Assembly: GCA_963662545.2 (NCBI GenBank)
Contig: CAXXLL010000003.1
Location: forward strand, 1,152,001-1,216,000
Direction: 5' to 3'
Length of the DNA stretch: 64,000 nt
Source of the DNA: Gammaproteobacteria bacterium
Lineage (GTDB): Bacteria > Pseudomonadota > Gammaproteobacteria > Ga0077536
Part shown: positions 1 through 64,000 of the stretch, in pieces
Layout: each line of letters starts with the position of its first letter
Position numbering within the stretch: the first letter of the stretch is position 1
The notes under the pieces: model-generated
Seen by the model: the letters and a program-made list of their open reading frames with translations, nothing else
Told to the model about the DNA's origin: nothing
Database searches by the model: none
Translations under genes and position numbers: made by a program

Positions 1-551
1 CGCTGAACATCGACCTAAGCGACGCCCGCGCCGCGGACCTCCGCGCCAAGCTATCGATTCCGCTGCATGTCGAGCCCCGACGGCGGGCGGACATCGATGT
101 CATCCTGCTCGCCGGCTATCCGGACAACGCTCGGCAGCTCCTGCCGCAGCTTCGGTACTTTCGCGCCGAAACCGTGCCGGTATTCGCTACTTCACACGTT
201 TATGCCGGCGGCACTGACGCCGAACGCGACAGGGATCTGAATGGCCTGGTATTCGGCGACATGCCTTGGCTGTTTGGCGCAGCGGACGCGGAACTCTTCA
301 ACGCGATAAGGCGCAGTTGGCCGGCCGAAGCAAATAATTACGCGCGCCTCCACGGCTTCGGCATCGATGCATACAGAATCATTCCCTACCTGGCAAAAAT
401 GCGCTACCAGCAAAATCTGCGGATTCCCGGCGTAACCGGTGTGTTGTGGATGGATTACGAGGGCATCGTGCATCGGCACATGACGTGGCTGAGGTTTGTC
501 GACGGTATTGCGACCCTGGCGGATGAATCTGTCCGGCGCTATGCACGCTGA
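1..551 (+). CDS. lpoA: Penicillin-binding protein activator LpoA/LppC, 3' part (truncated by window start)
   Basis: Frame open from base 3: PRRRADIDVI...QLRYF...PVFATSH...GLVFGDMPW...RLHGFGIDAY; upstream of yraN-gmhA-dolP. Confidence 0.85.
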   Translation, partial: LNIDLSDARAADLRAKLSIPLHVEPRRRADIDVILLAGYPDNARQLLPQLRYFRAETVPVFATSHVYAGGTDAERDRDLNGLVFGDMPWLFGAADAELFNAIRRSWPAEANNYARLHGFGIDAYRIIPYLAKMRYQQNLRIPGVTGVLWMDYEGIVHRHMTWLRFVDGIATLADESVRRYAR

Positions 552-552
552 C

Positions 553-924
553 ATGGGTCCGATCGAGACGTCGCGAGACTGCGGTCGAAACTTCGAGGAG
601 ATCGCGGAAAGCTACCTGCGTGAACGAGGCCTCTCCACCGTCGCCCGCAACTATACATGTCGCTTCGGCGAAATCGATCTGATCATGCTGGATGCAGAGA
701 CCGTAGTTTTCGTCGAGGTGCGCTACCGACGGTCTCTGCGGTTCGGCGGCGGTCTGGAAAGCATTACCGACAAAAAACGGAACCGGCTGATTCGAACGGC
801 GGCGCATTTTCTAGTGAAACGAAGCGGCCCGGCGGAACCGCCGTGCAGATTCGATGTGCTGGCGATTACCGGCGGCACGCAGACCTATTCGATTGACTGG
901 ATTGCCGATGCGTTTTCTGCATAA
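553..924 (+). CDS. yraN: YraN family (UPF0102) protein
   Basis: RNYTCRFGEIDLIM, VFVEVRYR, CRFDV; ATG 553 follows the lpoA stop. Confidence 0.92.
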   Translation: MGPIETSRDCGRNFEEIAESYLRERGLSTVARNYTCRFGEIDLIMLDAETVVFVEVRYRRSLRFGGGLESITDKKRNRLIRTAAHFLVKRSGPAEPPCRFDVLAITGGTQTYSIDWIADAFSA

Positions 925-997
925 TGCTTGTCGACACCGAACCTGGGCCGCTGGAAATGATCTCTTGCCCGTTGGGAACGGCTATTCAGATGCTTAA

Positions 998-1606
<609 letters not shown>

Positions 1607-2203
1607 ATGAAAAAAACTCCATTTCCGGAAATATTTAAACGGGCCCGCATTCTTCTGATCGTGGCAACCCTCGTAACTATTTCCGGTTGCGCCGGGATCC
1701 TCGTGGGCGGCGCGGCGACCAGCGCCGTCGTCGCCAATGATCCGAGAACGACTGGAACCTTCGTCGAAGATCAGGCGATCGAGGTCAAGGCCTACGCATC
1801 ATTGCGAGCAATTTCCGACATCAAGGAACAGACCCATATTGGGGTTACGAGCTATAACCAGGTGGTATTACTTACCGGTCAGGCGCCGACCGAAGACCTC
1901 CGTTCCCAGGTCGTCGAAATCGTCAGTGGGATCGCCAAGGTTCGGCACATCCACAACGAAGTAACTATCGCGGCGCCCAATTCGATGATGTCGCGAACAA
2001 ACGATGGACTTTTGACCACTAAGGTCAAGACCAAGATGTTCGCGACGGCGGACCTGAACGCGACCAAGATAAAAGTCGTTAGCGAAGCAGGCATCGTGTA
2101 CTTGATGGGTCTCGTTTCAGCAGCCGAAGGCGATCTCGCTGCCGAAATCGCCAGCAGGACGGGAGGGGTGCAGCGGGTCGTTAAATTGTTCGAGGAGCAG
2201 TAA
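1607..2203 (+). CDS. dolP: Dual-BON-domain lipoprotein DolP/YraP
   Basis: Lipobox ISGC, DPRTTGTFVED, VLLTGQ, VYLMGLV. Confidence 0.88.
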   Translation: MKKTPFPEIFKRARILLIVATLVTISGCAGILVGGAATSAVVANDPRTTGTFVEDQAIEVKAYASLRAISDIKEQTHIGVTSYNQVVLLTGQAPTEDLRSQVVEIVSGIAKVRHIHNEVTIAAPNSMMSRTNDGLLTTKVKTKMFATADLNATKIKVVSEAGIVYLMGLVSAAEGDLAAEIASRTGGVQRVVKLFEEQ

Positions 2204-2221
2204 TCACGCGCCGAAGACGCC

Positions 2222-2650
2222 TTATTTCACGACGGTTAAATGCGGTGCTCGACGCCGGGGATCTGTCTTTTCTGCATCGCTCGATTCTGGCGCAGAATCT
2301 TCACCTGATTCAGCGGCGGATTCGACGCGTTCGGCGTCTTCCCCCGGGTCGCCGAGAAAAATTCCCTGGCCGTTTTCACGCGCGTAGATTGCCTGCACCG
2401 CGTCGACCGGAACCGATATGTCGTAGGACTTGCCGGAAAATCGGGCGGTGAAATGGACGAATTCATTTCCAAGATCGAGATCGCGAACGGCATTGAGGGA
2501 CACATTTAACACGATCATGCCGTCTTCAACGTACTGTTGCGGCACCTTTATCTGATCACTTCCGGCATCAACGAGGAGATGCGGCGTTTGCTGATTATCC
2601 ACTATCCAATCGTAGATGGCGCGAATGAGGTAGGGCCTTGTTGACGTCAT
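2222..2650 (-). CDS. sspB: ClpXP adaptor SspB
   Basis: MTSTRPYLIRAIYDWIVDN, AIYARENGQG, C-terminal PHLTVVK. Confidence 0.96.
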   Translation of the reverse strand: MTSTRPYLIRAIYDWIVDNQQTPHLLVDAGSDQIKVPQQYVEDGMIVLNVSLNAVRDLDLGNEFVHFTARFSGKSYDISVPVDAVQAIYARENGQGIFLGDPGEDAERVESAAESGEDSAPESSDAEKTDPRRRAPHLTVVK

Positions 2651-2690
2651 GAGTTAGCGCTTATGCTCAACCGATCCGATACGGGCTTAG

Positions 2691-2852
2691 GGAACCCCTG
2701 AATAAGTTATGGCACACCTGCCTTGCGCCTGAAATCGCGGAGCCTTAACCGACGAAGCTTGCCAATAGTCCCCGCTATGGCCGGCGATTCGTGCCTTGAT
2801 CTGCACGATTTCATGCACCATTCACCCGCACCATAACTTATTCAGAGGTTTC
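2691..2852. mobile_element. Family A palindromic element (MITE-like), copy A1, 162 bp
   Basis: Terminal IR GGAACCCCTGAATAAGTTATGG / CCATAACTTATTCAGAGGTTTC; TTAG direct repeats 2687-2690 and 2853-2856. Confidence 0.9.
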
Positions 2853-3476
2853 TTAGCGCATTTCCTGCTCAGCCGGGGAAAGGCTGCTTTGAAAAGCCGG
2901 TCGATCGAACAGCTTATCGGCATATTTGACGAGTGGCTTAGCCTGTGCCGTCAGTTTTACGCCGTAATACGGCAAACGCCATAGAAGCGGACCCATGCAC
3001 ATGTCGGTGAGGGAAAAATCTTGTGTCATGAAGTACGGGTGTTGAGAGAATATCGGTGCGAGCGCCATCAGATTATCCCGCAGTGACTTGCGCGCATTAG
3101 CGGCGGCAATGTCGTTGTCGCCATCAAGAACCTCGGCCGAAGTGAACAGATCCCGAACGATACGAAAGCGGAACTGTCGATTATTAGCTCGCGAGACCGG
3201 GTCCACCGGCATTAACGGCGGATGCGGGTAACGTTCGTCGAGATACTCCATCATGATCTGCCCGTCATACAAAACGAGGTCACGATCAATCAAGGTAAGT
3301 ACGTTCTGGTAGGGGTTTAGAACGTTTAAATCTTCGGGCTTATTTTCTTCATCGATGAAATGGATCTCGACATGGATGTCCTTCTCCATCAGGACCAATC
3401 GTACACAGTGACCAATAAGGTCGGCCTCACTTGCATATAAGGTCATCACCGAACGTCTGTTTGCTAATGCAGTCAT
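2853..3476 (-). CDS. sspA: Stringent starvation protein A
   Basis: ANRRSVMTLY, EYLDERYPHPPLMPVDPV; between petC and sspB. Confidence 0.95.
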   Translation of the reverse strand: MTALANRRSVMTLYASEADLIGHCVRLVLMEKDIHVEIHFIDEENKPEDLNVLNPYQNVLTLIDRDLVLYDGQIMMEYLDERYPHPPLMPVDPVSRANNRQFRFRIVRDLFTSAEVLDGDNDIAAANARKSLRDNLMALAPIFSQHPYFMTQDFSLTDMCMGPLLWRLPYYGVKLTAQAKPLVKYADKLFDRPAFQSSLSPAEQEMR

Positions 3477-3477
3477 A

Positions 3478-4206
3478 TCAGTGAATATCCTTCCAATAAT
3501 CTCGTTTCATAAGGTAGGTTGCCGCCAGTAAAACCAAAAGAAAAGCGATGGTCCAGAAGCCGACTCGGTAGCGAATGAGCTTGGCCGGTTCTCCCACGTA
3601 AACCATGAAACTCACGAGCTCACGAACCGTTTTTTCATACTGCGACGGATCCAGCTTTCCGGGAACAGCAATTTTCAGGGTTGGACCGCGGTGAGCGTGC
3701 GCGTCCTCTTGAGCCTCCACCAACCGCTGTAATCCCTGAAGTTCCCACAAGACATGCGGCATAGCGGTGTCCGGGAAATACAGGTTATTCATGCCCCTCG
3801 GCCTGCTGTCATCGAGATAGAAACCAAGCAGATACGAATACAGCCAGTCAGCGCCGCGCGACCGGGCAATAACGGATAGATCGGGAGGCGCCACGCCAAA
3901 CCACTGCTCGGCATCTTGCGGCTGCATGGCGACCGTCATGGTGTTCCCGATCTTGTTCGTGGTGAACATCAGGTTCTTTTCTACGGCTTCCTCGCTGAGA
4001 TCGAGGTCTTCCACCAGCCGGTTGTAGCGCATGTAGGCAGCGGAGTGGCAACTCAGGCAGTAATTCACGAAGGTGCGAGCGCCGCGTTGCAAACTAGCCT
4101 TGCTGCCCAGGGAGACGTTCGCGTCGAGCAATTCGGGACCGTGACTGCCCGCAGCAATTCCGACGGTTGCGCAAACCCAAAGGGCCAGTGCAAGAATCGT
4201 TCGCAT
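3478..4206 (-). CDS. petC: Cytochrome c1
   Basis: SLQRGARTFVNYCLSCH heme motif, PPDLS, MPHVL, C-terminal TM; probable ATG 4206. Confidence 0.95.
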   Translation of the reverse strand: MRTILALALWVCATVGIAAGSHGPELLDANVSLGSKASLQRGARTFVNYCLSCHSAAYMRYNRLVEDLDLSEEAVEKNLMFTTNKIGNTMTVAMQPQDAEQWFGVAPPDLSVIARSRGADWLYSYLLGFYLDDSRPRGMNNLYFPDTAMPHVLWELQGLQRLVEAQEDAHAHRGPTLKIAVPGKLDPSQYEKTVRELVSFMVYVGEPAKLIRYRVGFWTIAFLLVLLAATYLMKRDYWKDIH

Positions 4207-4208
4207 GG

Positions 4209-5441
4209 TCAACCCGTCAGCCGATCCGGGACCGGCTTGGTTTTGTCCACTTTCGAGTAAAACGGCATCAGTAGAAAGAACCCGAAGTATATAAGTGAAA
4301 AACCGCGCGCGAGCCAGGTATACAAATTGGTCGGATTTTGCGTGCCGAGGTATCCCAGCGAAATGAAGCTGATGACAAACAAAACTAATGCCGTCTTGAA
4401 AATCGGTCCTCGGTAGCGAATCGATTTTACCGGACTGCGATCCAGCCACGGCAGCAAAAAGAACACCATCGTCGCCGCACCCATCGCCATCACGCCGAAC
4501 AATTTATCGGGGACCGCCCGCAAAATCGCGTAGAAAGGAGTGAAATACCAGACCGGCACGATGTGGTCAGGAGTCTTGAGCGGATTGGCCGGGACGAAAT
4601 TATTGTGTTCCAGGAACCACCCGCCAAACTCCGGAGCGAAGAATACTACAGCCGAAAACACGATTAGAAACGCCACTACCCCCACCGAATCCTTGACCGT
4701 GTAATACGGATGAAACGGAATACCGTCTACGGGCTTGCCATCGGCATCCTTGTTGTCCTTGATTTCGATGCCGTCCGGATTATTCGACCCGACCTCATGC
4801 AGTGCAATGATGTGCAATACGACTAGCCCTGCGATAGCAAAGGGAAGTGCAATGACATGGAACGAGAAAAATCGATTGAGGGTAATGTCGGAAACGACGT
4901 AATCACCGCGAATCCATAACGACAAGGTTTCTCCCACGAACGGGATGGCGCCAAAGAGTGAAATGATGACCTGGGCACCCCAGTAAGACATCTGCCCCCA
5001 GGGTAGGAGGTATCCGCAAAACGCTTCCGCCATCAGCGTCAGATACAGGAACATCCCCAGTATCCAAACGAGTTCGCGAGGCTTCTTGTAGGAGCCATAC
5101 AACAGCGCTCGAAACATGTGAAGATAAATGACGATAAAAAAGAAGGACGACCCCGTCGAATGCATGTACCGGATCAGCCACCCCCAGTCGACATCGCGCA
5201 TGATGTACTCGACCGAGGCAAACGCGGTAGCCGCGTCCGGCTTGTAATTCATCACCAGCCAGATGCCCGTAACGATTTGGATCGCGAGCACGACCATGGA
5301 AAAAACGCCGAAGTAATACCAGAAGTTAAAGTTTTTAGGCGCGTAATAACGGCCCATGTGATCGTTCCATAACTGCATAAGCGGGAACCGATCGTCGACC
5401 CAATCGCGAAGCTCGACCAAGCCTTTGACTACTGCGTTCAT
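4209..5441 (-). CDS. petB: Cytochrome b
   Basis: [29 protein letters not shown]. Confidence 0.97.
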
Positions 5442-6037
5442 GAAGATCCCCCGCCGGCATCACCGATTAACAGGCGGGTTTCGCTGAGAAACCTGTATGG
5501 CGGGACCGTCATATTCTTCGGCGCCGGGACACCGGTGTATACGCGACCGGAAAGATCGAACTTCGAACCGTGACAGGGACAGAAAAAACCACCATGCCAA
5601 TTTTCGCCCATATTCACCTCGTTACCCGAAGCCACAAAACTCGGAGAACATCCGAGATGGGTGCATAAGCCGACGAGCACCAGATACTCGGGATTCGAAG
5701 AACGCCAGGAATTCAGGGCAAAATCGGGCTGCTCCGATCCTTCCGAACTCGGGTCGCGCAAGGCGCCTGACGGCATCGATGCTAGCGCTTCGAGTTGTTC
5801 CGGCGTTCGGCGGACGATCCAGACGGGCTTGCCCCGCCACTTGTGAATGATCCGCTGACCGATTTCGATCTTGCTTATGTCGACTTCGACCGGGGCGCCG
5901 ACTGCTTTCGCCCTGGCACTGGGTTGAAAGGTGGAAACGAAGGGGATCGCCGCGATACCGGCTCCAATACCGCCGATCACAACTACCGTACCGGTGAGAA
6001 ATCGGCGTCGCTCCAGGTCGACAGCATTCTCCTTCAT
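5438..6037 (-). CDS. petA: Rieske Fe-S subunit of the bc1 complex
   Basis: Tat RRRFL, CTHLGC, CPCHGS. Confidence 0.97.
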
Positions 6038-6200
6038 GCTCCCTTATCTCCTACACTGAATCTGTTCATGCAGTCGTCGATGCGCCGCCGGACTTGTGTG
6101 GCGATATTTGACTCGTTGTGGCCAGATTACGGATTTGGCCCCCAAGACATGATTCCGCGTCCGCCTCCCCTGATATTCGTTTTGGACCGAATATGCCTGG

Positions 6201-6360
6201 TAGCCTGTCGGACTTAGGGAATCGTAGCGCGGCGGGTGGAAAAGCGGGCTCGGAGGTGTCATGGTTTGAGGCGAATAGTGGGGCTATTTAACGAAAACCA
6301 TGGCGTATCTGGACCGCTATCCCAACGCCCAAGTCAATTCTTCCTAAGTCCGACAGGCTG
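6201..6360. mobile_element. Family B palindromic element, copy B1, 160 bp
   Basis: IR AGCCTGTCGGACTTAGG / CCTAAGTCCGACAGGCT; flanks CTGG/CTAG; related to 59356-59516. Confidence 0.8.
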
Positions 6361-6484
6361 CTAGCAGCATTCGATACGGAATGTCGATTTGTTAGGGTTA
6401 TGCGGTGGATTATACCACCAAATTTCAGGCGGCCATGGTCACTTGGGGACGTTCACCGGCCCTTAAATCCCCTTCACAACTTAA

Positions 6485-7606
6485 ATGAAAACTTTATTGT
6501 TCACCCTAAAATGGTCTTTCATCGGCCTGGGCGGAGCGCTGTTCATTCTGTTGTCGCTGCGCTACGCCGAGAATGCTGCGGGCATCGATCTACGCTTCGA
6601 CGAATGGCTGGGAACGGGCACCGAAGAGCACGCCGTCGGGTTCGCCCACGCAGTCGCCAGAGCTGCACCGGCGGTCGTCAGTGTTCATGCCGTCAGCCGC
6701 CGTCGGCAGAGGGCGAATCCACTGGTTGAAGATCCGGTTTTCCGACAGTTCTTCGGGACCCCCTCATCGAACGGTGCGACGCGTGCCGAAACCAGTCTGG
6801 GCAGCGGCGTCATTTTGGACGAATCGGGCGTGCTGCTCACCAATTATCACGTGATTCGCGGCGCTCAGGCTATCCAGGTTTCACTGCAGGACGGACGTAC
6901 CGCCGCGGCAGAGATCGTCGGGGCCGATCCGGACACCGATCTCGCGGTATTGAAAATCGATCTCGACGATCTTCCGCACATCGCGATCGCGGATTCCGAT
7001 AAGGTGAAGGTCGGAGATATCGTACTCGCTATCGGGAATCCGCTCGGCATCGGCCAGACCGTGACCCAGGGAATCGTCAGCGCCACGGGACGCAATCGTG
7101 TCGGTATCAATACATACGAGAATTTCATTCAGACCGACGCCGCGATTAATTTTGGAAACTCCGGGGGTGCTCTGGTTGACACGCACGGCGAGCTGGTGGG
7201 GATCAATTCGGTGCGAGTCGACACGGAAGGTATCGGATTCGCCATTCCAACGAGTATCGCAATCAAGGTAGCGAAACAGATACTCAGAACGGGCAGCGTT
7301 ACACGCGGCTGGCTTGGGATGGAAGCGCGCGATCTCACGCCGCGCTTAAGGGAGATGCTTGGCGCCGAAGAAGGAATCGTGGTATTCGGCATTCTAGCCG
7401 GCGGCCCGGCTGATATGGCCGGAATTCGTCCGGGCGACGTAATCACTCACATCGACCAGATCGCAATCACAGATTCTCACGCGGCCATCGAGCGGATCGC
7501 GGACCTTGGCCCGGGCTCCCGCGTTCCAATCAAGGGGATCAGGGAAAAGCGCCTTTACACCACGGACGTTACCGTGTCGATACGCCCGCCGCCGCCGGTG
7601 AATTGA
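6485..7606 (+). CDS. degS: DegS/HtrA-family serine protease, one PDZ domain
   Basis: LGSGVI, TNYHV, IQTDAAINFGNSGGAL, C-terminal PDZ. Confidence 0.85.
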   Translation: MKTLLFTLKWSFIGLGGALFILLSLRYAENAAGIDLRFDEWLGTGTEEHAVGFAHAVARAAPAVVSVHAVSRRRQRANPLVEDPVFRQFFGTPSSNGATRAETSLGSGVILDESGVLLTNYHVIRGAQAIQVSLQDGRTAAAEIVGADPDTDLAVLKIDLDDLPHIAIADSDKVKVGDIVLAIGNPLGIGQTVTQGIVSATGRNRVGINTYENFIQTDAAINFGNSGGALVDTHGELVGINSVRVDTEGIGFAIPTSIAIKVAKQILRTGSVTRGWLGMEARDLTPRLREMLGAEEGIVVFGILAGGPADMAGIRPGDVITHIDQIAITDSHAAIERIADLGPGSRVPIKGIREKRLYTTDVTVSIRPPPPVN

Positions 7607-7619
7607 AATCCGACTGGAA

Positions 7620-7754
7620 AGTGTCCATCCATAAACGTCAATATTTCTCTCGCAAAGGCGCCAAGAAAGCATTTAATACAATATTAATAACAATCAACCT
7701 ATCATTTTGCGATCTCTGCCTCTTGGCGAGAGTTACTCTTTCTGGATGGACGCT
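7620..7754. repeat. Palindromic intergenic element (family D) with AT-rich core
   Basis: IR AGTGTCCATCCA / TGGATGGACGCT; inner arms CTCTCGC...GCGAGAG; between convergent degS and hisC. Confidence 0.6.
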
Positions 7755-7756
7755 AT

Positions 7757-8845
7757 TTAGGTTAGCGACGACCGTAGCGCACACAGAAACGCCTGATTTT
7801 CCTCCGCCGTGCCGACTGTGACCCGTAGGCAGTCGGCGAGCAGCGGGTGGCTGTCCGACAAGTTTTTGATGAGTATTCCCTGCTGTTTTAACGACTCGAA
7901 TGTGGACGTGCCGCGTTCGCGTGGTGCGCGAAACAGAATGAAATTGGTCGCGCTTGGCCATACGGTAATGCCGTCGAGTCGCCTGAGGCCGTCGTACAAG
8001 ACTTCGCGTTGTTCGATGATCGCCGATATCTGAGTCTGGAATGCGCTTTCGTGCTCGATGGCGAATTTCCCAGCGGCCTGCGACAGCGCACTGATGTTGT
8101 ACGGCATTCGCAGCCGCTCGATCAGGTCGATCCACGGTTCGGCCCCGAATAACACTCCCACCCGGATACCGGCCAGGCCGATTTTGGACAGGGTCTGCAT
8201 GACGACGAGGTTTTCGATCGACTGAATTTCCGCGACACGCGTGTGCCCGCTGAAACGGTAATAGGCTTCATCCAGTACGACGAGGCCGGGCGCAAACTCG
8301 CAGATAGCCTCCAGTGTGTTCTCGTCTAACCTGTTCGCGGTCGGGTTGTTGGGACTGGCTATAAAGACCAGCGCCGGTTCATGTTCCTTTATCGCAGCGA
8401 TAGTGACGTCGAGATCCAATGCAAAATCGGATTCATCGAGCGGGACACCGAGAAATTTCATACCGACGGCGCGGGCCGCGTTCGAATACACCACGAAAGT
8501 CGGCTCCGGACACAGCACGCAGGCACCGCCGCCGCGGGCAAACGCAAGGCACAGTAAATGGATCAGCTCGTCCGACCCATTGCCGAGCGCCGCCTGGATC
8601 GTTTCCGGTAGATCGTGTGAATTCAGAAGACTCTGCTTGAGCTCGGATGCAGCAGGGTCCGGATAGCGGTTCGGTTCGACGCCGCTGAGCAGGTCATTCC
8701 AGCTTTCACGCAGCTCGACAGGGATCGAATAGGGATTTTCCATCGCGTCAAGCTTGATGAGCCCGCCCGCGTCCACAATTTTGTAGGGTACGAGTTCGCG
8801 GACCCAGGGCGCCGCAAAGCGTTCCAGACGGTCTTCTATACTCAT
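7757..8845 (-). CDS. hisC: Histidinol-phosphate aminotransferase
   Basis: [35 protein letters not shown]. Confidence 0.95.
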
Positions 8846-10143
8846 TTACCACCTACGCGATATCCAGCCGATCGCGCATGTGCAGTCAGCCCTTCACTTT
8901 CAGCCAGGACTGACGCGACCTTCCCCAACCGGATGGCAGCAGCGGCCGAACATTCGATGACCGAAGAACGCTTCTGGAAATCGTACACACCGAGCGGCGA
9001 GGAGAATCGAGCAGTTCCCGATGTCGGCAGCACATGATTCGGACCCGCGCAGTAATCGCCCAGGGCCTCGGCCGTGTAACGCCCCAAAAAAATGGCGCCC
9101 GCATGCCTGATTTCGGACAACCATCGGCGCGGATCGGAGACTGACAACTCCAAGTGCTCAGGCGCAATGCGATTGGCCAGCGCGATCGCTTCTTCCATGT
9201 CACCCACTTCGATCAGGGCGCCACGCGCCGCGAGCGCTTTGCCTATGATGATTCGACGTTCCATGCCGGAAAGCAGGCGGGTGATGCTCGCCTGCACCGC
9301 GTCGATAAATGCCGGGTCCGGACACAACAGGATAGCCTGGGCCCGTTCATCGTGTTCGGCCTGGGCAAACAGATCCATGGCAATCCAGTCCGGGTCGGTT
9401 CCACCGTCGCACACGATCAGAATTTCGGAAGGACCCGCGATCATATCGATGCCGACGCGGCCGAACACCATGGATTTGGCGGTGGCAACGTATATGTTTC
9501 CGGGGCCCACGATCTTGTCCACCGCTGGAACGGTCGCGGTGCCGAACGCCAAGGCCGCGATGGCCTGTGCACCGCCGATGGTAAACACGCGGTCGACGCC
9601 CGCAATAGATGCGGCCGCGAGAACCACCGGGTCGAGTTCGCCGCCCGGTGCTGGAACGGCCATGATGATTTCTCCCACGCCTGCGACTTTCGCGGGAATC
9701 GCGTTCATTAAAACCGACGAGGGGTAAGCCGCCTTGCCACCTGGTACGTATATTCCAACGCGATCTAGCGCTTTGACTTGCTGGCCGAGGACGGTGCCAT
9801 CGTTTTCGCGATACTCCCAGGATTCCAATTTTTGCCGTTCGTGAAAGATCCGCACACGCTCGGCAGCCTGCTCGAGCGCCGCTTTCAGGCCAGGTTCGAT
9901 GGCATCGATGTGAGTGTTGAAATTCCGTATTTCGATGTTGGACACATCGTGCAGTTCGCGCCGATCGAATTCGTTTGTGTATTGCAGCAGTGCAGCGTCT
10001 CCGCGTTCTTTTATCGCCGCAATGATCTCACGCACGGCACTTACGATTTCGGGACGTTCGTCGTCATCCCACGCCAAAAGCGCCTGAAGTTTTTCATCGA
10101 ACTCCGCGCAACGTGAATTCAGCCGTACAATGATCTCAGCCAT
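8842..10143 (-). CDS. hisD: Histidinol dehydrogenase
   Basis: [38 protein letters not shown]; probable ATG 10143. Confidence 0.96.
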
Positions 10144-10798
10144 CGCCTTCGGCCACCGCGGCTTTAAGGGCGTCGATAATTTTGCTGACGCGCACATGCT
10201 TGGTTTTCATCGCCGCCTTGTTCACGATTAATCGCGAACTGATCTCACAAATCGTCTCCATGGCAACCAAGCCATTGGCCTTTAGCGTATTACCGGTATC
10301 GACCAGGTCGACGATGCGATCGGCAAGCCCGACCAGCGGTGCCAATTCCATGGAACCGTAAAGCTTGATGATCTCCGCCTGTATGCCCTGCTGAGCGAAA
10401 TAGTTTCGCGCCGTCCGCGAATACTTGGTGGCGATTCGCGGACGCTCGGAGTTCAGTTCTGTATTCGGTAGACCCGCAACCACGAGGCGGCACTGGGCGA
10501 GGCGCAGATCCACGGGCTCGTAGTAATCCGCTCCTTCATGCTCCAGCAGGACGTCTTTGCCCGCGATCCCGAGATCCGCCGCCCCGTACTCCACGTAGGT
10601 CGGCACGTCGGAAGCGCGAATCACGAGCAGTTGAAAGCCGGGATTTGACGTTTCCAGGACAAGTTTGCGTGAAGTATCCGGATCGTCCTTGACTTCGATA
10701 CCGATTCGTCCGAGCAGAGGGATAGCATCGTTCAGAATCCTGCCCTTGGATACGGCAATCACCAGATTGTCGGCCGTTGTTTTCAGCGGATTCGCCAC
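10136..10798 (-). CDS. hisG: ATP phosphoribosyltransferase, short form (HisZ-dependent)
   Basis: [38 protein letters not shown]. Confidence 0.96.
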
Positions 10799-10838
10799 TT
10801 TATTTTCCGACTGTTGGAGACTTCACTGGTACCGCAGT

Positions 10839-12098
<1,260 letters not shown>

Positions 12099-12147
12099 TC
12101 AGCACGCAGGCGTTAGCCCGAATATCGCATGTAGCGACCTAAGGAAC

Positions 12148-12399
12148 CTAAAGCGTCTGGAATTTTCGGGCTTTTTCCCACGCCTCTTTCGTATAGGTCT
12201 GGATAGACAAGGCATGTATAGCGTTTTCCATACTACTGCCCAGCGAGGCATATACCATTTTATGCTGCTTTATCATCGGAAGGCTCGAAAATTCGTCGCT
12301 GATCACACGCGCCATGAAATGCGACCCATCACCATCGACATGGGCTTCACATCCGGGTATACCGGCTTCGATCATTTGCTTGATGTCATCCGAATTCAT
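12148..12399 (-). CDS. ibaG: BolA/IbaG family protein
   Basis: GDGSHF, QHKMVY, IHALSIQT; upstream of murA. Confidence 0.9.
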   Translation of the reverse strand: MNSDDIKQMIEAGIPGCEAHVDGDGSHFMARVISDEFSSLPMIKQHKMVYASLGSSMENAIHALSIQTYTKEAWEKARKFQTL

Positions 12400-12502
12400 A
12401 TCGAACGCGATTTCGTCGTTGAATTCGCTAAACTTATTCTAACTGTCGAGCTTAACTTAAACTCCAGCCCCTCAGTATTATCGACGACGGTGGGCCGTAA
12501 CA

Positions 12503-13114
12503 TCACTGGGAATACTGCTGATTTTTACTGATCATCGAATCCAGCAATCCGCCCAAACCGCTGTTCCTGATGATTGACCCGAACGAAGCTCTGTAAGTCT
12601 TCACCAGGCTCACTCCATCCACAGATACATCGAACACTTTCCAGTCCCCGGACTTATTGTGCAGGCGGTAAATGACCGGAATAGTCACGCTTCCAGGCTG
12701 CGTGATCTGCTGTTTGACCAGCGCCGTATTTGCTCTCGCCGTTTGCTCTATCGGCGGATAGGTAATCTCCTGGTCAGAAAAATTGAGCAGCGCAGTCGCA
12801 TAGGTTCCGACGAGAAGTTTACGAAACTGTTCGACGAAAGCTTCCCGCGCATCTTCGTCCGCTGCGGACCAGTGCTTGCCCAGCACCCATTTCGCCATGA
12901 TCGCAAAATCGAAATGCGGGAATACCATCTCGGATACTAGCGTGTACATTTTCGCGGGATTCGCACGCAATGATTCTTTTCCGCTCTTGATGCGCTCCAA
13001 GACCTTATCCGTCGTCGTGCGCACGACATCCAACGGCTCCGACGTGGTGGCCAAAGTGCCGATCGAAACGACAAGCAGTAACAACGCGGACGAAACTCCA
13101 GGGAACCGCTTCAT
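12503..13114 (-). CDS. mlaC: MlaC/Ttg2D phospholipid-binding protein
   Basis: Signal peptide, PHFDF..MAKWVLG, WKVFDVSVDGVSLV. Confidence 0.88.
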   Translation of the reverse strand: MKRFPGVSSALLLLVVSIGTLATTSEPLDVVRTTTDKVLERIKSGKESLRANPAKMYTLVSEMVFPHFDFAIMAKWVLGKHWSAADEDAREAFVEQFRKLLVGTYATALLNFSDQEITYPPIEQTARANTALVKQQITQPGSVTIPVIYRLHNKSGDWKVFDVSVDGVSLVKTYRASFGSIIRNSGLGGLLDSMISKNQQYSQ

Positions 13115-13497
13115 GCTATGAGATCCTATACCAACAGAATCGATTATGGGCGCAGATTACACGTAGCTTCACGCGTCATCGCACCGCTGCTTGTTCTTGG
13201 ACCGTTGCTGCTGCGTAATGTTGCGCCTCGCGTTCGCAAATCCGGTATTGAACCGTGTGAAAACCGCCGGTCCGTGTGCCGGCTACTGTAGCATACATGG
13301 GTTTGCGGCACGCATTGGAGACTGGCAGTGATCTCCAAATTCGTATGGGGCATGCAGGCATAGCGCGCGGGTTTCGAGGAGCGTACTTAATAACAATTCC
13401 GCGGCTACGCCGCCCTGCACCGGAAAAGCTCGCGCGATTGTATAAGCGTTCCGCGCTAGATGCGTCCGCGTCTAACCTAAAGACAGAATATTGACGC

Positions 13498-13884
13498 CTA
13501 ACCGTGATCTTGCAGAAGCTCTATCTTGTATCCGTCGGGATCTTCCACGAAAGCGATTACGGTCGACCCGCCTTTCATCGGACCGGCCTCGCGTACAACG
13601 TTTCCATTGCGTTCCTTCACGCCCTCACACGTCGCATAGACGTCCTCCACGCCGATCGCGATGTGTCCGTATGCGTCACCGAGTTGATACTCGCTGGTAT
13701 CCCAGTTGTGGGTCAATTCGAGCACCGCCGTCTCTGATTCATCCGCGTAGCCGACGAAGGCAAGGGTGAATCGACCTTCCGGAAAATCCATTCGTCGAAG
13801 CAACTGCATGCCGAGTACGTCGCAATAGAACGCGATGGATTTTTCGATGTCGGTAACTCGAATCATGGTATGCATCATTCTCAT
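13498..13884 (-). CDS. gloA: Lactoylglutathione lyase
   Basis: HTMIRV, LELTHNW, YGHIAIG, FVEDPDGYKIEL. Confidence 0.96.
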   Translation of the reverse strand: MRMMHTMIRVTDIEKSIAFYCDVLGMQLLRRMDFPEGRFTLAFVGYADESETAVLELTHNWDTSEYQLGDAYGHIAIGVEDVYATCEGVKERNGNVVREAGPMKGGSTVIAFVEDPDGYKIELLQDHG

Positions 13885-13908
13885 GGGCTCAGTCTCCTGT
13901 GTTTCTAA

Positions 13909-14069
13909 GGAATCTCTGAATAAGTCATGGTGCGTCTGAATTGTTCATGAACAGTGCAGATCAAGGCACGAATCGCAGGCCATAGCGGGGACTATTAGCA
14001 AGGTTCGTAACGCCGAGCTGCGCGATTTCATGGGCAAGGCAGATGGGCCATGACTTATTCAGAGGTTCC
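13909..14069. mobile_element. Family A element, copy A2, 161 bp, opposite orientation to A1
   Basis: GGAATCTCTGAATAAGTCATGG / CCATGACTTATTCAGAGGTTCC; CTAA direct repeats. Confidence 0.9.
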
Positions 14070-14095
14070 CTAAGGACCCGTCATTTCCAACCGGG

Positions 14096-15286
14096 TTATT
14101 TAACATCGATTTGCACAAGCGCCGCGGCCCGCCGCGCCTTATCCCGCGCATCTTCGATCGTTTCACCGCGGGCGAGCGCGACCGCCAACCGTCGCTTGCC
14201 GCTGACTTCGGGTTTCCCGAAGATGCGAATATCCGAACCCGGCTGCGACATGGCTTCCACGGCGCCGGCATAACTGATATCGCTGCCGTTTCCCTTGCCG
14301 AGAATTGCACAACTCGCGGCAGGTCCGAACTGTTCGATCGGCGGCAATTTCACGCCGAGCATTGCCCGTACGTGCAAGGCGAATTCGGAGAGAGGCTGGG
14401 AAATCATCGTCACCATACCGGTGTCATGCGGCCGTGGCGATACTTCACTGAATAAAACCTCGGCGCCTTTAATGAACAACTCCACGCCGAAAATTCCATA
14501 TCCGCCGAGTGCTTCCGTAACGGCCGCGGCGATTTCGCGAGCGCGCTCATAGGCCGCCTCACGCATGGTCTGGGGTTGCCAGGATTCACGATAGTCCCCA
14601 TCCACTTGGACGTGCCCGATCGGTGGGCAAAAGCTGGTACCGCCCGCATGTCTTACAGTGAGCAGCGTAATCTCGTAATCGAAATCGACGATTCCCTCGA
14701 CGATGACGCGCTCACGCGTCGCGCGACCGCCGCTGATGGCGTGCTTCCAGGCAGAAGTGCTTTCCTTGATCTCGTGGACCGTAACCTGCCCCTTGCCCGA
14801 TGAACTCATTACCGGTTTAACAACACACGGCACTCCGATTGCCTCTATCGCTTCTGCGCATTCTTTCTCACTACCTGCGAATCGATATTTTGATGTTGGA
14901 AGCCCTAGTTCTTCGGCGGCCAGACAACGAATGCCCTCGCGATTCATGGTCAAAAGTGTCGCATTGGCCGTTGGCACAACGTTAAAACCTTCGTTTTCGA
15001 GTTCGACGAGTTTGGAGGTCGCGATCGCCTCTATCTCGGGGACGATCAGGCACGGATTTTCCCGACGTATAACATCGCCCAGTGCGTCCGGATCCAGCAT
15101 GTCGATCACGTGCGCCCGATGCGCGACGTGCATCGCCGGCGCATTCGCGTAGCGGTCCACCGCGATAACCTCGAGTCCAAGCCGCATCGCTTCCAAGGCA
15201 ACTTCCTTGCCGAGTTCGCCTGATCCCAGCAGCAAAAGTCGCGTACCGTTTGGCGACAGCGGAGTTCCGATCGATTGAATATTCAC
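14096..15286 (-). CDS. purT: Formate-dependent GAR transformylase
   Basis: [32 protein letters not shown]. Confidence 0.97.
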
Positions 15287-15314
15287 GCGAGTGGCCGCTC
15301 GTTTTGAGGTTTAG

Positions 15315-15476
15315 GGAACCTCTGAGTAAGTCATGGTGCGTCTGAATTGTTCATTAAATTGTGCAGATCAAGGCACGAATCGCAGGCCATAGCGGGGACT
15401 ATGGGCAAGATTCGTAACGCCGAGCTGCGCGATTTCATGGGCAAGGTAGAGGTGCCATGACTTATTCAGAGGTTCC
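15315..15476. mobile_element. Family A element, copy A3, 162 bp
   Basis: Same IRs; TTAG direct repeats 15311-15314 and 15477-15480. Confidence 0.9.
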
Positions 15477-16613
15477 TTAGTCATCATTAAGGACATCGAA
15501 GCCGAGGGCGTCGAGTTCGGCCACAGTATCGGGCGCGAGCCCATCGCTTGCAACGATGAAACTCGAGAATTCCCGACGCAGTCCAAAGCGCGCGCGGATG
15601 TCGTCGAAATGGGCATCGCGCCGCGCAGTCGGCAGGGCCAGCATGCGGCGAAGGCGTTCAGAGTGCCCCGCCAGTGGATGCACTTCCGACAGCAGTTCAG
15701 CAATACCTCCGACGGCGGACAGGGGCGTTTCGCGTCCGGCTGCCGGCGCCTTCAATCCGGACGGGAAAACTTCGTTCATCCTGCAGAAAACGTTGAGGGC
15801 GGTATGTAGCATGCGCGTTGCTTCGAGCCGCGCTTCGCAGCTGTGTCCAGCAATGTGCGGGGTCGCCACCCATGCCGACCGCAGGAGAGCCGCATCGATT
15901 TCGGGCTCGTAGGACCAGCAGTCAACGGCGGCATACAGCGGCGCGCCGGCTTCGAGCCGACGACACAACGCACGTTCGTTGACCACGCCACCGCGCGCCG
16001 CGTTGATGAGCAGCGCCTCGTGCCGAAGACGATTTATACCGTTTTCATCGATCAGATCGACGGTGCGGTGTTGCCCCGTGCTCGTCAGGGGTACATGCAA
16101 ACTAACTACGTCGCGGTCCATGATCTCCTCGAGGGACAGCAAACGAATCGCGCCGGATGCCTCGGCCAGCGGCGGATCGCTGATGGCAAATTCGATACCG
16201 AGCTTCTTGAGCAGCGATGCCAGACATCGTCCGACATTGCCATAACCGACGATCCCGACCGCCAGTTCACGCGGCGGCACCTTACGCAACGCTGCATAGG
16301 TATAGAGACAGGTCGCGACATGCTCAGCGACTGCACGCGCATTGCATCCCTCGGCATGGGCAAATTCGATGGACGCACGGGCGAGGAATTCGGCATCGAC
16401 GTGGTCGACGCCTGCCGTCGCCGTACCTACGAACCGGACCGGTGTTCCCGCCAGCAGGGAGTGGTCGATCGGGGTGACGGAACGCACCAGGAGAATTTCG
16501 GCGTCCCCAATATCGGTTTGGCGCAGGCGGCGGCCATCGAACAGGCGTACCGGACCGAACGCCTCAAAAACCTCTGCAACGGCGGCGATTTCTCTGTCCG
16601 CGAGAATCTCCAA
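15477..16613 (-). CDS. pdxB: Erythronate-4-phosphate dehydrogenase
   Basis: LLVRSVT, GTATAGVDHVD, GCNARAVAE, TPHIAGHS, RREF. Confidence 0.92.
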   Translation of the reverse strand: MEILADREIAAVAEVFEAFGPVRLFDGRRLRQTDIGDAEILLVRSVTPIDHSLLAGTPVRFVGTATAGVDHVDAEFLARASIEFAHAEGCNARAVAEHVATCLYTYAALRKVPPRELAVGIVGYGNVGRCLASLLKKLGIEFAISDPPLAEASGAIRLLSLEEIMDRDVVSLHVPLTSTGQHRTVDLIDENGINRLRHEALLINAARGGVVNERALCRRLEAGAPLYAAVDCWSYEPEIDAALLRSAWVATPHIAGHSCEARLEATRMLHTALNVFCRMNEVFPSGLKAPAAGRETPLSAVGGIAELLSEVHPLAGHSERLRRMLALPTARRDAHFDDIRARFGLRREFSSFIVASDGLAPDTVAELDALGFDVLNDD

Positions 16614-16637
16614 GGGATTCCGATGCGGGAGCGCGCG

Positions 16638-17564
16638 TCACGGCCGCTCGTCGACGGTCGCACCCTCTTTTTGAACGGGCATCAGATCGATCCTGGCTAC
16701 GCCCAGCGCGAGTGCCGCTGCGCTCGCGACGAATATCGACGAGTAGCTACCGATCACGACGCCGACGATCAGTGCCGTCGCGAAGGCGTGGATGAGTTCG
16801 CCACCGAGGAAAAAGAGCGCCACAAGGACTAGCAGGGTCGTGAGTGAAGTAACCAAGGTGCGCGACAAAGTCTGGTTGAGCGAACGGTTGATGACTTCCT
16901 GTGCCGGGCTCTTACGTATACGGCGGAAGTTTTCACGGATCCGATCGAACACCACGATGGTGTCATTGAGCGAATATCCGATGACTGCGAGCAGCGCCGC
17001 CAATACCGGTAGATCGAACTCCATTTGCGTCACCGCGAAGAAGCCCAGGACCACGAGGACGTCGTGTATCAGCGCGGCAATGGCGCCTAAGGAAAACTTG
17101 AAGGTGAAGCGCAGCATGACGTACACCAATATGCCACCCAGCGCGTACAGCATGGCCAAGGCGCCGTCTTCGGTCAGCTCCTCTCCGACCTGTGGACCGA
17201 CGAATTCGATACGCCGCATTTCGGCATCCGGCAGCAAGTCGAGGATGCGCGTGCTGACGTCGTCCGTTGCCAGTTCTTCGGAAGCTACCAGGCGTACCAG
17301 CACGTCCCGTGGCGATCCAAAGTATTGCACCACCGCATCGCCGAATTCAGACGCCGCCAGCGTCGCCCGAATACCGTCCAGATCCGCTGGTTCTGCGTAG
17401 CCGAGTTCCACCAGCGTCCCACCGGTGAAATCGATGCCGAGCTTGAGCCCGTTTACGGCCAGCATCGCCGCCGAGCCGACGAGTAGAAGCGCGGAGAAGA
17501 ACACCGCGAGGTGACGGCGTCCCATGAAATCGATATTAAATTCGCCCGGTTTTCTGTCAGCCAT
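16638..17564 (-). CDS. secF: Protein translocase subunit SecF
   Basis: LGIDFTGG, VGPQVG, GYSLNDTIVVFDRIRE. Confidence 0.97.
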   Translation of the reverse strand: MADRKPGEFNIDFMGRRHLAVFFSALLLVGSAAMLAVNGLKLGIDFTGGTLVELGYAEPADLDGIRATLAASEFGDAVVQYFGSPRDVLVRLVASEELATDDVSTRILDLLPDAEMRRIEFVGPQVGEELTEDGALAMLYALGGILVYVMLRFTFKFSLGAIAALIHDVLVVLGFFAVTQMEFDLPVLAALLAVIGYSLNDTIVVFDRIRENFRRIRKSPAQEVINRSLNQTLSRTLVTSLTTLLVLVALFFLGGELIHAFATALIVGVVIGSYSSIFVASAAALALGVARIDLMPVQKEGATVDERP

Positions 17565-17577
17565 GATTCACCGCACA

Positions 17578-19395
17578 CTAAATAACGAGTTTATCCAAAC
17601 GGCGACCGCCGTAAATCAGGTTAACCACCGCGCGCGTTCCCAGTATGGCCGTGAACATCGAAGTCAGGATCCCCAGTGACAGCGTCACTGCGAATCCCTT
17701 AATCGGCCCGGTACCGAAACTGAACAACACGACCGACGCGATCAAGGTCGTGATATTTGCGTCGGCGATTGTCGATAAGGCCTTTTCGTAACCTTGTTCG
17801 ATACTCTTCTGCGGCGTATTGCCGTTTCGAATCTCCTCACGGATGCGTTGAAAGATGAGTACGTTGGCATCCACGGCCATACCGATCGTCAGGACGATCC
17901 CAGCGATGCCGGGCAAGGTCAGCGTCGCCTGCAGCATCGACAGGAGGGCGACGATGAGTACCAGATTAATGGTAAGCGCGAGATCGGCCACGAGGCCGAA
18001 CACCTTGTAGTAGAACGCCATGAAGATCAGTACGCCGAAAAAGCCGATAAGAACCGAATTCAAGCCCTTGTCGATGTTTTCCTGACCGAGGCTGGGCCCG
18101 ACCGTGCGCTCTTCGATGATCTCGATGGGGGCGGCCAGCGCGCCGGCGCGCAGCAAGAGCGCCAGGTTTCGCGCTTCCTCGGTGGTATCGAGTCCGGAGA
18201 TCTGGAACCGCTTCGACAGCTGGTCCCGGATGGTCGCTATGTTGATCACTTCGTCGAACCGGCGGCCTTTGCGCTGCTCGATATAAACGACACCCATGGG
18301 TTTACCGATCTGATCGCGGGTCGCGCGGCTGAAGATGCGCGCACCCTTGCCGTCCAGGGTGATATATACCGCCGGGGTGCCCGTCTGTTGTTCGATGCCG
18401 GAGGATGCGTCGATGATATATTCACCCGTCAACATCACCCTTTTCTCGAGCAAGACCGGGTTGCCGTTGCGTTCGTAGAGGAGTTTCGAGTTGACCGGGA
18501 CCCGCCCGTCCACCGCGGCGTTTACGTCGCCGTCGAGATCGACCATGCGAAATTCCAGCGTCGCAGTTGCGCCCAGGATCTGTTTGGCCCGGCTGGGATC
18601 CTCCACGCCCGGCAGCTGCACGACGATGCGGCTCGCGCCCTGCTGCTGAATCACCGGTTCGGCGACGCCGAATTCGTTAACCCGGTTGCGCAAGGTCGTC
18701 AGATTCTGTTTGAGTGCGGTGCGCCGTGTTTCCTGCAGCAGATCCTCACTGATGGTCAGGTGAATCATTTCCGGATCCGCGAGGTCTTCGGCCCGCAAAT
18801 CCTGAAAGTCCGAGCTCAGAATCGGCCCGGCGCGGTCCTTCATTTCCGGGTTCAAAAAGCGCACGAGTACCCCACCCTGCGGATCGCGCGCGATGGAACG
18901 GTAGCGGATTTTCTCCTCACGCAAAGCGGTTCGAAGCTCCGAGACGAAACGATCTTCGGTTTGTACCCTGACCGCGTCCATGTCGACTTGCATGAGAAAA
19001 TGCACGCCGCCACGTAAATCCAGCCCCATGTACATGGGTTTGCCGCCGATCGATCGCAACCACTCGGGCATCGCCGGCGCCTGATTGAGCGCCACGACAT
19101 AACGGTCGTCTCCTGCGGCCTGTTCCACGATTGCGCGCGCCCGCGCACGCGATGCGTCATCGTCGAAGCGGATCAAAAGTCGGTTTTCGCCGAGTTCCAT
19201 TTGCTTCGGCGTGACGTCTGCTTCCGCGAGCGCTTTACTGATACGCGCTCGCAGCGCCTCATCGACCGGGTCCGCACGAAGCGCCGACACTTGAAGCGCC
19301 GGATCGTTGCCGTAAATGTTAGGCAATGCGTAGATCGCACCCAGCCCTATCACGAACATGATGAGCAGGTAGCGCCAGAGCGGATATTGATTCAT
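17578..19395 (-). CDS. secD: Protein translocase subunit SecD
   Basis: GLDLRGG, RIVVQLPG, GMAVDANVLI. Confidence 0.97.
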   Translation of the reverse strand: MNQYPLWRYLLIMFVIGLGAIYALPNIYGNDPALQVSALRADPVDEALRARISKALAEADVTPKQMELGENRLLIRFDDDASRARARAIVEQAAGDDRYVVALNQAPAMPEWLRSIGGKPMYMGLDLRGGVHFLMQVDMDAVRVQTEDRFVSELRTALREEKIRYRSIARDPQGGVLVRFLNPEMKDRAGPILSSDFQDLRAEDLADPEMIHLTISEDLLQETRRTALKQNLTTLRNRVNEFGVAEPVIQQQGASRIVVQLPGVEDPSRAKQILGATATLEFRMVDLDGDVNAAVDGRVPVNSKLLYERNGNPVLLEKRVMLTGEYIIDASSGIEQQTGTPAVYITLDGKGARIFSRATRDQIGKPMGVVYIEQRKGRRFDEVINIATIRDQLSKRFQISGLDTTEEARNLALLLRAGALAAPIEIIEERTVGPSLGQENIDKGLNSVLIGFFGVLIFMAFYYKVFGLVADLALTINLVLIVALLSMLQATLTLPGIAGIVLTIGMAVDANVLIFQRIREEIRNGNTPQKSIEQGYEKALSTIADANITTLIASVVLFSFGTGPIKGFAVTLSLGILTSMFTAILGTRAVVNLIYGGRRLDKLVI

Positions 19396-19404
19396 CGGAT
19401 AGGT

Positions 19405-19430
19405 CTAGCAGTCTGTCGGACTTAGGGAAT
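19405..19430. repeat. Solo end of a family B element
   Basis: CTAG-CAGTCTGTCGGACTTAGGGAAT, nearly identical to the B1 IR. Confidence 0.65.
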
Positions 19431-19480
19431 TGCTTATCGAGGAGATCGTTCGACGCCGGCGGGATGCCGCCGCAGCGCCA

Positions 19481-19807
19481 TTACATCTCCTTCACCGTAC
19501 CCTTGGGCATGATCTGGGCGATGGCGTGCTTCTGTACCTTGACTTCGGTGCCCTTGGTGATTTCGAGCTTGACGAAATTGCTGCCGACTTCGGTGATGCG
19601 TCCCAGTAGCCCACCGGTCGTCACCGCCTCGTCGCCTTTGGCCAGGGCATCCACCATTTTTGAATGATCCTTTTGTCGCTTCATCTGCGGCCGGATAAGG
19701 AACAAATAGAAGGCCACGAACAGGATGATGAGAGGGAGGAACCCGACCAGGCTCGGTTCCTGCGCCCCGGCGCCCTGCGCCCAGGCATTTTGTATCAAAT
19801 AGTCCAT
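19481..19807 (-). CDS. yajC: Preprotein translocase subunit YajC
   Basis: FYLFLIRPQMKR, KGDEAVTTGG. Confidence 0.96.
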   Translation of the reverse strand: MDYLIQNAWAQGAGAQEPSLVGFLPLIILFVAFYLFLIRPQMKRQKDHSKMVDALAKGDEAVTTGGLLGRITEVGSNFVKLEITKGTEVKVQKHAIAQIMPKGTVKEM

Positions 19808-19859
19808 CGAAACCCTCGAAAAATGGCCGCGTATTATGACACAGCCCTGCGCGGTGGTG

Positions 19860-22045
<2,186 letters not shown>

Positions 22046-22126
22046 ACGGTGATCCTAGCAGCGCTGTATAATGCAATTCGACCCCGAATAAACCATTCAC
22101 TTATACTTTCCGCTCTTCGAATCCAT

Positions 22127-22213
22127 GCCGGGGTGGCGGAACTGGTAGACGCGCCAGACTCAAAATCTGGTATGGGTAACCATGTGAGAGTTCGAGTCTC
22201 TCTCCCGGCACCA
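22127..22213 (+). tRNA. tRNA-Leu (anticodon CAA)
   Basis: Acceptor GCCGGGG/TCCCGGC, anticodon arm CCAGA-CTCAAAA-TCTGG, long variable arm, GTTCGAG, encoded CCA. Confidence 0.96.
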
Positions 22214-22376
22214 TAGAAAAGCATCAGAACCGTCCCCACCACGGCACTGTTGCTGGTGTGGTCCGCAATTCCCTGTAAAGTGCTGGAGGAGCTATAAACG
22301 GACCGCTTGAAACCTCGATGTTTAACTATCCACGGAACCGGATCGACTCCATCCCATTCTTGCTAGAATTTGGAGT

Positions 22377-22616
22377 GTGAGCGGACAGCGCCGTAACCAA
22401 ACCAAGCGCCGGGATTGGGCGATCGCCAAGACGACGCTGAAGGCCGAGATCGAATCCCGGCAGAGTGCGCTGCCGCCACGAGATTCGCTGGCCATGATGT
22501 GGCAGCTCGCCCTCGACGCTTGGGCGAGCGCGGGACGCCCGATACCTGAATACTCACGAGACCAGGCACGCGTAAGCAAGCTCACGATACACGTTGCCCC
22601 GCCTAGCAAAGATTGA
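22377..22616 (+). CDS. Small hypothetical protein coupled to a nucleotidyltransferase gene
   Basis: 79 aa; TGA stop overlaps the TTG start of the next gene. Confidence 0.5.
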   Translation: MSGQRRNQTKRRDWAIAKTTLKAEIESRQSALPPRDSLAMMWQLALDAWASAGRPIPEYSRDQARVSKLTIHVAPPSKD

Positions 22617-23086
22617 ACGAAGATTTCCTCGATATGTTACGCCCCCTATCGCAAGCAAGCGTGCGTTTCATTATCGTTGGTGCACACGCGCTGCCCGGTC
22701 ACGGCTTCCCGCGCGCCACTGGGGATGTCGATATCTAGTTAGAGCCGTGTGAAGAAAATGCCCCGCGGATCTGGAAGGCGCTGCAACAGTTTAGCGCGCC
22801 GATCGACTCACTGAATCTCGCGCCTGATGACTTTTTGGTACTCGGAACGGTAATACAGATCGGCCTGTCGCCGCGACGCATCGACCTCTTGACGAGCATT
22901 ACCGGTGTCGAGGTTTCGGACGCATGAGACTCGCATATCGAGATCGAGGTTGCCGACGTGCGCTTGCCGATCCTGGGGCGCGAACACCTGTTGACACACA
23001 AACGTGCCGTTGGCCGACCGCAAGATCTCGCTGATATCGAGCTTTTGCGCTCGAAGCCTGGAATCGACGATTCGAGTTCCGGCTAG
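22613..23086 (+). pseudogene. Minimal nucleotidyltransferase (DUF6036-like) with two in-frame stops
   Basis: Own translation: LNEDFLDML...IIVGAHAL..HGFPRATGDVDI*...RIDLLTSITGV...DA*...KRAVGRPQDLAD; TAG 22736, TGA 22925. Confidence 0.8.
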
Positions 23087-23310
23087 ATTCTGTCTGCGAT
23101 TCTCGTAGCAGTGTGGTCCGGCGTAAGATGAAGATTCTGTATGATGCCACTAGCCTGGACGACCTCGTCACACTGCGGGGAAATTGTCTAGAAGTGCTTC
23201 GAGGCGACCGGAACACTCTTCGAGCGGACGGTACGACTTCGTAACATGGCGCGAGAGGCCGGCGTTTTGCGAATCGTTTTTTTTACGGTCGTTGTCCATA
23301 GCCCTTGTCC

Positions 23311-24384
23311 TCACATCGCCGCGCGCCCGCCAGGTTGCGTGCTCGCGTCGAGGAACCTGTCACAAAAGATTGTGTCTTCGCGCATGCCGAGCACCACCAA
23401 TCGCTCGATGCCGGCGTCCACCATCGGCGGCGGTCCGCAGAGATACCCCTGATCGCCGGTTCCGAACCCGCCCACGTCGACGACCTCAGACAGGACGTCG
23501 GTCACCATGCCGCGCGCCCCGGTCCAGTCGCCGCCCGCCGGCTCTTCCGAGAGTACCGGCAATACCTCGAAACTGCCCGACCACGCGCGGCCGATCGCTG
23601 TCAATTCATCGAGGTAAAAGAGATCGGCCCGCGTTCTGGCGCCGAACAGCACCACGCAATCGCGTCGCAAACCAGATCGCACGCCTTCTTCCAGCAAGGC
23701 ATGGATCGGCGCGAGGCCGCTACCGCCCGCGATACAGATTATGCGGCCGTCCGTCTGGCGGTGGTAGAACGAACCATAGGGACCGCTCAGCGCGAGGACG
23801 GCACCGGTTCGATCTTGAGTGAACAACCAATCCGTGAATTCGCCGCCCGGAACATGGCGAATAAAGAAACTGATCCGTCCCGGCTCGCCGGCCCCGGGCG
23901 CGACGGCGAATGAATAACTGCGGGGTTCGTTCAAGCCTTCGATCGAGATCTCTGCGTATTGGCCGGCACGGGCGTCTGCGAAGGCGGCGGCGTCGATGGT
24001 GACCACGACATGTTGGATATCGTGGGTAAGGTACCGGATTTCGCCAATACGCCCCTGGTGCTTTTCAATTACACCGCTTTCCTGTGCGCCAAGTGTGACC
24101 TCGACGACGACGTCGCTTCGCAACTGGGACTGACAGGCAAGTATTGCACCGGCCTTTAGATCATCCAGTTCGAGGGTGTAGGCGAAATCCGTCAGCGGTT
24201 TGATCTGGCCCGATTTGAGAATGCACCGGCAAGTACCGCAACTGCCGACGCGGCAGTCATGCGGCCAGTCGAGCCCGGCCTCGAGCGCCGCGGTGAGCAA
24301 CTTCTCGCCACCCTTGACCACCAGCACCCGCCCGTCCGGATGGATGGTGACCTGGTAGTCGCGCTTTTTTAAGAAACTGAACAC
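23311..24384 (-). CDS. [2Fe-2S]-FAD-NAD(P)H reductase, XylA-like
   Basis: CRVGSCGTC...LACQ, RSYS, AGGSGLAP, YLCGPPPM; probable GTG 24384. Confidence 0.9.
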   Translation of the reverse strand: MFSFLKKRDYQVTIHPDGRVLVVKGGEKLLTAALEAGLDWPHDCRVGSCGTCRCILKSGQIKPLTDFAYTLELDDLKAGAILACQSQLRSDVVVEVTLGAQESGVIEKHQGRIGEIRYLTHDIQHVVVTIDAAAFADARAGQYAEISIEGLNEPRSYSFAVAPGAGEPGRISFFIRHVPGGEFTDWLFTQDRTGAVLALSGPYGSFYHRQTDGRIICIAGGSGLAPIHALLEEGVRSGLRRDCVVLFGARTRADLFYLDELTAIGRAWSGSFEVLPVLSEEPAGGDWTGARGMVTDVLSEVVDVGGFGTGDQGYLCGPPPMVDAGIERLVVLGMREDTIFCDRFLDASTQPGGRAAM

Positions 24385-24487
24385 GGCGATCCCGGTCGGT
24401 GGTGCTAGCTCGCCGAAGTTGAATCGAACCGGCCAGAGGCTCCTCAACAAGCCCTTGGATCAGGTCGACCCGTCAAAAGCGCAGGGC

Positions 24488-25702
24488 TCAGACCGTCGAC
24501 GGAGAAGCTCCGCTCACCAGCTCCGCAATACCCGATTCGCGGTTGTGCTCTTCGATGACTTTGAGTTCCTCGGGCGTCGCCCAGTGCTCGTCCCAGTCCT
24601 TGAGCATGGGGATCATTTCCTCCCAGAACCACGGCGGGATCCACGAGATCAAGACCATCGTGATATAGCCATACGGCGATTCCGGCATGGGTTTCCACTT
24701 GAACTCGTAGAAGGGCGTATCGTGTTCGTGGTGCGATCCGTGTCGCCCCAGATTGAAAAGAAAGTGGTTGCTCAGTGGGTTGATACTCGAGAACGTATTC
24801 CGCGTGGTGATCTTATCGCCCGGCAGTCGAATCAAACCGTAATGCGAAAAGAAATTGAGCCCTTCGAGAATGTACTTGGAGGTACAAGCCGCGGTGAACC
24901 ACACGATGAACCCCAGCCAGCCGGCCATCGCGAATACCAGCGCGACCACGACTGCGCCGCGCAACCACGCGTGGATTACGCGGTTGTGCGGCGACAGCCA
25001 GTGCTTGCCGAGAGCTTCGAGGCGGCGCTTTTCGATGTTGAAACCGCCCTGCCATTGCTGCCAGCCGCCGACCGTCAGAAACTCGTAGAAGCCGATGCCC
25101 CGCTTTGGCGAAACGGTATCGACACCGGGATACCCAAGCTGCTTGTGGTGGCCGTAAACGTGTTCCGTGGCGAAGTTGCCGCCGAAGCTCAGCGCGAAGT
25201 CCCAGCGGCCGAATCGCATGTCTAGCGGGTTGCCCGTGCGGTGGGTCAGTTCGTGCGCGGCAGAGATACCGCTGACGCCCAGCAGGCCGCCCAGCGAGAG
25301 CCCGGCGCCGAGGAAGTCGAACCCGGCGTTGCCCGCCCGTGCGACGAAGACGTCGTGCGAACTGCCCGCCAAGCCGAGCAGCGCGTTGACCAGGTTTCCG
25401 AAACCGAGAACGTCATAACTAGCGGCGGTCCAGATCGCGACGAAGGTGGCGACCATGTGGCACAACACCGCCGAATAGAGGATGAGGTCGTGGACGATCG
25501 GATAGCGATACTCGGGATTCGTCTCGTCACGCCAATTCTTGGTCAGCATCTCGCCGCCGACGCCGACGCCGAACAGAAAGACGACGCCGCTCCACATCCA
25601 CCAGCCGCCTGCCAGCAGACCGGCGATGGTGATGGCGGCCCAGATCCAGTGTATGTAGCCGAAACGCAGATACTTCCACATGGTGATCCCCTCCGCTTTC
25701 AA
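24488..25702 (-). CDS. Membrane diiron monooxygenase, AlkB/XylM family
   Basis: TM helices; HELTH, EHVYGHH, NFFSHYG, RHGSHH; paired with reductase. Confidence 0.88.
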   Translation of the reverse strand: MKAEGITMWKYLRFGYIHWIWAAITIAGLLAGGWWMWSGVVFLFGVGVGGEMLTKNWRDETNPEYRYPIVHDLILYSAVLCHMVATFVAIWTAASYDVLGFGNLVNALLGLAGSSHDVFVARAGNAGFDFLGAGLSLGGLLGVSGISAAHELTHRTGNPLDMRFGRWDFALSFGGNFATEHVYGHHKQLGYPGVDTVSPKRGIGFYEFLTVGGWQQWQGGFNIEKRRLEALGKHWLSPHNRVIHAWLRGAVVVALVFAMAGWLGFIVWFTAACTSKYILEGLNFFSHYGLIRLPGDKITTRNTFSSINPLSNHFLFNLGRHGSHHEHDTPFYEFKWKPMPESPYGYITMVLISWIPPWFWEEMIPMLKDWDEHWATPEELKVIEEHNRESGIAELVSGASPSTV

Positions 25703-25897
25703 TCCCCCGCAGGTCGCGGGGCGGTCGTCTGAAAGTGTGGCCGGGTATTCCGCACTATGCCGAATCCCGTTCTATCCTGATCCAATTATAGTCCCGGGCC
25801 GTGGTTCGAACTGGAAAGAATGGCGGGATGGCCGCGCGAATGCGCGGTCTTCAGCTACGCGGTAAGCGGCAACCGGCGGGCGCCGGCAGGACTCCGG

Positions 25898-26191
25898 TCA
25901 GGACTTCGGTCTACCGATGACGATGTGCTTCGTCCCCTTGAGACCGCGACGGGCATTCATTTCCTCGGCAAGGGTCGAAGCGTGAGTGAGCACGTGCTCC
26001 TTGTTGCCGGTATGGAAGCCCGTGATCGGGGCATAGCCACCCTCGATCACATAGCGGTACCCGCTTGGACCGGTCTTATCCAGCTTACATTTCTCGACCC
26101 GCGTAACGCGATAAAAGGGCTTCTTTTTTTCGGTCTGGTCCGTGGTTTCGGGCGTTTCGGTCGTTTCGGATGCTTTCGCTACTGCACTCAT
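25898..26191 (-). CDS. Hypothetical protein
   Basis: 97 aa, GGAG RBS upstream. Confidence 0.65.
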   Translation of the reverse strand: MSAVAKASETTETPETTDQTEKKKPFYRVTRVEKCKLDKTGPSGYRYVIEGGYAPITGFHTGNKEHVLTHASTLAEEMNARRGLKGTKHIVIGRPKS

Positions 26192-26735
26192 TTTATTTCT
26201 CCACTGGTCACGAGCCGCGAAGGGCGAACGCTCTTGCCTCTCAGCCGAAATGGCACACGGTCTTCAGCGCCGCTGGAGCGTTCCAACGCTGGTCTGGGGG
26301 GGACGGCTTCGTGCCGCGCTCAATAAATTGACGGGGTGACGAAATATGGGAACGAATCAAGCTCAGCTAGGTGAGATTGGGCGATTCTGTTATATCTTGC
26401 TACAACCCGGCTCGCCACACACTACCATGTTGGCAGTTGTACGGCCACCGCAGGGCTGGGCGCCGATACCTGAATTCATGGCCTTGGTGACCTATCACGG
26501 CCGTGCGAGGTGTATTAGTTCAGGTCCTGTGCCCACGCATTGAGGCGCTTGGCTGTCCTTGAGCAGCGTCAAGCCTTCGAAAAAGACTGCTATGAAAGCC
26601 CGTGCTTATCGTAACCCGCCAGCTGCCGCTACTGCGTTTGGTGCCCCCGCGCCGTCGGTGAGATAGTTTCGAGAATTTGTGTTCGATAGTGTCATTTTTG
26701 CTAACCACGAATACCGAGACCGGACCTATTTCGAA

Positions 26736-26750
26736 TGGCACAAAAAATGC
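26736..26750 (+). promoter_or_regulatory. Putative sigma-54 -24/-12 promoter
   Basis: TGGCAC-AAAAA-ATGC, GG-N10-GC spacing. Confidence 0.45.
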
Positions 26751-27038
26751 CCGAATTCTTTATGGCCACCTTTAGGGTTTCGGAGATAACCATGTTCGAA
26801 CTTCGACAATAAGGCGGCGTTTCACCGATGCGGACCTTGAGCCATGATTGGATTTCAATAACATTCTGTTCAGGCATTGTTCAGGTAATTGCTTTAAACC
26901 GCGTGACCGAAGCCGCGTTGACTAGATCGACGGTCGCGCCCAATGTCCAATCGGGTAAGTGCGCGGAAAGGTCACTTCCCCGCTACTACAACAAGATATT
27001 CAGCTATGCGGATTACAGCTCTAAGAGGAGAAACCACA

Positions 27039-27368
27039 ATGAAACGATTGATGAGTATTACCTACCTCGTCGGATTGATGATGGCGCTTTCCGTCGGTAC
27101 GGCCTACGCCGTTGATGCCGGTGACGGCATAGAGCGGATGGGCGAAGGTGCGGTGGACGCGGTGACGGCCCCAGGCGAGATCGTCGAAAGTATCGCCGAA
27201 GACGCGAAGGAACATGGTCCCGTAGTGGGGACCGTGACGGGGACCGCGAAGGGCACGGTCAAAGCAGCCGGAAAGGTCGTTGAGGGCGGCGCCAAGCTCG
27301 GCGTCGGAGCGGTCGAAACAGGTGCTGGCATCATCAAGAAAGTACTGGAGCCAATAACGGGGGAGTGA
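27039..27368 (+). CDS. Secreted Gly/Ala/Val-rich hypothetical protein
   Basis: GAGGAG RBS, signal peptide ending AYA. Confidence 0.75.
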   Translation: MKRLMSITYLVGLMMALSVGTAYAVDAGDGIERMGEGAVDAVTAPGEIVESIAEDAKEHGPVVGTVTGTAKGTVKAAGKVVEGGAKLGVGAVETGAGIIKKVLEPITGE

Positions 27369-27460
27369 GGGATCTCCTTGACACGGACGACGGCTGACAC
27401 GGATGATCAGACCGAAAATAGAGCAATTCTGATTACCGCGCCGGTTCTTACCAACTGTTG

Positions 27461-27487
27461 AAGGGGGCATCTAGCCCCCTTTTTTTT
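27461..27487 (+). terminator. Rho-independent terminator
   Basis: AAGGGGGC-ATCTA-GCCCCCTT followed by a T run. Confidence 0.8.
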
Positions 27488-27648
27488 CATCCGAAGTCAG
27501 GGCGTAATCCGCGCCCGTCCGGTCCGTCTGGCGACCACGGTCATTGCAGTTCTGACTTTTGGTACCGTTGTGACCCTGGCGCTCGTCCCGGCGCTTTCCT
27601 CGATCCTTTACGGCGTCAAATGACCTTCGGCGACCTGAGGCCCGTTCG

Positions 27649-28083
27649 TTATATCGGAGAAGATAGGAGTTCAGCGACGTGATGACTCGCCTGTTCGCAG
27701 GCCGGTACGGCTTCGAGCAGTCTAATTTGTCGGAAGAACCCGAGCTCCCGCCCTTCGATCGTTGCCGAAACCGCATCGTTGAGCGGCCAGCAAACGTCCG
27801 CCATCGCTTCCTCGGCGCGGACCAGCGGCGAATATTCATCCAGCTTACCCTCGTCCATGAACGCGGTCACGATAATGAGATTATTGACCACGCCATTGTG
27901 GTAGCGAAACACCTCTTCCACGTAGAGCGCGAACTCATTCTTAGTCTTGTATTCCGTCGACCCATCAGGATAGCGAACCTGGACCGATGTGCATCCCACC
28001 ACGGTCGCGATGATGATCGTCGCGAGGTGTCGAATGCGTGATCCGAACATGAAAACGAACCGTCGTGTATGAGAACTGAACAT
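27649..28083 (-). CDS. Hypothetical lipoprotein
   Basis: Lipobox VVGC after a hydrophobic stretch; start uncertain. Confidence 0.65.
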   Translation of the reverse strand: MFSSHTRRFVFMFGSRIRHLATIIIATVVGCTSVQVRYPDGSTEYKTKNEFALYVEEVFRYHNGVVNNLIIVTAFMDEGKLDEYSPLVRAEEAMADVCWPLNDAVSATIEGRELGFFRQIRLLEAVPACEQASHHVAELLSSPI

Positions 28084-28140
28084 TCTGCAAACCTGGGAGT
28101 CGGCCTCCCGGAACGCGGCAGTTTGATCCTATCAATGTCG

Positions 28141-29205
28141 TCAGTTAAGGATCTGTGAAGTAAGCCGTTCGGCGGCGGCAAATTTCCTGGCGAGGCTACG
28201 CGCGGCTGATAATTGTCCGCGGGCGCGCGCCAGATTGTTCTCGCCCCGGCTCGCATAACGCGTTGCATCCCATGCGAAATAGGTTTCTTCCATGGCATCG
28301 GCCAGAAACCGCGACGCAAGCTCGAGGTGAATCTCGAACGTCGCCGGCATTATCGCGGAAATCTCGTCCGGCGTAAGAAAATTTCGCGCCTCTTTCGAAT
28401 AGCCTTCAAGTGCCGCTTCAAACAAACCTAGGTCGAAGATCGCCTCCGAATGATCTTCGCCGAGCGGGTTGCACCACGAACGAAACGCGTCTCCCAATTC
28501 GAGCGCAAGCGGCATGCGGGTGAGGGTATCGAGATCGATCATGCAGCGTGCGACGTCCTCGTCAGCCGCAAACAGAATATTCGAGATCTTGGGGTCGCCG
28601 TGAACCAGACGCGGATCGCAGGCTGGCGGCGCGCGGTGATCCAGGTGCAAGCGCTCAAGGTGCGCCGCCAGATCGGAGACTACACCATGCAGCCGATGAT
28701 CCGCATGGTCGACAAGTAATGCACGCAGGCGGGCGAAATGACGCTGAAGATCGTGAATCGGCGGTCTCGTCACGTGCAGTGCTTCGTCGAAGTCCAGCAG
28801 CGACGCGTGAAAGCGTCCGAGCAGGCTGCCGGCTTCACCGGCTTGGCCCGAATGCTCGACGCGGTTCAAGGTGCGCCCTTCGATGAAGCTCAACAAGCGC
28901 CAGATCCCGTCACCATGTTCGACACAGAGATCACCGGACCGCGTCCTCAGAAGCTGCGGCGTGATCATGCCCTTGTCCGCGAGATGGATCGTGACGACAT
29001 CGATATTATGGTTGACGCTCTGGTCGAAGACCGGGTGCAGGCGTTGCAATATGCAGCGCGTACCGTCACGCCCGCTGATCTCAAGGGTAAGATTGACGAG
29101 ACCCTGCGTGATTCGCTTCAGCTCGAACGGATCGATTTCATAGTGCTTCAACACCGTCGTCGCTGCCGCCTGCCATTCATTATCATGTTCAGCAGAATCA
29201 GCCAT
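28141..29205 (-). CDS. APH/choline-kinase-like phosphotransferase
   Basis: QGLVNLT, ILQRLH, HGDPKISNILF, IDLDT. Confidence 0.85.
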   Translation of the reverse strand: MADSAEHDNEWQAAATTVLKHYEIDPFELKRITQGLVNLTLEISGRDGTRCILQRLHPVFDQSVNHNIDVVTIHLADKGMITPQLLRTRSGDLCVEHGDGIWRLLSFIEGRTLNRVEHSGQAGEAGSLLGRFHASLLDFDEALHVTRPPIHDLQRHFARLRALLVDHADHRLHGVVSDLAAHLERLHLDHRAPPACDPRLVHGDPKISNILFAADEDVARCMIDLDTLTRMPLALELGDAFRSWCNPLGEDHSEAIFDLGLFEAALEGYSKEARNFLTPDEISAIMPATFEIHLELASRFLADAMEETYFAWDATRYASRGENNLARARGQLSAARSLARKFAAAERLTSQILN

Positions 29206-29335
29206 GCCGGGAGTCTAGCAGCCCGTCAGACCTGGTAAGAATCTGCTACGACGCTTAAGAAACCTCTGAATAAGTCATAGCACATCTGCCTTGCTCATGA
29301 AATCGTGGAGCCTTACGTTACGAACCTTAGCCCTA

Positions 29336-30480
29336 AATAGGTGTTCCAAAAACTCGATCAAATAAAAAGAACTCAGGTGACATTCAGAGATCAGAGGTTG
29401 TATCGAGCAATCTACGTTCCCGAAAGAGGTCACCTGAGTATGGATAGTTTAGTGTCATTGACGCGCTCACAGAAACGTCGCTTTAAGCGGTTGATTCAAC
29501 GCAGCGATAACGGGCGGGTGGTTCGCCGCGCTCAAGTCCTGTTGCAGTTAGCTTCAGGCGTCTCACCGACGGCCGTGTCACGCAGTTTGTCGGTCGCGCG
29601 TTCAACGGTTTATCGATGGGTCACGCAATTCCAGACCGCGGGTGAAGCCTTTCTCGAGGCGTGCGGCTCGGGCCGGCGGGCGTATACGGTGGATGACACC
29701 CTGTTGGAGACGCTCGCCGAGTTAGTTGAGCAGCCGCCCAGTGATTATGGCTACCTGCGCAGTACGTGGACGAGCGAGATGCTGGCCGAGACGCTGAATT
29801 CGTTGCTGTCACGGCCCATTCACGCCTCTACGGTACGTCGCTGGCTAGTTAATTTGGGATTCGGCTGGCGTCGTGCTCGTCCGACCTTACATCTGCGCGA
29901 CCCACGGGCAGCCACGCGCCTGAAAGCCATTCATCGTGCGTTGTCTCGAGCCCCATCGGGGCATGAAGTGTTTTACGCCGATGAGGTCGATATCGACCTC
30001 AATCCCAAAATCGGTTTCCTTTGGTCTACTCAAGGTTGTCAACGTGCCATCCCCACGCCTGGGCAAAACCGGAAACGCTATCTGGCGGGCGCGCTGCACG
30101 CACGAACCGGTCGCGTTGCGTATGTCGAGGGCACACGGAAAAACAGCGACCTATTCCTTTGCCTGCTCGACCACCTGCGGCAAACTTACCGCGCCGCGCG
30201 TCGAATTATCTTGATCGTGGATAACTACATCATCCACAAATGTCGCTTGGCACACGTCTGGCTAAAGCACAATCCGAAATTCCGATTGCTGTTCCAGCCG
30301 GCCTATCAGCCCTGGGTCAATGACATTGAGAAACTCTGGAAACAGTTGCACGACAATGTCACCCGGAATCATCGTTACTCGACCATCGACCGTCTGATGG
30401 ACGCAGTACGTGCCTTCATGCGTGCGGCAAGTCCATTCCCGGGAAACTGCCCGAGTGTCGCAAGATTTGGATCACCTATT
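29336..30480 (+). mobile_element. IS630-family insertion sequence, 1145 bp
   Basis: IR AATAGGTGTTCCAAA / TTTGGATCACCTATT; TA duplication within a CTAG target. Confidence 0.93.
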
Positions 30481-30483
30481 TAG
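29440..30483 (+). CDS. IS630 transposase
   Basis: HTH ARSTVYRW, YADEVD, IVDNYIIH, PWVNDIEKLW; probable ATG 29440. Confidence 0.93.
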   Translation: MDSLVSLTRSQKRRFKRLIQRSDNGRVVRRAQVLLQLASGVSPTAVSRSLSVARSTVYRWVTQFQTAGEAFLEACGSGRRAYTVDDTLLETLAELVEQPPSDYGYLRSTWTSEMLAETLNSLLSRPIHASTVRRWLVNLGFGWRRARPTLHLRDPRAATRLKAIHRALSRAPSGHEVFYADEVDIDLNPKIGFLWSTQGCQRAIPTPGQNRKRYLAGALHARTGRVAYVEGTRKNSDLFLCLLDHLRQTYRAARRIILIVDNYIIHKCRLAHVWLKHNPKFRLLFQPAYQPWVNDIEKLWKQLHDNVTRNHRYSTIDRLMDAVRAFMRAASPFPGNCPSVARFGSPI

Positions 30484-30697
30484 TCCCCGCTATTACCTGC
30501 GATTCGTGCCTTGATCAGCACCATTGCATGAACCATTCATGCCCACCATGACTTATTCAGAGGTTCCTTAAGATCTACTGAAAGGTGGTCTTGTTCGCGA
30601 CTTGGAACCCGCCTGGTAGTCAGGCTGATTGGGGCTCAACAAATCGAGCAGATTCGATTGGTTGATGAATGCAAACAAGTCGCGGGACGTACTGAGA

Positions 30698-31042
30698 CTA
30701 CTCGCCGAGGCCTTTCAGAAAGTCGAGCGAGAACGGCAACAGCTTGCCGACGGGATCTTTCCTAGCGGCCGATTCGGCCTCGGCCCGTTCGATCGACATA
30801 GCCTGCTGTTTCAGCTTTTCACGCATACGCGCATGTTGCGCAATGATGGAATAAGGATGGTAGGTGTCGACCACCGAACCGTCTTCCCGGATCCCCTGTG
30901 GCGGTATGTTGCTGATGCGCGTCTGTCCGGCCTCGTCAACCCAGGAGTAAAATTCCGCCGACGTCGGAAAAGCTGCGAACATCATCGCGGCCGCCATGGT
31001 GGCCTTCATAGGGGCCGGTTTGCATCGTTTTCGAATCGGCAT
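30698..31042 (-). CDS. DUF4124-like secreted protein
   Basis: Signal peptide, then AEFYSWVDEAGQTRISNIPP; start uncertain. Confidence 0.75.
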   Translation of the reverse strand: MPIRKRCKPAPMKATMAAAMMFAAFPTSAEFYSWVDEAGQTRISNIPPQGIREDGSVVDTYHPYSIIAQHARMREKLKQQAMSIERAEAESAARKDPVGKLLPFSLDFLKGLGE

Positions 31043-31051
31043 GATCGCGAC

Positions 31052-31492
31052 CTATGCGCCTCCCTTCTGCGCGGCGTTCAGTGATTTTTCGAGTTCCGCC
31101 ACCTGTGCGAGCGCTGCGTCGCGCTCCCTCGCGATCCGCGCCATTTCTGCGAGCGCTTCGAACGACGATTGTTCCGCCCGTTCTGCGCGACCTAGCGCCG
31201 CGCTGCGTTGTTCGCTAAGCAGCAATTCGCGACGCGATGGTCCGAACAATATACGCCATATACTATCGCGTGTACCGGCTTTTGAGGTGTCCGCCGATTG
31301 TTTTTCGAGGCGTTCTCGCAAGCTGTCGAACTCGGCGCGCTTAACATGCTGAACACCCGCCGCCTGTAGCGTACTGATGACCTGTATCTCATTGCTGTCC
31401 GTCGGATCACAATCGAGCGCATAGCGTCCGATGGCCTGCAGCGCTGACGCTTCGTGAAAGCCCGCTTCGGCGTCCGCAAATTTGATTTCCAT
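31052..31492 (-). CDS. Hypothetical protein with coiled-coil C-terminus
   Basis: AGGAG RBS, 146 aa, co-oriented with neighbours. Confidence 0.65.
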   Translation of the reverse strand: MEIKFADAEAGFHEASALQAIGRYALDCDPTDSNEIQVISTLQAAGVQHVKRAEFDSLRERLEKQSADTSKAGTRDSIWRILFGPSRRELLLSEQRSAALGRAERAEQSSFEALAEMARIARERDAALAQVAELEKSLNAAQKGGA

Positions 31493-31550
31493 AGCGTCTT
31501 GCTCCTGGCTTCGCCGTTTCGCGATGCCGCGCAGAAATTTTGAACCGCGA

Positions 31551-34444
31551 TCAAAGTTTGCCGAATTGCAACCCCACCTGCTCGAATTCTGCCTGGCTTG
31601 CAGGGTTGCTGATCACGCCCAGACAACCGGTGCCGGGATCGAGATACTCCGTCGCCACCCGCTCCAAAGCTTCGTGCGAGACCGCAAGCACCTGGTCCCG
31701 AAACGCCGCGCGAAATACATCATCGCGGCCATACAGCGCGTTGAAAAACGCCCGTTCGGCCTCTCCGGACGGCGAGCGCGGTTGGTCGAGTGCACGAATT
31801 GTTCCGAGGATGGATTCTTCGAGACGCCGCGGATCGCGATCACCAACAAACCAGTCGAGCGCGGCATCGAAATCGGAAAGCGTTGCGAGCGCGCGTGGAT
31901 CACGGTAAGAGAAGAATCGAAACACGCAGGCGTCGGGATCGAATCCAGCACCGGAACCATAGGCACCGCCCTTTTCCCGGATCTCGCCGTGCAGGAAGCC
32001 ATCCTGCAGATAGCGGCCAAGCACTGCCAGAGCAGGTACGTCGGGAGAATTTTCCGCCGGCCCCGGGTAGGCCTTTGCACAAAAATTGATCAGGGAACTC
32101 GTCGACCATCCGTTCCTGACTTCGAACGGCACGATCTTGGGCAGGAAATCTCCGGACGTGCCGGCGCGCGTCGGCATCGTCGCTTCACACAGCGCCGTGG
32201 CATCGGCAAGCGCCTGATCTTCGCCGATAAGGAGAATTCTTCTGGGCGCCGCCAGGAATTTCGCGCGCATCGATTCAAACAACGGAAACAGAGAGGTAAA
32301 TTCGGCGTCGGTGACTTTAAGGTCCGCCAGATATTGCACGTAGCGAATCGCGCCGGGCCCGTCCCACAAATCGTCGAGTGCGGCACCGACACTCAGCGTT
32401 CTCGCCGCCGCACAGATCGCGAGATGATGGCCGTGGTCGGTGATCGACTGCTCCGCTTCGGCCCTCGATTGCGCAATGAGTTCGCGCAATCGATCGTGTT
32501 CATCAAAGCGCGCACCGTGCAATAGGTCCAAGGTTTCGTCGATGATGTCGTCGCGTTTGCGGGCAAGGCCCTTGCCTGCGATGATCAGCCACCCAAGCAT
32601 GCTGTCTTTGTTGTCGATACGCGCCCGCGCAAGGGCGTGTGTCCCGTAACTTCCGGTCAGGGCGCGCCGCGACTGCACCGCCATGTAGTCTTCGTCCCCG
32701 TGACCCAACTCTGTCAGGTATTCGCACAGCAGCGGCAGCGCTCTCAATTCGTCCGGCGATAAGTCCGGCAGGTCAAATGCGACCTGAATACGGAAAATGC
32801 CATAGCGCACTCGTATTCGAATGTATCGAATCCCCGTGCCTGCGCTGTTTTCGCCACCGGTGCCGGCACGGGCGACGGTACGTCGCCAAGCGTAACCTTC
32901 GGCAGGATCGCTGGATCGTCTTCTTGGGCCTGCCTCGACCGCAATTCCTCGGATTGCGCGACGACCCGTTCGACGTCCACGGCGTTCATACCACGCTTCA
33001 GGTCTTTGAGACGACGGCGTTCGGCGGTGGCGTCCGCCGCAGCTTTGTTTTCGTCGGGACACATCACCACGCGCACACGATGCATGTTGTCGATAAGATT
33101 TTTACGCACCAAACGCGAAACGAAATCCGGATCTTCGATGTTCTTGCGCAGGCGTTCGAGCGCCGGGGCGACATCGAGCAGGGGCTCGGGATCGCTGCGG
33201 TACAGGGCTGCAGGCAGTACCCTTCCCATGAGCTGCAAGCCAAAAGGATAACTCCCGCTGCCTATGTCGCGCTGCGCCAGTTCAAGTCGATCGACGACGG
33301 CCGTGAGCTCCGCCGCTCCCGAGCGCTTGGAGCCGACCTGATTCAGAATGTCGAAAAGGCCCGCTTCGAAAGCCTCAGCATGGACCGCCTCGCTGCCTTC
33401 CACGCCGCAGATAAATACCAGCTGGCAGGCCGAATCATCGACCCCGCAAAGTTCCGACGGCGCGTTCGCAAGCTCGGTTATCTCGAGATAGTGCCGCAGT
33501 GGCGACGCACTGTGCTCGAGCAGCAGTGACGAAAGAAATTGGGCGTTGACGAAATCCTCGACGTCGGCGGTATCGCCGATCACCCAGGCCCACACGATAT
33601 GCGTATTACGTGGTTCGAGTTCGTCAACGTCATACGTCACAACCAACTCCCGCGGTGCATCAAACGGTGCCTGCGGCGCGCTCACGATGACCTCCTCAGT
33701 CACTTCGAATCGATCGAGTACGAGTTCCGTGAACCGCTGCTGGTGTTCGGCTTCAGGGAAACTTCCGTAAGTCATAAACACCGCGTTGCCCGGATGGTAA
33801 TGCTTCTTGTGGAATGCCCGCAGTTCATCGTAGCTAAGATTCGGTATCGCCATCGGATCGCCACCGCTATTGTGCCGATAAACGACGTCAGGAAACAAAG
33901 TGCAGTGCGTGTGTTGCCAGAGCTGCGCCACGGGTGAACTCATCGCGCCCTTCATCTCGTTGTAGACCACACCGTGGTATTCGAGCCGCGGCTCGTCGTC
34001 ATCCGGGCTGTCGCTGAGTTCCAGCCGCCATCCCTCCTGAGCGAAATCCAAGGGATCGAGTCGCGGGAAAAACACCGCGTCGAGATAGACCGACAACAGA
34101 TTGTCGAAATCCTTGCGATTCTGGGTAGCGAACGGGTAAGCGGTACTGTCGCCGCTAGTGAAGGCATTCATGAAGGTATTCAGCGAACGACGGAGCATCA
34201 TGAAGAAGGGGTCTCTTACCGGATAACGTTCGCTGCCGCACAAGGTCGTATGCTCGAGAATGTGCGCTACGCCCGTTGAATCCTGGGGCAAGGTTGGGAA
34301 CGCCACCATAAAGGCATTATGTGAATCGGCGCTGTCGAGATGATAATGCCGGGCGCCCGTACCCTGATGCTGGTAACGACGAAGCTCGAGACCCAGCGAA
34401 GCTACGCTTGTCGAAGACAATAATTCGAAACCGGTGTTAGCCAT
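31551..34444 (-). pseudogene. M16C presequence-protease-like peptidase (PreP/Cym1), frameshifted near 32803
   Basis: HILEHTTLCGS, MNAFT, VVYNEMKG in one frame; IREKGGAYG, FFSYRDP in the next. Confidence 0.85.
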
Positions 34445-34501
34445 TAATCTTGTTTTCCTGGGTTTTTGCCGGCACGATATTTTCGCGCGAATGCCAGCTT
34501 G

Positions 34502-34663
34502 GGAATCTCTGGATAAGTTATGGTGCGCGTGAATGGTGCATGAAATCGTGCAGATCTAGGCACGAATCGCAGGCCATAGCGGGGACTATGGGCAAGATTC
34601 GTAACGTAAGGCTCCGCGATTTCAGGCGCAATGCCGGTGTGCCATAACTTATTCAGAGGTTCC
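34502..34663. mobile_element. Family A element copy A5, 162 bp
   Basis: GGAATCTCTGGATAAGTTATGG / CCATAACTTATTCAGAGGTTCC; flanks CTTG/CTAG. Confidence 0.88.
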
Positions 34664-34778
34664 CTAGAGTACGGCCAGGATATGATTTTAGCGGAGGAAC
34701 ACCCACACTACGACAGGCCATGAGATACGGAACATCGATCGAAATCGAACCGTACACGAAACTGAGGAGGAATCGTTA

Positions 34779-35261
34779 ATGCCATCTTTCGATGTCGTAT
34801 CCGAAGTCGATAAACACGAACTGACCAACGCGATAGACCAGACGAATCGTGAGGTTACCAATCGGTTCGATTTTAAAGGGACGAACGCACGGGTAGAACG
34901 CAACGACAACGTGTTAACTATCATTGCCGTCGCCGAGTTCCAGATTAAGCAAATCGTCGATATCCTGCAGGTCAAAATGACCAAGCGCGGAATCGACATC
35001 GATTGCCTTGATTTTCAGGAGGTCACCGAATCCAATAATGAGACACGTCAAAACGTAAACGTGCGGGAGGGCATAGAAAAGGACATCGCCAGAAAAATGA
35101 TAAAACTGATCAAGGACAGCAAAATCAAGGTTCAGGCTCAAATTCAACAAATTCAGCTTCGGGTATCAGGCAAGAAGCGAGACGATCTGCAAAACGTCAT
35201 CGCCGAATTAAAGGCCGCAAAATTAGGATTGCCGCTGCAGTACGTCAATTTTCGGGATTGA
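34779..35261 (+). CDS. yajQ: YajQ family nucleotide-binding protein
   Basis: MPSFDVVSEVD, RFDFKG, RVSGKKRDDLQ, NFRD. Confidence 0.97.
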   Translation: MPSFDVVSEVDKHELTNAIDQTNREVTNRFDFKGTNARVERNDNVLTIIAVAEFQIKQIVDILQVKMTKRGIDIDCLDFQEVTESNNETRQNVNVREGIEKDIARKMIKLIKDSKIKVQAQIQQIQLRVSGKKRDDLQNVIAELKAAKLGLPLQYVNFRD

Positions 35262-35308
35262 AAGCGACCGCCGCCCATGCGAAAAGGGGTAGAGAACGCG
35301 AATAAACC

Positions 35309-35497
35309 ATGGCCATTCAGACCGAAGAATTCCTGGATTGCCCGTACTGCGGAGAACGCGTCAGCATCCTAGTTGACCATTCCGTCCCTTCACAAACCAC
35401 CATCGAAGACTGTGAAGTCTGCTGCCAGCCAATCGATATCATATGCGCCGTCGACGGCGGACGGGCCTGCTTGTCGGTGTCACGCGCTGATGATTGA
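35309..35497 (+). CDS. CPXCG motif cysteine-rich protein
   Basis: CPYCGE, EDCEVCCQPI. Confidence 0.88.
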   Translation: MAIQTEEFLDCPYCGERVSILVDHSVPSQTTIEDCEVCCQPIDIICAVDGGRACLSVSRADD

Positions 35498-35543
35498 ATT
35501 GTTTCCCCCTGGTCGAGGCGTGTGCCCTAGCCAGGATAGTTAA

Positions 35544-35705
35544 GCAACCTCTGAATAAGTCATGGCACCTCTGCCCTGCCCATGAAATCGCGGAGCCTTA
35601 CGTTACGAACCTTAGCCCTAATCCCCGCTATGGCCGACGAATCGTGCCTTGACCTGCACCATTACATGAACCATTCAGACGCACCATGACTTATTCAGAG
35701 GTTCC
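35544..35705. mobile_element. Family A element copy A6, 162 bp
   Basis: Same IRs; flanks TTAA/CTAA. Confidence 0.88.
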
Positions 35706-35714
35706 CTAAGGCGC

Positions 35715-36056
35715 GTGTCGGGCGGAATGTGGCTTTTGATCGGATCCGGCGCCGCCATTGCTGCCTGGATTTGGATAAGCCGGGCGCGCGAACGGGTGGA
35801 TTTGATCAGCCGCGAAGTGTGTTCGGATTTACATCTGCAGCGCCTCGACGAATCGGTCGCTTTACGTCGAGTTTCTCTGCAAAGGGCCGAACACGGCATC
35901 CAGGTGCGGCGAGTATTTAGTTTCGAATTCAGCACCGACGGCGCGGACCGGCGCCGCGGCGACGTGTGCCTGTTGGGAATGGCAGCGATCCCGGCCTGGG
36001 TACGAATCGATCACCCGGACGGCATGATCTTTATCGATCTCGAAAATCCCAGATGA
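35715..36056 (+). CDS. DUF3301-like protein
   Basis: N-terminal TM, LQRLDESV, FEFSTDGADRRRG. Confidence 0.8.
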   Translation: MSGGMWLLIGSGAAIAAWIWISRARERVDLISREVCSDLHLQRLDESVALRRVSLQRAEHGIQVRRVFSFEFSTDGADRRRGDVCLLGMAAIPAWVRIDHPDGMIFIDLENPR

Positions 36057-36064
36057 ACAGATAT

Positions 36065-36095
36065 TTAGAGAACTTCTGAATAAGTCATGGCGCCT
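36065..36095. repeat. Solo end of a family A element
   Basis: TTAG-AGAACTTCTGAATAAGTCATGGCGCCT. Confidence 0.7.
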
Positions 36096-36145
36096 TTGCG
36101 ACAAAGGTATTGGTATTAATGCATGGACACCATTGACTTCGAGCT

Positions 36146-38839
36146 TTACTGATCCTCGTCCCGCTGCCTTAGTTTGGCCGCCAGCTCGTTGACCAGATCG
36201 TGGTCATGCGCTTTCGCCGCATCTCGGGCCGCATGCGCGCGCTTCCTAATGCGCTCGATATGCGCCTTTTGATTGGCCAGGATCCCGCGTTGAGCGTCGC
36301 TGTTTTCGATCTCGCTCTGTTCCTTTAACCAATCGTCCAGTTCGCCTCGAAGATCTTCACGAACTTGCTGCTGACGGACCTTGTGAACCGCGAGATCCCC
36401 GATGGATGCAACGGACGCGGCCTGCGCGTCTGCACGGGTGCGTTCCACCTTAGCAACGTGATCCGCCGCCTGGCGAGCCTGATCCTCGAGCGCGTTGAGA
36501 TCCGTATCAACTTTGGTTGAATCCCCTATCTGCGAGGCTTTCAATACCTCGATTTCCTGCTCAATCTGCTTTTGCGCATCGAGCGCAACGTGGTTCTCTC
36601 GCTGCGCGAGTTCGAGCGCGAGGCGTAAGCGTTTGGATTCCGCCTGTAAGCGTTCCCGCTCGACCCGCATATCCGTTTCTTCCTGCAAACGTTTTCGCGC
36701 ATGCGCATCCTTGAATTCGGCGACGATTTTCTGCGCCTCATCGGCGGCCGCAACGCGCGCGGCTTCCGCAGCGTCGCGCTCATGGCGCGCGCGCTCGAGT
36801 TCGGTTGCGTTACGCGTCAGTTCTTCTTCGAGCTTTTGCCGTTCGAATCGCACGTTCTGCTTCAATTCTTTTTGCAATCTGCGTTCGAGCGCGAGCTGCT
36901 GCTCTTCACGCATCTCAGCCTCGCGGGCACTCGCCAACTCAACTTCCTGCAGCCGCTCCTGATAATCGCGCGCCTGCGCGAGGCGCACACGTGATTCCTC
37001 GGCCTGCGTTTCGACGCGCATTTGTTCTTCCCGCAAACGGACTTCAGCCTCCGCCTTCTGGATTTTGAGCCGCTCGAGTTCTTCGGCCTGCCAGGCGTAG
37101 CTCTCCTTGAGTTTGCGCTCTTCGTCCTTGAGCCTTCTTTCCATTTCGGCCTGTACGCGCGCGACCTTTTCGCGCTGCGCTTCACGTTCCCTGCGAACCG
37201 ACTCTTCGGCCCGCGCCTTCTCCTGCACGATTTCAGCCTTCAACCGCTTTGCCTCCTGCAGTTCCCGTCGCGCTGTTTCGGCGTCGGCTTCGAGGCGTTT
37301 CTTCTCTTCCTGCAGCCTTTCGTCGGCCTTGCGCTCGGCCGCAATCCGCGCCGTTTCGATTTCTGCGGCAATCCGCTCGCGTTCAGCTTCGATCTGTTGC
37401 GCAGCCTTGGCTTCGGCTTCCGCACGAGCCTCATCGACGGCTGCACGCGCCGCTGCCGCACGCACCTTCTCTGCCTCGGCGAAATCAACCTCCCGGCGTT
37501 CTTTTTCTTCTGCTTTTCTGTTGGCTTCGATCTCGGTCTCTGCCGCCGCAGGCCTCCCCGTATCGTTCCCGTCGCTCCGGTCCGCGTCCGTGCGGGCGGT
37601 AGCGTCGGCGATCCGCACTTCATTGATACCCAGTTCGACCTCAAGCGCTGCCGCCTCGACGGATGCATCGCCCTTTCGTTCGGAATCGCTCAAATGTGAA
37701 GTCGGGATTGGCGCCGTGGTCGACCGGATTTCGCCTACGAAATCGGCATCGTCGTGGAGGGTCATATCGAGATCGTCGCTGCGGACGAGATCCGTGTATT
37801 GCGCCAGGCCGCCGTTCAGGCAATGGACGTCGAAACCGCGTTCGGCCAGCAGAAAAGCAGCGACGGCACTGCGTATTCCGTCGTTGCAATACACGATGTA
37901 AGAACGGTCTGACTCGAGCTTGCCGGAATGCATGCGCAGAGTATTCAGTGGATAATTGACACTCCTATCAAGGCCGTCGGCCTCGTGTTCTTCTGGAAAC
38001 CGAACGTCCAGCCACAACGCGTTCCGTACGGCCACGATGTTCCGGCCTTCCTCCAAGGTGACCCCGTTCAAGAGCGGTCTCTGGATGAGTTCGACGAAAC
38101 CCTCTTTCGGGAGTCTGACGAGCTGCCCGTCGGTCAGCATGCGCACTGAAGCATTTCGCGTCGAACCGGCGACCAGTGCTTCCTCACCGAAGGCGTCTCC
38201 GGGCCCGAACAAGGCGAGGCGATACCCAGGCGCGTTTGCTCCGGAGGAGCGGGTGACCTCGCAACGGCCCTGCGTAATGACATAGTAATAATCGCCCGGC
38301 TCGCCCTGATTGACGATGACTTCACCCTGCTTGGCCTCGACCGTCTCGAGCAGGCTGAAAATCCTGTGAATATTGGACGCGGGCAGATGCGAGAAGAGCT
38401 TTGATTGCAGCATTCGCGTCATCCAATCGCCGTCGTTTTCCGTGTCGATCTCGCTGACCTGGACGTCACAGTAATTGTCTGAGCGGTCCGCGGCGGCGAG
38501 TTTATCGAGCAGGTCCCGGTTCAGCCTCAAAACCGCCACCTCAGATTGCGCGCGTGCCGACATTTTGCGCGGCTGCAGTTGCGCCAGGGCATGTACCGCG
38601 TCAGGGGCACCGCCGATCAGGCGATGTATCGTTTCACCATCGCAAATGAGTTCGAGCTGTCCCTCGAGGAGATAGAAACAATAGGGGTCGCGCTCTCCCT
38701 GTTTAAATACGAACTCTTCCGGTTGATACCGCAAGATCTCCGCTCTAGTCAGTATCTGTGCCTTGCTCGGTGCCGAAAGTTCTCCCAGCGGCACCAGGCT
38801 GTGGACCAGGCCTTCAAAATTTGATTCCAGCGCCGACAT
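36146..38839 (-). CDS. cNMP-cNMP-rhodanese protein with long coiled coil (paralogue 1)
   Basis: VFKQGERD..CFYLLEG; QGEPGDYYYVI..FGEEAL....RNAS; WLDVR..YCNDGIRS; E/A/R-rich C-terminal half. Confidence 0.88.
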   Translation of the reverse strand: MSALESNFEGLVHSLVPLGELSAPSKAQILTRAEILRYQPEEFVFKQGERDPYCFYLLEGQLELICDGETIHRLIGGAPDAVHALAQLQPRKMSARAQSEVAVLRLNRDLLDKLAAADRSDNYCDVQVSEIDTENDGDWMTRMLQSKLFSHLPASNIHRIFSLLETVEAKQGEVIVNQGEPGDYYYVITQGRCEVTRSSGANAPGYRLALFGPGDAFGEEALVAGSTRNASVRMLTDGQLVRLPKEGFVELIQRPLLNGVTLEEGRNIVAVRNALWLDVRFPEEHEADGLDRSVNYPLNTLRMHSGKLESDRSYIVYCNDGIRSAVAAFLLAERGFDVHCLNGGLAQYTDLVRSDDLDMTLHDDADFVGEIRSTTAPIPTSHLSDSERKGDASVEAAALEVELGINEVRIADATARTDADRSDGNDTGRPAAAETEIEANRKAEEKERREVDFAEAEKVRAAAARAAVDEARAEAEAKAAQQIEAERERIAAEIETARIAAERKADERLQEEKKRLEADAETARRELQEAKRLKAEIVQEKARAEESVRREREAQREKVARVQAEMERRLKDEERKLKESYAWQAEELERLKIQKAEAEVRLREEQMRVETQAEESRVRLAQARDYQERLQEVELASAREAEMREEQQLALERRLQKELKQNVRFERQKLEEELTRNATELERARHERDAAEAARVAAADEAQKIVAEFKDAHARKRLQEETDMRVERERLQAESKRLRLALELAQRENHVALDAQKQIEQEIEVLKASQIGDSTKVDTDLNALEDQARQAADHVAKVERTRADAQAASVASIGDLAVHKVRQQQVREDLRGELDDWLKEQSEIENSDAQRGILANQKAHIERIRKRAHAARDAAKAHDHDLVNELAAKLRQRDEDQ

Positions 38840-38966
38840 CGTTCCTCTACATGAGGGTTGGGCGAGTTCGCATTATGGACCTTATATAATCGGCCGAACT
38901 CGATTGAGCATTAATCAGCTGGAAATATTAGACCAAATAGACTCGAGATCATGATGCAATACGGTT

Positions 38967-38988
38967 AACTGTGAATGGCATCACGAGG
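38967..38988. promoter_or_regulatory. CRP/Vfr-like site 1
   Basis: TGTGA-ATGGCA-TCACG, 9/10 to the TGTGA-N6-TCACA core. Confidence 0.6.
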
Positions 38989-39008
38989 AAAACCGGCGAA
39001 AGCTTGAA

Positions 39009-39030
39009 AAGTGTGAAGCACTTCACCCTC
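39009..39030. promoter_or_regulatory. CRP/Vfr-like site 2
   Basis: TGTGA-AGCACT-TCACC, 9/10; 42 bp from site 1. Confidence 0.6.
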
Positions 39031-39059
39031 GTCGAGCCTTAAACAGGCGGAATTGCTAG

Positions 39060-39217
39060 AACCCATCTCAAAATTATTCGCGCCCACGCTGGTGGCCGTT
39101 GCCGTACGGTTCAAGGCGCGAGGAGCGTGGCAAAGCATAAGCTAAATGAGTGACGAGCAACGCCGAAATGCGCGAAAATCGCTCCCGGCGCACACGCGGA
39201 TAATTTTGAGATAGATT
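39060..39217. mobile_element. Family C palindromic element, 158 bp
   Basis: IR AACCCATCTCAAAATTATTCGCG / CGCGGATAATTTTGAGATAGATT; CTAG on both sides. Confidence 0.8.
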
Positions 39218-39390
39218 CTAGTTATTTGGCGTGATTCGACGGCACTCGATCCGGCTGCCCGCACGCTCTCGACGATGCCTCGACAGGTGCGTTGGGCGGT
39301 CACGAGCGCAGGCCGCCGCGCCGCGGGCGCGCATGATCCGAAACAGCGTAGAATAGCGCCGTGAGCGTGCCCCCAGGAACCTGAGTTATC

Positions 39391-39597
39391 GTGGCCTATA
39401 CGGAAGAAAAATCCATACAACGCCGTATCTTGGAGCTACAGACGGAACACCGGGATCTGGATAAAGTCGTCAAAAAACTTTCCGATTCATCCGACGTCGA
39501 TCAACTCATGCTTCGCCGTTTGAAGAAGCGCAAATTGCAACTCAAGGATCAGATCACGAGACTCAAAAGCAAGCTTATTCCTGACCTGGACGCTTGA
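39391..39597 (+). CDS. YdcH/DUF465 family protein
   Basis: EHRDLD, RLKKRKLQLKDQI, PDLDA. Confidence 0.9.
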   Translation: MAYTEEKSIQRRILELQTEHRDLDKVVKKLSDSSDVDQLMLRRLKKRKLQLKDQITRLKSKLIPDLDA

Positions 39598-39637
39598 ACC
39601 TGCTGATAAGAACCAAGTATCGATCTGCGACGCGAAA

Positions 39638-42097
39638 ATGTCGGAAGAAGAAACCCTAGAAGCCCGTGTGGGCTTTCTCGTACCACTCAACAAGCTGCCC
39701 CCAGAGCGGCAGTCCAAGCTGCTCGAACAATCTGAAGTACTGAAGCTCAAGAAAAAGCAGACCCTATTCAAGCAGGGCGACCGCGACGATTACACGTTCT
39801 ATGTACTCGAGGGAGACATGGAGATGTACGCCGACGACTCGCTGATCAAGGCTGTCAGCGGAGGGGACGGCGCGTCGTTTCAACCGCTGGCGCAACTTCA
39901 GCCGCGACAGATGACCGCGATAGCGAAAACCAAGGCCCAAGTGTTGCGCGTCAACCGGGCGTTGTTGGAGCAGCTGCTCAGCATGGACGTAACCCCGCCT
40001 GCCGACGAACCGGACTCCGGTGTGGAAGTCGAGGAGATGGAGGTCGAGGGTTCGGGTGACTGGCTCATGACGATGCTGCAATCGGAACTCTTTTCACGGA
40101 TTCCCGCGTCCAACATCCAGAACCTGCTGGACACGCTCGAGACGGTCGAGGCCAAGCAGGGTGAAGTCGTCGTCAAACAAGGCGAACCGGGCGACTACTA
40201 TTACGCGCTCCAGAGCGGGTCCTGTGAGGTTGTGCGGGCGGGTAGGAACAAGAAGGAAGTGCGTCTTGCCGAGCTGACCGCCGGCGATACCTTCGGGGAA
40301 GAAGCGCTCATTTCGGGCGGCAAGCGAAACGCGACCGTGCGCATGACATCCGATGGTAATCTCGCCAGGCTGACCAAGGACGACTTCACGAAACTGATCA
40401 AAGCACCGTTGCTGAGCACCGTCACCCGGGAGGAGGCCGACAAGCTCGCGGCCGACGGCGCACTGTGGCTCGACGTGCGGTTCGAGGACGAACACGATCA
40501 CAACGGCCTGCCTAAGAGCCTTAACATTCCCTTGAGCAGTTTGCGCACGCGCATGGACGAACTCATTATTGACCTGCGCTACATCGCATATTGTGACAGC
40601 GGCGGCCGCAGCTCCGCCGCGGCTTTTTTACTCGCGGAGAAAGGATACAACGTCGTCCACGTCGAAGGTGGAGCGGTCGACGAGCCGAAACCGGAAGCAC
40701 CGGCAGCGGTCCCTGATGCGGAAGCACCGGCCAAAAAGGCACCCGCCAAGAAGAAGGCGGCAGCGAAAAAGCCCGCAAAAGAAGCGTCGGCGCAGAAATC
40801 AGCCGCCGCAAAAACCCCGGCGGCGAAGCCAAGCCCGGAAAAAGTTGCGAGCGAAGCGGCGCTTGAGGCCGATGCCCGCGCCTCATCGCTGTCGGCGGAG
40901 GTAGAAAAAGCGGCGATCACGATCGAGCAGGCACGAACGCTGATGGCCGAAGCGGAAGCGATGAAAGCCGAAGTGGAAAAATTCGTTGCCGACCGGCTAG
41001 CGTCGGAGAAACAGAAGATCGAAGAGGAGGCGGAGGTGCTGCAGAACACCCTGGCAGCCGAAAAGCTCAAGATATTGCAAGAAGCTGAGGAACTCCAGCA
41101 AACGCTCGCGTCAGAAAAGGAAAAGATCGAAAAGGAAGCCGCGGCGGTCAAGCTGAAGATGGTCGAGGCCGAGCGGCTCAAGGACGAACTCGCCGAGCAA
41201 CTGAAATCGGCCGAGATCGAAGCTGAAAAACGCCATCAGGAAGTCGAAACGCAGCTAGAGGAGATGGAGAAAACCGCCGAGGAACGCTTCGCTGCCGAGG
41301 AGAAGCGTCTCGAGGCCCTGTATGCCAAACAGGCCGAACTACTCGAAACCACGCAGGCCGACCGCGAGGCTGAATTGCGCGCACAGCTTCAGGAAGAGCT
41401 GGCTCAGGAACGGCGGAATTTCGAAGCGGAATTCGCGCGCACAGCCGAAGAACTGGAAAAGGTGCGTGAAGAACGCGAGGCGGCCTTGGCGGCACAGAAG
41501 GCAGCCGCCGAGGAAGCCCGCAGCATGATTGAGGAATTCAAGGCGCAGCAGGAAGAATTGCTCGCGGAGCAGTACGCGGCAATCAAGACCGAGCGCGAGA
41601 AGCTGCAGTCCGAAGCGGCCCGTATCTCAAAACTACAGGAGGAAACAGCAAAGGCCCGATACGAGGCAGAGGCCGCCAAAGTGGCCACCGAGCGAGAACT
41701 CGAAAAAGCGCGGGCCGAACAGGCGGCCGAAACGAGCCCCGAAGTCGACACCACGATCATCGAGATCGAGGAACGCGCGGTGGCGGCTGATCTGGAACTG
41801 GAACAGGCGATCGAGGCCGAATCGGTGGTCGCCACAGCTGCCAAGGGAAATGAAGATGAACTCGAACGGACTTACGATACCGCCAATGAAATCAACATAT
41901 TGTTAAAAAAGGAATTGACCGACTGGGTGGACGATCAGGACCAGTTTCAGGAATCTACCCTCCAGCGCGAAGTCCTGTCGAGGCAAAAAGAAATGGTGGA
42001 GCGGATCAAGGCGCGAGCGGCAGCCGCGCAAGCCGAATCCATCAATCACGACAAATCCCTACTCGAGGAAATCGAGGCAAAGCTCAGCGGAGAGTGA
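39638..42097 (+). CDS. cNMP-cNMP-rhodanese protein with Lys/Ala linker and long coiled coil (paralogue 2)
   Basis: LFKQGDRD, LAQLQPR, FGEEAL....RNAT, WLDVR, YCDSGGRS. Confidence 0.88.
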   Translation: MSEEETLEARVGFLVPLNKLPPERQSKLLEQSEVLKLKKKQTLFKQGDRDDYTFYVLEGDMEMYADDSLIKAVSGGDGASFQPLAQLQPRQMTAIAKTKAQVLRVNRALLEQLLSMDVTPPADEPDSGVEVEEMEVEGSGDWLMTMLQSELFSRIPASNIQNLLDTLETVEAKQGEVVVKQGEPGDYYYALQSGSCEVVRAGRNKKEVRLAELTAGDTFGEEALISGGKRNATVRMTSDGNLARLTKDDFTKLIKAPLLSTVTREEADKLAADGALWLDVRFEDEHDHNGLPKSLNIPLSSLRTRMDELIIDLRYIAYCDSGGRSSAAAFLLAEKGYNVVHVEGGAVDEPKPEAPAAVPDAEAPAKKAPAKKKAAAKKPAKEASAQKSAAAKTPAAKPSPEKVASEAALEADARASSLSAEVEKAAITIEQARTLMAEAEAMKAEVEKFVADRLASEKQKIEEEAEVLQNTLAAEKLKILQEAEELQQTLASEKEKIEKEAAAVKLKMVEAERLKDELAEQLKSAEIEAEKRHQEVETQLEEMEKTAEERFAAEEKRLEALYAKQAELLETTQADREAELRAQLQEELAQERRNFEAEFARTAEELEKVREEREAALAAQKAAAEEARSMIEEFKAQQEELLAEQYAAIKTEREKLQSEAARISKLQEETAKARYEAEAAKVATERELEKARAEQAAETSPEVDTTIIEIEERAVAADLELEQAIEAESVVATAAKGNEDELERTYDTANEINILLKKELTDWVDDQDQFQESTLQREVLSRQKEMVERIKARAAAAQAESINHDKSLLEEIEAKLSGE

Positions 42098-42147
42098 AGA
42101 CTCTCCTCTTCGAGCAGCCGAAATTTTTAAGCTCGTTTAAATGCGGG

Positions 42148-42615
42148 CTAGGCGACGGCGTAGTCGGCGGCATCCGGCGCAAGCTGGTGTGAAAAGAACT
42201 CGTTGACGATTCGCTCTGTCTGTAAGTCGATCTTAACGAAACGCAGACCGACGACGCAGCGTGGTTCCGTATTGACGGTGGTCAGGTAGAGCATCTGGCA
42301 TCGCACCGCCAGCGTCCGAATCCCGTCTCCCACCGGCAGAGCTAAGGCCACGTTGGCAAACGGGCTATTATCGGCCTCGATTTTTCCACCGTTCGGGTGC
42401 AATAGGCGCGCCGTTTCTACGGTGCAACGAATCTGTAATCCGTCGGGTGAAATATTGATGACGTTTGCTGAAATCTTCTCGCCGCCATCCGTCCTGAGTG
42501 CAACCTTGATGTCCAGGGGAATTCGGGGGTAGCGCCGCGACTCGTCGAGTTTTTCGACGAGCTGCCATACCAGATCGTTGCCGCTAGCTGGCACTTCTAC
42601 GCTTGGCTTAGCCAT
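42148..42615 (-). CDS. PilZ-domain protein
   Basis: RRYPR (RxxxR), NISPDG (D/NxSxxG), VGLRF. Confidence 0.85.
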   Translation of the reverse strand: MAKPSVEVPASGNDLVWQLVEKLDESRRYPRIPLDIKVALRTDGGEKISANVINISPDGLQIRCTVETARLLHPNGGKIEADNSPFANVALALPVGDGIRTLAVRCQMLYLTTVNTEPRCVVGLRFVKIDLQTERIVNEFFSHQLAPDAADYAVA

Positions 42616-42741
42616 GATTTAGTCCTCGCAAATGAAATAGCTGTTAGCCCGAAAAGTACACAAGGACGGCGCGAAGCGCAGGACTTTCGTCACATTTGTT
42701 GCGGCCTCATAGGCTGTGATGATGAATTTATTTGACGTCCG

Positions 42742-43629
42742 TCACAGCCTGGAGCGTTTAACATTTGTTTTATTTTTGGGACGGGCTTTCCACTGTTTCG
42801 TGCGATCTCGCAAATTCTCCAAACGAATCGCACTTTCGGTGACCTGGCTTTCCGTCATGCGCGATTTGACCAGTTCCGAATTTGATATCGCGATTTTTAG
42901 GCCGCCTTCGACGGCGAGAATGAACCAGGCCCATGCTTCCACCAGATCGAGGGGGACACCTTCCGCGTTCATGTACGCCGCGCCCAACGCGTTCTGCGCG
43001 ACCGGCAGGCCTCGCTCCGCCGCGTACCTCCACCATTTGAGACTCTGTGGGATATCCATGGATACACCTTGGCCGCGACGATGCAGGATACCGAGGTTGT
43101 ATGCCGAGTGAAGCTCGCCGCGCTCCACGCCGCTCAGCCACCACTCGCGGGCTTTTTCGAAATCCCTGGGAACCCCTTGCCCGCGATAATGGATCAGGCC
43201 TAATGCGTGAGCAGAGCGGCCGTCGCCCTGTCGCGCGGCCCGCGTTAACCAGGTGCGCGCCCGATCAACATCCTGTTGGGTACCACGCCCATGCAAATAC
43301 AGCAGACCCAAGTTGTGCTGCGCCTTCGCATGGCCCTGCTCGGCTGCGCGTTTGTACCATACTACCGCGCGTTCAAGCTTGGCGATAACGCCCCACCCTT
43401 TTTGATACGCGAGACCGGTATAGAATTGCGAGTTCGGATGACCAGCGGCGGCTGGCTCCTGGAATTCAGCGAAAGCATTACCGTGATCCCCGGCCTTGAA
43501 TGCCGCCAGTCCGGACTCGAAATCGGCTAGGGCAGAGGGCGACAATAATCCCGTAATCACTGCGAGTAGCAGCGCTCCCGCCGCCCTTGAGACAGTATTA
43601 CGGGTGGATTGAATCAAGCGCCCGCCCAT
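42742..43629 (-). CDS. Secreted Sel1-repeat protein
   Basis: Signal peptide, repeats like AAEQGHAKAQHNLG..Y..G.G. Confidence 0.9.
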   Translation of the reverse strand: MGGRLIQSTRNTVSRAAGALLLAVITGLLSPSALADFESGLAAFKAGDHGNAFAEFQEPAAAGHPNSQFYTGLAYQKGWGVIAKLERAVVWYKRAAEQGHAKAQHNLGLLYLHGRGTQQDVDRARTWLTRAARQGDGRSAHALGLIHYRGQGVPRDFEKAREWWLSGVERGELHSAYNLGILHRRGQGVSMDIPQSLKWWRYAAERGLPVAQNALGAAYMNAEGVPLDLVEAWAWFILAVEGGLKIAISNSELVKSRMTESQVTESAIRLENLRDRTKQWKARPKNKTNVKRSRL

Positions 43630-43668
43630 GTTTTACAATGACCGCGATTTTTAACATACGGGAATGAC

Positions 43669-44526
43669 ATGTCCGACCAGCGATTTACCGGTACCGATAC
43701 ATACATCGTAACTGACGACCTCATGATGGCGGTCAACGCCGCTGTCACACTGCAGCGCCCACTGCTCGTCAAGGGCGAACCCGGCACTGGGAAAACCATG
43801 CTTGCTCTCGAGGTCGCGAAGGCTCTCGAACGGCCGCTGATCGAATGGCATATCAAATCGACCATGAAAGCTGCGCAGGGTTTATATGAATACGACGCCG
43901 TAGCCCGGCTGCGTGATTCGCAGCTCGGCGAGGAAGCGGTCCACGATATTTCAAATTACATCGTCAAGGGCAAGCTTTGGGAAGCGTTCGAATCCAATAC
44001 TAAACCGGTGCTCCTGATTGACGAAATCGACAAGGCCGACATCGAATTTCCCAACGATCTGTTGCTGGAACTCGACCGGATGGAGTTTTTTGTCTATGAA
44101 ACCAAAAAAACCGTCAAGGCCACGCACCGTCCAATCATCATCATTACCAGCAACAATGAAAAGGAATTACCGGACGCTTTCCTGAGGCGCTGCTTTTTCC
44201 ACTACATCGCCTTCCCGGATCACGAGACGATGGACGCAATCGTCAAAGTGCATTACCCCGACATCAAGAAGCGTCTTCTGGCGGAAGCCCTCGAGTGCTT
44301 TTTCGAGTTACGCGAAATTCCCGGCTTGAAAAAGAAGCCATCGACCTCCGAGCTGCTCGATTGGATCAAGCTCCTGGTCGCGGAAGATATTCCGCCGGAA
44401 GCCCTGCGCGAAAAAGATTCCCGTAAGGCCATTCCGAAGCTGTACGGCGCCCTGCTTAAGAACGAGCAGGATATGCACCTATTCGAGCGGCTGGTCTTCA
44501 TGTCGAGACGCACCGGTGCTAATTGA
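43669..44526 (+). CDS. MoxR-family AAA+ ATPase
   Basis: GEPGTGKT, LLIDEIDK, LPDAFLRRC. Confidence 0.93.
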   Translation: MSDQRFTGTDTYIVTDDLMMAVNAAVTLQRPLLVKGEPGTGKTMLALEVAKALERPLIEWHIKSTMKAAQGLYEYDAVARLRDSQLGEEAVHDISNYIVKGKLWEAFESNTKPVLLIDEIDKADIEFPNDLLLELDRMEFFVYETKKTVKATHRPIIIITSNNEKELPDAFLRRCFFHYIAFPDHETMDAIVKVHYPDIKKRLLAEALECFFELREIPGLKKKPSTSELLDWIKLLVAEDIPPEALREKDSRKAIPKLYGALLKNEQDMHLFERLVFMSRRTGAN

Positions 44527-45700
44527 GCTTTTTCACAAACTGAGAAAGGTCCAGATTCCGGTTTCCATTACCGAGTATCTGACGCTGATGGGCGCATTGG
44601 ATGCGCGCGTCGCCGGTTTCAGCGTCAACGATTTCTACTACCTCGCGCGAACGACGCTGGTCAAGGACGAACGATATTTCGACCGCTTCGATCAGGTGTT
44701 CGGCGAGCACTTTCGGGGACAGGAAACGATTTTCGATGAATTCATCGGGGAAATACCCCTGGAGTGGCTACGCAAACAAAAAGAGCTTGATCTGACTGAC
44801 GAGGAAAAGGCGCAGATAGAGGCCCTGGGCGGCTGGGACAAGCTCATGGAAGCCCTGCGTGAACGCCTCGAAGAACAAAAAAAAGAACATCACGGGGGGA
44901 ACAAGATGATTGGTACCGGCGGCACGTCACCCTTTGGTGCTTACGGCTACAACCCCGAAGGGATCCGCATGGGGCAGGAAGAAGGCCGCCAGGGACGAGC
45001 GGTTAAAGTGTGGGATCGGCGCGATTACCGCAACCTCGACGATACGGTCGAACTGGGAACACGAAACATCAAGCTGGCGCTGCGTCAATTACGACGGTTC
45101 GCCCGCGAGGGCGCTCAAGAAGAACTCGATCTCTACGATACGATCCGCTCGACTGCGCGAAATGCGGGGCTGCTCGATATCAAGATGGTGCCGGAAAGGC
45201 ACAACGCCGTAAAAATTTTGCTGTTTCTCGATGTCGGCGGTTCCATGGACCCGTATATTCGAATCTGCGAGGAACTGTTCTCAGCGGCCCGCGCCGAATT
45301 TAAGCACCTTGAATATTTCTATTTCCACAATTTCATTTATGAGACGGTCTGGCGGGACAATAATTTGCGCGCCAACGTGAGGATCCCCACGGCGCAGGTG
45401 ATGCATACTTACAGCGCGGATCACAAACTCGTCTTCGTCGGCGATGCGACCATGAGCCCGTATGAAATCATGGCGGTCGGAGGCAGCGTCGAGCATTGGA
45501 ACGAAGAAGCCGGCGCTACCTGGATGGCCCGGTTGATGGCCATTTACCCGTATGCCGTATGGCTGAATCCGCAACCCGAAGAATTCTGGGGACACATCCC
45601 TTCCATTGGCATGGCCAAGGAGCTTTTGTCCGATCAAATGTATCCGTTGACGATCGAAGGACTCGATCGCGCCATGAAAGCCTTGAAAAAGGCGCATTAA
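44516..45700 (+). CDS. VWA (CoxE-like) partner of MoxR
   Basis: FLDVGGSMD, FVGDATMSP, WLNP; overlaps the ATPase stop. Confidence 0.9.
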   Translation: MLIELFHKLRKVQIPVSITEYLTLMGALDARVAGFSVNDFYYLARTTLVKDERYFDRFDQVFGEHFRGQETIFDEFIGEIPLEWLRKQKELDLTDEEKAQIEALGGWDKLMEALRERLEEQKKEHHGGNKMIGTGGTSPFGAYGYNPEGIRMGQEEGRQGRAVKVWDRRDYRNLDDTVELGTRNIKLALRQLRRFAREGAQEELDLYDTIRSTARNAGLLDIKMVPERHNAVKILLFLDVGGSMDPYIRICEELFSAARAEFKHLEYFYFHNFIYETVWRDNNLRANVRIPTAQVMHTYSADHKLVFVGDATMSPYEIMAVGGSVEHWNEEAGATWMARLMAIYPYAVWLNPQPEEFWGHIPSIGMAKELLSDQMYPLTIEGLDRAMKALKKAH

Positions 45701-45812
45701 TTTTGTGTTCCGAATAATCCGACGCTTGCTTGCCTTCGAACGGGGGCTCGAATCGCTTGCGGGCGAACATAAATCTGTCTCTCCTTTTGGAAACGGTATT
45801 TAAATCCGGCAC

Positions 45813-46826
45813 GTGTACGGCCGCGCCTGTATCCGGATAATGCTGCTGCTTGCCCTGTCGCTAGAGGTATACGGCCTCGACGCGTCGCATATTGCAGTCC
45901 TCTACAACGTCTTGGACGAGGATAGCCGCGCGATCGCGTTCTACTACGCGAATAGGCGCAAAATCCCCGAGCATCACATCGTGCCCGTATCGATCAAGTC
46001 GCCGGGCCGCGACCTGGATCCGGAAAGCTTCAATGATTTATTGGATGGCGTGCGCGACAGGACGTCGGAATATGTCGAAGCTTATGTACTTGCGTGGACT
46101 TTACCCTTTCGAGTGGATTGCATGTCGATAACGTCGGCCTTTGCTTTCGGCTTTGACACAACGCACTGCGCCACGGATTGCGAAACGACGGCAGTCAATC
46201 CCTACTTCGATTCACCGTCACGTTTTCCTTACCGCGACCACGACGTGCGACCGGCAATGATGCTGGCCGGCCGCACGGTGCAAAACGTGAAAGTCCTGAT
46301 CGATCGCGGCGTGAGCTCGGATTACACGCAGCCCATCTCGACGGCTTATTTGAAAGACACAGAAGATATCGCGCGCAGTACTCGCGCTTCGCGTTATGCG
46401 ATTGCGGTAAGAAATGTATCGGACCGGTTTCCCGTGCGGGTCATCAAATCGGACGACGTTCCATACCTGCTTGACGTCATGTTTTTTTTCACGGGAGCGA
46501 AAAGCGTGCCGTACCTTAATCGCCTCGGATTCCTGCCGGGTGCGCTTGCAGATCATTTGACATCCGCCGGCGGCGTTCTGATCGGGAGTTCGCAGATGAG
46601 CATCCTCGATTGGATCGAAGCAGGCGCGACCGGCAGCTTCGGCGCCGTGACCGAGCCATGCAACTTTCCGCAGAAGTTTCCCGATCCCGCGCTGGCGATG
46701 ATGTACTACCTGAACGGCGAAACCTTGATTGAAGCCTATTGGAAAAGCGTCCGCTGGCCGGGGCAGGGTGTTTTCGTCGGCGAACCGCTCGCTAAGCCCT
46801 TCGCAAAGCGGCCGCGGGCCGACTGA
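45813..46826 (+). CDS. TIGR03790-like protein
   Basis: AIAFYYANRRKIP, FLPGALADHLTS, GAVTEP, VGEPLAKPF. Confidence 0.75.
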   Translation: MYGRACIRIMLLLALSLEVYGLDASHIAVLYNVLDEDSRAIAFYYANRRKIPEHHIVPVSIKSPGRDLDPESFNDLLDGVRDRTSEYVEAYVLAWTLPFRVDCMSITSAFAFGFDTTHCATDCETTAVNPYFDSPSRFPYRDHDVRPAMMLAGRTVQNVKVLIDRGVSSDYTQPISTAYLKDTEDIARSTRASRYAIAVRNVSDRFPVRVIKSDDVPYLLDVMFFFTGAKSVPYLNRLGFLPGALADHLTSAGGVLIGSSQMSILDWIEAGATGSFGAVTEPCNFPQKFPDPALAMMYYLNGETLIEAYWKSVRWPGQGVFVGEPLAKPFAKRPRAD

Positions 46827-46858
46827 ATCAGAAGCCGGACCCAATGTAGGCTAGTCTC

Positions 46859-47062
46859 TTGCGCCGCTTCGCACCCTTTTTATACGTTTTGCTTCTCGTC
46901 GCGGCAGTACCCTGGTACTACCCGGGCGACAATCACGCGCTGCTCTTCGGAATGCCGGCGTGGGTCGTCATCGCGATCGTGGTGTCGTTTGCTGCATCGG
47001 TACTGACCGCGTTGATCCTGCGCCGCCCGTGGCCGGGCGAAAGCGATATGGACGATGAGTAA
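46859..47062 (+). CDS. Small two-TM partner of a sodium:solute symporter
   Basis: PWYY..LFGMPAW; overlaps the symporter start. Confidence 0.75.
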   Translation: MRRFAPFLYVLLLVAAVPWYYPGDNHALLFGMPAWVVIAIVVSFAASVLTALILRRPWPGESDMDDE

Positions 47063-48542
47063 TCTCGTTCCGCTCGGGCCGGGGGCTTGGGCATTCATTT
47101 CACTTTATCTGCTTTCATTATTGATCATTGGCTGGATCGCACGGCGTGCGCGGCGTGAAGACACCCTGCAGGATTTTTATCTGGCGGGAAGGGGCTTTGG
47201 TTTTACGGTGCTTTTTCTGACACTTTTCGCCACGCAGTACAGCGGTAATACCTTTTTCGCGTTCACCGGCGCCACCTACCGGATCGGCTATGCGTGGATT
47301 ACGAGCCTGCACTTCATGACCACCGTCGTGATCTGCTATTTGATCTTTGCGCCGAAACTGCATCGCCTCGCGCGTGAACGCGGCTACTTGACGCCCGGCG
47401 ATTACATTCAGGATCGATTTAAAAACAAGACGCTCACGCTCTTCGTCACGGTGATCATGATCGTTGTGCTGTGCAATTTCTTACTCGCACAATTGATGGC
47501 CATGGGTCGGGCCATGCAGGGGCTCGCCAACGACGAGGGCGCCATCGCCTACACCGGCGGTGTCATCGTGCTCGCCCTCATCATGGTGATTTACGGCACG
47601 CTGGGCGGTATGCGGGCTGTCGCGTGGACCGACGCCATTCAGGGCGGCATTCTCGCGATTGGTTTCGTGCTCTTGCTCGTCATGCTGCTCGATCGGTTCG
47701 GGCCGCTCGAGGAGGCCACGCGCATCATCATGCAGGCCGATATCGCCGGCGGTACTCGCAAAGCCCTGCCGCCCGACGCAGCCCGCTGTCGCGAATGGCT
47801 GAGTTACATCCTCACCGTAGGCTTCGGCATCTGTCTCTACCCACAGGCGATACAGCGCATCTACGCGGCGCGCTCGCCCAGGACCTTGCGTCTGAGCCTC
47901 TCGGTCATGGCGTTCATGCCCTTACCGACGATGATCATTTCACTGGTGGCCGGGATCATGGCGCTCGCCTACATCCCGGGCCTCGAAGGCGCCTCTGCCG
48001 ATCAGATCTTCGGGCGCGTGCTGCGCGAGATTCAGCTCCATTCCGCCCTCGGTTACGGTTTGGTCGTCGTTACCCTGTCAGCCGTGCTCGCCGCCATGAT
48101 GTCGACCGCGGATTCGGCGCTTCTATCGATCTCCTCCATGCTGACCAAGGACATCTGCGCCGAAAATCTGCTACCAAAGGCTTCTCAGGAAACGCTGACG
48201 CGTCTCGGCAAGGCGTTTTCCTGGCTCATCATCGTCCTTCTGATTGGAGTGGCATTGCTGCTGCGCGAAAAGGCCTCGCTGGTGACGTTAATGGATCGCA
48301 AACTCGATTTGCTGATCCAGCTCACTCCCGCTTTCATGCTCAGTTTGCGTTGGCAAAGATTGCACGGCGGTGCCGTATTCGCCGGACTCGTGACGGGCAT
48401 TGTGATCGCACTAACCTTGGCTTTCGGCGTTCTGGACTTCGTCGTCAGGGGCAAGGTATACGGCTTTCATCCCGGACTGGTGGCGCTTCTTCCCAATCTG
48501 GCGATCGCCGTCATCGGTTCCCTGCGTCAAAAATCCGACTGA
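47055..48542 (+). CDS. Sodium:solute symporter (PanF/PutP-like)
   Basis: DFYLAGR, GGMRAVAWTDAIQG, AAMMSTADS. Confidence 0.92.
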   Translation: MSNLVPLGPGAWAFISLYLLSLLIIGWIARRARREDTLQDFYLAGRGFGFTVLFLTLFATQYSGNTFFAFTGATYRIGYAWITSLHFMTTVVICYLIFAPKLHRLARERGYLTPGDYIQDRFKNKTLTLFVTVIMIVVLCNFLLAQLMAMGRAMQGLANDEGAIAYTGGVIVLALIMVIYGTLGGMRAVAWTDAIQGGILAIGFVLLLVMLLDRFGPLEEATRIIMQADIAGGTRKALPPDAARCREWLSYILTVGFGICLYPQAIQRIYAARSPRTLRLSLSVMAFMPLPTMIISLVAGIMALAYIPGLEGASADQIFGRVLREIQLHSALGYGLVVVTLSAVLAAMMSTADSALLSISSMLTKDICAENLLPKASQETLTRLGKAFSWLIIVLLIGVALLLREKASLVTLMDRKLDLLIQLTPAFMLSLRWQRLHGGAVFAGLVTGIVIALTLAFGVLDFVVRGKVYGFHPGLVALLPNLAIAVIGSLRQKSD

Positions 48543-48762
48543 TTGCTGCAATGCAATAATCCGCCCCAGGCCGTCGCCACAAGGTGACACCGGCCCGTCC
48601 CCTCTTTGTTCTCTTGCGTCCGCGCGTCGCGAAAACCATCACATTTTGCCCGCCAAAGCTTTAACGGGTTCTCACTTATGGACCGAAATTCAGCGAATCT
48701 GAGTGGAATGGAACGCTTGTTGCTTTACCCACCGTAACGCCAGAAAAGCCACGGAGCTGAGC

Positions 48763-48969
48763 ATGAACGCCTTACAGCCATTGATCGAGTCCTCGCGGTA
48801 CGCCGGATACCAAGATTTAAACGGAGAGTACATTCCCTTCGAGACTGCCGACGAAGTCTTCAGCCGGGCGCGCGCGATCGGCGCGAGAGTCCTTCTACGG
48901 CTAGAGCTCGACGAACGTCACGAACTCAGAGGTATTTTTTACACCAACGACCGCAGTTTGAGCAGCTGA
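48763..48969 (+). CDS. Small hypothetical protein
   Basis: GGAG RBS before ATG 48763; 68 aa. Confidence 0.4.
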   Translation: MNALQPLIESSRYAGYQDLNGEYIPFETADEVFSRARAIGARVLLRLELDERHELRGIFYTNDRSLSS

Positions 48970-49223
48970 TACCAAGCGCGTTCGAAATCGTCACAGGACA
49001 GATTTCCCGCACCACGGACCCCCTCGCCACGGACGGCCTCTTTGATACAAGCTATCGCCCTTTATCGAGTTTTGAAAAACTCGGATCTTTCACTGTCTGG
49101 TAGCTAATTGCTCACAGGCTGACTCCTTCACCGGTCTGTCCTTAACTCTAGAACTCGTTGGCGGTCGTGCGACGAACATTTCTTTTTCGTCGGCGTGAGG
49201 TGAAAATGCCGGAAGGGGCTTAA

Positions 49224-49374
49224 GGAACCTCTGAATAAGTTATGGCACACCTGCCTTGCGCCTGAAATCGCGCGGCTCGGCGCTACGAATCTTGCCCATA
49301 GTCCCCGCTATGGCCTGCGATTCGTGCCTTGATCTGCACGATTTCATCCGCGCCATAACTTATTCAGAGATTCC
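49224..49374. mobile_element. Family A element copy A7, 151 bp (11-bp internal deletion)
   Basis: GGAACCTCTGAATAAGTTATGG / CCATAACTTATTCAGAGATTCC; TTAA flanks. Confidence 0.88.
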
Positions 49375-49397
49375 TTAATCTCCAATCTGACAAGACC

Positions 49398-50147
49398 ATG
49401 AAGGCTTGGCTTGTGCCAAATCCTCTCCCGAGCTTATCGCGCGAGCAGTTGTTCGCGCTGTGTTTGCCTTTTTTGGCAGCAGCGTTCATGGCCGGCTGTA
49501 GTTCTTCGAGTTCTTCCTACTTCCCCCTCGAACGTTCGCGTTGGTGGTATTACGAAATCAGCGAAACGATTCTGGACGAGCACCGCGACAGCCGCTACAT
49601 CGTCGTGAATTCCGGAAAAGGCGTACTCGACGCTCAGGACGTCTTTCTCCAGTCTGCGCAAATCACCTCGCTCGACTACCTCCGCTACAACGGAGACGGT
49701 GTCGAACGCATCGCGAGCCGCCGGCCGGGTATGCCGGGTATCGTGCGTGAAGAAAGTACGCGGGTGGTACTTCCGGACACGTTGGAACCAGGCCGCAAAT
49801 GGCGCGTGTCAACTACCCTGGGCTTGATCGAAAGTCGAACGTTCGCCCGCACCGATCGCGTCGTCGTGCGCCGGTACCCTGTAGAAATCGAAAAAACCAT
49901 CGCGGCGAACGATGCTTCCGTCCGAGTGGAAGCCGGATATTTCGATGACTGCATCCGCGTCGAAAGTGAAGGACGCGCCGTCATCGCCACCGATCGAGGA
50001 ATTTCGCAGGCCTCGGTCTTGGTTCGCATCACCGAATGGTATGCAAAAGACGTGGGCCTGGTCCGACTGAAACGTGTGGAAAGCTCCGACAGCCCGTTTT
50101 TAAAGACCGGGACGCAGACTTGGGAGCTTGCAGATTATGGAGGCTGA
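49398..50147 (+). CDS. Hypothetical lipoprotein
   Basis: Lipobox MAGC, YFPL...WYY, VRVEAGYFDDC, EWYAKDVGLV. Confidence 0.8.
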   Translation: MKAWLVPNPLPSLSREQLFALCLPFLAAAFMAGCSSSSSSYFPLERSRWWYYEISETILDEHRDSRYIVVNSGKGVLDAQDVFLQSAQITSLDYLRYNGDGVERIASRRPGMPGIVREESTRVVLPDTLEPGRKWRVSTTLGLIESRTFARTDRVVVRRYPVEIEKTIAANDASVRVEAGYFDDCIRVESEGRAVIATDRGISQASVLVRITEWYAKDVGLVRLKRVESSDSPFLKTGTQTWELADYGG

Positions 50148-50210
50148 ACGCGGGTCTCCGAAAATTTGGGTTCTGCCAGGGTAGGCCAGGCGCGCGCAAG
50201 CGGGCCGCTA

Positions 50211-50240
50211 TTAGAAATAATCTCAAAATTATCCGCATAC
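50211..50240. repeat. Solo or degenerate end of a family C element
   Basis: TTAG-AAATAATCTCAAAATTATCCGC resembles the reverse complement of the right end of 39060-39217. Confidence 0.6.
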
Positions 50241-50415
50241 GAATCCGCTTGGCGGCGAACTGATGTGCTGCCTCATGATTTTCGACGTCTATCTTGAAAC
50301 CGCCTTGTTGGGTCATGTCGAATCGATTAACCTGTGCCGCCCCCGGCCGGCCTGGACCGCAGTACAGCTCGTCGTCGTTGCCGGAGAGCGGGTGCAAATC
50401 GAATAAGGCGGCTCC

Positions 50416-51900
50416 GTGACACCGGATCGAAAAAACGAACTGCGCGATGCGGAATACCGGCGCGTGCCCGTGACGCGGCGCGTGCTGGCCGATCTCGACA
50501 CGCCGCTCAGCGTTTATGCGAAGCTCGCCCGCGGCAGGCACTCCTTCCTCCTCGAATCGGTCGAAGGCGGCGAAAAATGGGGCCGTTATTCCATCATCGG
50601 CCTGCCCGCGACGCGCACGATCGTCGTTCGTGGAAACCGCGTCATTGTGAGCGAGGGCGAGCGCGCGATCGAAGAGACGACGGTCGAGGACCCGCTCGCC
50701 TTCATCGAGGCTTACCAGGCTCGTTTTGCTGTGCCGCCTGCCGAAGATCTGCCCAGATTCTGCGGCGGTCTCGTCGGCTACTTCGGCTATGACGCGGTCC
50801 GGTTCGTCGAGCCGCGGCTGCGTGATACGAGCCCGCCCGATCCTCTGAATACGCCCGATATCTTTTTGCTTCAGGCCGATGAATTCGTCATTTTCGACAA
50901 CCTGAGAGGCGAATTGCTGCTGGTCAACTACATCGATGCCGATGACCGGAGCGCGCGCGAATGCGCCGTAGGGAAACTCGAAGAACTGGCGCAACGCCTC
51001 AAGGCACCGGTGCCGGCTTTTCCCGTCGCCACCGGAAACACGCCGGCGGATGAAGCGGATTTCGATTCGGAATTCGGCAGCGAGGCGTTCATGCGCGCGG
51101 TCGAGCGGGTCAAACAGTACATCATCGACGGCGATGTCATGCAGGTCGTCCTGGCGCAACGTATGTCCATCGATCTCGACGTCCCCCCGCTCCATGTATA
51201 CCGGGCGTTGCGGCACTTAAATCCCTCGCCGTATTTGTTCTACCTGGATCTGGATGACTTTCACGTGATCGGATCATCGCCGGAAATCCTGGTCAGACTG
51301 GAAGACGGCCTGGTGACGACGCGGCCACTGGCCGGTACGCGTCCACGCGGGCGTACGCCCGAAGAAGATTTAGCGCTGGAACGGGAACTGCTCTCCGATC
51401 CAAAGGAGTTGGCCGAACACCTGATGCTCATCGATCTCGGCCGTAATGACATCGGGCGGGTCTCTGAAACGGGTAGCGTACGGGTTACTGAAAAGATGGT
51501 GATCGAGCGCTACTCGCACGTCATGCATATTTCGTCCAACGTAGAAGGCACCCTAAAGGCCGGCAAGACCGCCATGGACGTTTTGCGCGCGACACTTCCA
51601 GTCGGAACGCTCTCGGGTGCGCCGAAAATTCGAGCGATGGAGATCATCGACGAACTCGAACCGGTCAAACGAGGAGTGTATGGCGGTGCGGTCGGTTATC
51701 TCTCCTGGAACGGCAACATGGATACCGCAATTGCAATACGCACCGCCGTCATGAAAGAGGGCCGGCTCTATATAGAAGCGGGATGTGGGATCGTGGCCGA
51801 TTCCGTGCCGCAGCTCGAGTGGGAAGAAACCATGAACAAGGGCCGCGCCATCTTCCGCGCCGTCGCGATGGCGCAGAGCGGGCTCGAGCCGACGGATTGA
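50416..51900 (+). CDS. trpE: Anthranilate synthase component I
   Basis: [47 protein letters not shown]. Confidence 0.96.
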
Positions 51901-51929
51901 TCCAAATGCCCCCGGCTCGGTTTATCTAT

Positions 51930-51998
51930 GAGATGATTCATGAGCAGCTTGATTTTGTAGCAATTGCCGGACTGAATATCTCCATAGACTCGATACAC
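51930..51998 (-). pseudogene. N-terminal remnant of a glutathione S-transferase
   Basis: MYRVYGDIQSGNCYKIKLLMNHL (SGNCYK motif); similarity stops just before the trpE 3' end. Confidence 0.6.
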
Positions 51999-52175
51999 CT
52001 ACATTCCTGCTTCTGCCGTATAACGATGAGGATCACCGGCGTGTTACAGCGCGTTTGTTTGGGATGAAAATAGGACCGCGGGACGTTCCCTCGGAAACGC
52101 TTTTTTAGTGAGAAGCATTCGTATTTGCTGGCGATCGGTTGATGCCGATACTGAAAAAAATCCTGCGAACCCGCG

Positions 52176-52394
52176 CTAATCGATCTCCACCGCGACCATG
52201 CCCGCATCGAGACCCTCGGTGCCCTCGGTGACATGCACCGCCCTGACCACGCCGTCGGCGGGCGCGTCGTGCGGAACCTCCATTTTCATGATTTCCATGA
52301 TGAAAAGGGTGTCTCCTGCCTTCACCGCGTCGCCGGGTTTGACCAGGACCTTCCACATGTTGCCCGCCGATTGCAAACTTACTTCCTTCACCAA
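52176..52394 (-). CDS. Stand-alone biotin carboxyl carrier protein
   Basis: GNMWKVLV, EIMKME. Confidence 0.88.
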   Translation of the reverse strand: MVKEVSLQSAGNMWKVLVKPGDAVKAGDTLFIMEIMKMEVPHDAPADGVVRAVHVTEGTEGLDAGMVAVEID

Positions 52395-52395
52395 T

Positions 52396-53370
52396 CTACG
52401 AACCCTCGATGGTAGCCTCGGTACACAGCGCCTTGATATCCGCCGCGGCCTGTTGCGCCTGTTCGACGGTCACCGATTTGAAATTCAGGATCTCCCCCGG
52501 TCGCGCCTGTCCCAACTTCCAGAACGCGCATTGCGGAACCGTATAGGGGTTGATGAATCCCCCCATGCTCGGCCCGTCGTTGACGAGAATGATCGGGGTT
52601 TGTCCGCCGAGGTTGATTGCGCCGAGTGGGTAACCCTGATCGATGATGTTAGACGGCTCTTCGCCGTGTTCGGGCAGCTTGTTGTGGGCCTTGTCGGTAA
52701 ACGTCCAATTGGGCCCGTCGAGACGAAAGCCCGTGCGATCGCTTTTCGAAGAGAGCTTCCAGTCCGCGCTCAGAAATCGTAGATGTCCGGCTTCGTCTAT
52801 CCAATCGTCGTTGGGGCCCCGAACCGCTTCGATCTCCCAGCGCAGGTCGGTCCGGATGACCGGCCGCGCGACTTGCTTGACCCGGCGCCCGGGCTTGCCC
52901 TTGCCTTCGCCGACGGGAACCACCTGCCCGGCTTTAAGCGCATACCCTTCCATACCGCCGACCCCGGCCTTGTGAAAAGTGGCGCGCGCGCCGAGCAAGG
53001 GCTCGGTTGCGATGCCGCCGGCGATCGCAATGTATGCACGTGCGCCGGTCGCGGCGAACGTCATCTCCAGCGTCTGCCCCGCCTTAATTGCGACGCTCTC
53101 CCAGGTCACACAGGGTTCTCCGTCGATCTTCGCCTGCATGTCCGCCCCGGTCAGCGCGATGATCGCGTCGCGCTGGAATTTCAGGGTCGGGCCGATAAAC
53201 TGGCACTCGAGGCCGGCATCTCCCGGCGCATTGCCGACCAGGACGTTGGCCAGACGAAACGACCATGAATCCATGGGCCCCGAGGGCGGGAAACCCTTAT
53301 TCCAATAACCGACGCGTCCCGGCCAATCCTGCACGGATGTCTCCAGACCGGGTTTGATGACCTCTAGCAT
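52396..53370 (-). CDS. PxpC/AHS2-like carboxyltransferase subunit
   Basis: TSVQDWPGRVGY, PPSGPMD, ANVLVGN, SDRTGFRL. Confidence 0.88.
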   Translation of the reverse strand: MLEVIKPGLETSVQDWPGRVGYWNKGFPPSGPMDSWSFRLANVLVGNAPGDAGLECQFIGPTLKFQRDAIIALTGADMQAKIDGEPCVTWESVAIKAGQTLEMTFAATGARAYIAIAGGIATEPLLGARATFHKAGVGGMEGYALKAGQVVPVGEGKGKPGRRVKQVARPVIRTDLRWEIEAVRGPNDDWIDEAGHLRFLSADWKLSSKSDRTGFRLDGPNWTFTDKAHNKLPEHGEEPSNIIDQGYPLGAINLGGQTPIILVNDGPSMGGFINPYTVPQCAFWKLGQARPGEILNFKSVTVEQAQQAAADIKALCTEATIEGS

Positions 53371-53384
53371 TTAAGGAACCTCCG

Positions 53385-54257
53385 TCAGAATCGCTTGCTC
53401 AAATCAAGCTTGCCGACCCATTCCTTGTACTTGCGTACCGAGAATCGTTGGTATTCGATGATGTTGTACTTATAGCTGCCCTCCTGGACCTTGCGGTCGA
53501 CTTCCTCGTACTCCTCCATTGAGCACGTCACGAACTTGAGGCGATCGCCGGGGCGTAAGATGCATAATTCGCCGTTGAATTCTTCGAATTTCCGATCGCG
53601 ATCCCAGATCGGGACGGGCGTGCGACCGAACAACTGATAGCCGCCCGGGCTCGCGACCGGATAGATGGCAGTCGACATGCCGCCCATGGCCAAGGTGCCT
53701 TGGGGCGTCCAGGTGCGCGGCGGATTATATTTCGGCACGGTCAGCCGACAGCGCGGATCGAGCGGCATGAGAAACGCGAGCCCGGGCCAAAAACCGAGGC
53801 TCGCCGCCCAGTATTCGGTCCCGGAATGGACCCGCACGAATTGGTTGACGTCTTCGAGGCCGTTGACTCTGGCGATGAACTCCGGATCCTGTTCTTTGTC
53901 CGGATTGATCTTCTCCCGGTAATCATCAATGCATTCCCTGCTCCAGGGATCGAGATAAAGCGTCTGAAAATAGAACAGACGGCTGTCCATCTCGATATCC
54001 TTGCTCGGACCGAGCGAATCGATCAGGCGCGACACCTCTTGTTTCAGATCCGTGTAGCCGATGATCTCGGGCTCGTAGTGAATGAGCGTCGTCGCGAAAC
54101 ACGGAGCGGTCTCGATGACCCCGGGTATCGTGCCGCCGTCGAGCGCTTCCGCCAGGCCCTGCCCCATGAAGTTCAGGTCGAGATTCATTTCATCGCCGAA
54201 TTCGATCAGCATGTAGCGATCGCCGCCCGGACTGAATGTCGGTGTCTCATAAATCAT
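53385..54257 (-). CDS. PxpB/AHS1-like carboxyltransferase subunit
   Basis: GDRYMLIEFG, GFWPG, PKYNPPRTWTP, SPGGYQLFGRT. Confidence 0.88.
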   Translation of the reverse strand: MIYETPTFSPGGDRYMLIEFGDEMNLDLNFMGQGLAEALDGGTIPGVIETAPCFATTLIHYEPEIIGYTDLKQEVSRLIDSLGPSKDIEMDSRLFYFQTLYLDPWSRECIDDYREKINPDKEQDPEFIARVNGLEDVNQFVRVHSGTEYWAASLGFWPGLAFLMPLDPRCRLTVPKYNPPRTWTPQGTLAMGGMSTAIYPVASPGGYQLFGRTPVPIWDRDRKFEEFNGELCILRPGDRLKFVTCSMEEYEEVDRKVQEGSYKYNIIEYQRFSVRKYKEWVGKLDLSKRF

Positions 54258-54351
54258 TGTTGCTAAACCGTGACGAAACTGTTCTAAGTCAGCGGAATAT
54301 TGAAAAACGAATTCCTGTCGTCATTCGCTCGATCGACTCGTTTCGTATCCT

Positions 54352-54426
54352 GTCCGCGAAGGCCATCGTGATTCTACCGGCTTTAAATTTCGGGTGCTCA
54401 AGCACCCGCCGGAGATACCATGTCGT
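54352..54426 (-). pseudogene. Possible C-terminal remnant of a biotin carboxylase
   Basis: TTWYLRRVLEHPKFKAGRITMAFAD resembles the AccC-type C-terminus. Confidence 0.5.
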
Positions 54427-54500
54427 AGAGGCCGACGCTGGTATACTCACAGCCCCACCACGAACGGCATTCGCCAGCAACCATTCCTAGTTCCGATCCG

Positions 54501-56069
54501 ATGCGAAGATTACTAGAAGACCGCCTCGAACGATTGATGTCGTCCGGGACGGCAAAGCTGCTGCGTGGCGGAAAAAAGGGTCTCGAAAAGGAAAGCCTGC
54601 GGATCACGGACGACGGCGAAATCGCCCAGACGCCGCACCCCTACGCGTGGGGCTCGCCGCTCACCCATCCCTATATCACGACCGATTATTCCGAATCCCT
54701 GCCCGAACTCATTACGCCGCCCTTCTCCGATACCGCGGCGGCGACCGGATTTCTGGAAGACGTTCACCGCTTCATCTATCAGGACCTGCCGGCGGATGAA
54801 ATGCTGTGGGCGTCGAGTATGCCGTGCGCGGTTTCCGACGACGGCTCGATTCCGATCGCCGAATACGGGAGCTCGAACGTCGGGCGGATGAAACACGTCT
54901 ACCGGGTGGGCCTGGATTACCGCTACGGTCGACGAATGCAGGCTATCTCTGGCGTACATTTCAATTATTCGCTGCCCGAGGAGTTCTGGCCGGCGTTTCA
55001 GGATGACGAAGATCTCGCCGGACCCCTGCAGGGATTTATCGACGACAACTATTTCGCGCTGATCAGAAATTTCAAGCGACTAGGATGGATGATCCCGTTC
55101 CTGTTCGGCAATTCGCCCGCTGTGTGTAAATCTTTTCTCGCCGGACGCACGACGCGATTCAAGGCGTTCACCCGCGGGACCTACTACCTCCCCTATGCAA
55201 CGTCGTTGCGAATGAGCGACATCGGCTACAAGAACAAGAACCAAGCCGCGCTGATCGTCTCCTATGACGATCTCGACGGCTATGTCGCCAGCCTCCGCAG
55301 CGCCATCAAGACGCCCTACCCGGAATACGAGGCCATCGGGGTCAGCGACGGCGAGGAACAGATTCAGCTCAGTACCAACCTGCTTCAAATAGAGAACGAA
55401 TATTACAGCTTCGTTCGCCCCAAGCGGACGACCCGCGCCGGGGAGCGGCCGACGTCCGCGTTGGACGAACGGGGCGTCGAATACGTCGAAGTGCGCGCAC
55501 TTGACGTTGCCAGCACGAGTCCCATCGGCGTCGAAATTGAGCAGTTGTACTTCCTCGAAGCATTCCTGATTTTCTGCCTGCTTGAAGGAAGCGTCGCGCT
55601 GTCCGAAGGCGAGTTGCGGGCTATGGAATACAACGAACTCACAGTGGCCCTGCGCGGCCGAACGCCCGGCCTCGAATTGGCCTATAACGGTTCGCGGCGT
55701 AATCTTCGTGACTGGAGCCTCGAAATCTGCGATCGCATGCAGCCCATTTGCGAGTTCCTCGATGCGGATGATGCATCGCGAAAATACGATAAAGCGCGCC
55801 AACGCCAAATTGCCGTTATCAACGAGCCCGATCGGCTACCATCGACCAAGATCCTGAAGGCCTTGAGCGACGCCGCTCAACCTTTTCATCATTACTCGGC
55901 CGCACTCTCCGTCGCCCACCGATCACATTTCGCCGCACTTCCTCCCGACGATAACCTCAAAGCCAGGTTCGAGCGGCTTGCCGTAGAGTCACACGAAGAA
56001 CAGCGTCGACTGGAATCCGAGGATTCGATATCGTTCGAGGAGTTCGTTGCGGCCTATCTCGACGGCTGA
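54501..56069 (+). CDS. gshA: Glutamate-cysteine ligase
   Basis: GLEKESLR, ITTDYSES, MQAISGVHFN, ATSLRMS, LQIENEYY. Confidence 0.96.
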   Translation: MRRLLEDRLERLMSSGTAKLLRGGKKGLEKESLRITDDGEIAQTPHPYAWGSPLTHPYITTDYSESLPELITPPFSDTAAATGFLEDVHRFIYQDLPADEMLWASSMPCAVSDDGSIPIAEYGSSNVGRMKHVYRVGLDYRYGRRMQAISGVHFNYSLPEEFWPAFQDDEDLAGPLQGFIDDNYFALIRNFKRLGWMIPFLFGNSPAVCKSFLAGRTTRFKAFTRGTYYLPYATSLRMSDIGYKNKNQAALIVSYDDLDGYVASLRSAIKTPYPEYEAIGVSDGEEQIQLSTNLLQIENEYYSFVRPKRTTRAGERPTSALDERGVEYVEVRALDVASTSPIGVEIEQLYFLEAFLIFCLLEGSVALSEGELRAMEYNELTVALRGRTPGLELAYNGSRRNLRDWSLEICDRMQPICEFLDADDASRKYDKARQRQIAVINEPDRLPSTKILKALSDAAQPFHHYSAALSVAHRSHFAALPPDDNLKARFERLAVESHEEQRRLESEDSISFEEFVAAYLDG

Positions 56070-56159
56070 CTCAACAGTGGAACTTCTTTCCGTGACGCGT
56101 ATCTTAGTGACCATCGAGCACCGTCGTTGCGACGTCACCTGAAGGCGAGGTCAGGAGCC

Positions 56160-56732
56160 ATGAACCGAAGACAGATTCTCAAAGCCACCGGGTTAGGAAT
56201 CGCGCTGCCGCTATTGCCGCTCGCCTTTCTCGATGCCGGTGCGCGGACGACCCCGGAATCCATTGTGGAAATGCAGCGCCGCTGGCGCGACTTTCGACCG
56301 GTGGGCTTCGAGCCGGTCCGAGCGGAACCGAGCCTGGACAGGCCGCTGGAGGAATGGCGGCGGGAGCTGCCGCAAGCGGCTTACCGGGTGTTATTCGAGG
56401 AAGATACCGAACGGTCGTATTCGAGCGCGCTGAATGATGAGAAGCGCCCGGGACTGTTTGTCTGCCAGGCGTGCGATCTACCGCTTTTTACTTCCGAAAT
56501 GAAATACGACAGCCGCACCGGTTGGCCGAGCTTCTTCACGACGATCCCCGGTCATCTGGCCACGAAAACGGATTTCAAACAGATCTGGCCCCGTACGGAG
56601 TATCACTGCGTTAAGTGTGGCGGTCACCAAGGACACATATTCGACGATGGTCCCCCGCCAACGGGAAAACGCTGGTGCAATAATGGGCTCGCGCTCCGCT
56701 TCATCGCAATGGCGATAGAAACCGCGGGTTAA
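56160..56732 (+). CDS. msrB: Methionine-R-sulfoxide reductase with Tat signal
   Basis: AGGAG RBS, NRRQILK, GWPSF, two CxxC, RWCNN. Confidence 0.92.
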   Translation: MNRRQILKATGLGIALPLLPLAFLDAGARTTPESIVEMQRRWRDFRPVGFEPVRAEPSLDRPLEEWRRELPQAAYRVLFEEDTERSYSSALNDEKRPGLFVCQACDLPLFTSEMKYDSRTGWPSFFTTIPGHLATKTDFKQIWPRTEYHCVKCGGHQGHIFDDGPPPTGKRWCNNGLALRFIAMAIETAG

Positions 56733-56780
56733 AGTTCGCACGATTAGGTCTCAAAAATAATCGGGAGACCGCCGCTAGGC

Positions 56781-57371
56781 TCAGGCGAGGTGCTCGAGGG
56801 CATACATCACGACCTCCGCGTCGCGCTTCACATACACGCCGCCGCCCGCATTTCGGAATTCCTTCGATAATCGTCGTTGATACCAGGCGCTCGACCGCAG
56901 GTGAACGTCGCCATCGGTACGATGCTGGTTGCAGTTGCCCTCCCAATCTTCGCGAGTGAGTACACCGAAGTAGAGCGCAGCGTCGGTCAAGCTGGCCAGC
57001 TTCTCGAGTGCGCGTATCGCCGTGGGGCGGTTGAGATACTGGAGGACGTCATGGCAGATGACGAGATCGAAGCCCTCTTCGTGCAGGTAGTCTTCGATTG
57101 AGGAACATTGCCATCCGTACCGTTTGCAGACGTACTCGCTGACATCGATACCGTCGATGCGGACGCCCGGAAACGCCCGGCGCAACCCGCGATGCAACAG
57201 GCCCGGTCCACAACCGGCATCCAGAATGCTTTCCACCGGACAGTCCAGAAATGCCAGGTAGGCGCCGATGAACCCCGCCAGACGATCGAAATATGACGGG
57301 TCCGCCACGCGGGTCTCCGCATCGAAATAAAATCGCTCGAAATAGGCCTCGTCGAAAGATTCTGGCTTCAT
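56781..57371 (-). CDS. Class I SAM-dependent methyltransferase
   Basis: ILDAGCGPG, DLVICHDVLQY. Confidence 0.88.
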   Translation of the reverse strand: MKPESFDEAYFERFYFDAETRVADPSYFDRLAGFIGAYLAFLDCPVESILDAGCGPGLLHRGLRRAFPGVRIDGIDVSEYVCKRYGWQCSSIEDYLHEEGFDLVICHDVLQYLNRPTAIRALEKLASLTDAALYFGVLTREDWEGNCNQHRTDGDVHLRSSAWYQRRLSKEFRNAGGGVYVKRDAEVVMYALEHLA

Positions 57372-57610
57372 TGATCAATAGATCAACCCGCAACGCCGTA
57401 TTGCGAAATTCAAGTTACTGCTGACCGCTCCGATGAAGTCACAATACACGCCTGAAAAGCGAGGGCCTCTAACCGGGCCGTGCCGACCTGAAACCGGTTC
57501 TTATGTCAATTCAAGTCAAAATTCGTAAAAACGTGAACCGATTCGCGTTAATGCTCGATAGCAGCGCTACGCTACAACTATACGCTGCATAATCGTGTGG
57601 GGGATAACTG

Positions 57611-59254
57611 ATGAACAACCGTCACCTTATCGCCGGGTTTTTGATAGGGCTGTGCTGTACCGAGGCGCTCGCAGTCCAGCTCGGACAGCTTTCGAGCTAT
57701 TCACGGCTGGGCGAGCCGCTCATCGCACGCATCGACTTATACGGCGCGCAAACCGACAAACTCGCTCTATCCAGTTTCGAATTGCGACCCGAGATCGGCA
57801 CTCGCAACGATAGCGCCGAGCAGCGCGCCCTCAGCACGATATCACCGTCGCTGGCGCAAGACCGGCGCGGGCAGCCTTATCTCAAGCTGACCTCGACCGT
57901 GCCGGTAAACGAACCCATTGTTTCCTTCCGCGTACGCTTGCAAACGGGCACGACGACCAGCGTACGTCACTATACCCTCGCGCTCGACCCCGCCGTTTAC
58001 CGCTCAAAGCCTGTCCCGCCGATCGCTGAAGAGCGGGGCGTCGCGCCGATGACGAATGCGTCCGCTAGCCAATACGGCCCCGTGCGATCCGGTCAGTCCT
58101 TGTGGCGCATCATGCGCGAAACCGGATTGGCTAGAAGCGATACGGGTGCGACCATCGAGCGCATCGTCGCGGATAACCCTCATGCATTCGTCGCCGGTGA
58201 CGCGAATCGCATGCGGGTCGGCGTAATGCTCGTCTTGCCGCAACACGATTCTGCGGCCACCACGCGCCCTGCAACCATGTCGGTCGACGCCATTGCCGAG
58301 GAAATTGCGCCGGCTTCGGCCACCGCGATCCGGTCGCCGGCCGCCTTGAGTATGCCTTCGGCACAGTCGGCAGATCGCGGCGCAGGCATCGCAGCGGCGT
58401 CCCGTGCTACGGCCCCCGACATCAGCAGGGCAGCACGCCTGGCAGCGCTGGAGGTGAAATTCGCGGCGATTCGTAAACGCTACGCCTCGCAGCAGCCCAC
58501 CGCCTCACCGTCAACCGAATCCGCGGTGGCTGCAGTCGTTCTCGCCATGCCGGCCTCGGCGGCGACTGACGACGATATCGCCGTCGTTAAACCGCAAGAA
58601 ACCAGTGCGGAGACACCCGCCGCCATGGCACCGCGCACCACTGAGCAGGCTGCGGCCGATCTCGGTGGGTCGTTCCTGGACGATGGCTCGTTCGGCAAGC
58701 TCGCTTTGACCGTACTCGGTCTTGTACTCTTGGTTAGCTTGATCGCGAAAGCGTCGCTCGCCGGCATGGCCTACCTGCGTCGGCGAGGCTTGCAGCAGAC
58801 CGAACTAACTGCGGATGAAGATCTCAAGGCCGAGATCGGACTCAAGGCTGAGAAGCGCTTGCAACTCGAGGACGAAGTGAAACGCCGGATCGCAGAAAAG
58901 CGTGAGCCGGAACCCGCTGAAAGCGGCGATGCGAAAGCGCGTGCGGGCGAAGTCGTGTCCATCGAAGAGATCGAATCGAGGATCGCACACGGATATTATT
59001 CGGAAGCGGAACGGCTTTTGTTAGACGTGATCGGACGTACGCCCGGCAACCATCGCGCGAAACTCCTCCTCGTCGAGGTCTACTATCTCAACGAGCGCGT
59101 CGAGGATTTCGTCAGAATCACCGAGGAGATTCAACTATTACATCGCTCCGACATCGGCGATGACCACTGGCAACGCATCATGCGCATGGGCAAGGTTCTC
59201 GCGCCGGAGCGTGCCCTGTTCAGCGGTCCGACGGCGATTGATAGAGAGGCCTGA
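57611..59254 (+). CDS. Short FimV-like protein
   Basis: LGQLSSYSRLGEPL, YGPVRSGQSLWRI..NPHAF, TM, IAHGYYSEA..KLLLVEVY TPR. Confidence 0.78.
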   Translation: MNNRHLIAGFLIGLCCTEALAVQLGQLSSYSRLGEPLIARIDLYGAQTDKLALSSFELRPEIGTRNDSAEQRALSTISPSLAQDRRGQPYLKLTSTVPVNEPIVSFRVRLQTGTTTSVRHYTLALDPAVYRSKPVPPIAEERGVAPMTNASASQYGPVRSGQSLWRIMRETGLARSDTGATIERIVADNPHAFVAGDANRMRVGVMLVLPQHDSAATTRPATMSVDAIAEEIAPASATAIRSPAALSMPSAQSADRGAGIAAASRATAPDISRAARLAALEVKFAAIRKRYASQQPTASPSTESAVAAVVLAMPASAATDDDIAVVKPQETSAETPAAMAPRTTEQAAADLGGSFLDDGSFGKLALTVLGLVLLVSLIAKASLAGMAYLRRRGLQQTELTADEDLKAEIGLKAEKRLQLEDEVKRRIAEKREPEPAESGDAKARAGEVVSIEEIESRIAHGYYSEAERLLLDVIGRTPGNHRAKLLLVEVYYLNERVEDFVRITEEIQLLHRSDIGDDHWQRIMRMGKVLAPERALFSGPTAIDREA

Positions 59255-59355
59255 TCCCGCTAACGTGCGGTTTTAAGGCAGCCGCACGGTGGCGCCGATT
59301 AATTTTTCGGAATCTTCGAACAAGGTCAGGAGCATATGCGTGATGCGCGCTCTAG

Positions 59356-59516
59356 GAGCCTGTATGGCATAGGGAATCGTAGCGAGGCGAGGGGGAAATC
59401 GAGGCCAGCTTTTCGATCATTTGAGGCGAATAGGGGTGACTATTTAACGTCAATGATCGGAAAGCTGGACCGATTTCCCGCCGCCGTAGTAGATTCATCC
59501 TATGCCATACAGGCTC
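59356..59516. mobile_element. Family B element copy B2, 161 bp
   Basis: IR GAGCCTGTATGGCATAGG / CCTATGCCATACAGGCTC; flanks CTAG/CTAT. Confidence 0.82.
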
Positions 59517-60131
59517 CTATTTGTCTTTCTCGCGCTTTTTGCGACGATTCCAGGATGCGCGCGGCCCCTGCCGCCCCAGGACGTCGCGGATCGTTTCTGG
59601 CGAGCTGTCATTACCCAGCATCCGGCGAAGATCCGACGGTACGTGCGAGCCCAGGATCAAGAAACTCTCGCCGACGATCCCGCGATCATGCCCGTCGAGT
59701 CTTTCGAATTGGAACGCGTCGTCATCGACGGTGACGCGACTTCGATAGAAACCCGCATTACGCTCGGCGCCGACAAACCCGTAGCGCTCAGGATCAATAC
59801 CCTGCTGGTGCGCGAGAACGGACGGTGGCGCGTGGATTATTCCGCAACGATCCGGGACATATCACTGCAGAGCAATCTCGCCCAGGTCATCGATCAGATC
59901 GAAGCCTTCGGCGGCGCGCTCAAAGACGGCATTGATAAATCGGTGGAAGAAATGAAGAAAGTGCTGCCCGATATCGAGCGGGAGCTCTTACGCATCGAAG
60001 AAGCAATAAAACAACGCGTTCCAGAGTTACGCGAGCGCCTCGAGGAATTCACCAGGCAATTGGAAGATTCGCTCAAAGCACCACCTGAGGTACCGCCGGA
60101 AGCCGGGCAACCCGACACCGTTGAGATCTAA
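59502..60131 (+). CDS. Hypothetical lipoprotein
   Basis: Lipobox IPGC, ENGRWRVDY, helical C-terminus; ATG lies inside B2. Confidence 0.75.
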   Translation: MPYRLLFVFLALFATIPGCARPLPPQDVADRFWRAVITQHPAKIRRYVRAQDQETLADDPAIMPVESFELERVVIDGDATSIETRITLGADKPVALRINTLLVRENGRWRVDYSATIRDISLQSNLAQVIDQIEAFGGALKDGIDKSVEEMKKVLPDIERELLRIEEAIKQRVPELRERLEEFTRQLEDSLKAPPEVPPEAGQPDTVEI

Positions 60132-60175
60132 CTCGTCTATTGCACGAAGGCGGGCTGAGGAATTCCGGAGACGCT

Positions 60176-62824
60176 TCAACCGTCCGGCGTAAGGGTCACG
60201 AGATCGGCACGTGCTTCCGGGTGTCCCTGGTCCGCGGCCATGCGATACCAGCGGACGGCTTCATCGATGTCGCGCTGGACGCCCTTGCCGGCGCGGTACA
60301 TGTAACCGAGGCTGTACTGCGCCGAGGAGTGTCCGTTCCTGGCCGCTTCCAGAAACCACTTCAAGGCTTCGGTGTCGTCCTGTGGTAAGCCCTTGCCGGC
60401 GCGATACATGTAAGCGATGTTGTACTGCGCGGCGGGATAACCCTGCGCGGCCGCGGCGAGATACCATTTTGCCGCATCGGTGTCGCTTTGTTCCAAGCCC
60501 TCGCCCAAGGCGTACGAAACGCCGAGACTGTACTGGGAGATCGTGCTGCCCTGCTCCGCAGCCCGCCGATACCAGACCGCAGCCTCGCCATCATCCTGCG
60601 CTACACCTTCGCCGAACGCATAAGAAACCGCGAGATTGTATTGTGCGTCCCGATTACCCTGGACGGCGGAACGGCGGTACCAGCTCACCGCCTTCGTCTT
60701 GTCCCGCTTCACGCCTTCGCCCTGGTAAGTCATATAGCCGATGTGCGCCTGCGCTTCGGCGTCACCGTCTTCGGCAAGCGCGTGGAACATTTCGGCTGCG
60801 TGCTTGAAGTCACCTTGCGTCAGGGCCTGCTTGGCCGAGTCTATGGTCGGCATTTCGAAGATCGGGTCGGGCTCGGCCTGGTCGGCGATCACGAGCTTCA
60901 AATCCTCGTCGTCTTGCGCCGCTTCCTTGGGGGAGGCAGGAATATTCGACGCAGCCCCCGGCGCGCGACTCGTGATCGGCCCTGAATCGGCGGCAACCAG
61001 CGCATCTTTGAGACGGCCGAGGAAACCCCGTTGTTCCTTCGTCACGGTACTGCCGTCAACGCTTGCGGCCGCACCGGACGCGGCACCCATCACGCCGCCA
61101 ATCGTCGCCGCGGCCGCTATCGGTAGGTCGGCGGGCGGTTCGACCTCATCGTCAAGCTCGTCCATCCGCGCGGGAACGAAGGGCTCGGCGATGGGGTCGC
61201 GCTCGACCGTTTTGACCTCGGACGCCGCCGCGATTTCATTCACGAGCGGCGGGAGTTCCTCGACATCTGGTGCCGCCGCCAAGACGATATCCGCGTTTTC
61301 ATCGAGGATACTATCCGTCCCGGCTTCGATCGGCGCCGGCTCGTCGGCGGGTGTAGCGGCAATCAGGGGTAGGCGCTGCTGTGCCAGTTCCCCTCCAGCG
61401 ACGACTTCATGATCCTCGGGTTTAGGCGGATTGATCTCGTCGATACTCGCACTTGGAACGGCTTCGTCTTCGTGAACGATCACCGCATACTCGTAGGGCG
61501 CTGTTGGCGGTACTGGCGTGTCGGGCGCAGCTTCGGCGACCGGTGCCGCCGGCGCCGGTTCGAAAACTTCCTCGATGACCGCGGCGGATTCGGCCGCCGC
61601 CGTGCGAACCGGTTCGACCGAGGGCGCGACCGGCATGCTGGGACGTTGCAGATCGGGCATCGGCAAGCCCGCATCCGCATAGAGTCCCGCAAGCCGTTCA
61701 CGCGCGGTTTGATGGCCGGCGCGTGCAGCATTGCGAAAGAGCGTGATCGCCATCGCGTCATCGGGCTCGACGCCGGCGCCGATCAGATAGCGATTGCCGA
61801 GATCGAACTGGGCGGCGGATTGTCCGTTTTCCGCCGCACGGTGCAGCCAGCGCATAGCGGCGGCAGTGTCCTGTTCGACACCGTGCCCGGCCAGGTACAA
61901 GCGCGACAATTCGTATTCAGCCGGACCATAGCTCTGTTCCGCGAGTGCGCTGATGCCCTCGAGACCGCTATCGAAATCCTCGCGCGCAATCGCGCTCATG
62001 GCATCCTCCAGAGCCTGCCCATCGGGGTCGACCGCACGCCCTGCTCGAACCACGGCATCATCAGGGTCGATACTGACTTCAACCCCGTGTGCCTGCGCCA
62101 GTCGGAGGGCCTCGATCTCATCGGCGGAAACCTCCGCTGCGGGTGATGCCGCGGATTCGACGCCCGGAGACGACGCGACGACCGGGTCGGCCGGCGCCGT
62201 CGGGATGTCCTCAGCCGGCGCAGTTAACCGAGCGTTCTCTGCCACTTCAACCGAGCTTTGCTGGCCGGCCTCGCCGATGCGCGTCGTCGGCGCAAGCGGC
62301 ACTTCGACCACCGGGGGGGCCGCGGTCACTTCCGGCTCCGCCTCCTGACGCGCGAGGTCCTCGGGTGCCGGTGTCGCTGTTGCGGCGGCGGGGAAGGTCG
62401 GTGGTTCCAGTCCCGCGGCGCGGTAGAGTTGTGACATGTTACGAGCCGCGAGTTCGTGCCCCTGGCTCGCCGCCTGCCGATAGTAGGTCAGCGCCCAGGC
62501 TTCATCCGCTTTGACACCTTCCCCCAGTAGGTAAATATTGCCGAGGTTGAATTGCGCCTCCGGATGGCCGAGTTCCGCGGCACGCTTGTATAACTCAATA
62601 GCGCGCTCGATGTCTTTCGGAACGCCCTTACCGATCTGGTACAGCGAGGCCAGGAGCGCGAGCGAACCCGCATCATCTTTTTCGGCCAGCGTTTCGAGCG
62701 TTGCGACCGCGGCCACGTAATTGCCCTGCTCGATCGCATCGCGTGCCGCAGCAAACTCGTCCGCGCTCGCTGACGCCGCGGTCAAGGTCGAAAACGCGGC
62801 GAAAATCCAGACCGAAAGCCGCAT
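60176..62824 (-). CDS. Large secreted Sel1-repeat protein
   Basis: Signal peptide; three Sel1 clusters separated by P/A/E-rich linkers. Confidence 0.88.
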   Translation of the reverse strand: MRLSVWIFAAFSTLTAASASADEFAAARDAIEQGNYVAAVATLETLAEKDDAGSLALLASLYQIGKGVPKDIERAIELYKRAAELGHPEAQFNLGNIYLLGEGVKADEAWALTYYRQAASQGHELAARNMSQLYRAAGLEPPTFPAAATATPAPEDLARQEAEPEVTAAPPVVEVPLAPTTRIGEAGQQSSVEVAENARLTAPAEDIPTAPADPVVASSPGVESAASPAAEVSADEIEALRLAQAHGVEVSIDPDDAVVRAGRAVDPDGQALEDAMSAIAREDFDSGLEGISALAEQSYGPAEYELSRLYLAGHGVEQDTAAAMRWLHRAAENGQSAAQFDLGNRYLIGAGVEPDDAMAITLFRNAARAGHQTARERLAGLYADAGLPMPDLQRPSMPVAPSVEPVRTAAAESAAVIEEVFEPAPAAPVAEAAPDTPVPPTAPYEYAVIVHEDEAVPSASIDEINPPKPEDHEVVAGGELAQQRLPLIAATPADEPAPIEAGTDSILDENADIVLAAAPDVEELPPLVNEIAAASEVKTVERDPIAEPFVPARMDELDDEVEPPADLPIAAAATIGGVMGAASGAAASVDGSTVTKEQRGFLGRLKDALVAADSGPITSRAPGAASNIPASPKEAAQDDEDLKLVIADQAEPDPIFEMPTIDSAKQALTQGDFKHAAEMFHALAEDGDAEAQAHIGYMTYQGEGVKRDKTKAVSWYRRSAVQGNRDAQYNLAVSYAFGEGVAQDDGEAAVWYRRAAEQGSTISQYSLGVSYALGEGLEQSDTDAAKWYLAAAAQGYPAAQYNIAYMYRAGKGLPQDDTEALKWFLEAARNGHSSAQYSLGYMYRAGKGVQRDIDEAVRWYRMAADQGHPEARADLVTLTPDG

Positions 62825-63147
62825 GCCTATCTCCTATCGTAGCCCGCGGCGGTCCGGCGAGAGATCGACGACGGCGTCGCCCGAATAACCGCAAAACAGC
62901 CGCTTTTATCCAGTATATTGTGGATCTATGCTGCAATCCATCTATATATAGAGGTGCCGCCATTGCGTGGAACGGCCGCATCGCGGGTCGGCGAGGGCTT
63001 GTCATTGCGGCGCTAGAGGAGGTGCTGCCCGAAACCGCGGGCATTAACGACCAGCAGTCTGTCAATATCGTCCGTCTTTTAGATCGATTTCCGACCGAGC
63101 AACGCCGCGTGTTGCGGCACGTAGGTGTCGAGTGATGCCGCGCCGTT

Positions 63148-63813
63148 TCAGTCTGTCTTGAGGACACGGTCGACGGGTTTTGGCCGGACGCCGAGTACGA
63201 CGATGTTCTTACCGGTTGCCGCGACGTGCTTTTGTTCTTCCATGTCCTTTAGCACTTTACCGACCATCTCCCGGGAACATCCCACCAGCCGCGCAAGCTC
63301 CTGGCGCGTTACGCGAATCTGCATACCGTCGGGATGCGTCATTGCGTCCGGCTGATCACACAGCTCAAGCATGGTGCGCGCGACCCGACCATAGACGTCC
63401 ATAAAAGCGAGGTCGCCCAGCTTACGGTTCGTGTTGCGAAGCCGGCGCGCGAGTTGTGAGGTCATGGCGATGATCAGATCGGGGTAAATTTCGGTTAGTC
63501 CTTTCAGTTTTTTGTATCCGATCTGCGCGATTTCACATTCTCCACGGGCGCGTACCAGGGCCGTGCGGCTTGCGTCTTCGTTGAACAGCCCGATTTCTCC
63601 GAAGAAATCGCCGGGGTTAAGGTACGCCAGCACGATCTCGTGGCCCTTGTCGTCCTCGAGCAGCACCGTCACTGACCCGCGAGTGATGTAATACAGCTCG
63701 CCCGCAGGATCGCCTTGCCGGATGATCGCGGCTTTGGACGGGAATACCCGTCGATGGCAATGCATCAATAGTTTATCGATCGATTGGTCGAGGGTGGACG
63801 TCAACGAAGACAT
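63148..63813 (-). CDS. crp: cAMP receptor protein (Crp/Vfr)
   Basis: FFGEIGLF, RTALVRA, LAFMDVYGRVA, THPDGMQI, VGCSREMVG. Confidence 0.93.
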   Translation of the reverse strand: MSSLTSTLDQSIDKLLMHCHRRVFPSKAAIIRQGDPAGELYYITRGSVTVLLEDDKGHEIVLAYLNPGDFFGEIGLFNEDASRTALVRARGECEIAQIGYKKLKGLTEIYPDLIIAMTSQLARRLRNTNRKLGDLAFMDVYGRVARTMLELCDQPDAMTHPDGMQIRVTRQELARLVGCSREMVGKVLKDMEEQKHVAATGKNIVVLGVRPKPVDRVLKTD

Positions 63814-64000
63814 GTGTGATTACCCCTCGTGCCGTGACCCGATTGGATTCCGATTCGCGACTTATGTGTTTTCACCTGTTCTTGCGAACTCCGATTCACT
63901 GCTCCGGCGTGGTCGATCAGTGCGCACCTACTCGTCATTCCACCGTTCGCTTTTAAAAGAATAGCGTAATTGACGGCGGGACGCCGTCGGCGACCAGTTG

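Follow-up and report, generated by a model that had tools for sequence, protein, structure and literature searches.

Why short repeats with unrelated ends should share one internal hairpin is the question raised by the window, the whole 64,000-nt stretch of DNA analysed here. The first-pass annotation had described in it three families of hairpin element (A, B and C) with one architecture, a strand-specific pair of internal motifs and YTAR flanks, and had proposed that a folded single strand is the unit under selection. The families are present with the motif pairs as quoted, A in seven copies (one of them split) plus a solo end (Table 1), and the elements measure 154-163 nt between their flanking repeats. 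Genome-wide, all three are confirmed as real, multi-copy, intergenic hairpin repeats, i.e., MITEs flanked by TA or YTAR: this genome holds 132 full A copies by nhmmer census, all 132 of them intergenic, as well as about 47 loci of B and 24 of C. The YTAR flank belongs to family A, where it is a 4-bp direct duplication, the two sides agreeing exactly in 71 of the 132 copies, but not to B and C, which are flanked by a 2-bp TA. Both orthologous sites examined in the congeneric genome G002, those of A2 and A3, are empty, and that genome carries A copies of its own at other sites.

Table 1. Repeat copies and the inserted element in the 64,000-nt window. R1 is a model of the shared core, built solely from sequences of other genomes.
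Feature	Position	Strand	Description	Identified by	R1 match
A1 (family A)	2687..2857	-	core strand -; 3' junction degenerate	repeat search, folding	no match at E up to 1
B1 (family B)	6201..6360	+	TIR type GCAGCCTGTCGGAC; centre GAGGCG-AATAG..CTATT-TAACG		6264-6298, local, 9.8 bits, nothing more
A2 (family A MITE)	13905..14074	+	core on + strand	repeat search, nhmmer census	13950-14025, E 1.3e-12
A3 (family A)	15311..15480	+	core on + strand; TTAG/TTAG flanks	repeat search	15357-15432, E 1.7e-17
Solo B-type terminal repeat	19408..19426	+	remnant	fuzzy TIR search, 1 mismatch	
Split A copy, left half	29255..29335	-	IS sits in A loop	repeat search	
IS630-family insertion sequence	29336..30480	+	outside the MITE families	Pfam DDE_3 (E 1.6e-23), HTH domains	
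Split A copy, right half	30481..30572	-		repeat search	
A4 (family A)	34498..34667	+	majority subfamily; 3' junction TAACGTAAGGC	repeat search	34544-34619, E 1.9e-9
A5 (family A)	35540..35710	-	core strand -	repeat search	35588-35663, E 3.9e-4
Solo A terminal repeat	36060..36099	+		repeat search	
C1 (family C)	39060..39217	+			39100-39175, E 2.2e-7
A6 (family A)	49220..49388	-	core strand -	repeat search	49268-49343, E 5.4e-15
Solo C-type terminal repeat	50214..50233	+	remnant	fuzzy TIR search, 3 mismatches	
B2 (family B)	59356..59516	+	subfamily with GGAGCCTGTATGGC ends, stems different		

All nine intact copies in the window fold far better than shuffled sequences (z -4.5 to -12.3). In eight of them the strand on which the AAGGC-type motif comes first is more stable than its complement, C1 being about equal, and this strand carries more G.U pairs in seven copies and an equal number in two. 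Its folding energy is -91.5 vs -65.2 kcal/mol on the opposite strand for A2, -82.6 vs -69.2 for B1, and -92.4 vs -71.0 for the A consensus. The motif pair, which had been taken as unpaired, is so in part: AA and AAC are bulged, whereas GGC pairs with GCC.

These motifs belong to a core, about 75 nt long, common to A, C and a further family, D, which lies outside the window. Its junction, CAAGGCRC ... GYAACGC, contains two bulges: within an outer stem, C and a bulged AA precede GGC, which pairs with the GCC of GCC-G, and AAC is bulged on the other strand. The interior that follows takes one of two forms, either a covarying helix of 7 bp containing a GCNG/CAA internal loop or a "zipper" in which covarying G-C pairs separate tandem G.A pairs, and a terminal hairpin forms the apex. 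R1 recovers A2-A6 (E 1.7e-17 to 3.9e-4) and C1; it has 121 matches in this genome and is positive for 34 of the 60 genomes covered from the bacterial family. The shared architecture and the strand-specific conserved junction proposed earlier are supported; the tie of B to the core is weak. C1 itself is a one-core deletion form of an element that is normally about 275 nt long and has two cores, separated in full-size copies by a small hairpin whose loops are often TTCG or TCCG.

The core reaches well beyond these families. In this genome the core pattern gave 30 matches vs 0 in the control, and the exact 23-base pattern occurs in at least 119 stretches from genomes labelled as several phyla, where about 0.1 would arise by chance on an arithmetic estimate. 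Its matches sit centrally in hairpins with several end classes, and the MITEs that have this core at their centre use at least four terminal repeats unrelated to one another. Between families and phyla, stems and ends have diverged fully, and the bulged, non-Watson-Crick positions are fixed. The sequences of alignment A1 (as distinct from copy A1) were picked by a pattern fixing 23 positions, and conservation there at those positions is therefore by construction. A search of Rfam, as the first-pass annotation had suggested, found no family that matches the elements or the core.

The helices of the core covary, as had been anticipated. Paired cells make up 81.2% of the core alignment vs 62.7% after shuffling, and the covariation score is 0.435 vs 0.133 for shuffled alignments, none of 500 shuffles reaching it, although kinship among the sequences inflates these shuffle statistics; slid controls score 0.08-0.13. 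Swaps between C-G and G-C occur even within the G.A zipper. Mismatches across the core are biased to one strand, with G.U outnumbering A.C by 187 to 73 cells and by 69 to 14 sequences. This wobble bias, proposed earlier for the single elements, holds across the core but not within family A, whose independent variants comprise 45 G.U and 44 A.C events.

At their ends the elements are ordinary DDE-type MITEs, IS5-like or IS630-like, and the contrast drawn earlier with such MITEs is not supported there. The A ends are of the IS5 type, their duplication being the 4-bp YTAR, and 13-14 of 22 positions agree with the ends of E. coli IS5A. Of 81 genomes from the bacterial family, 11 encode InsH-like transposases; an A-like end (2-5 mismatches) is present at 8 of the 10 InsH-like loci examined and, in the five loci listed, follows a YTAR-type flank and sits about 60 nt 5' of the ATG. 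The D-like ends are of the IS630 type with a TA duplication, and a complete IS630-family IS (DDE_3, E 6.5e-20) has the same TAGTGTCCCGAG-type ends as the MITE in L101. B and C show a TA duplication, and their parent transposon was not found. The core is not transposon-derived; R1 had 0 matches across the 41 kb of 11 IS loci. In this genome itself, no cognate transposase was found for any of the three families. The window, said to hold no cognate enzyme, does contain a transposase gene of the IS630 family (29341-30483), but its IS inserted into the loop of an A copy, at CTAG, leaving a TA duplication (29334-5, 30481-2), and it is therefore not the parent of A. The genome holds 20 similar copies, of which the one in the window alone is flanked by A halves.

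Selection leaves little trace on the copies now resident. Rare variants per column number 2.40 in the ends, 2.44 in the arms and 1.87 in the core, and resident copies decay about neutrally. The folding strand has no preferred orientation relative to tandem host genes, either here (39 vs 50) or in other genomes (15 vs 11). Because residents decay neutrally and lack this bias, selection seems to act on propagating lineages rather than on each copy; the selected folded unit of the first-pass annotation needs this amendment.

Our tentative first choice is that A, C, D and probably B are MITEs (non-autonomous DNA transposons) belonging to an ERIC-like superfamily, in which DDE-derived ends enclose a non-transposon core that acts as a folded single strand. 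The core would be a cis-acting module, active once the CAAGGC-first strand has become single-stranded and has folded, be it in extruded or replicating DNA or possibly in a transcript. It may then expose the bulges and the G.A platform to a putative, widely conserved host factor and raise the odds that the element transposes or becomes established, so that core-keeping lineages would spread while resident copies decay. The balanced orientation relative to host genes is taken to speak against any dependence on host transcription. Several points count against this choice. The caveats on alignment A1 and on the shuffle statistics are among them, as is the replication-strand bias of A, which is modest and contrary to what is known for IS200/IS605-type transposons. 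To our knowledge, IS5- and IS630-family DDE transposases do not require single-stranded intermediates. A cruciform extrudes both strands, so the wobble bias of one strand is not obviously explained, and hairpin-templated repair could preserve the complementarity of a palindrome without any function. In the accounts of ERIC drawn on here, the experimental evidence concerns RNA and not DNA.

That last point leads to a possible, if doubtful, alternative, an RNA module like that of ERIC, in which read-through transcripts form a hairpin whose bulged junction is the site of an RNase or RNA-binding protein. Such a module would process, stabilise or insulate adjacent mRNAs, making insertions tolerable or useful and hence able to spread. 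The G.U-compatible mismatches on one strand, the TTCG and TCCG loops of full-size C and the junction motif in common with ERIC all fit this idea, but G.T and tandem G.A pairs are tolerated in DNA too. Judged by intergenic length, A copies lie somewhat more often than expected between co-directional genes (89 vs 72.9 expected, p 0.017), but the excess is not significant when intergenic regions are counted (p 0.21), and the folding strand lacks the orientation bias to flanking genes. The about-neutral decay of residents also speaks against it, as does the lack of a conserved promoter, since the arms differ between families. In its favour, the portions of two published accounts used here describe Yersinia ERIC as co-transcribed and as having an effect on mRNA that depends on orientation and is linked to RNase E (PMC2229807, PMC3184786).

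It is unlikely that the core has no function at all and that one ancestral hairpin MITE spread horizontally and swapped its ends, its centre being kept by descent and hairpin-templated repair. The absence of purifying selection on residents and of orientation bias would be expected, and no gene recurs near 106 core loci, the largest cluster (5/106) being a spurious translation of the repeat. Against this stand the bulged positions, fixed while stems and ends diverged completely, the compensatory changes, which far exceed controls, and the one-strand wobble bias in sequences. Trans-acting small RNA genes that merely resemble a repeat are very improbable: they would explain a conserved, covarying structure and the A-like copies in contigs of two metatranscriptome runs, which say little because such libraries can contain DNA, but not a copy number of at least 121 per genome, the ends and duplications of these copies, neutral decay, the lack of conserved promoter and terminator or the absence of a matching Rfam family. 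Least credible is HUH (Y1) single-strand transposition of the REP/REPIN-RAYT or IS200/IS605 kind with the bulged hairpin as recognition structure; HUH substrates do resemble imperfect, strand-specific hairpins with fixed extrahelical bases, and the genome encodes seven Y1_Tnp matches, but none of these loci lies within 5 kb of an R1 match among the matches listed, terminal inverted repeats and target-site duplications are typical of DDE elements, the ends agree with those of IS5- and IS630-type elements, and the modest bias of the A folding strand (50 copies on the G-rich strand, 82 on the other, p 0.007) runs opposite to the replication-strand preference of IS200/IS605-type transposons.

Among known elements, ERIC is the closest to the MITEs described here, with the junction motif in common and a possible homology that lacks statistical significance. 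ERIC is known from enterobacteria and Vibrio. In E. coli K-12, one arm has AAGGCG in 11 of 12 copies, and the opposite arm has CAACGC or TAACGC in 5 of 12, followed, as here, by purine-rich GTGAG/GCGAA arms. R1 aligned with 2 of the 12 copies, not significantly (best 12.8 bits, E 0.093), the best alignment falling on the junction in the correct register; blastn with ERIC found no similarity, and the ERIC centre is different and longer (60 nt vs 37 in the R1 model). Like the present elements, ERIC (also IRU or RU-1; about 127 bp) is, in the part of its description cited here, an intergenic imperfect palindrome of small size that is flanked by TA and has ends and duplications (PMC2229807). According to the review text used here, its ends are the sole DNA motif found in it.

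Other MITEs share the anatomy. RUP of pneumococcus and Nezha of cyanobacteria are listed as IS630- or IS5-derived (PMC3184786, Table 1); such elements are likewise non-coding and multi-copy, with IS-like ends and a TA or YTAR duplication, and are mobilised in trans. They differ in that the interior here is not a remnant of a parent IS but a conserved module, common to MITEs of two different transposase families. The Correia or NEMIS elements of Neisseria, as outlined in the source used, are also TA-flanked MITEs of about 100-155 bp, whose transcript hairpin is processed by RNase III and whose centre holds an IHF site; we saw no sequence relation, and their interior is not known to be a strand-specific bulged core common across phyla.

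Integron attC sites, IS200/IS605 elements and REP hairpins are comparable only in how they work: one folded strand is functional, and structure and extrahelical bases are kept while the stem sequence varies. They differ in using tyrosine recombinases or HUH enzymes and in lacking terminal inverted repeats and TA or YTAR duplications, and neither type of enzyme was found linked to the core among neighbour genes or at Y1_Tnp loci. There is a precedent in Yang et al. (2009), who reportedly found, for a Stowaway MITE 'tuned for transposition', that internal sequences absent from the parent can increase the frequency of transposition in cis; this is a eukaryotic mariner-like system, for which we know of no report of a conserved folded core. 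With one conserved hairpin core across families and phyla, the old puzzle about such repeats becomes testable.

The repeats listed in the first-pass annotation are real. In the window, family A is represented by six intact copies, another that an insertion has split, and a solo end; family B has the two copies listed there plus a solo end, and family C has one copy plus a solo C-type end. Each of the nine intact copies of these ~160-nt hairpin repeats folds far more stably than its shuffled versions (z −4.5 to −12.3). In eight of the nine, the strand on which the AAGGC-type motif comes first (the folding strand) is the stabler one, and G.U pairs are more numerous on it in seven. The host genome is bacterial, with a size of 5.58 Mb and an SSU rRNA scoring 1620 bits against the bacterial model. 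Across it, nhmmer found family A at 156 loci, 132 of them full length, and the score gap between the two strands of an A copy has a median of 80 bits, so that the asymmetry is sharply defined. An early regular-expression census (47 matches, 4 for its control) under-counted A, and a covariance model was used instead.

At the centre of these elements lies a folded module of ~75 nt, the core. From 5' to 3' it consists of C-AA-GGC-GC, helix P3, a GCNG/CAA internal loop, a terminal hairpin (often ..ATAG-loop-CTAT..), P3', and GC-AAC-GCC-G. GGC pairs with GCC, so that AA bulges out of the 5' strand and AAC out of the 3' strand. A second core type has a tandem G.A/A.G zipper, spaced by G-C pairs, in place of P3; in G001, another genome of the same bacterial family, C-G replaces these G-C pairs on both strands. 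The proposal that A, B and C share one motif holds for C, where the junction is exact, and for A (CAAGGCAC...GTAACG), but B retains only GAGGCG-AATAG..CTATT-TAACG. R1, a covariance model built from 106 core sequences, none of them from the source genome, detected A copies of the window with E values of 1.7e-17, 5.4e-15, 1.3e-12, 1.9e-9 and, for A5, 3.9e-4, and the C copy (C1) with 2.2e-7. A1 and both B copies were not found at E up to 1, and the first B copy (B1) gave a local 9.8-bit match to its tip. R1 has 121 matches in the source genome and matches in 34 of 60 genomes of the bacterial family. A-type elements of other genera have the same ends and a length of ~160 nt; their stems are unrelated and the central module is retained. 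An archaeal bulge-helix-bulge reading of CAA-GGCG / CAA-CGCC was rejected, as the genome is bacterial and contains no splicing endonuclease (no PF01974), and kink-turn, IHF-site and promoter readings of the junction gave no fit on inspection by eye.

Locations of the features discussed (C2 and C3, contigs of the source genome)
Feature	Location	Remarks
Solo end of family B	window 19408	
tRNA	window 22127-22210	
IS630-family IS	window 29336-30480	1145 bp; own ends; ~20 copies in the source genome
Transposase gene, IS630-family DDE_3	window 29341-30483	
Solo C-type end	window 50214	
IS4-like IS in the loop of an A copy	C2:2471508-2473111	orientation relative to A opposite to that of the next; ~9-nt duplication
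IS4-like IS in the loop of an A copy	C3:2821417-2823020	~9-nt duplication
Long B variant, ~224 nt	C3:542411-542634	
Long B variant, ~290 nt	C2:2528511-2528800	
B copy with ~48-nt insert (example)	C2:1874393-1874600	
B copy with ~48-nt insert (example)	C3:879677-879880	
Full-size C element (example)	C2:1910595-1910870	
Family D	C2:1028160-1028460 and ~10 other places	~170 nt; TAGTGTGC-type ends; TA flanks; G.A-zipper core

The other families are more varied than their window copies. Family B (58 matches merging into ~47 loci in the source genome) comprises two subfamilies whose ends and stems differ and whose centre is identical. Its longer variants hold inserted modules: in those of ~224 and ~290 nt, one to two tandem 66-nt modules, each made of three small hairpins, follow right after TAACGAAAA. 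Four B copies have an identical ~48-nt TA-flanked insert at one right-arm site, and a longer version of this insert occurs in one copy. Family C (24 loci) usually takes a ~275-nt form whose two cores point in opposite directions; its copy in the window is a deletion form with one core, and mini forms of 50-100 nt are also present. The two cores of full-size C elements flank a short hairpin, GCCC-loop-GGGT, with a variable loop (TTCG, TCCG, GAAG, GCAG); this same hairpin comes after the core in elements of Comamonadaceae. A further family, D, has no copy within the window.

The pairing of the core was examined in an alignment of 106 distinct sequences with 12-nt flanks, obtained from 115 pattern matches, among those listed, by removing 9 duplicates; matches less than 30 nt from a locus end were left out. 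With the 29-pair structure, 81.2% of the cells pair, as against 62.7% after shuffling and 30-41% when the partners are slid, and 641 cells are changed on both sides, as against 260. The covariation score is 0.435, compared with 0.133 for shuffled alignments (none of 500 reached it) and 0.08-0.13 for slid ones; as the 106 cores are related to each other, the shuffle figures are not to be taken as probabilities. The search pattern itself fixed eight pairs, which are thus uninformative; it is P1, P3 and the terminal-hairpin extension that supply the signal.

The wobble bias described in the first-pass annotation was borne out in part. Across the 106 cores, G.U cells outnumber A.C cells by 187 to 73 (by sequence, 69 have more G.U, 14 more A.C and 23 are tied), but the distinct variants within A are balanced at 45 and 44. 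Counted as cells off the consensus Watson-Crick pairs, A has 197 G.U and 107 A.C. Per A column, the ends have 2.40 rare variants and the arms 2.44, compared with 1.87 for the core (p 0.026). These rates, together with the balance of distinct variants, indicate that resident A copies, ends included, decay about neutrally. The wobble bias resides in the variants of lineages that multiplied.

The core is widely distributed. An exact pattern with 23 fixed bases occurs in at least 119 stretches of a species-level genome collection, with ~0.1 estimated by chance. A two-anchor pattern was found in 66 of 81 genomes of the bacterial family. Its counts far exceed those of a reversed-pattern control in the source genome (30 vs 0) and in G001 (63 vs 2), G066 (72 vs 0) and G090 (47 vs 2), and are near control level in many other genomes of that family. 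Among the matches listed, the core is central in long hairpins with several end classes, and the submitters' titles name Gamma- and Betaproteobacteria, Desulfobacterales, Polyangiales, Gemmatimonadota and Acidobacteriota; such titles are to be taken cautiously, since a MAG titled Enterobacteriaceae (locus L103, genome G097) is grouped in the same family as the source genome. Two annotated plasmids carry the core with nothing annotated beneath it. Among its cultivable carriers are Acidovorax, Pseudoalteromonas and Cupriavidus basilensis with pRK1-5. No recurrent gene was found near the core, the largest cluster (5 of 106 loci) being spurious. In three Gemmatimonadota-labelled loci (L093, L104 and L132), a ~60-nt AT-rich insert, which may be another nested mini-element, breaks the right arm just past the core.

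A, B and C are short, non-coding, multi-copy elements with terminal inverted repeats, as MITEs are defined. YTAR is the target of IS5. Family A elements sit between the two halves of a 4-bp direct duplication, which agree fully in 71 of 132 copies (TTAG/TTAG in 27, CTAA/CTAA in 20 and TTAA/TTAA in 13), and positions 1 and 4 of the flanks are correlated between the sides. Of 22 positions in its terminal repeat, 13-14 are identical to those of the E. coli IS5A ends. Family A thus has both features of an IS5-group derived MITE, the IS5-like terminal repeat and the 4-bp YTAR duplication. B and C have TA on either side (AT in two C copies). According to a crude gene caller, all 132 full A copies are intergenic. 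As evidence of mobility, G002, a congeneric genome rich in A copies elsewhere, lacks A2 and A3 at the orthologous positions (two of two examined); neither position is a clean single-duplication empty site, and one resembles a deletion between 5-nt repeats.

The statement that no cognate enzyme gene is visible in the window needs correction, as a transposase gene is present there, though it is not the parent. A 380-aa ORF between two A halves, considered as the parent transposase, belongs to an IS630-family IS, which entered the terminal loop of an A copy at a CTAG and is bordered on either side by the duplicated TA; its copy number, its own ends and this landing site show that it did not give rise to A. 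Likewise, pairs of A ends 1-2.8 kb apart, considered as full-length parents, are truncated solo ends adjoining complete copies. A 1.4-kb IS4-like IS with a 460-aa DDE_Tnp_1 transposase lies in the terminal loop of two further A copies, which hints that it targets hairpin tips. The source genome is very rich in IS elements (109 DDE_Tnp_1, 69 DUF772, 21 DDE_3 and 7 Y1_Tnp matches).

As for the same inverted repeats around a transposase, no A, B or C end pair at IS-like spacing encloses one in the source genome, but IS5-like elements with ends of the A type occur in related genera. InsH-like transposases are present in 11 of 81 genomes of the bacterial family and in none of three genomes of the source genus. 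An A-like end (2-5 mismatches) was found in 8 of 10 InsH-like loci examined, and in the five shown in detail this end is placed ~60 nt upstream of the ATG and preceded by a YTAR-type flank. A plasmid of Cupriavidus sp. KK10 carries a complete IS630-family IS with the TAGTGTCCCGAG-type (TAGTG-type) ends of another MITE class. Plasmid searches with B and C arms did not find the parents of these families, and those with A gave no match. R1 had no match in 11 loci holding autonomous IS5-like or IS630-like elements; the core is therefore no leftover of the parent transposons.

The ends of the elements account for their movement. The core is a module apart, conserved and strand-specific in its fold, and occurs with the ends of two transposase families. 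Its conservation in lineages rather than in resident copies, its independence of gene orientation and its independence of the transposase lead us to favour a cis-acting module that is read single-stranded and favours propagation of the element, a reading that we regard as possible and somewhat short of probable. Acting in cis in the single-stranded state, the core would allow the element to propagate better.

The main rival, which we consider rather unlikely, is that the core has an RNA role like that of ERIC. ERIC is described as a TA-flanked MITE that is co-transcribed in Yersinia and affects mRNA in an orientation-dependent manner (PMC2229807, PMC3184786). Where A lies between tandem genes, its folding strand coincides with the gene strand in 39 cases and with the opposite strand in 50 (p 0.29). 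In other genomes, the folding strand of the core runs with the gene in 15 cases and against it in 11, by crude gene calls; of these 106 loci, 57 were unusable (26 at locus edges, 17 far from genes and 14 inside called ORFs) and 23 had convergent or divergent neighbours. A-like copies occur in contigs of two metatranscriptome runs (X7 and X8), which show neither strand nor transcription and leave parts of the window uncovered. At its gathering threshold, Rfam assigned only a tRNA to the window. In E-value mode, ten loci and the C copy gave no match or two miRNA-model chance matches far below threshold, and twelve further core-bearing loci gave none. With respect to replication, 50 A copies have their folding strand on the G-rich strand and 82 have it on the opposite one (p 0.007 in a post hoc test, with replichores inferred from GC skew). 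Judging from the skew, there would be one chromosome, whose origin is around C3:1.72 Mb and whose terminus is around C2:1.86 Mb. That the core is a functionless chassis, as the near-neutral decay of resident copies might suggest, is improbable beside the covariation and the wobble bias of the lineages that multiplied.

The cis-acting reading can be extended to a joint one, which we put forward as speculative and hold to be doubtful. The ~75-nt core would be a persistent selfish unit which, by swapping its terminal repeats time and again, has made use of the unrelated IS5 and IS630 transposase families across several phyla, with classical ERIC as one branch, and it would serve as a cis transposition enhancer read in its folded, single-stranded form by a universal host protein.

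Bacterial MITEs such as ERIC have been used in typing for decades. Here, the interior of a MITE is a defined, covarying, strand-specific module rather than a transposon leftover, and it is common to the elements of two transposase families. As a 75-nt fold with two fixed bulges, it makes a role in transposition, in RNA processing or in neither testable by mutation, and its covariance model is able to annotate thousands of unannotated intergenic repeats. If it is true that the core promotes transposition whatever the transposase, this would be a new principle for the success of non-autonomous elements.

Among known systems, REP/REPIN elements with RAYT and the IS200/IS605 group are without inverted terminal repeats or duplications, whereas A has both. 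They are also associated with a Y1 (HUH) transposase, and here none of the seven Y1_Tnp loci is near the R1 matches listed. The literature searched, mostly outside subscription journals, yielded no account of one core common to several end classes or phyla. For ERIC, whose consensus is given in Table 1a of PMC2759123, twelve E. coli K-12 copies were fetched with the ERIC2 primer as pattern (12 sites vs 0 for the control). AAGGCG is present in 11 of the 12; at the mirror position, three have CAACGC and two more TAACGC, with purine-rich arms next to it. In 36 kb of these loci, the best R1 alignment falls on the junction (12.8 bits, E 0.093), and 2 of the 12 copies were aligned. R1 on the K-12 genome gave one chance match, inside a gene, and a blastn search of E. 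coli genomes with an element that bears the core gave no match; it is reported that no DNA motif beyond the ends was found in ERIC (PMC2229807). With its partly shared junction, ERIC is the closest described element and a candidate member of the core superfamily. The likeness extends to the general build: A, B and C are imperfect palindromes in intergenic positions, flanked by TA in B and C, and these are traits that PMC2229807 gives for ERIC.

Follow-up and report, generated by a model that had tools for sequence, protein, structure and literature searches.

Two divergently transcribed genes of the window (the whole stretch of 64,000 nucleotides that was analysed), here called P1 and P2, encode proteins in which two cyclic-nucleotide-binding (cNMP) domains and a rhodanese form a head, followed by a linker, a helical rod and a C-terminal tail helix. 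This cNMP-cNMP-rhodanese-rod module is real, conserved and uncharacterised, and its promoter sequences indicate that P1 is very probably under CRP control. The best reading that we can offer, plausible though by no means secure, is a cAMP-induced, cAMP-binding coiled-coil scaffold that would sit at the pole or the pilus machinery in a CbpA-like manner; a polar or pilus role, taken by itself, is somewhat doubtful. The genes of the locus are as follows.

36146..38839, minus strand: P1, an ORF of 897 aa (cNMP-A, cNMP-B, rhodanese, linker, helical rod, C-terminal tail helix)
39638..42097, plus strand: P2, an ORF of 819 aa with the same architecture
39391..39597, plus strand: DUF465 gene, 68 aa, 40 nt before P2 and divergent from the boxed P1
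42148..42615, minus strand: PilZ-domain gene (RRYPR and NISPDG motifs), convergent with P2
35715..36056, plus strand: DUF3301 gene, convergent with P1 and the same neighbour in distant families too

The host genome is 5.58 Mb and 96.85% complete. Artefactual or chance ORFs were ruled out by orthologues in many genomes, and short-read contigs from two runs span P1 and P2 with at most 2 differences per piece. An RNA run gave four short exact contigs on the DUF465 gene and P2, and another run one piece each on P1 and the PilZ gene; because contigs cannot show transcription, those of both runs carry no weight for expression. An Rfam scan of positions 34000-44000 gave no match, nor did a plasmid comparison.

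The cNMP-cNMP-rhodanese head

In each protein Pfam recognises cNMP_binding twice and Rhodanese once, with whole-protein scores above the cut-off and per-domain scores of 43.8-78.7 bits. Identity between the P1 and P2 heads is 49% over 344 aa (E 3e-106).

38489..38731, minus strand: P1 cNMP domain A, 43.8 bits, without FGE and with the conserved AQLQPR
38078..38341, minus strand: P1 cNMP domain B, 72.5 bits, cassette FGEEAL...RNA
37793..38026, minus strand: P1 rhodanese (Pfam), loop CNDGIRS
39743..39982, plus strand: P2 cNMP domain A, non-canonical, 46 bits
40145..40402, plus strand: P2 cNMP domain B with the canonical cassette, 78.7 bits
40427..40672, plus strand: P2 rhodanese (Pfam), loop CDSGGRS
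40691..40816, plus strand: P2 Pro/Ala/Lys linker, disordered (aa 352-393, pLDDT < 50 in the model)

An earlier note on this DNA had described a degenerate first cNMP domain, a canonical second one and a rhodanese with its Cys. The last two are as described in both proteins, and the domain B cassette is conserved across a 149-row alignment (F in 149 rows, G in 149, E in 148, then R in 143, N in 142 and A in 143). The Glu-to-Arg spacing of 9 in P1 domain B is that of PKA-R. For domain A the LAQLQPR motif is present and the FGE is indeed missing throughout, but the motif itself is strongly conserved (Q 140, L 144, Q 141, P 148 and R 146 of 149), which suggests that the domain has been repurposed rather than decayed.

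The AlphaFold model of P2, built from 149 sequences, has a mean pLDDT of 87 and a pTM of 0.49, with residues 1-350 forming three compact domains. Its best fold matches are the tandem cNMP domains of PKA-R and PKG, domain B aligning with 3pna (PKA RIa) at Z 18.0 and rmsd 2.7 over 119 residues, and the rhodanese aligns with 3icr (CoADR-RHD) at Z 15.7 and rmsd 2.0 over 97. Neither protein has a Pfam match to HTH_Crp, and P2 scores 44.6 bits on the CRP model NF008732 against a cut-off of 266. Cassette and modelled fold together make it highly probable that the head binds a cyclic nucleotide, and the gating by cAMP that had been proposed gains indirect support from the domain B cassette, the predicted PKA-R-like fold and the conserved CRP box. 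The residue that follows the cassette Arg is Ala or Ser in cAMP sites and Thr in cGMP sites; here it is Asn in 142 of 149 rows, which matches neither, and the predicted ligand may be cAMP, cGMP or another nucleotide. The maximum 19-residue hydropathy is 1.17 in P1 and 0.72 in P2, so neither has a transmembrane helix, as had been noted.

The rhodanese loop reads CD[TS]GxRS, with the Cys in 143 of 149 rows and an Asp after it in 136, and the DVR motif is invariant or nearly so; both domains fall far below the NCBIfam cut-offs for PspE and GlpE. Given such retention of Cys and DVR, P1 and P2 might instead be cAMP-gated sulfurtransferases or persulfide sensors, in which the Cys would be the output, uncovered by cAMP, in a metabolic or redox role with no link to pilus or pole, and the rod would only hold the Cys close to a remote substrate or an enzyme in the membrane. 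The nearest solved rhodaneses, which are CoA-disulfide/persulfide reductases and PspE, fit this alternative, as does the wide occurrence of the head as a stand-alone protein of about 350 aa (Atlas clusters at a score of 0.97-0.98). We nevertheless regard it as rather unlikely, since no sulfur-pathway or sulfur-relay gene lies at the locus or among 39 neighbours scanned for the rest of the family, the Cys loop has been lost (by eye) from a class of paralogues of about 620 aa that retains head and coil, and an Asp after the catalytic Cys is unusual among thiosulfate sulfurtransferases. Those 39, taken from 119 listed neighbours outside the host family, were unrelated housekeeping genes in an NCBIfam scan.

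A conserved CRP box upstream of P1

The CRP consensus is TGTGA-N6-TCACA, and two boxes with 1 mismatch each lie before P1, spaced by 42 nt or four helical turns.

38970..38985, no strand: proximal CRP box, 1 mismatch, 146 nt upstream of P1
39012..39027, no strand: distal CRP box, 1 mismatch, 188 nt upstream of P1
38924..38930, minus strand: AT-rich, -10-like block in the P1 promoter, following the proximal box by 40-46 nt
42731..42746: CRP box of the PilZ gene, 1 mismatch, by sequence match

In the window alone the three CRP-like boxes are not significant, as 12 of 100 shuffles reach 3, and the case for CRP consequently rests on conservation. A box within 300 nt is found for 24 of 24 P1-type genes versus 1 of 36 short head-only paralogues, with a background in the host genome of 27 of 4213 genes; there is none in 29 rows of yajQ neighbours or, as regards co-regulation of the DUF3301 gene, in 30 rows of that gene (both sets of rows include duplicates). 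An AT-rich block follows the box at 41-46 nt in the 24 P1-type rows (AT 0.79-1.0), and a strict -10-like hexamer is present after the box in 12 of 24 versus 0-5 in the other intervals compared. This spacing would put the box centre at about -61 from the inferred transcription start, which is the class I position for CRP. A generic sigma-70 scan gave 2 sites versus 1.9 by chance. P2 has no CRP box of its own in the host family.

The host genome encodes two CRPs (333 and 313 bits, NCBIfam cut-off 266), and with a conserved box at an activating distance and a cognate CRP, P1 is a predicted member of the CRP regulon. Of the relatives in the host family, 18 of 19 that have CRP and 0 of 5 that lack it possess the long forms; being kin, they are not independent, and the five are small (1.7-3.2 Mb), so the co-loss may reflect streamlining. 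In a class sample of 161 genomes 70 have CRP, the unpublished G063 among them. Of the 8 that carry the tail, 6 have it, CRP not being found in G082, which is 82% complete and still boxed, and in the unpublished G164. The box in the P1 promoter had escaped the earlier note.

The host complement of cyclases, with one class I and 22 class III matches beside the two CRPs, bears on a second alternative, in which the proteins would be a cyclic-nucleotide sink or feedback regulator that buffers cAMP, binds cGMP or some other nucleotide, or attaches to a cyclase or to CRP, and so shapes the signal. By analogy a PKA-R-like head is an inhibitory subunit released by its ligand, and the Asn after the cassette Arg leaves room for other nucleotides. 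A buffer, however, has no need of a 60-nm rod with a conserved terminal helix, and no cyclase adjoins the pair in the loci examined, which makes this alternative quite improbable.

For the scaffold reading, the remainder of the predicted regulon is of interest. Of the 67 CRP boxes of the host genome, 40 regions were examined, and 121 of the 173 ORFs in them were scanned. The neighbours of these boxes are mostly unrelated, and surface or c-di-GMP functions account for about six loci: fimU-pilV, cpaB, a two-partner secretion passenger, DUF6701, a GGDEF-EAL gene and a second PilZ gene. That only about six of the examined boxed loci are of this kind counts against the scaffold reading. Across 12 family genomes the box before fimU-pilV has at most 1 mismatch in 6 and 2 mismatches in 3, with none in 2 and 1 untestable. 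In P. aeruginosa, Vfr directly activates the fimU operon (PMC8787478). PilB scores above its cut-off in 18 of 22 long-form genomes versus 13 of 19 others; pili are not enriched with the long form, being compatible with it and not predictive of it. CheW was not found in 9 of the 22 long-form genomes, the host genome among them, nor FliG in 7, some of these genomes being incomplete. A required link to chemoreceptor arrays or flagella was dropped for this reason.

The rod and the C-terminal tail

Behind the head, rod and tail of P1 and P2 are 32% identical over 416 aa (E 2e-22). The helical part of P2, with model helices at 400-817, covers about 420 aa and that of P1 about 450 aa, so that the long charged helix had been rightly recognised while its proposed length of 450-500 aa was somewhat too great.

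36470..37522, minus strand: P1 rod, helical and rich in E/A/R, about aa 440-790 (boundaries approximate, from sequence)
36161..36472, minus strand: P1 C-terminal tail motif, 111.8 bits against a tail profile built with the P1 row among others
40835..41782, plus strand: P2 helical rod, aa 400-715, with fixed-length blocks and indels limited to a few hinges
41786..42091, plus strand: P2 C-terminal tail motif ELxxWxxEQ...RI...LLxEI, a predicted long helix

The fixed blocks of the rod measure 37 aa in 139 of 147 rows, 36 aa in 144 of 147, 26 aa in 142 of 148, 46 aa in 145 of 148 and 19 aa in 147 of 147. One hinge has commonest lengths of 29, 78 and 85, differing by 49 and 56, both multiples of 7; length variation in the remaining hinges is less regular. 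Fixed blocks and indels in multiples of 7 fit a coiled coil held in register, and a coiled-coil dimer is the likely state of the rod. The hydrophobic periodicity is weak (3.58-3.62), so a single alpha-helix tether would also be compatible. The distal rods of P1 and P2 are both net acidic, without charge complementarity. Modelled alone, the tail is one long helix. It has no match among PDB sequences at E up to 1 or in the Atlas, and neither rod nor tail has a Pfam or PDB match.

Distribution, phylogeny and pairing

A search of 1.84 billion representatives with the tail profile gave 132 matches. Of the 61 with at least 600 aa, 60 have the head as well, and their tail lies at the C-terminus or close to it, indicating that the tail is specific to this family; the 71 shorter matches look like fragments, and 10 of them have part of the head. 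In the class sample the tail occurs in 8 of 161 genomes (one of the 8, G164, is unpublished) and in two copies in 6 of these.

In a tree of the head plus the distal 230 aa (43 rows), P1 forms a clade of 15 rows (99/95) and P2 another of 15 (100/98); by sequence the two are separate, old clades. Their subtrees are broadly mirrored, and the 43-row tree does not resolve deeper joins. G038 has two sister copies in place of P1 and P2. Short head-only proteins fall in a clade apart, together with four longer fusions (support 98, 48 rows). They include a third paralogue of the host genome, a head-only protein of 357 aa on another contig (C2) between amtB and aroE (gene names by eye), which is 41-42% identical to the P1 and P2 heads. 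The head thus appears as a portable module: it stands alone, is joined to the coil in the 620-aa class or to giant coils, and is fused to a coil plus an FGE-sulfatase-like domain in 3 of 15 proteins scanned (with a TM-like stretch by eye).

The divergent arrangement of P1 and DUF465-P2 is found on one contig in 8 of 24 relatives of the host family, in one of which, G009, P2 has a frameshift near its start; in three further relatives (G011, G014, G017) it is truncated or fragmentary. Named MAGs share the arrangement, Gammaproteobacteria bacterium Ga0077536 among them, and some are assemblies already in the set of relatives. In G034, G082 and G122, from three other families, P1 and P2 stand in tandem behind the CRP box and divergent from the DUF465 gene, and Methylohalomonas lacus HMT 1 carries its two genes (782 and 736 aa) in tandem, the box preceding the second. 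Pairing and tail are thus conserved in relatives, a check that the earlier note had proposed for its divergent paralogues with a shared C-terminal motif, and the motifs it quoted and the DUF465 gene it placed before P2 are likewise there.

The heterodimer that it suggested fares less well: pairing recurs in other families, but it is not obligate. P2 was not found at the locus or among head matches in G004, G007 and G024, three genomes that are 99% complete and keep P1, the DUF465 gene and the PilZ gene, and an obligate P1/P2 heterodimer was ruled out by such genomes with one gene only. There is also no P2 at the locus in G003 (62% complete), and G010 (88% complete) has P2 without P1 at the locus. 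Total lengths range over 870-1339 aa for P1 and 744-961 aa for P2 and are uncorrelated (rho -0.26, n=15). The least probable of the readings that we weighed, a cAMP-regulated, intermediate-filament-like heteropolymer in which P1 and P2 must pair and polymerise via their tails, agrees with the two copies in 6 of 8 tail-bearing genomes, the boxed tandem pairs of three families, the mirrored subtrees and a distal rod of fixed length in both proteins, but has against it the genomes with a single gene, the independent variation in length, the acidity of both distal rods and the two sister copies of G038.

The neighbouring genes are less telling. The position of the DUF465 gene, divergent from the boxed gene, is kept in four families; among the DUF465 titles listed in the literature there was nothing relevant. 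The box of the PilZ gene has at most 1 mismatch in 2 and at most 2 mismatches in 9 of 21 rows, some of which are duplicates, and this gene is a possible accessory member of the system.

A proposed mechanism

On the scaffold reading, P1 and P2 would be cytoplasmic, non-transcriptional cAMP effectors, built as heads on a rod. The first step would be the activation of P1 by cAMP-CRP from a class I promoter, for which the sequence evidence is strong; in several other families both genes stand in tandem behind the box. Domain B would then bind cAMP, as motif and fold suggest, and domain A with its QLQPRQ loop would serve as a docking or allosteric surface rather than as a cAMP site. Since cAMP would both induce the protein and switch it, this would constitute a feed-forward loop. 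The helices of 400-450 aa would pair into coiled-coil dimers with an extended length of about 60 nm. These would be homodimers in genomes with P1 alone; P1/P2 heterodimers might also form via the in-register distal 230 aa. In the last and least supported step the tail helix would hold the rods, by anchoring or bundling, in one fixed place, for which the pole or the type IV pilus machinery is the likeliest candidate; there the head and its rhodanese Cys would act when cAMP is high. The working mode would be that of CbpA plus a rhodanese and a long tether.

A fuller version, improbable as a whole, would make the CRP-induced P1/P2 rod a PKA-R-like switch with a mechanical or thiol output, in which cAMP triggers assembly through the tails into a polar scaffold or filament of about 60 nm that brings the Cys to the type IV pilus machinery. 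If true, it would combine inputs from cAMP, persulfide and, via the PilZ neighbour, c-di-GMP, in bacteria that frequently have no chemosensory pathway.

What we propose more generally is a conserved family of candidate cAMP effectors that do not act on DNA and have a built-in output in the rhodanese Cys and the tethered tail. The CRP box is a clear regulatory signature of this effector family, and the tail and the QLQPRQ motif of domain A are definable new family markers. With a cultured carrier, Methylohalomonas lacus HMT 1, and soluble heads of 350 aa, the role of non-transcriptional cAMP receptors becomes directly testable.

Comparison with known systems

No study of the cNMP-cNMP-rhodanese-rod architecture appeared among the papers listed in the literature searched, which did not extend to most subscription papers, in agreement with the earlier note, which knew of no characterised protein of this full architecture. 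Crescentin, FilP/Scy, PopZ and DivIVA share with P1 and P2 a long, charged, helical rod whose end segment is conserved, and we know of no bacterial coiled-coil scaffold with a cNMP-rhodanese head. PspE, GlpE, CoADR-RHD and the persulfide reductases share the rhodanese fold, the DVR motif and the CxxGxR loop; the P1/P2 rhodanese, a putative sulfurtransferase, differs in sitting behind cNMP domains and in its Asp after the Cys. The short, uncharacterised cNMP-cNMP-rhodanese proteins of Gammaproteobacteria (about 350 aa) have the same head but lack rod and tail, form a separate clade and are boxed in 1 of 36 cases. To the CNB-A/CNB-B tandem of PKA-R and PKG the proteins are linked by the top sequence and fold matches and the canonical domain B cassette; they differ from it in an identity of about 20%, a domain A without FGE, a C-terminal rhodanese and rod, and the lack of a kinase at the locus. 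The whole tandem superposes on PKA-R/PKG with an rmsd of about 10, so that the domain orientation differs.

The closest functional parallel is CbpA (PA4704) of P. aeruginosa, a non-transcriptional, polar cAMP receptor (PMC7247823, PMC3019171, PMC3419228). Reviews hold that most bacteria have CRP as their sole or principal cAMP effector and regard CbpA as an exception to that rule without known phenotype (PMC11139211, PMC7247823, PMC3419228). A profile search for homology to CbpA gave 2 matches among those listed and a single-protein search 56, none of either being a named Pseudomonas protein. Endoh and Engel reportedly described CbpA in 2009 as a PKA-R-like protein with a degenerate N-terminal and a functional C-terminal cAMP domain, and with a Vfr site in its promoter. 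P1 and P2 would share this layout, in their non-canonical and canonical cNMP domains, and P1 the promoter site, which by sequence recurs in 24 of 24 P1-type genes. CbpA is about 270 aa long and is not known to have a rhodanese, rod or tail or to be paired. P1 and P2 add a rhodanese, a rod and a tail, occur paired, and are often found in hosts without CheW or FliG. From sequence and model, the module is thus a candidate new variant of non-transcriptional cAMP receptor, with predicted binding.

Genes and repeats around the pair

31551-34444, minus strand: M16/PreP-like peptidase, in two frames of 566 and 503 aa
34500-34670, 35540-35710 and 39080-39220: dispersed intergenic repeats, from blastn against the genome
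57611-59254, plus strand: protein with a FimV N-terminal domain

The peptidase is a single ORF of approximately 960 aa in relatives. Contigs assembled from short reads of two runs contain a small insertion near 32802, so the assembly is probably at fault for the split. The repeats have 158, 202, and 42 blastn matches in the genome, respectively, and none in Rfam; one of them sits between P1 and the DUF465 gene that precedes P2.

The FimV-domain gene was kept in the same syntenic block in all 6 of the family loci checked. The source genome, G000, encodes FliG and type IVa PilB, while a search of the whole genome found no CheW domain. FliG without CheW is also the pattern in the relatives G010, G012, G015, G022, and G027. 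G000 additionally encodes subunit B of a copper membrane monooxygenase (L081:2298-3524, minus strand; Monooxygenase_B, 424 bits).

CRP proteins and CRP boxes

A second true CRP is encoded at 63148-63813 on the minus strand (313 bits versus a cut-off of 266), with Lys in the recognition helix where the first CRP of G000 has Arg. Its gene is syntenic with the P1/P2 pair in several relatives, at a distance of 10-27 kb.

CRP boxes (consensus TGTGA-N6-TCACA) were also observed elsewhere in G000. Four cluster between ORFs without matches in Pfam or NCBIfam (L048, G000:C2:1041692-1041864), and two perfect boxes lie upstream of another unknown ORF (L056, G000:C2:1965371-1965450). A perfect box also precedes the gene for a second PilZ protein of this genome (L059:3715-4179, minus strand), which is 55% identical to the PilZ protein of the window.

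Other classes of the cNMP-cNMP-rhodanese head

Three proteins (L112:4281-9917, L118:7974-11495, and L133:7923-11804) join the same head to a long coil, together with a TM-like stretch and a domain resembling FGE-sulfatase; this combination suggests versions that span the envelope. Further paralogue classes of 500-2000 aa, with coils of their own, are found at L162-L177; in most of them the Cys is missing from the rhodanese loop. One relative, G004, has six head-bearing genes.

Forms with only the two domains cNMP-A and cNMP-B are encoded at L178:3951-4718 (minus strand) and L179:3698-4510 (plus strand). In the latter, a frameshift may separate the gene from a rhodanese-like ORF that lies downstream. 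At 255-270 aa, the two-domain forms are about the size of CbpA, a cAMP receptor of P. aeruginosa.
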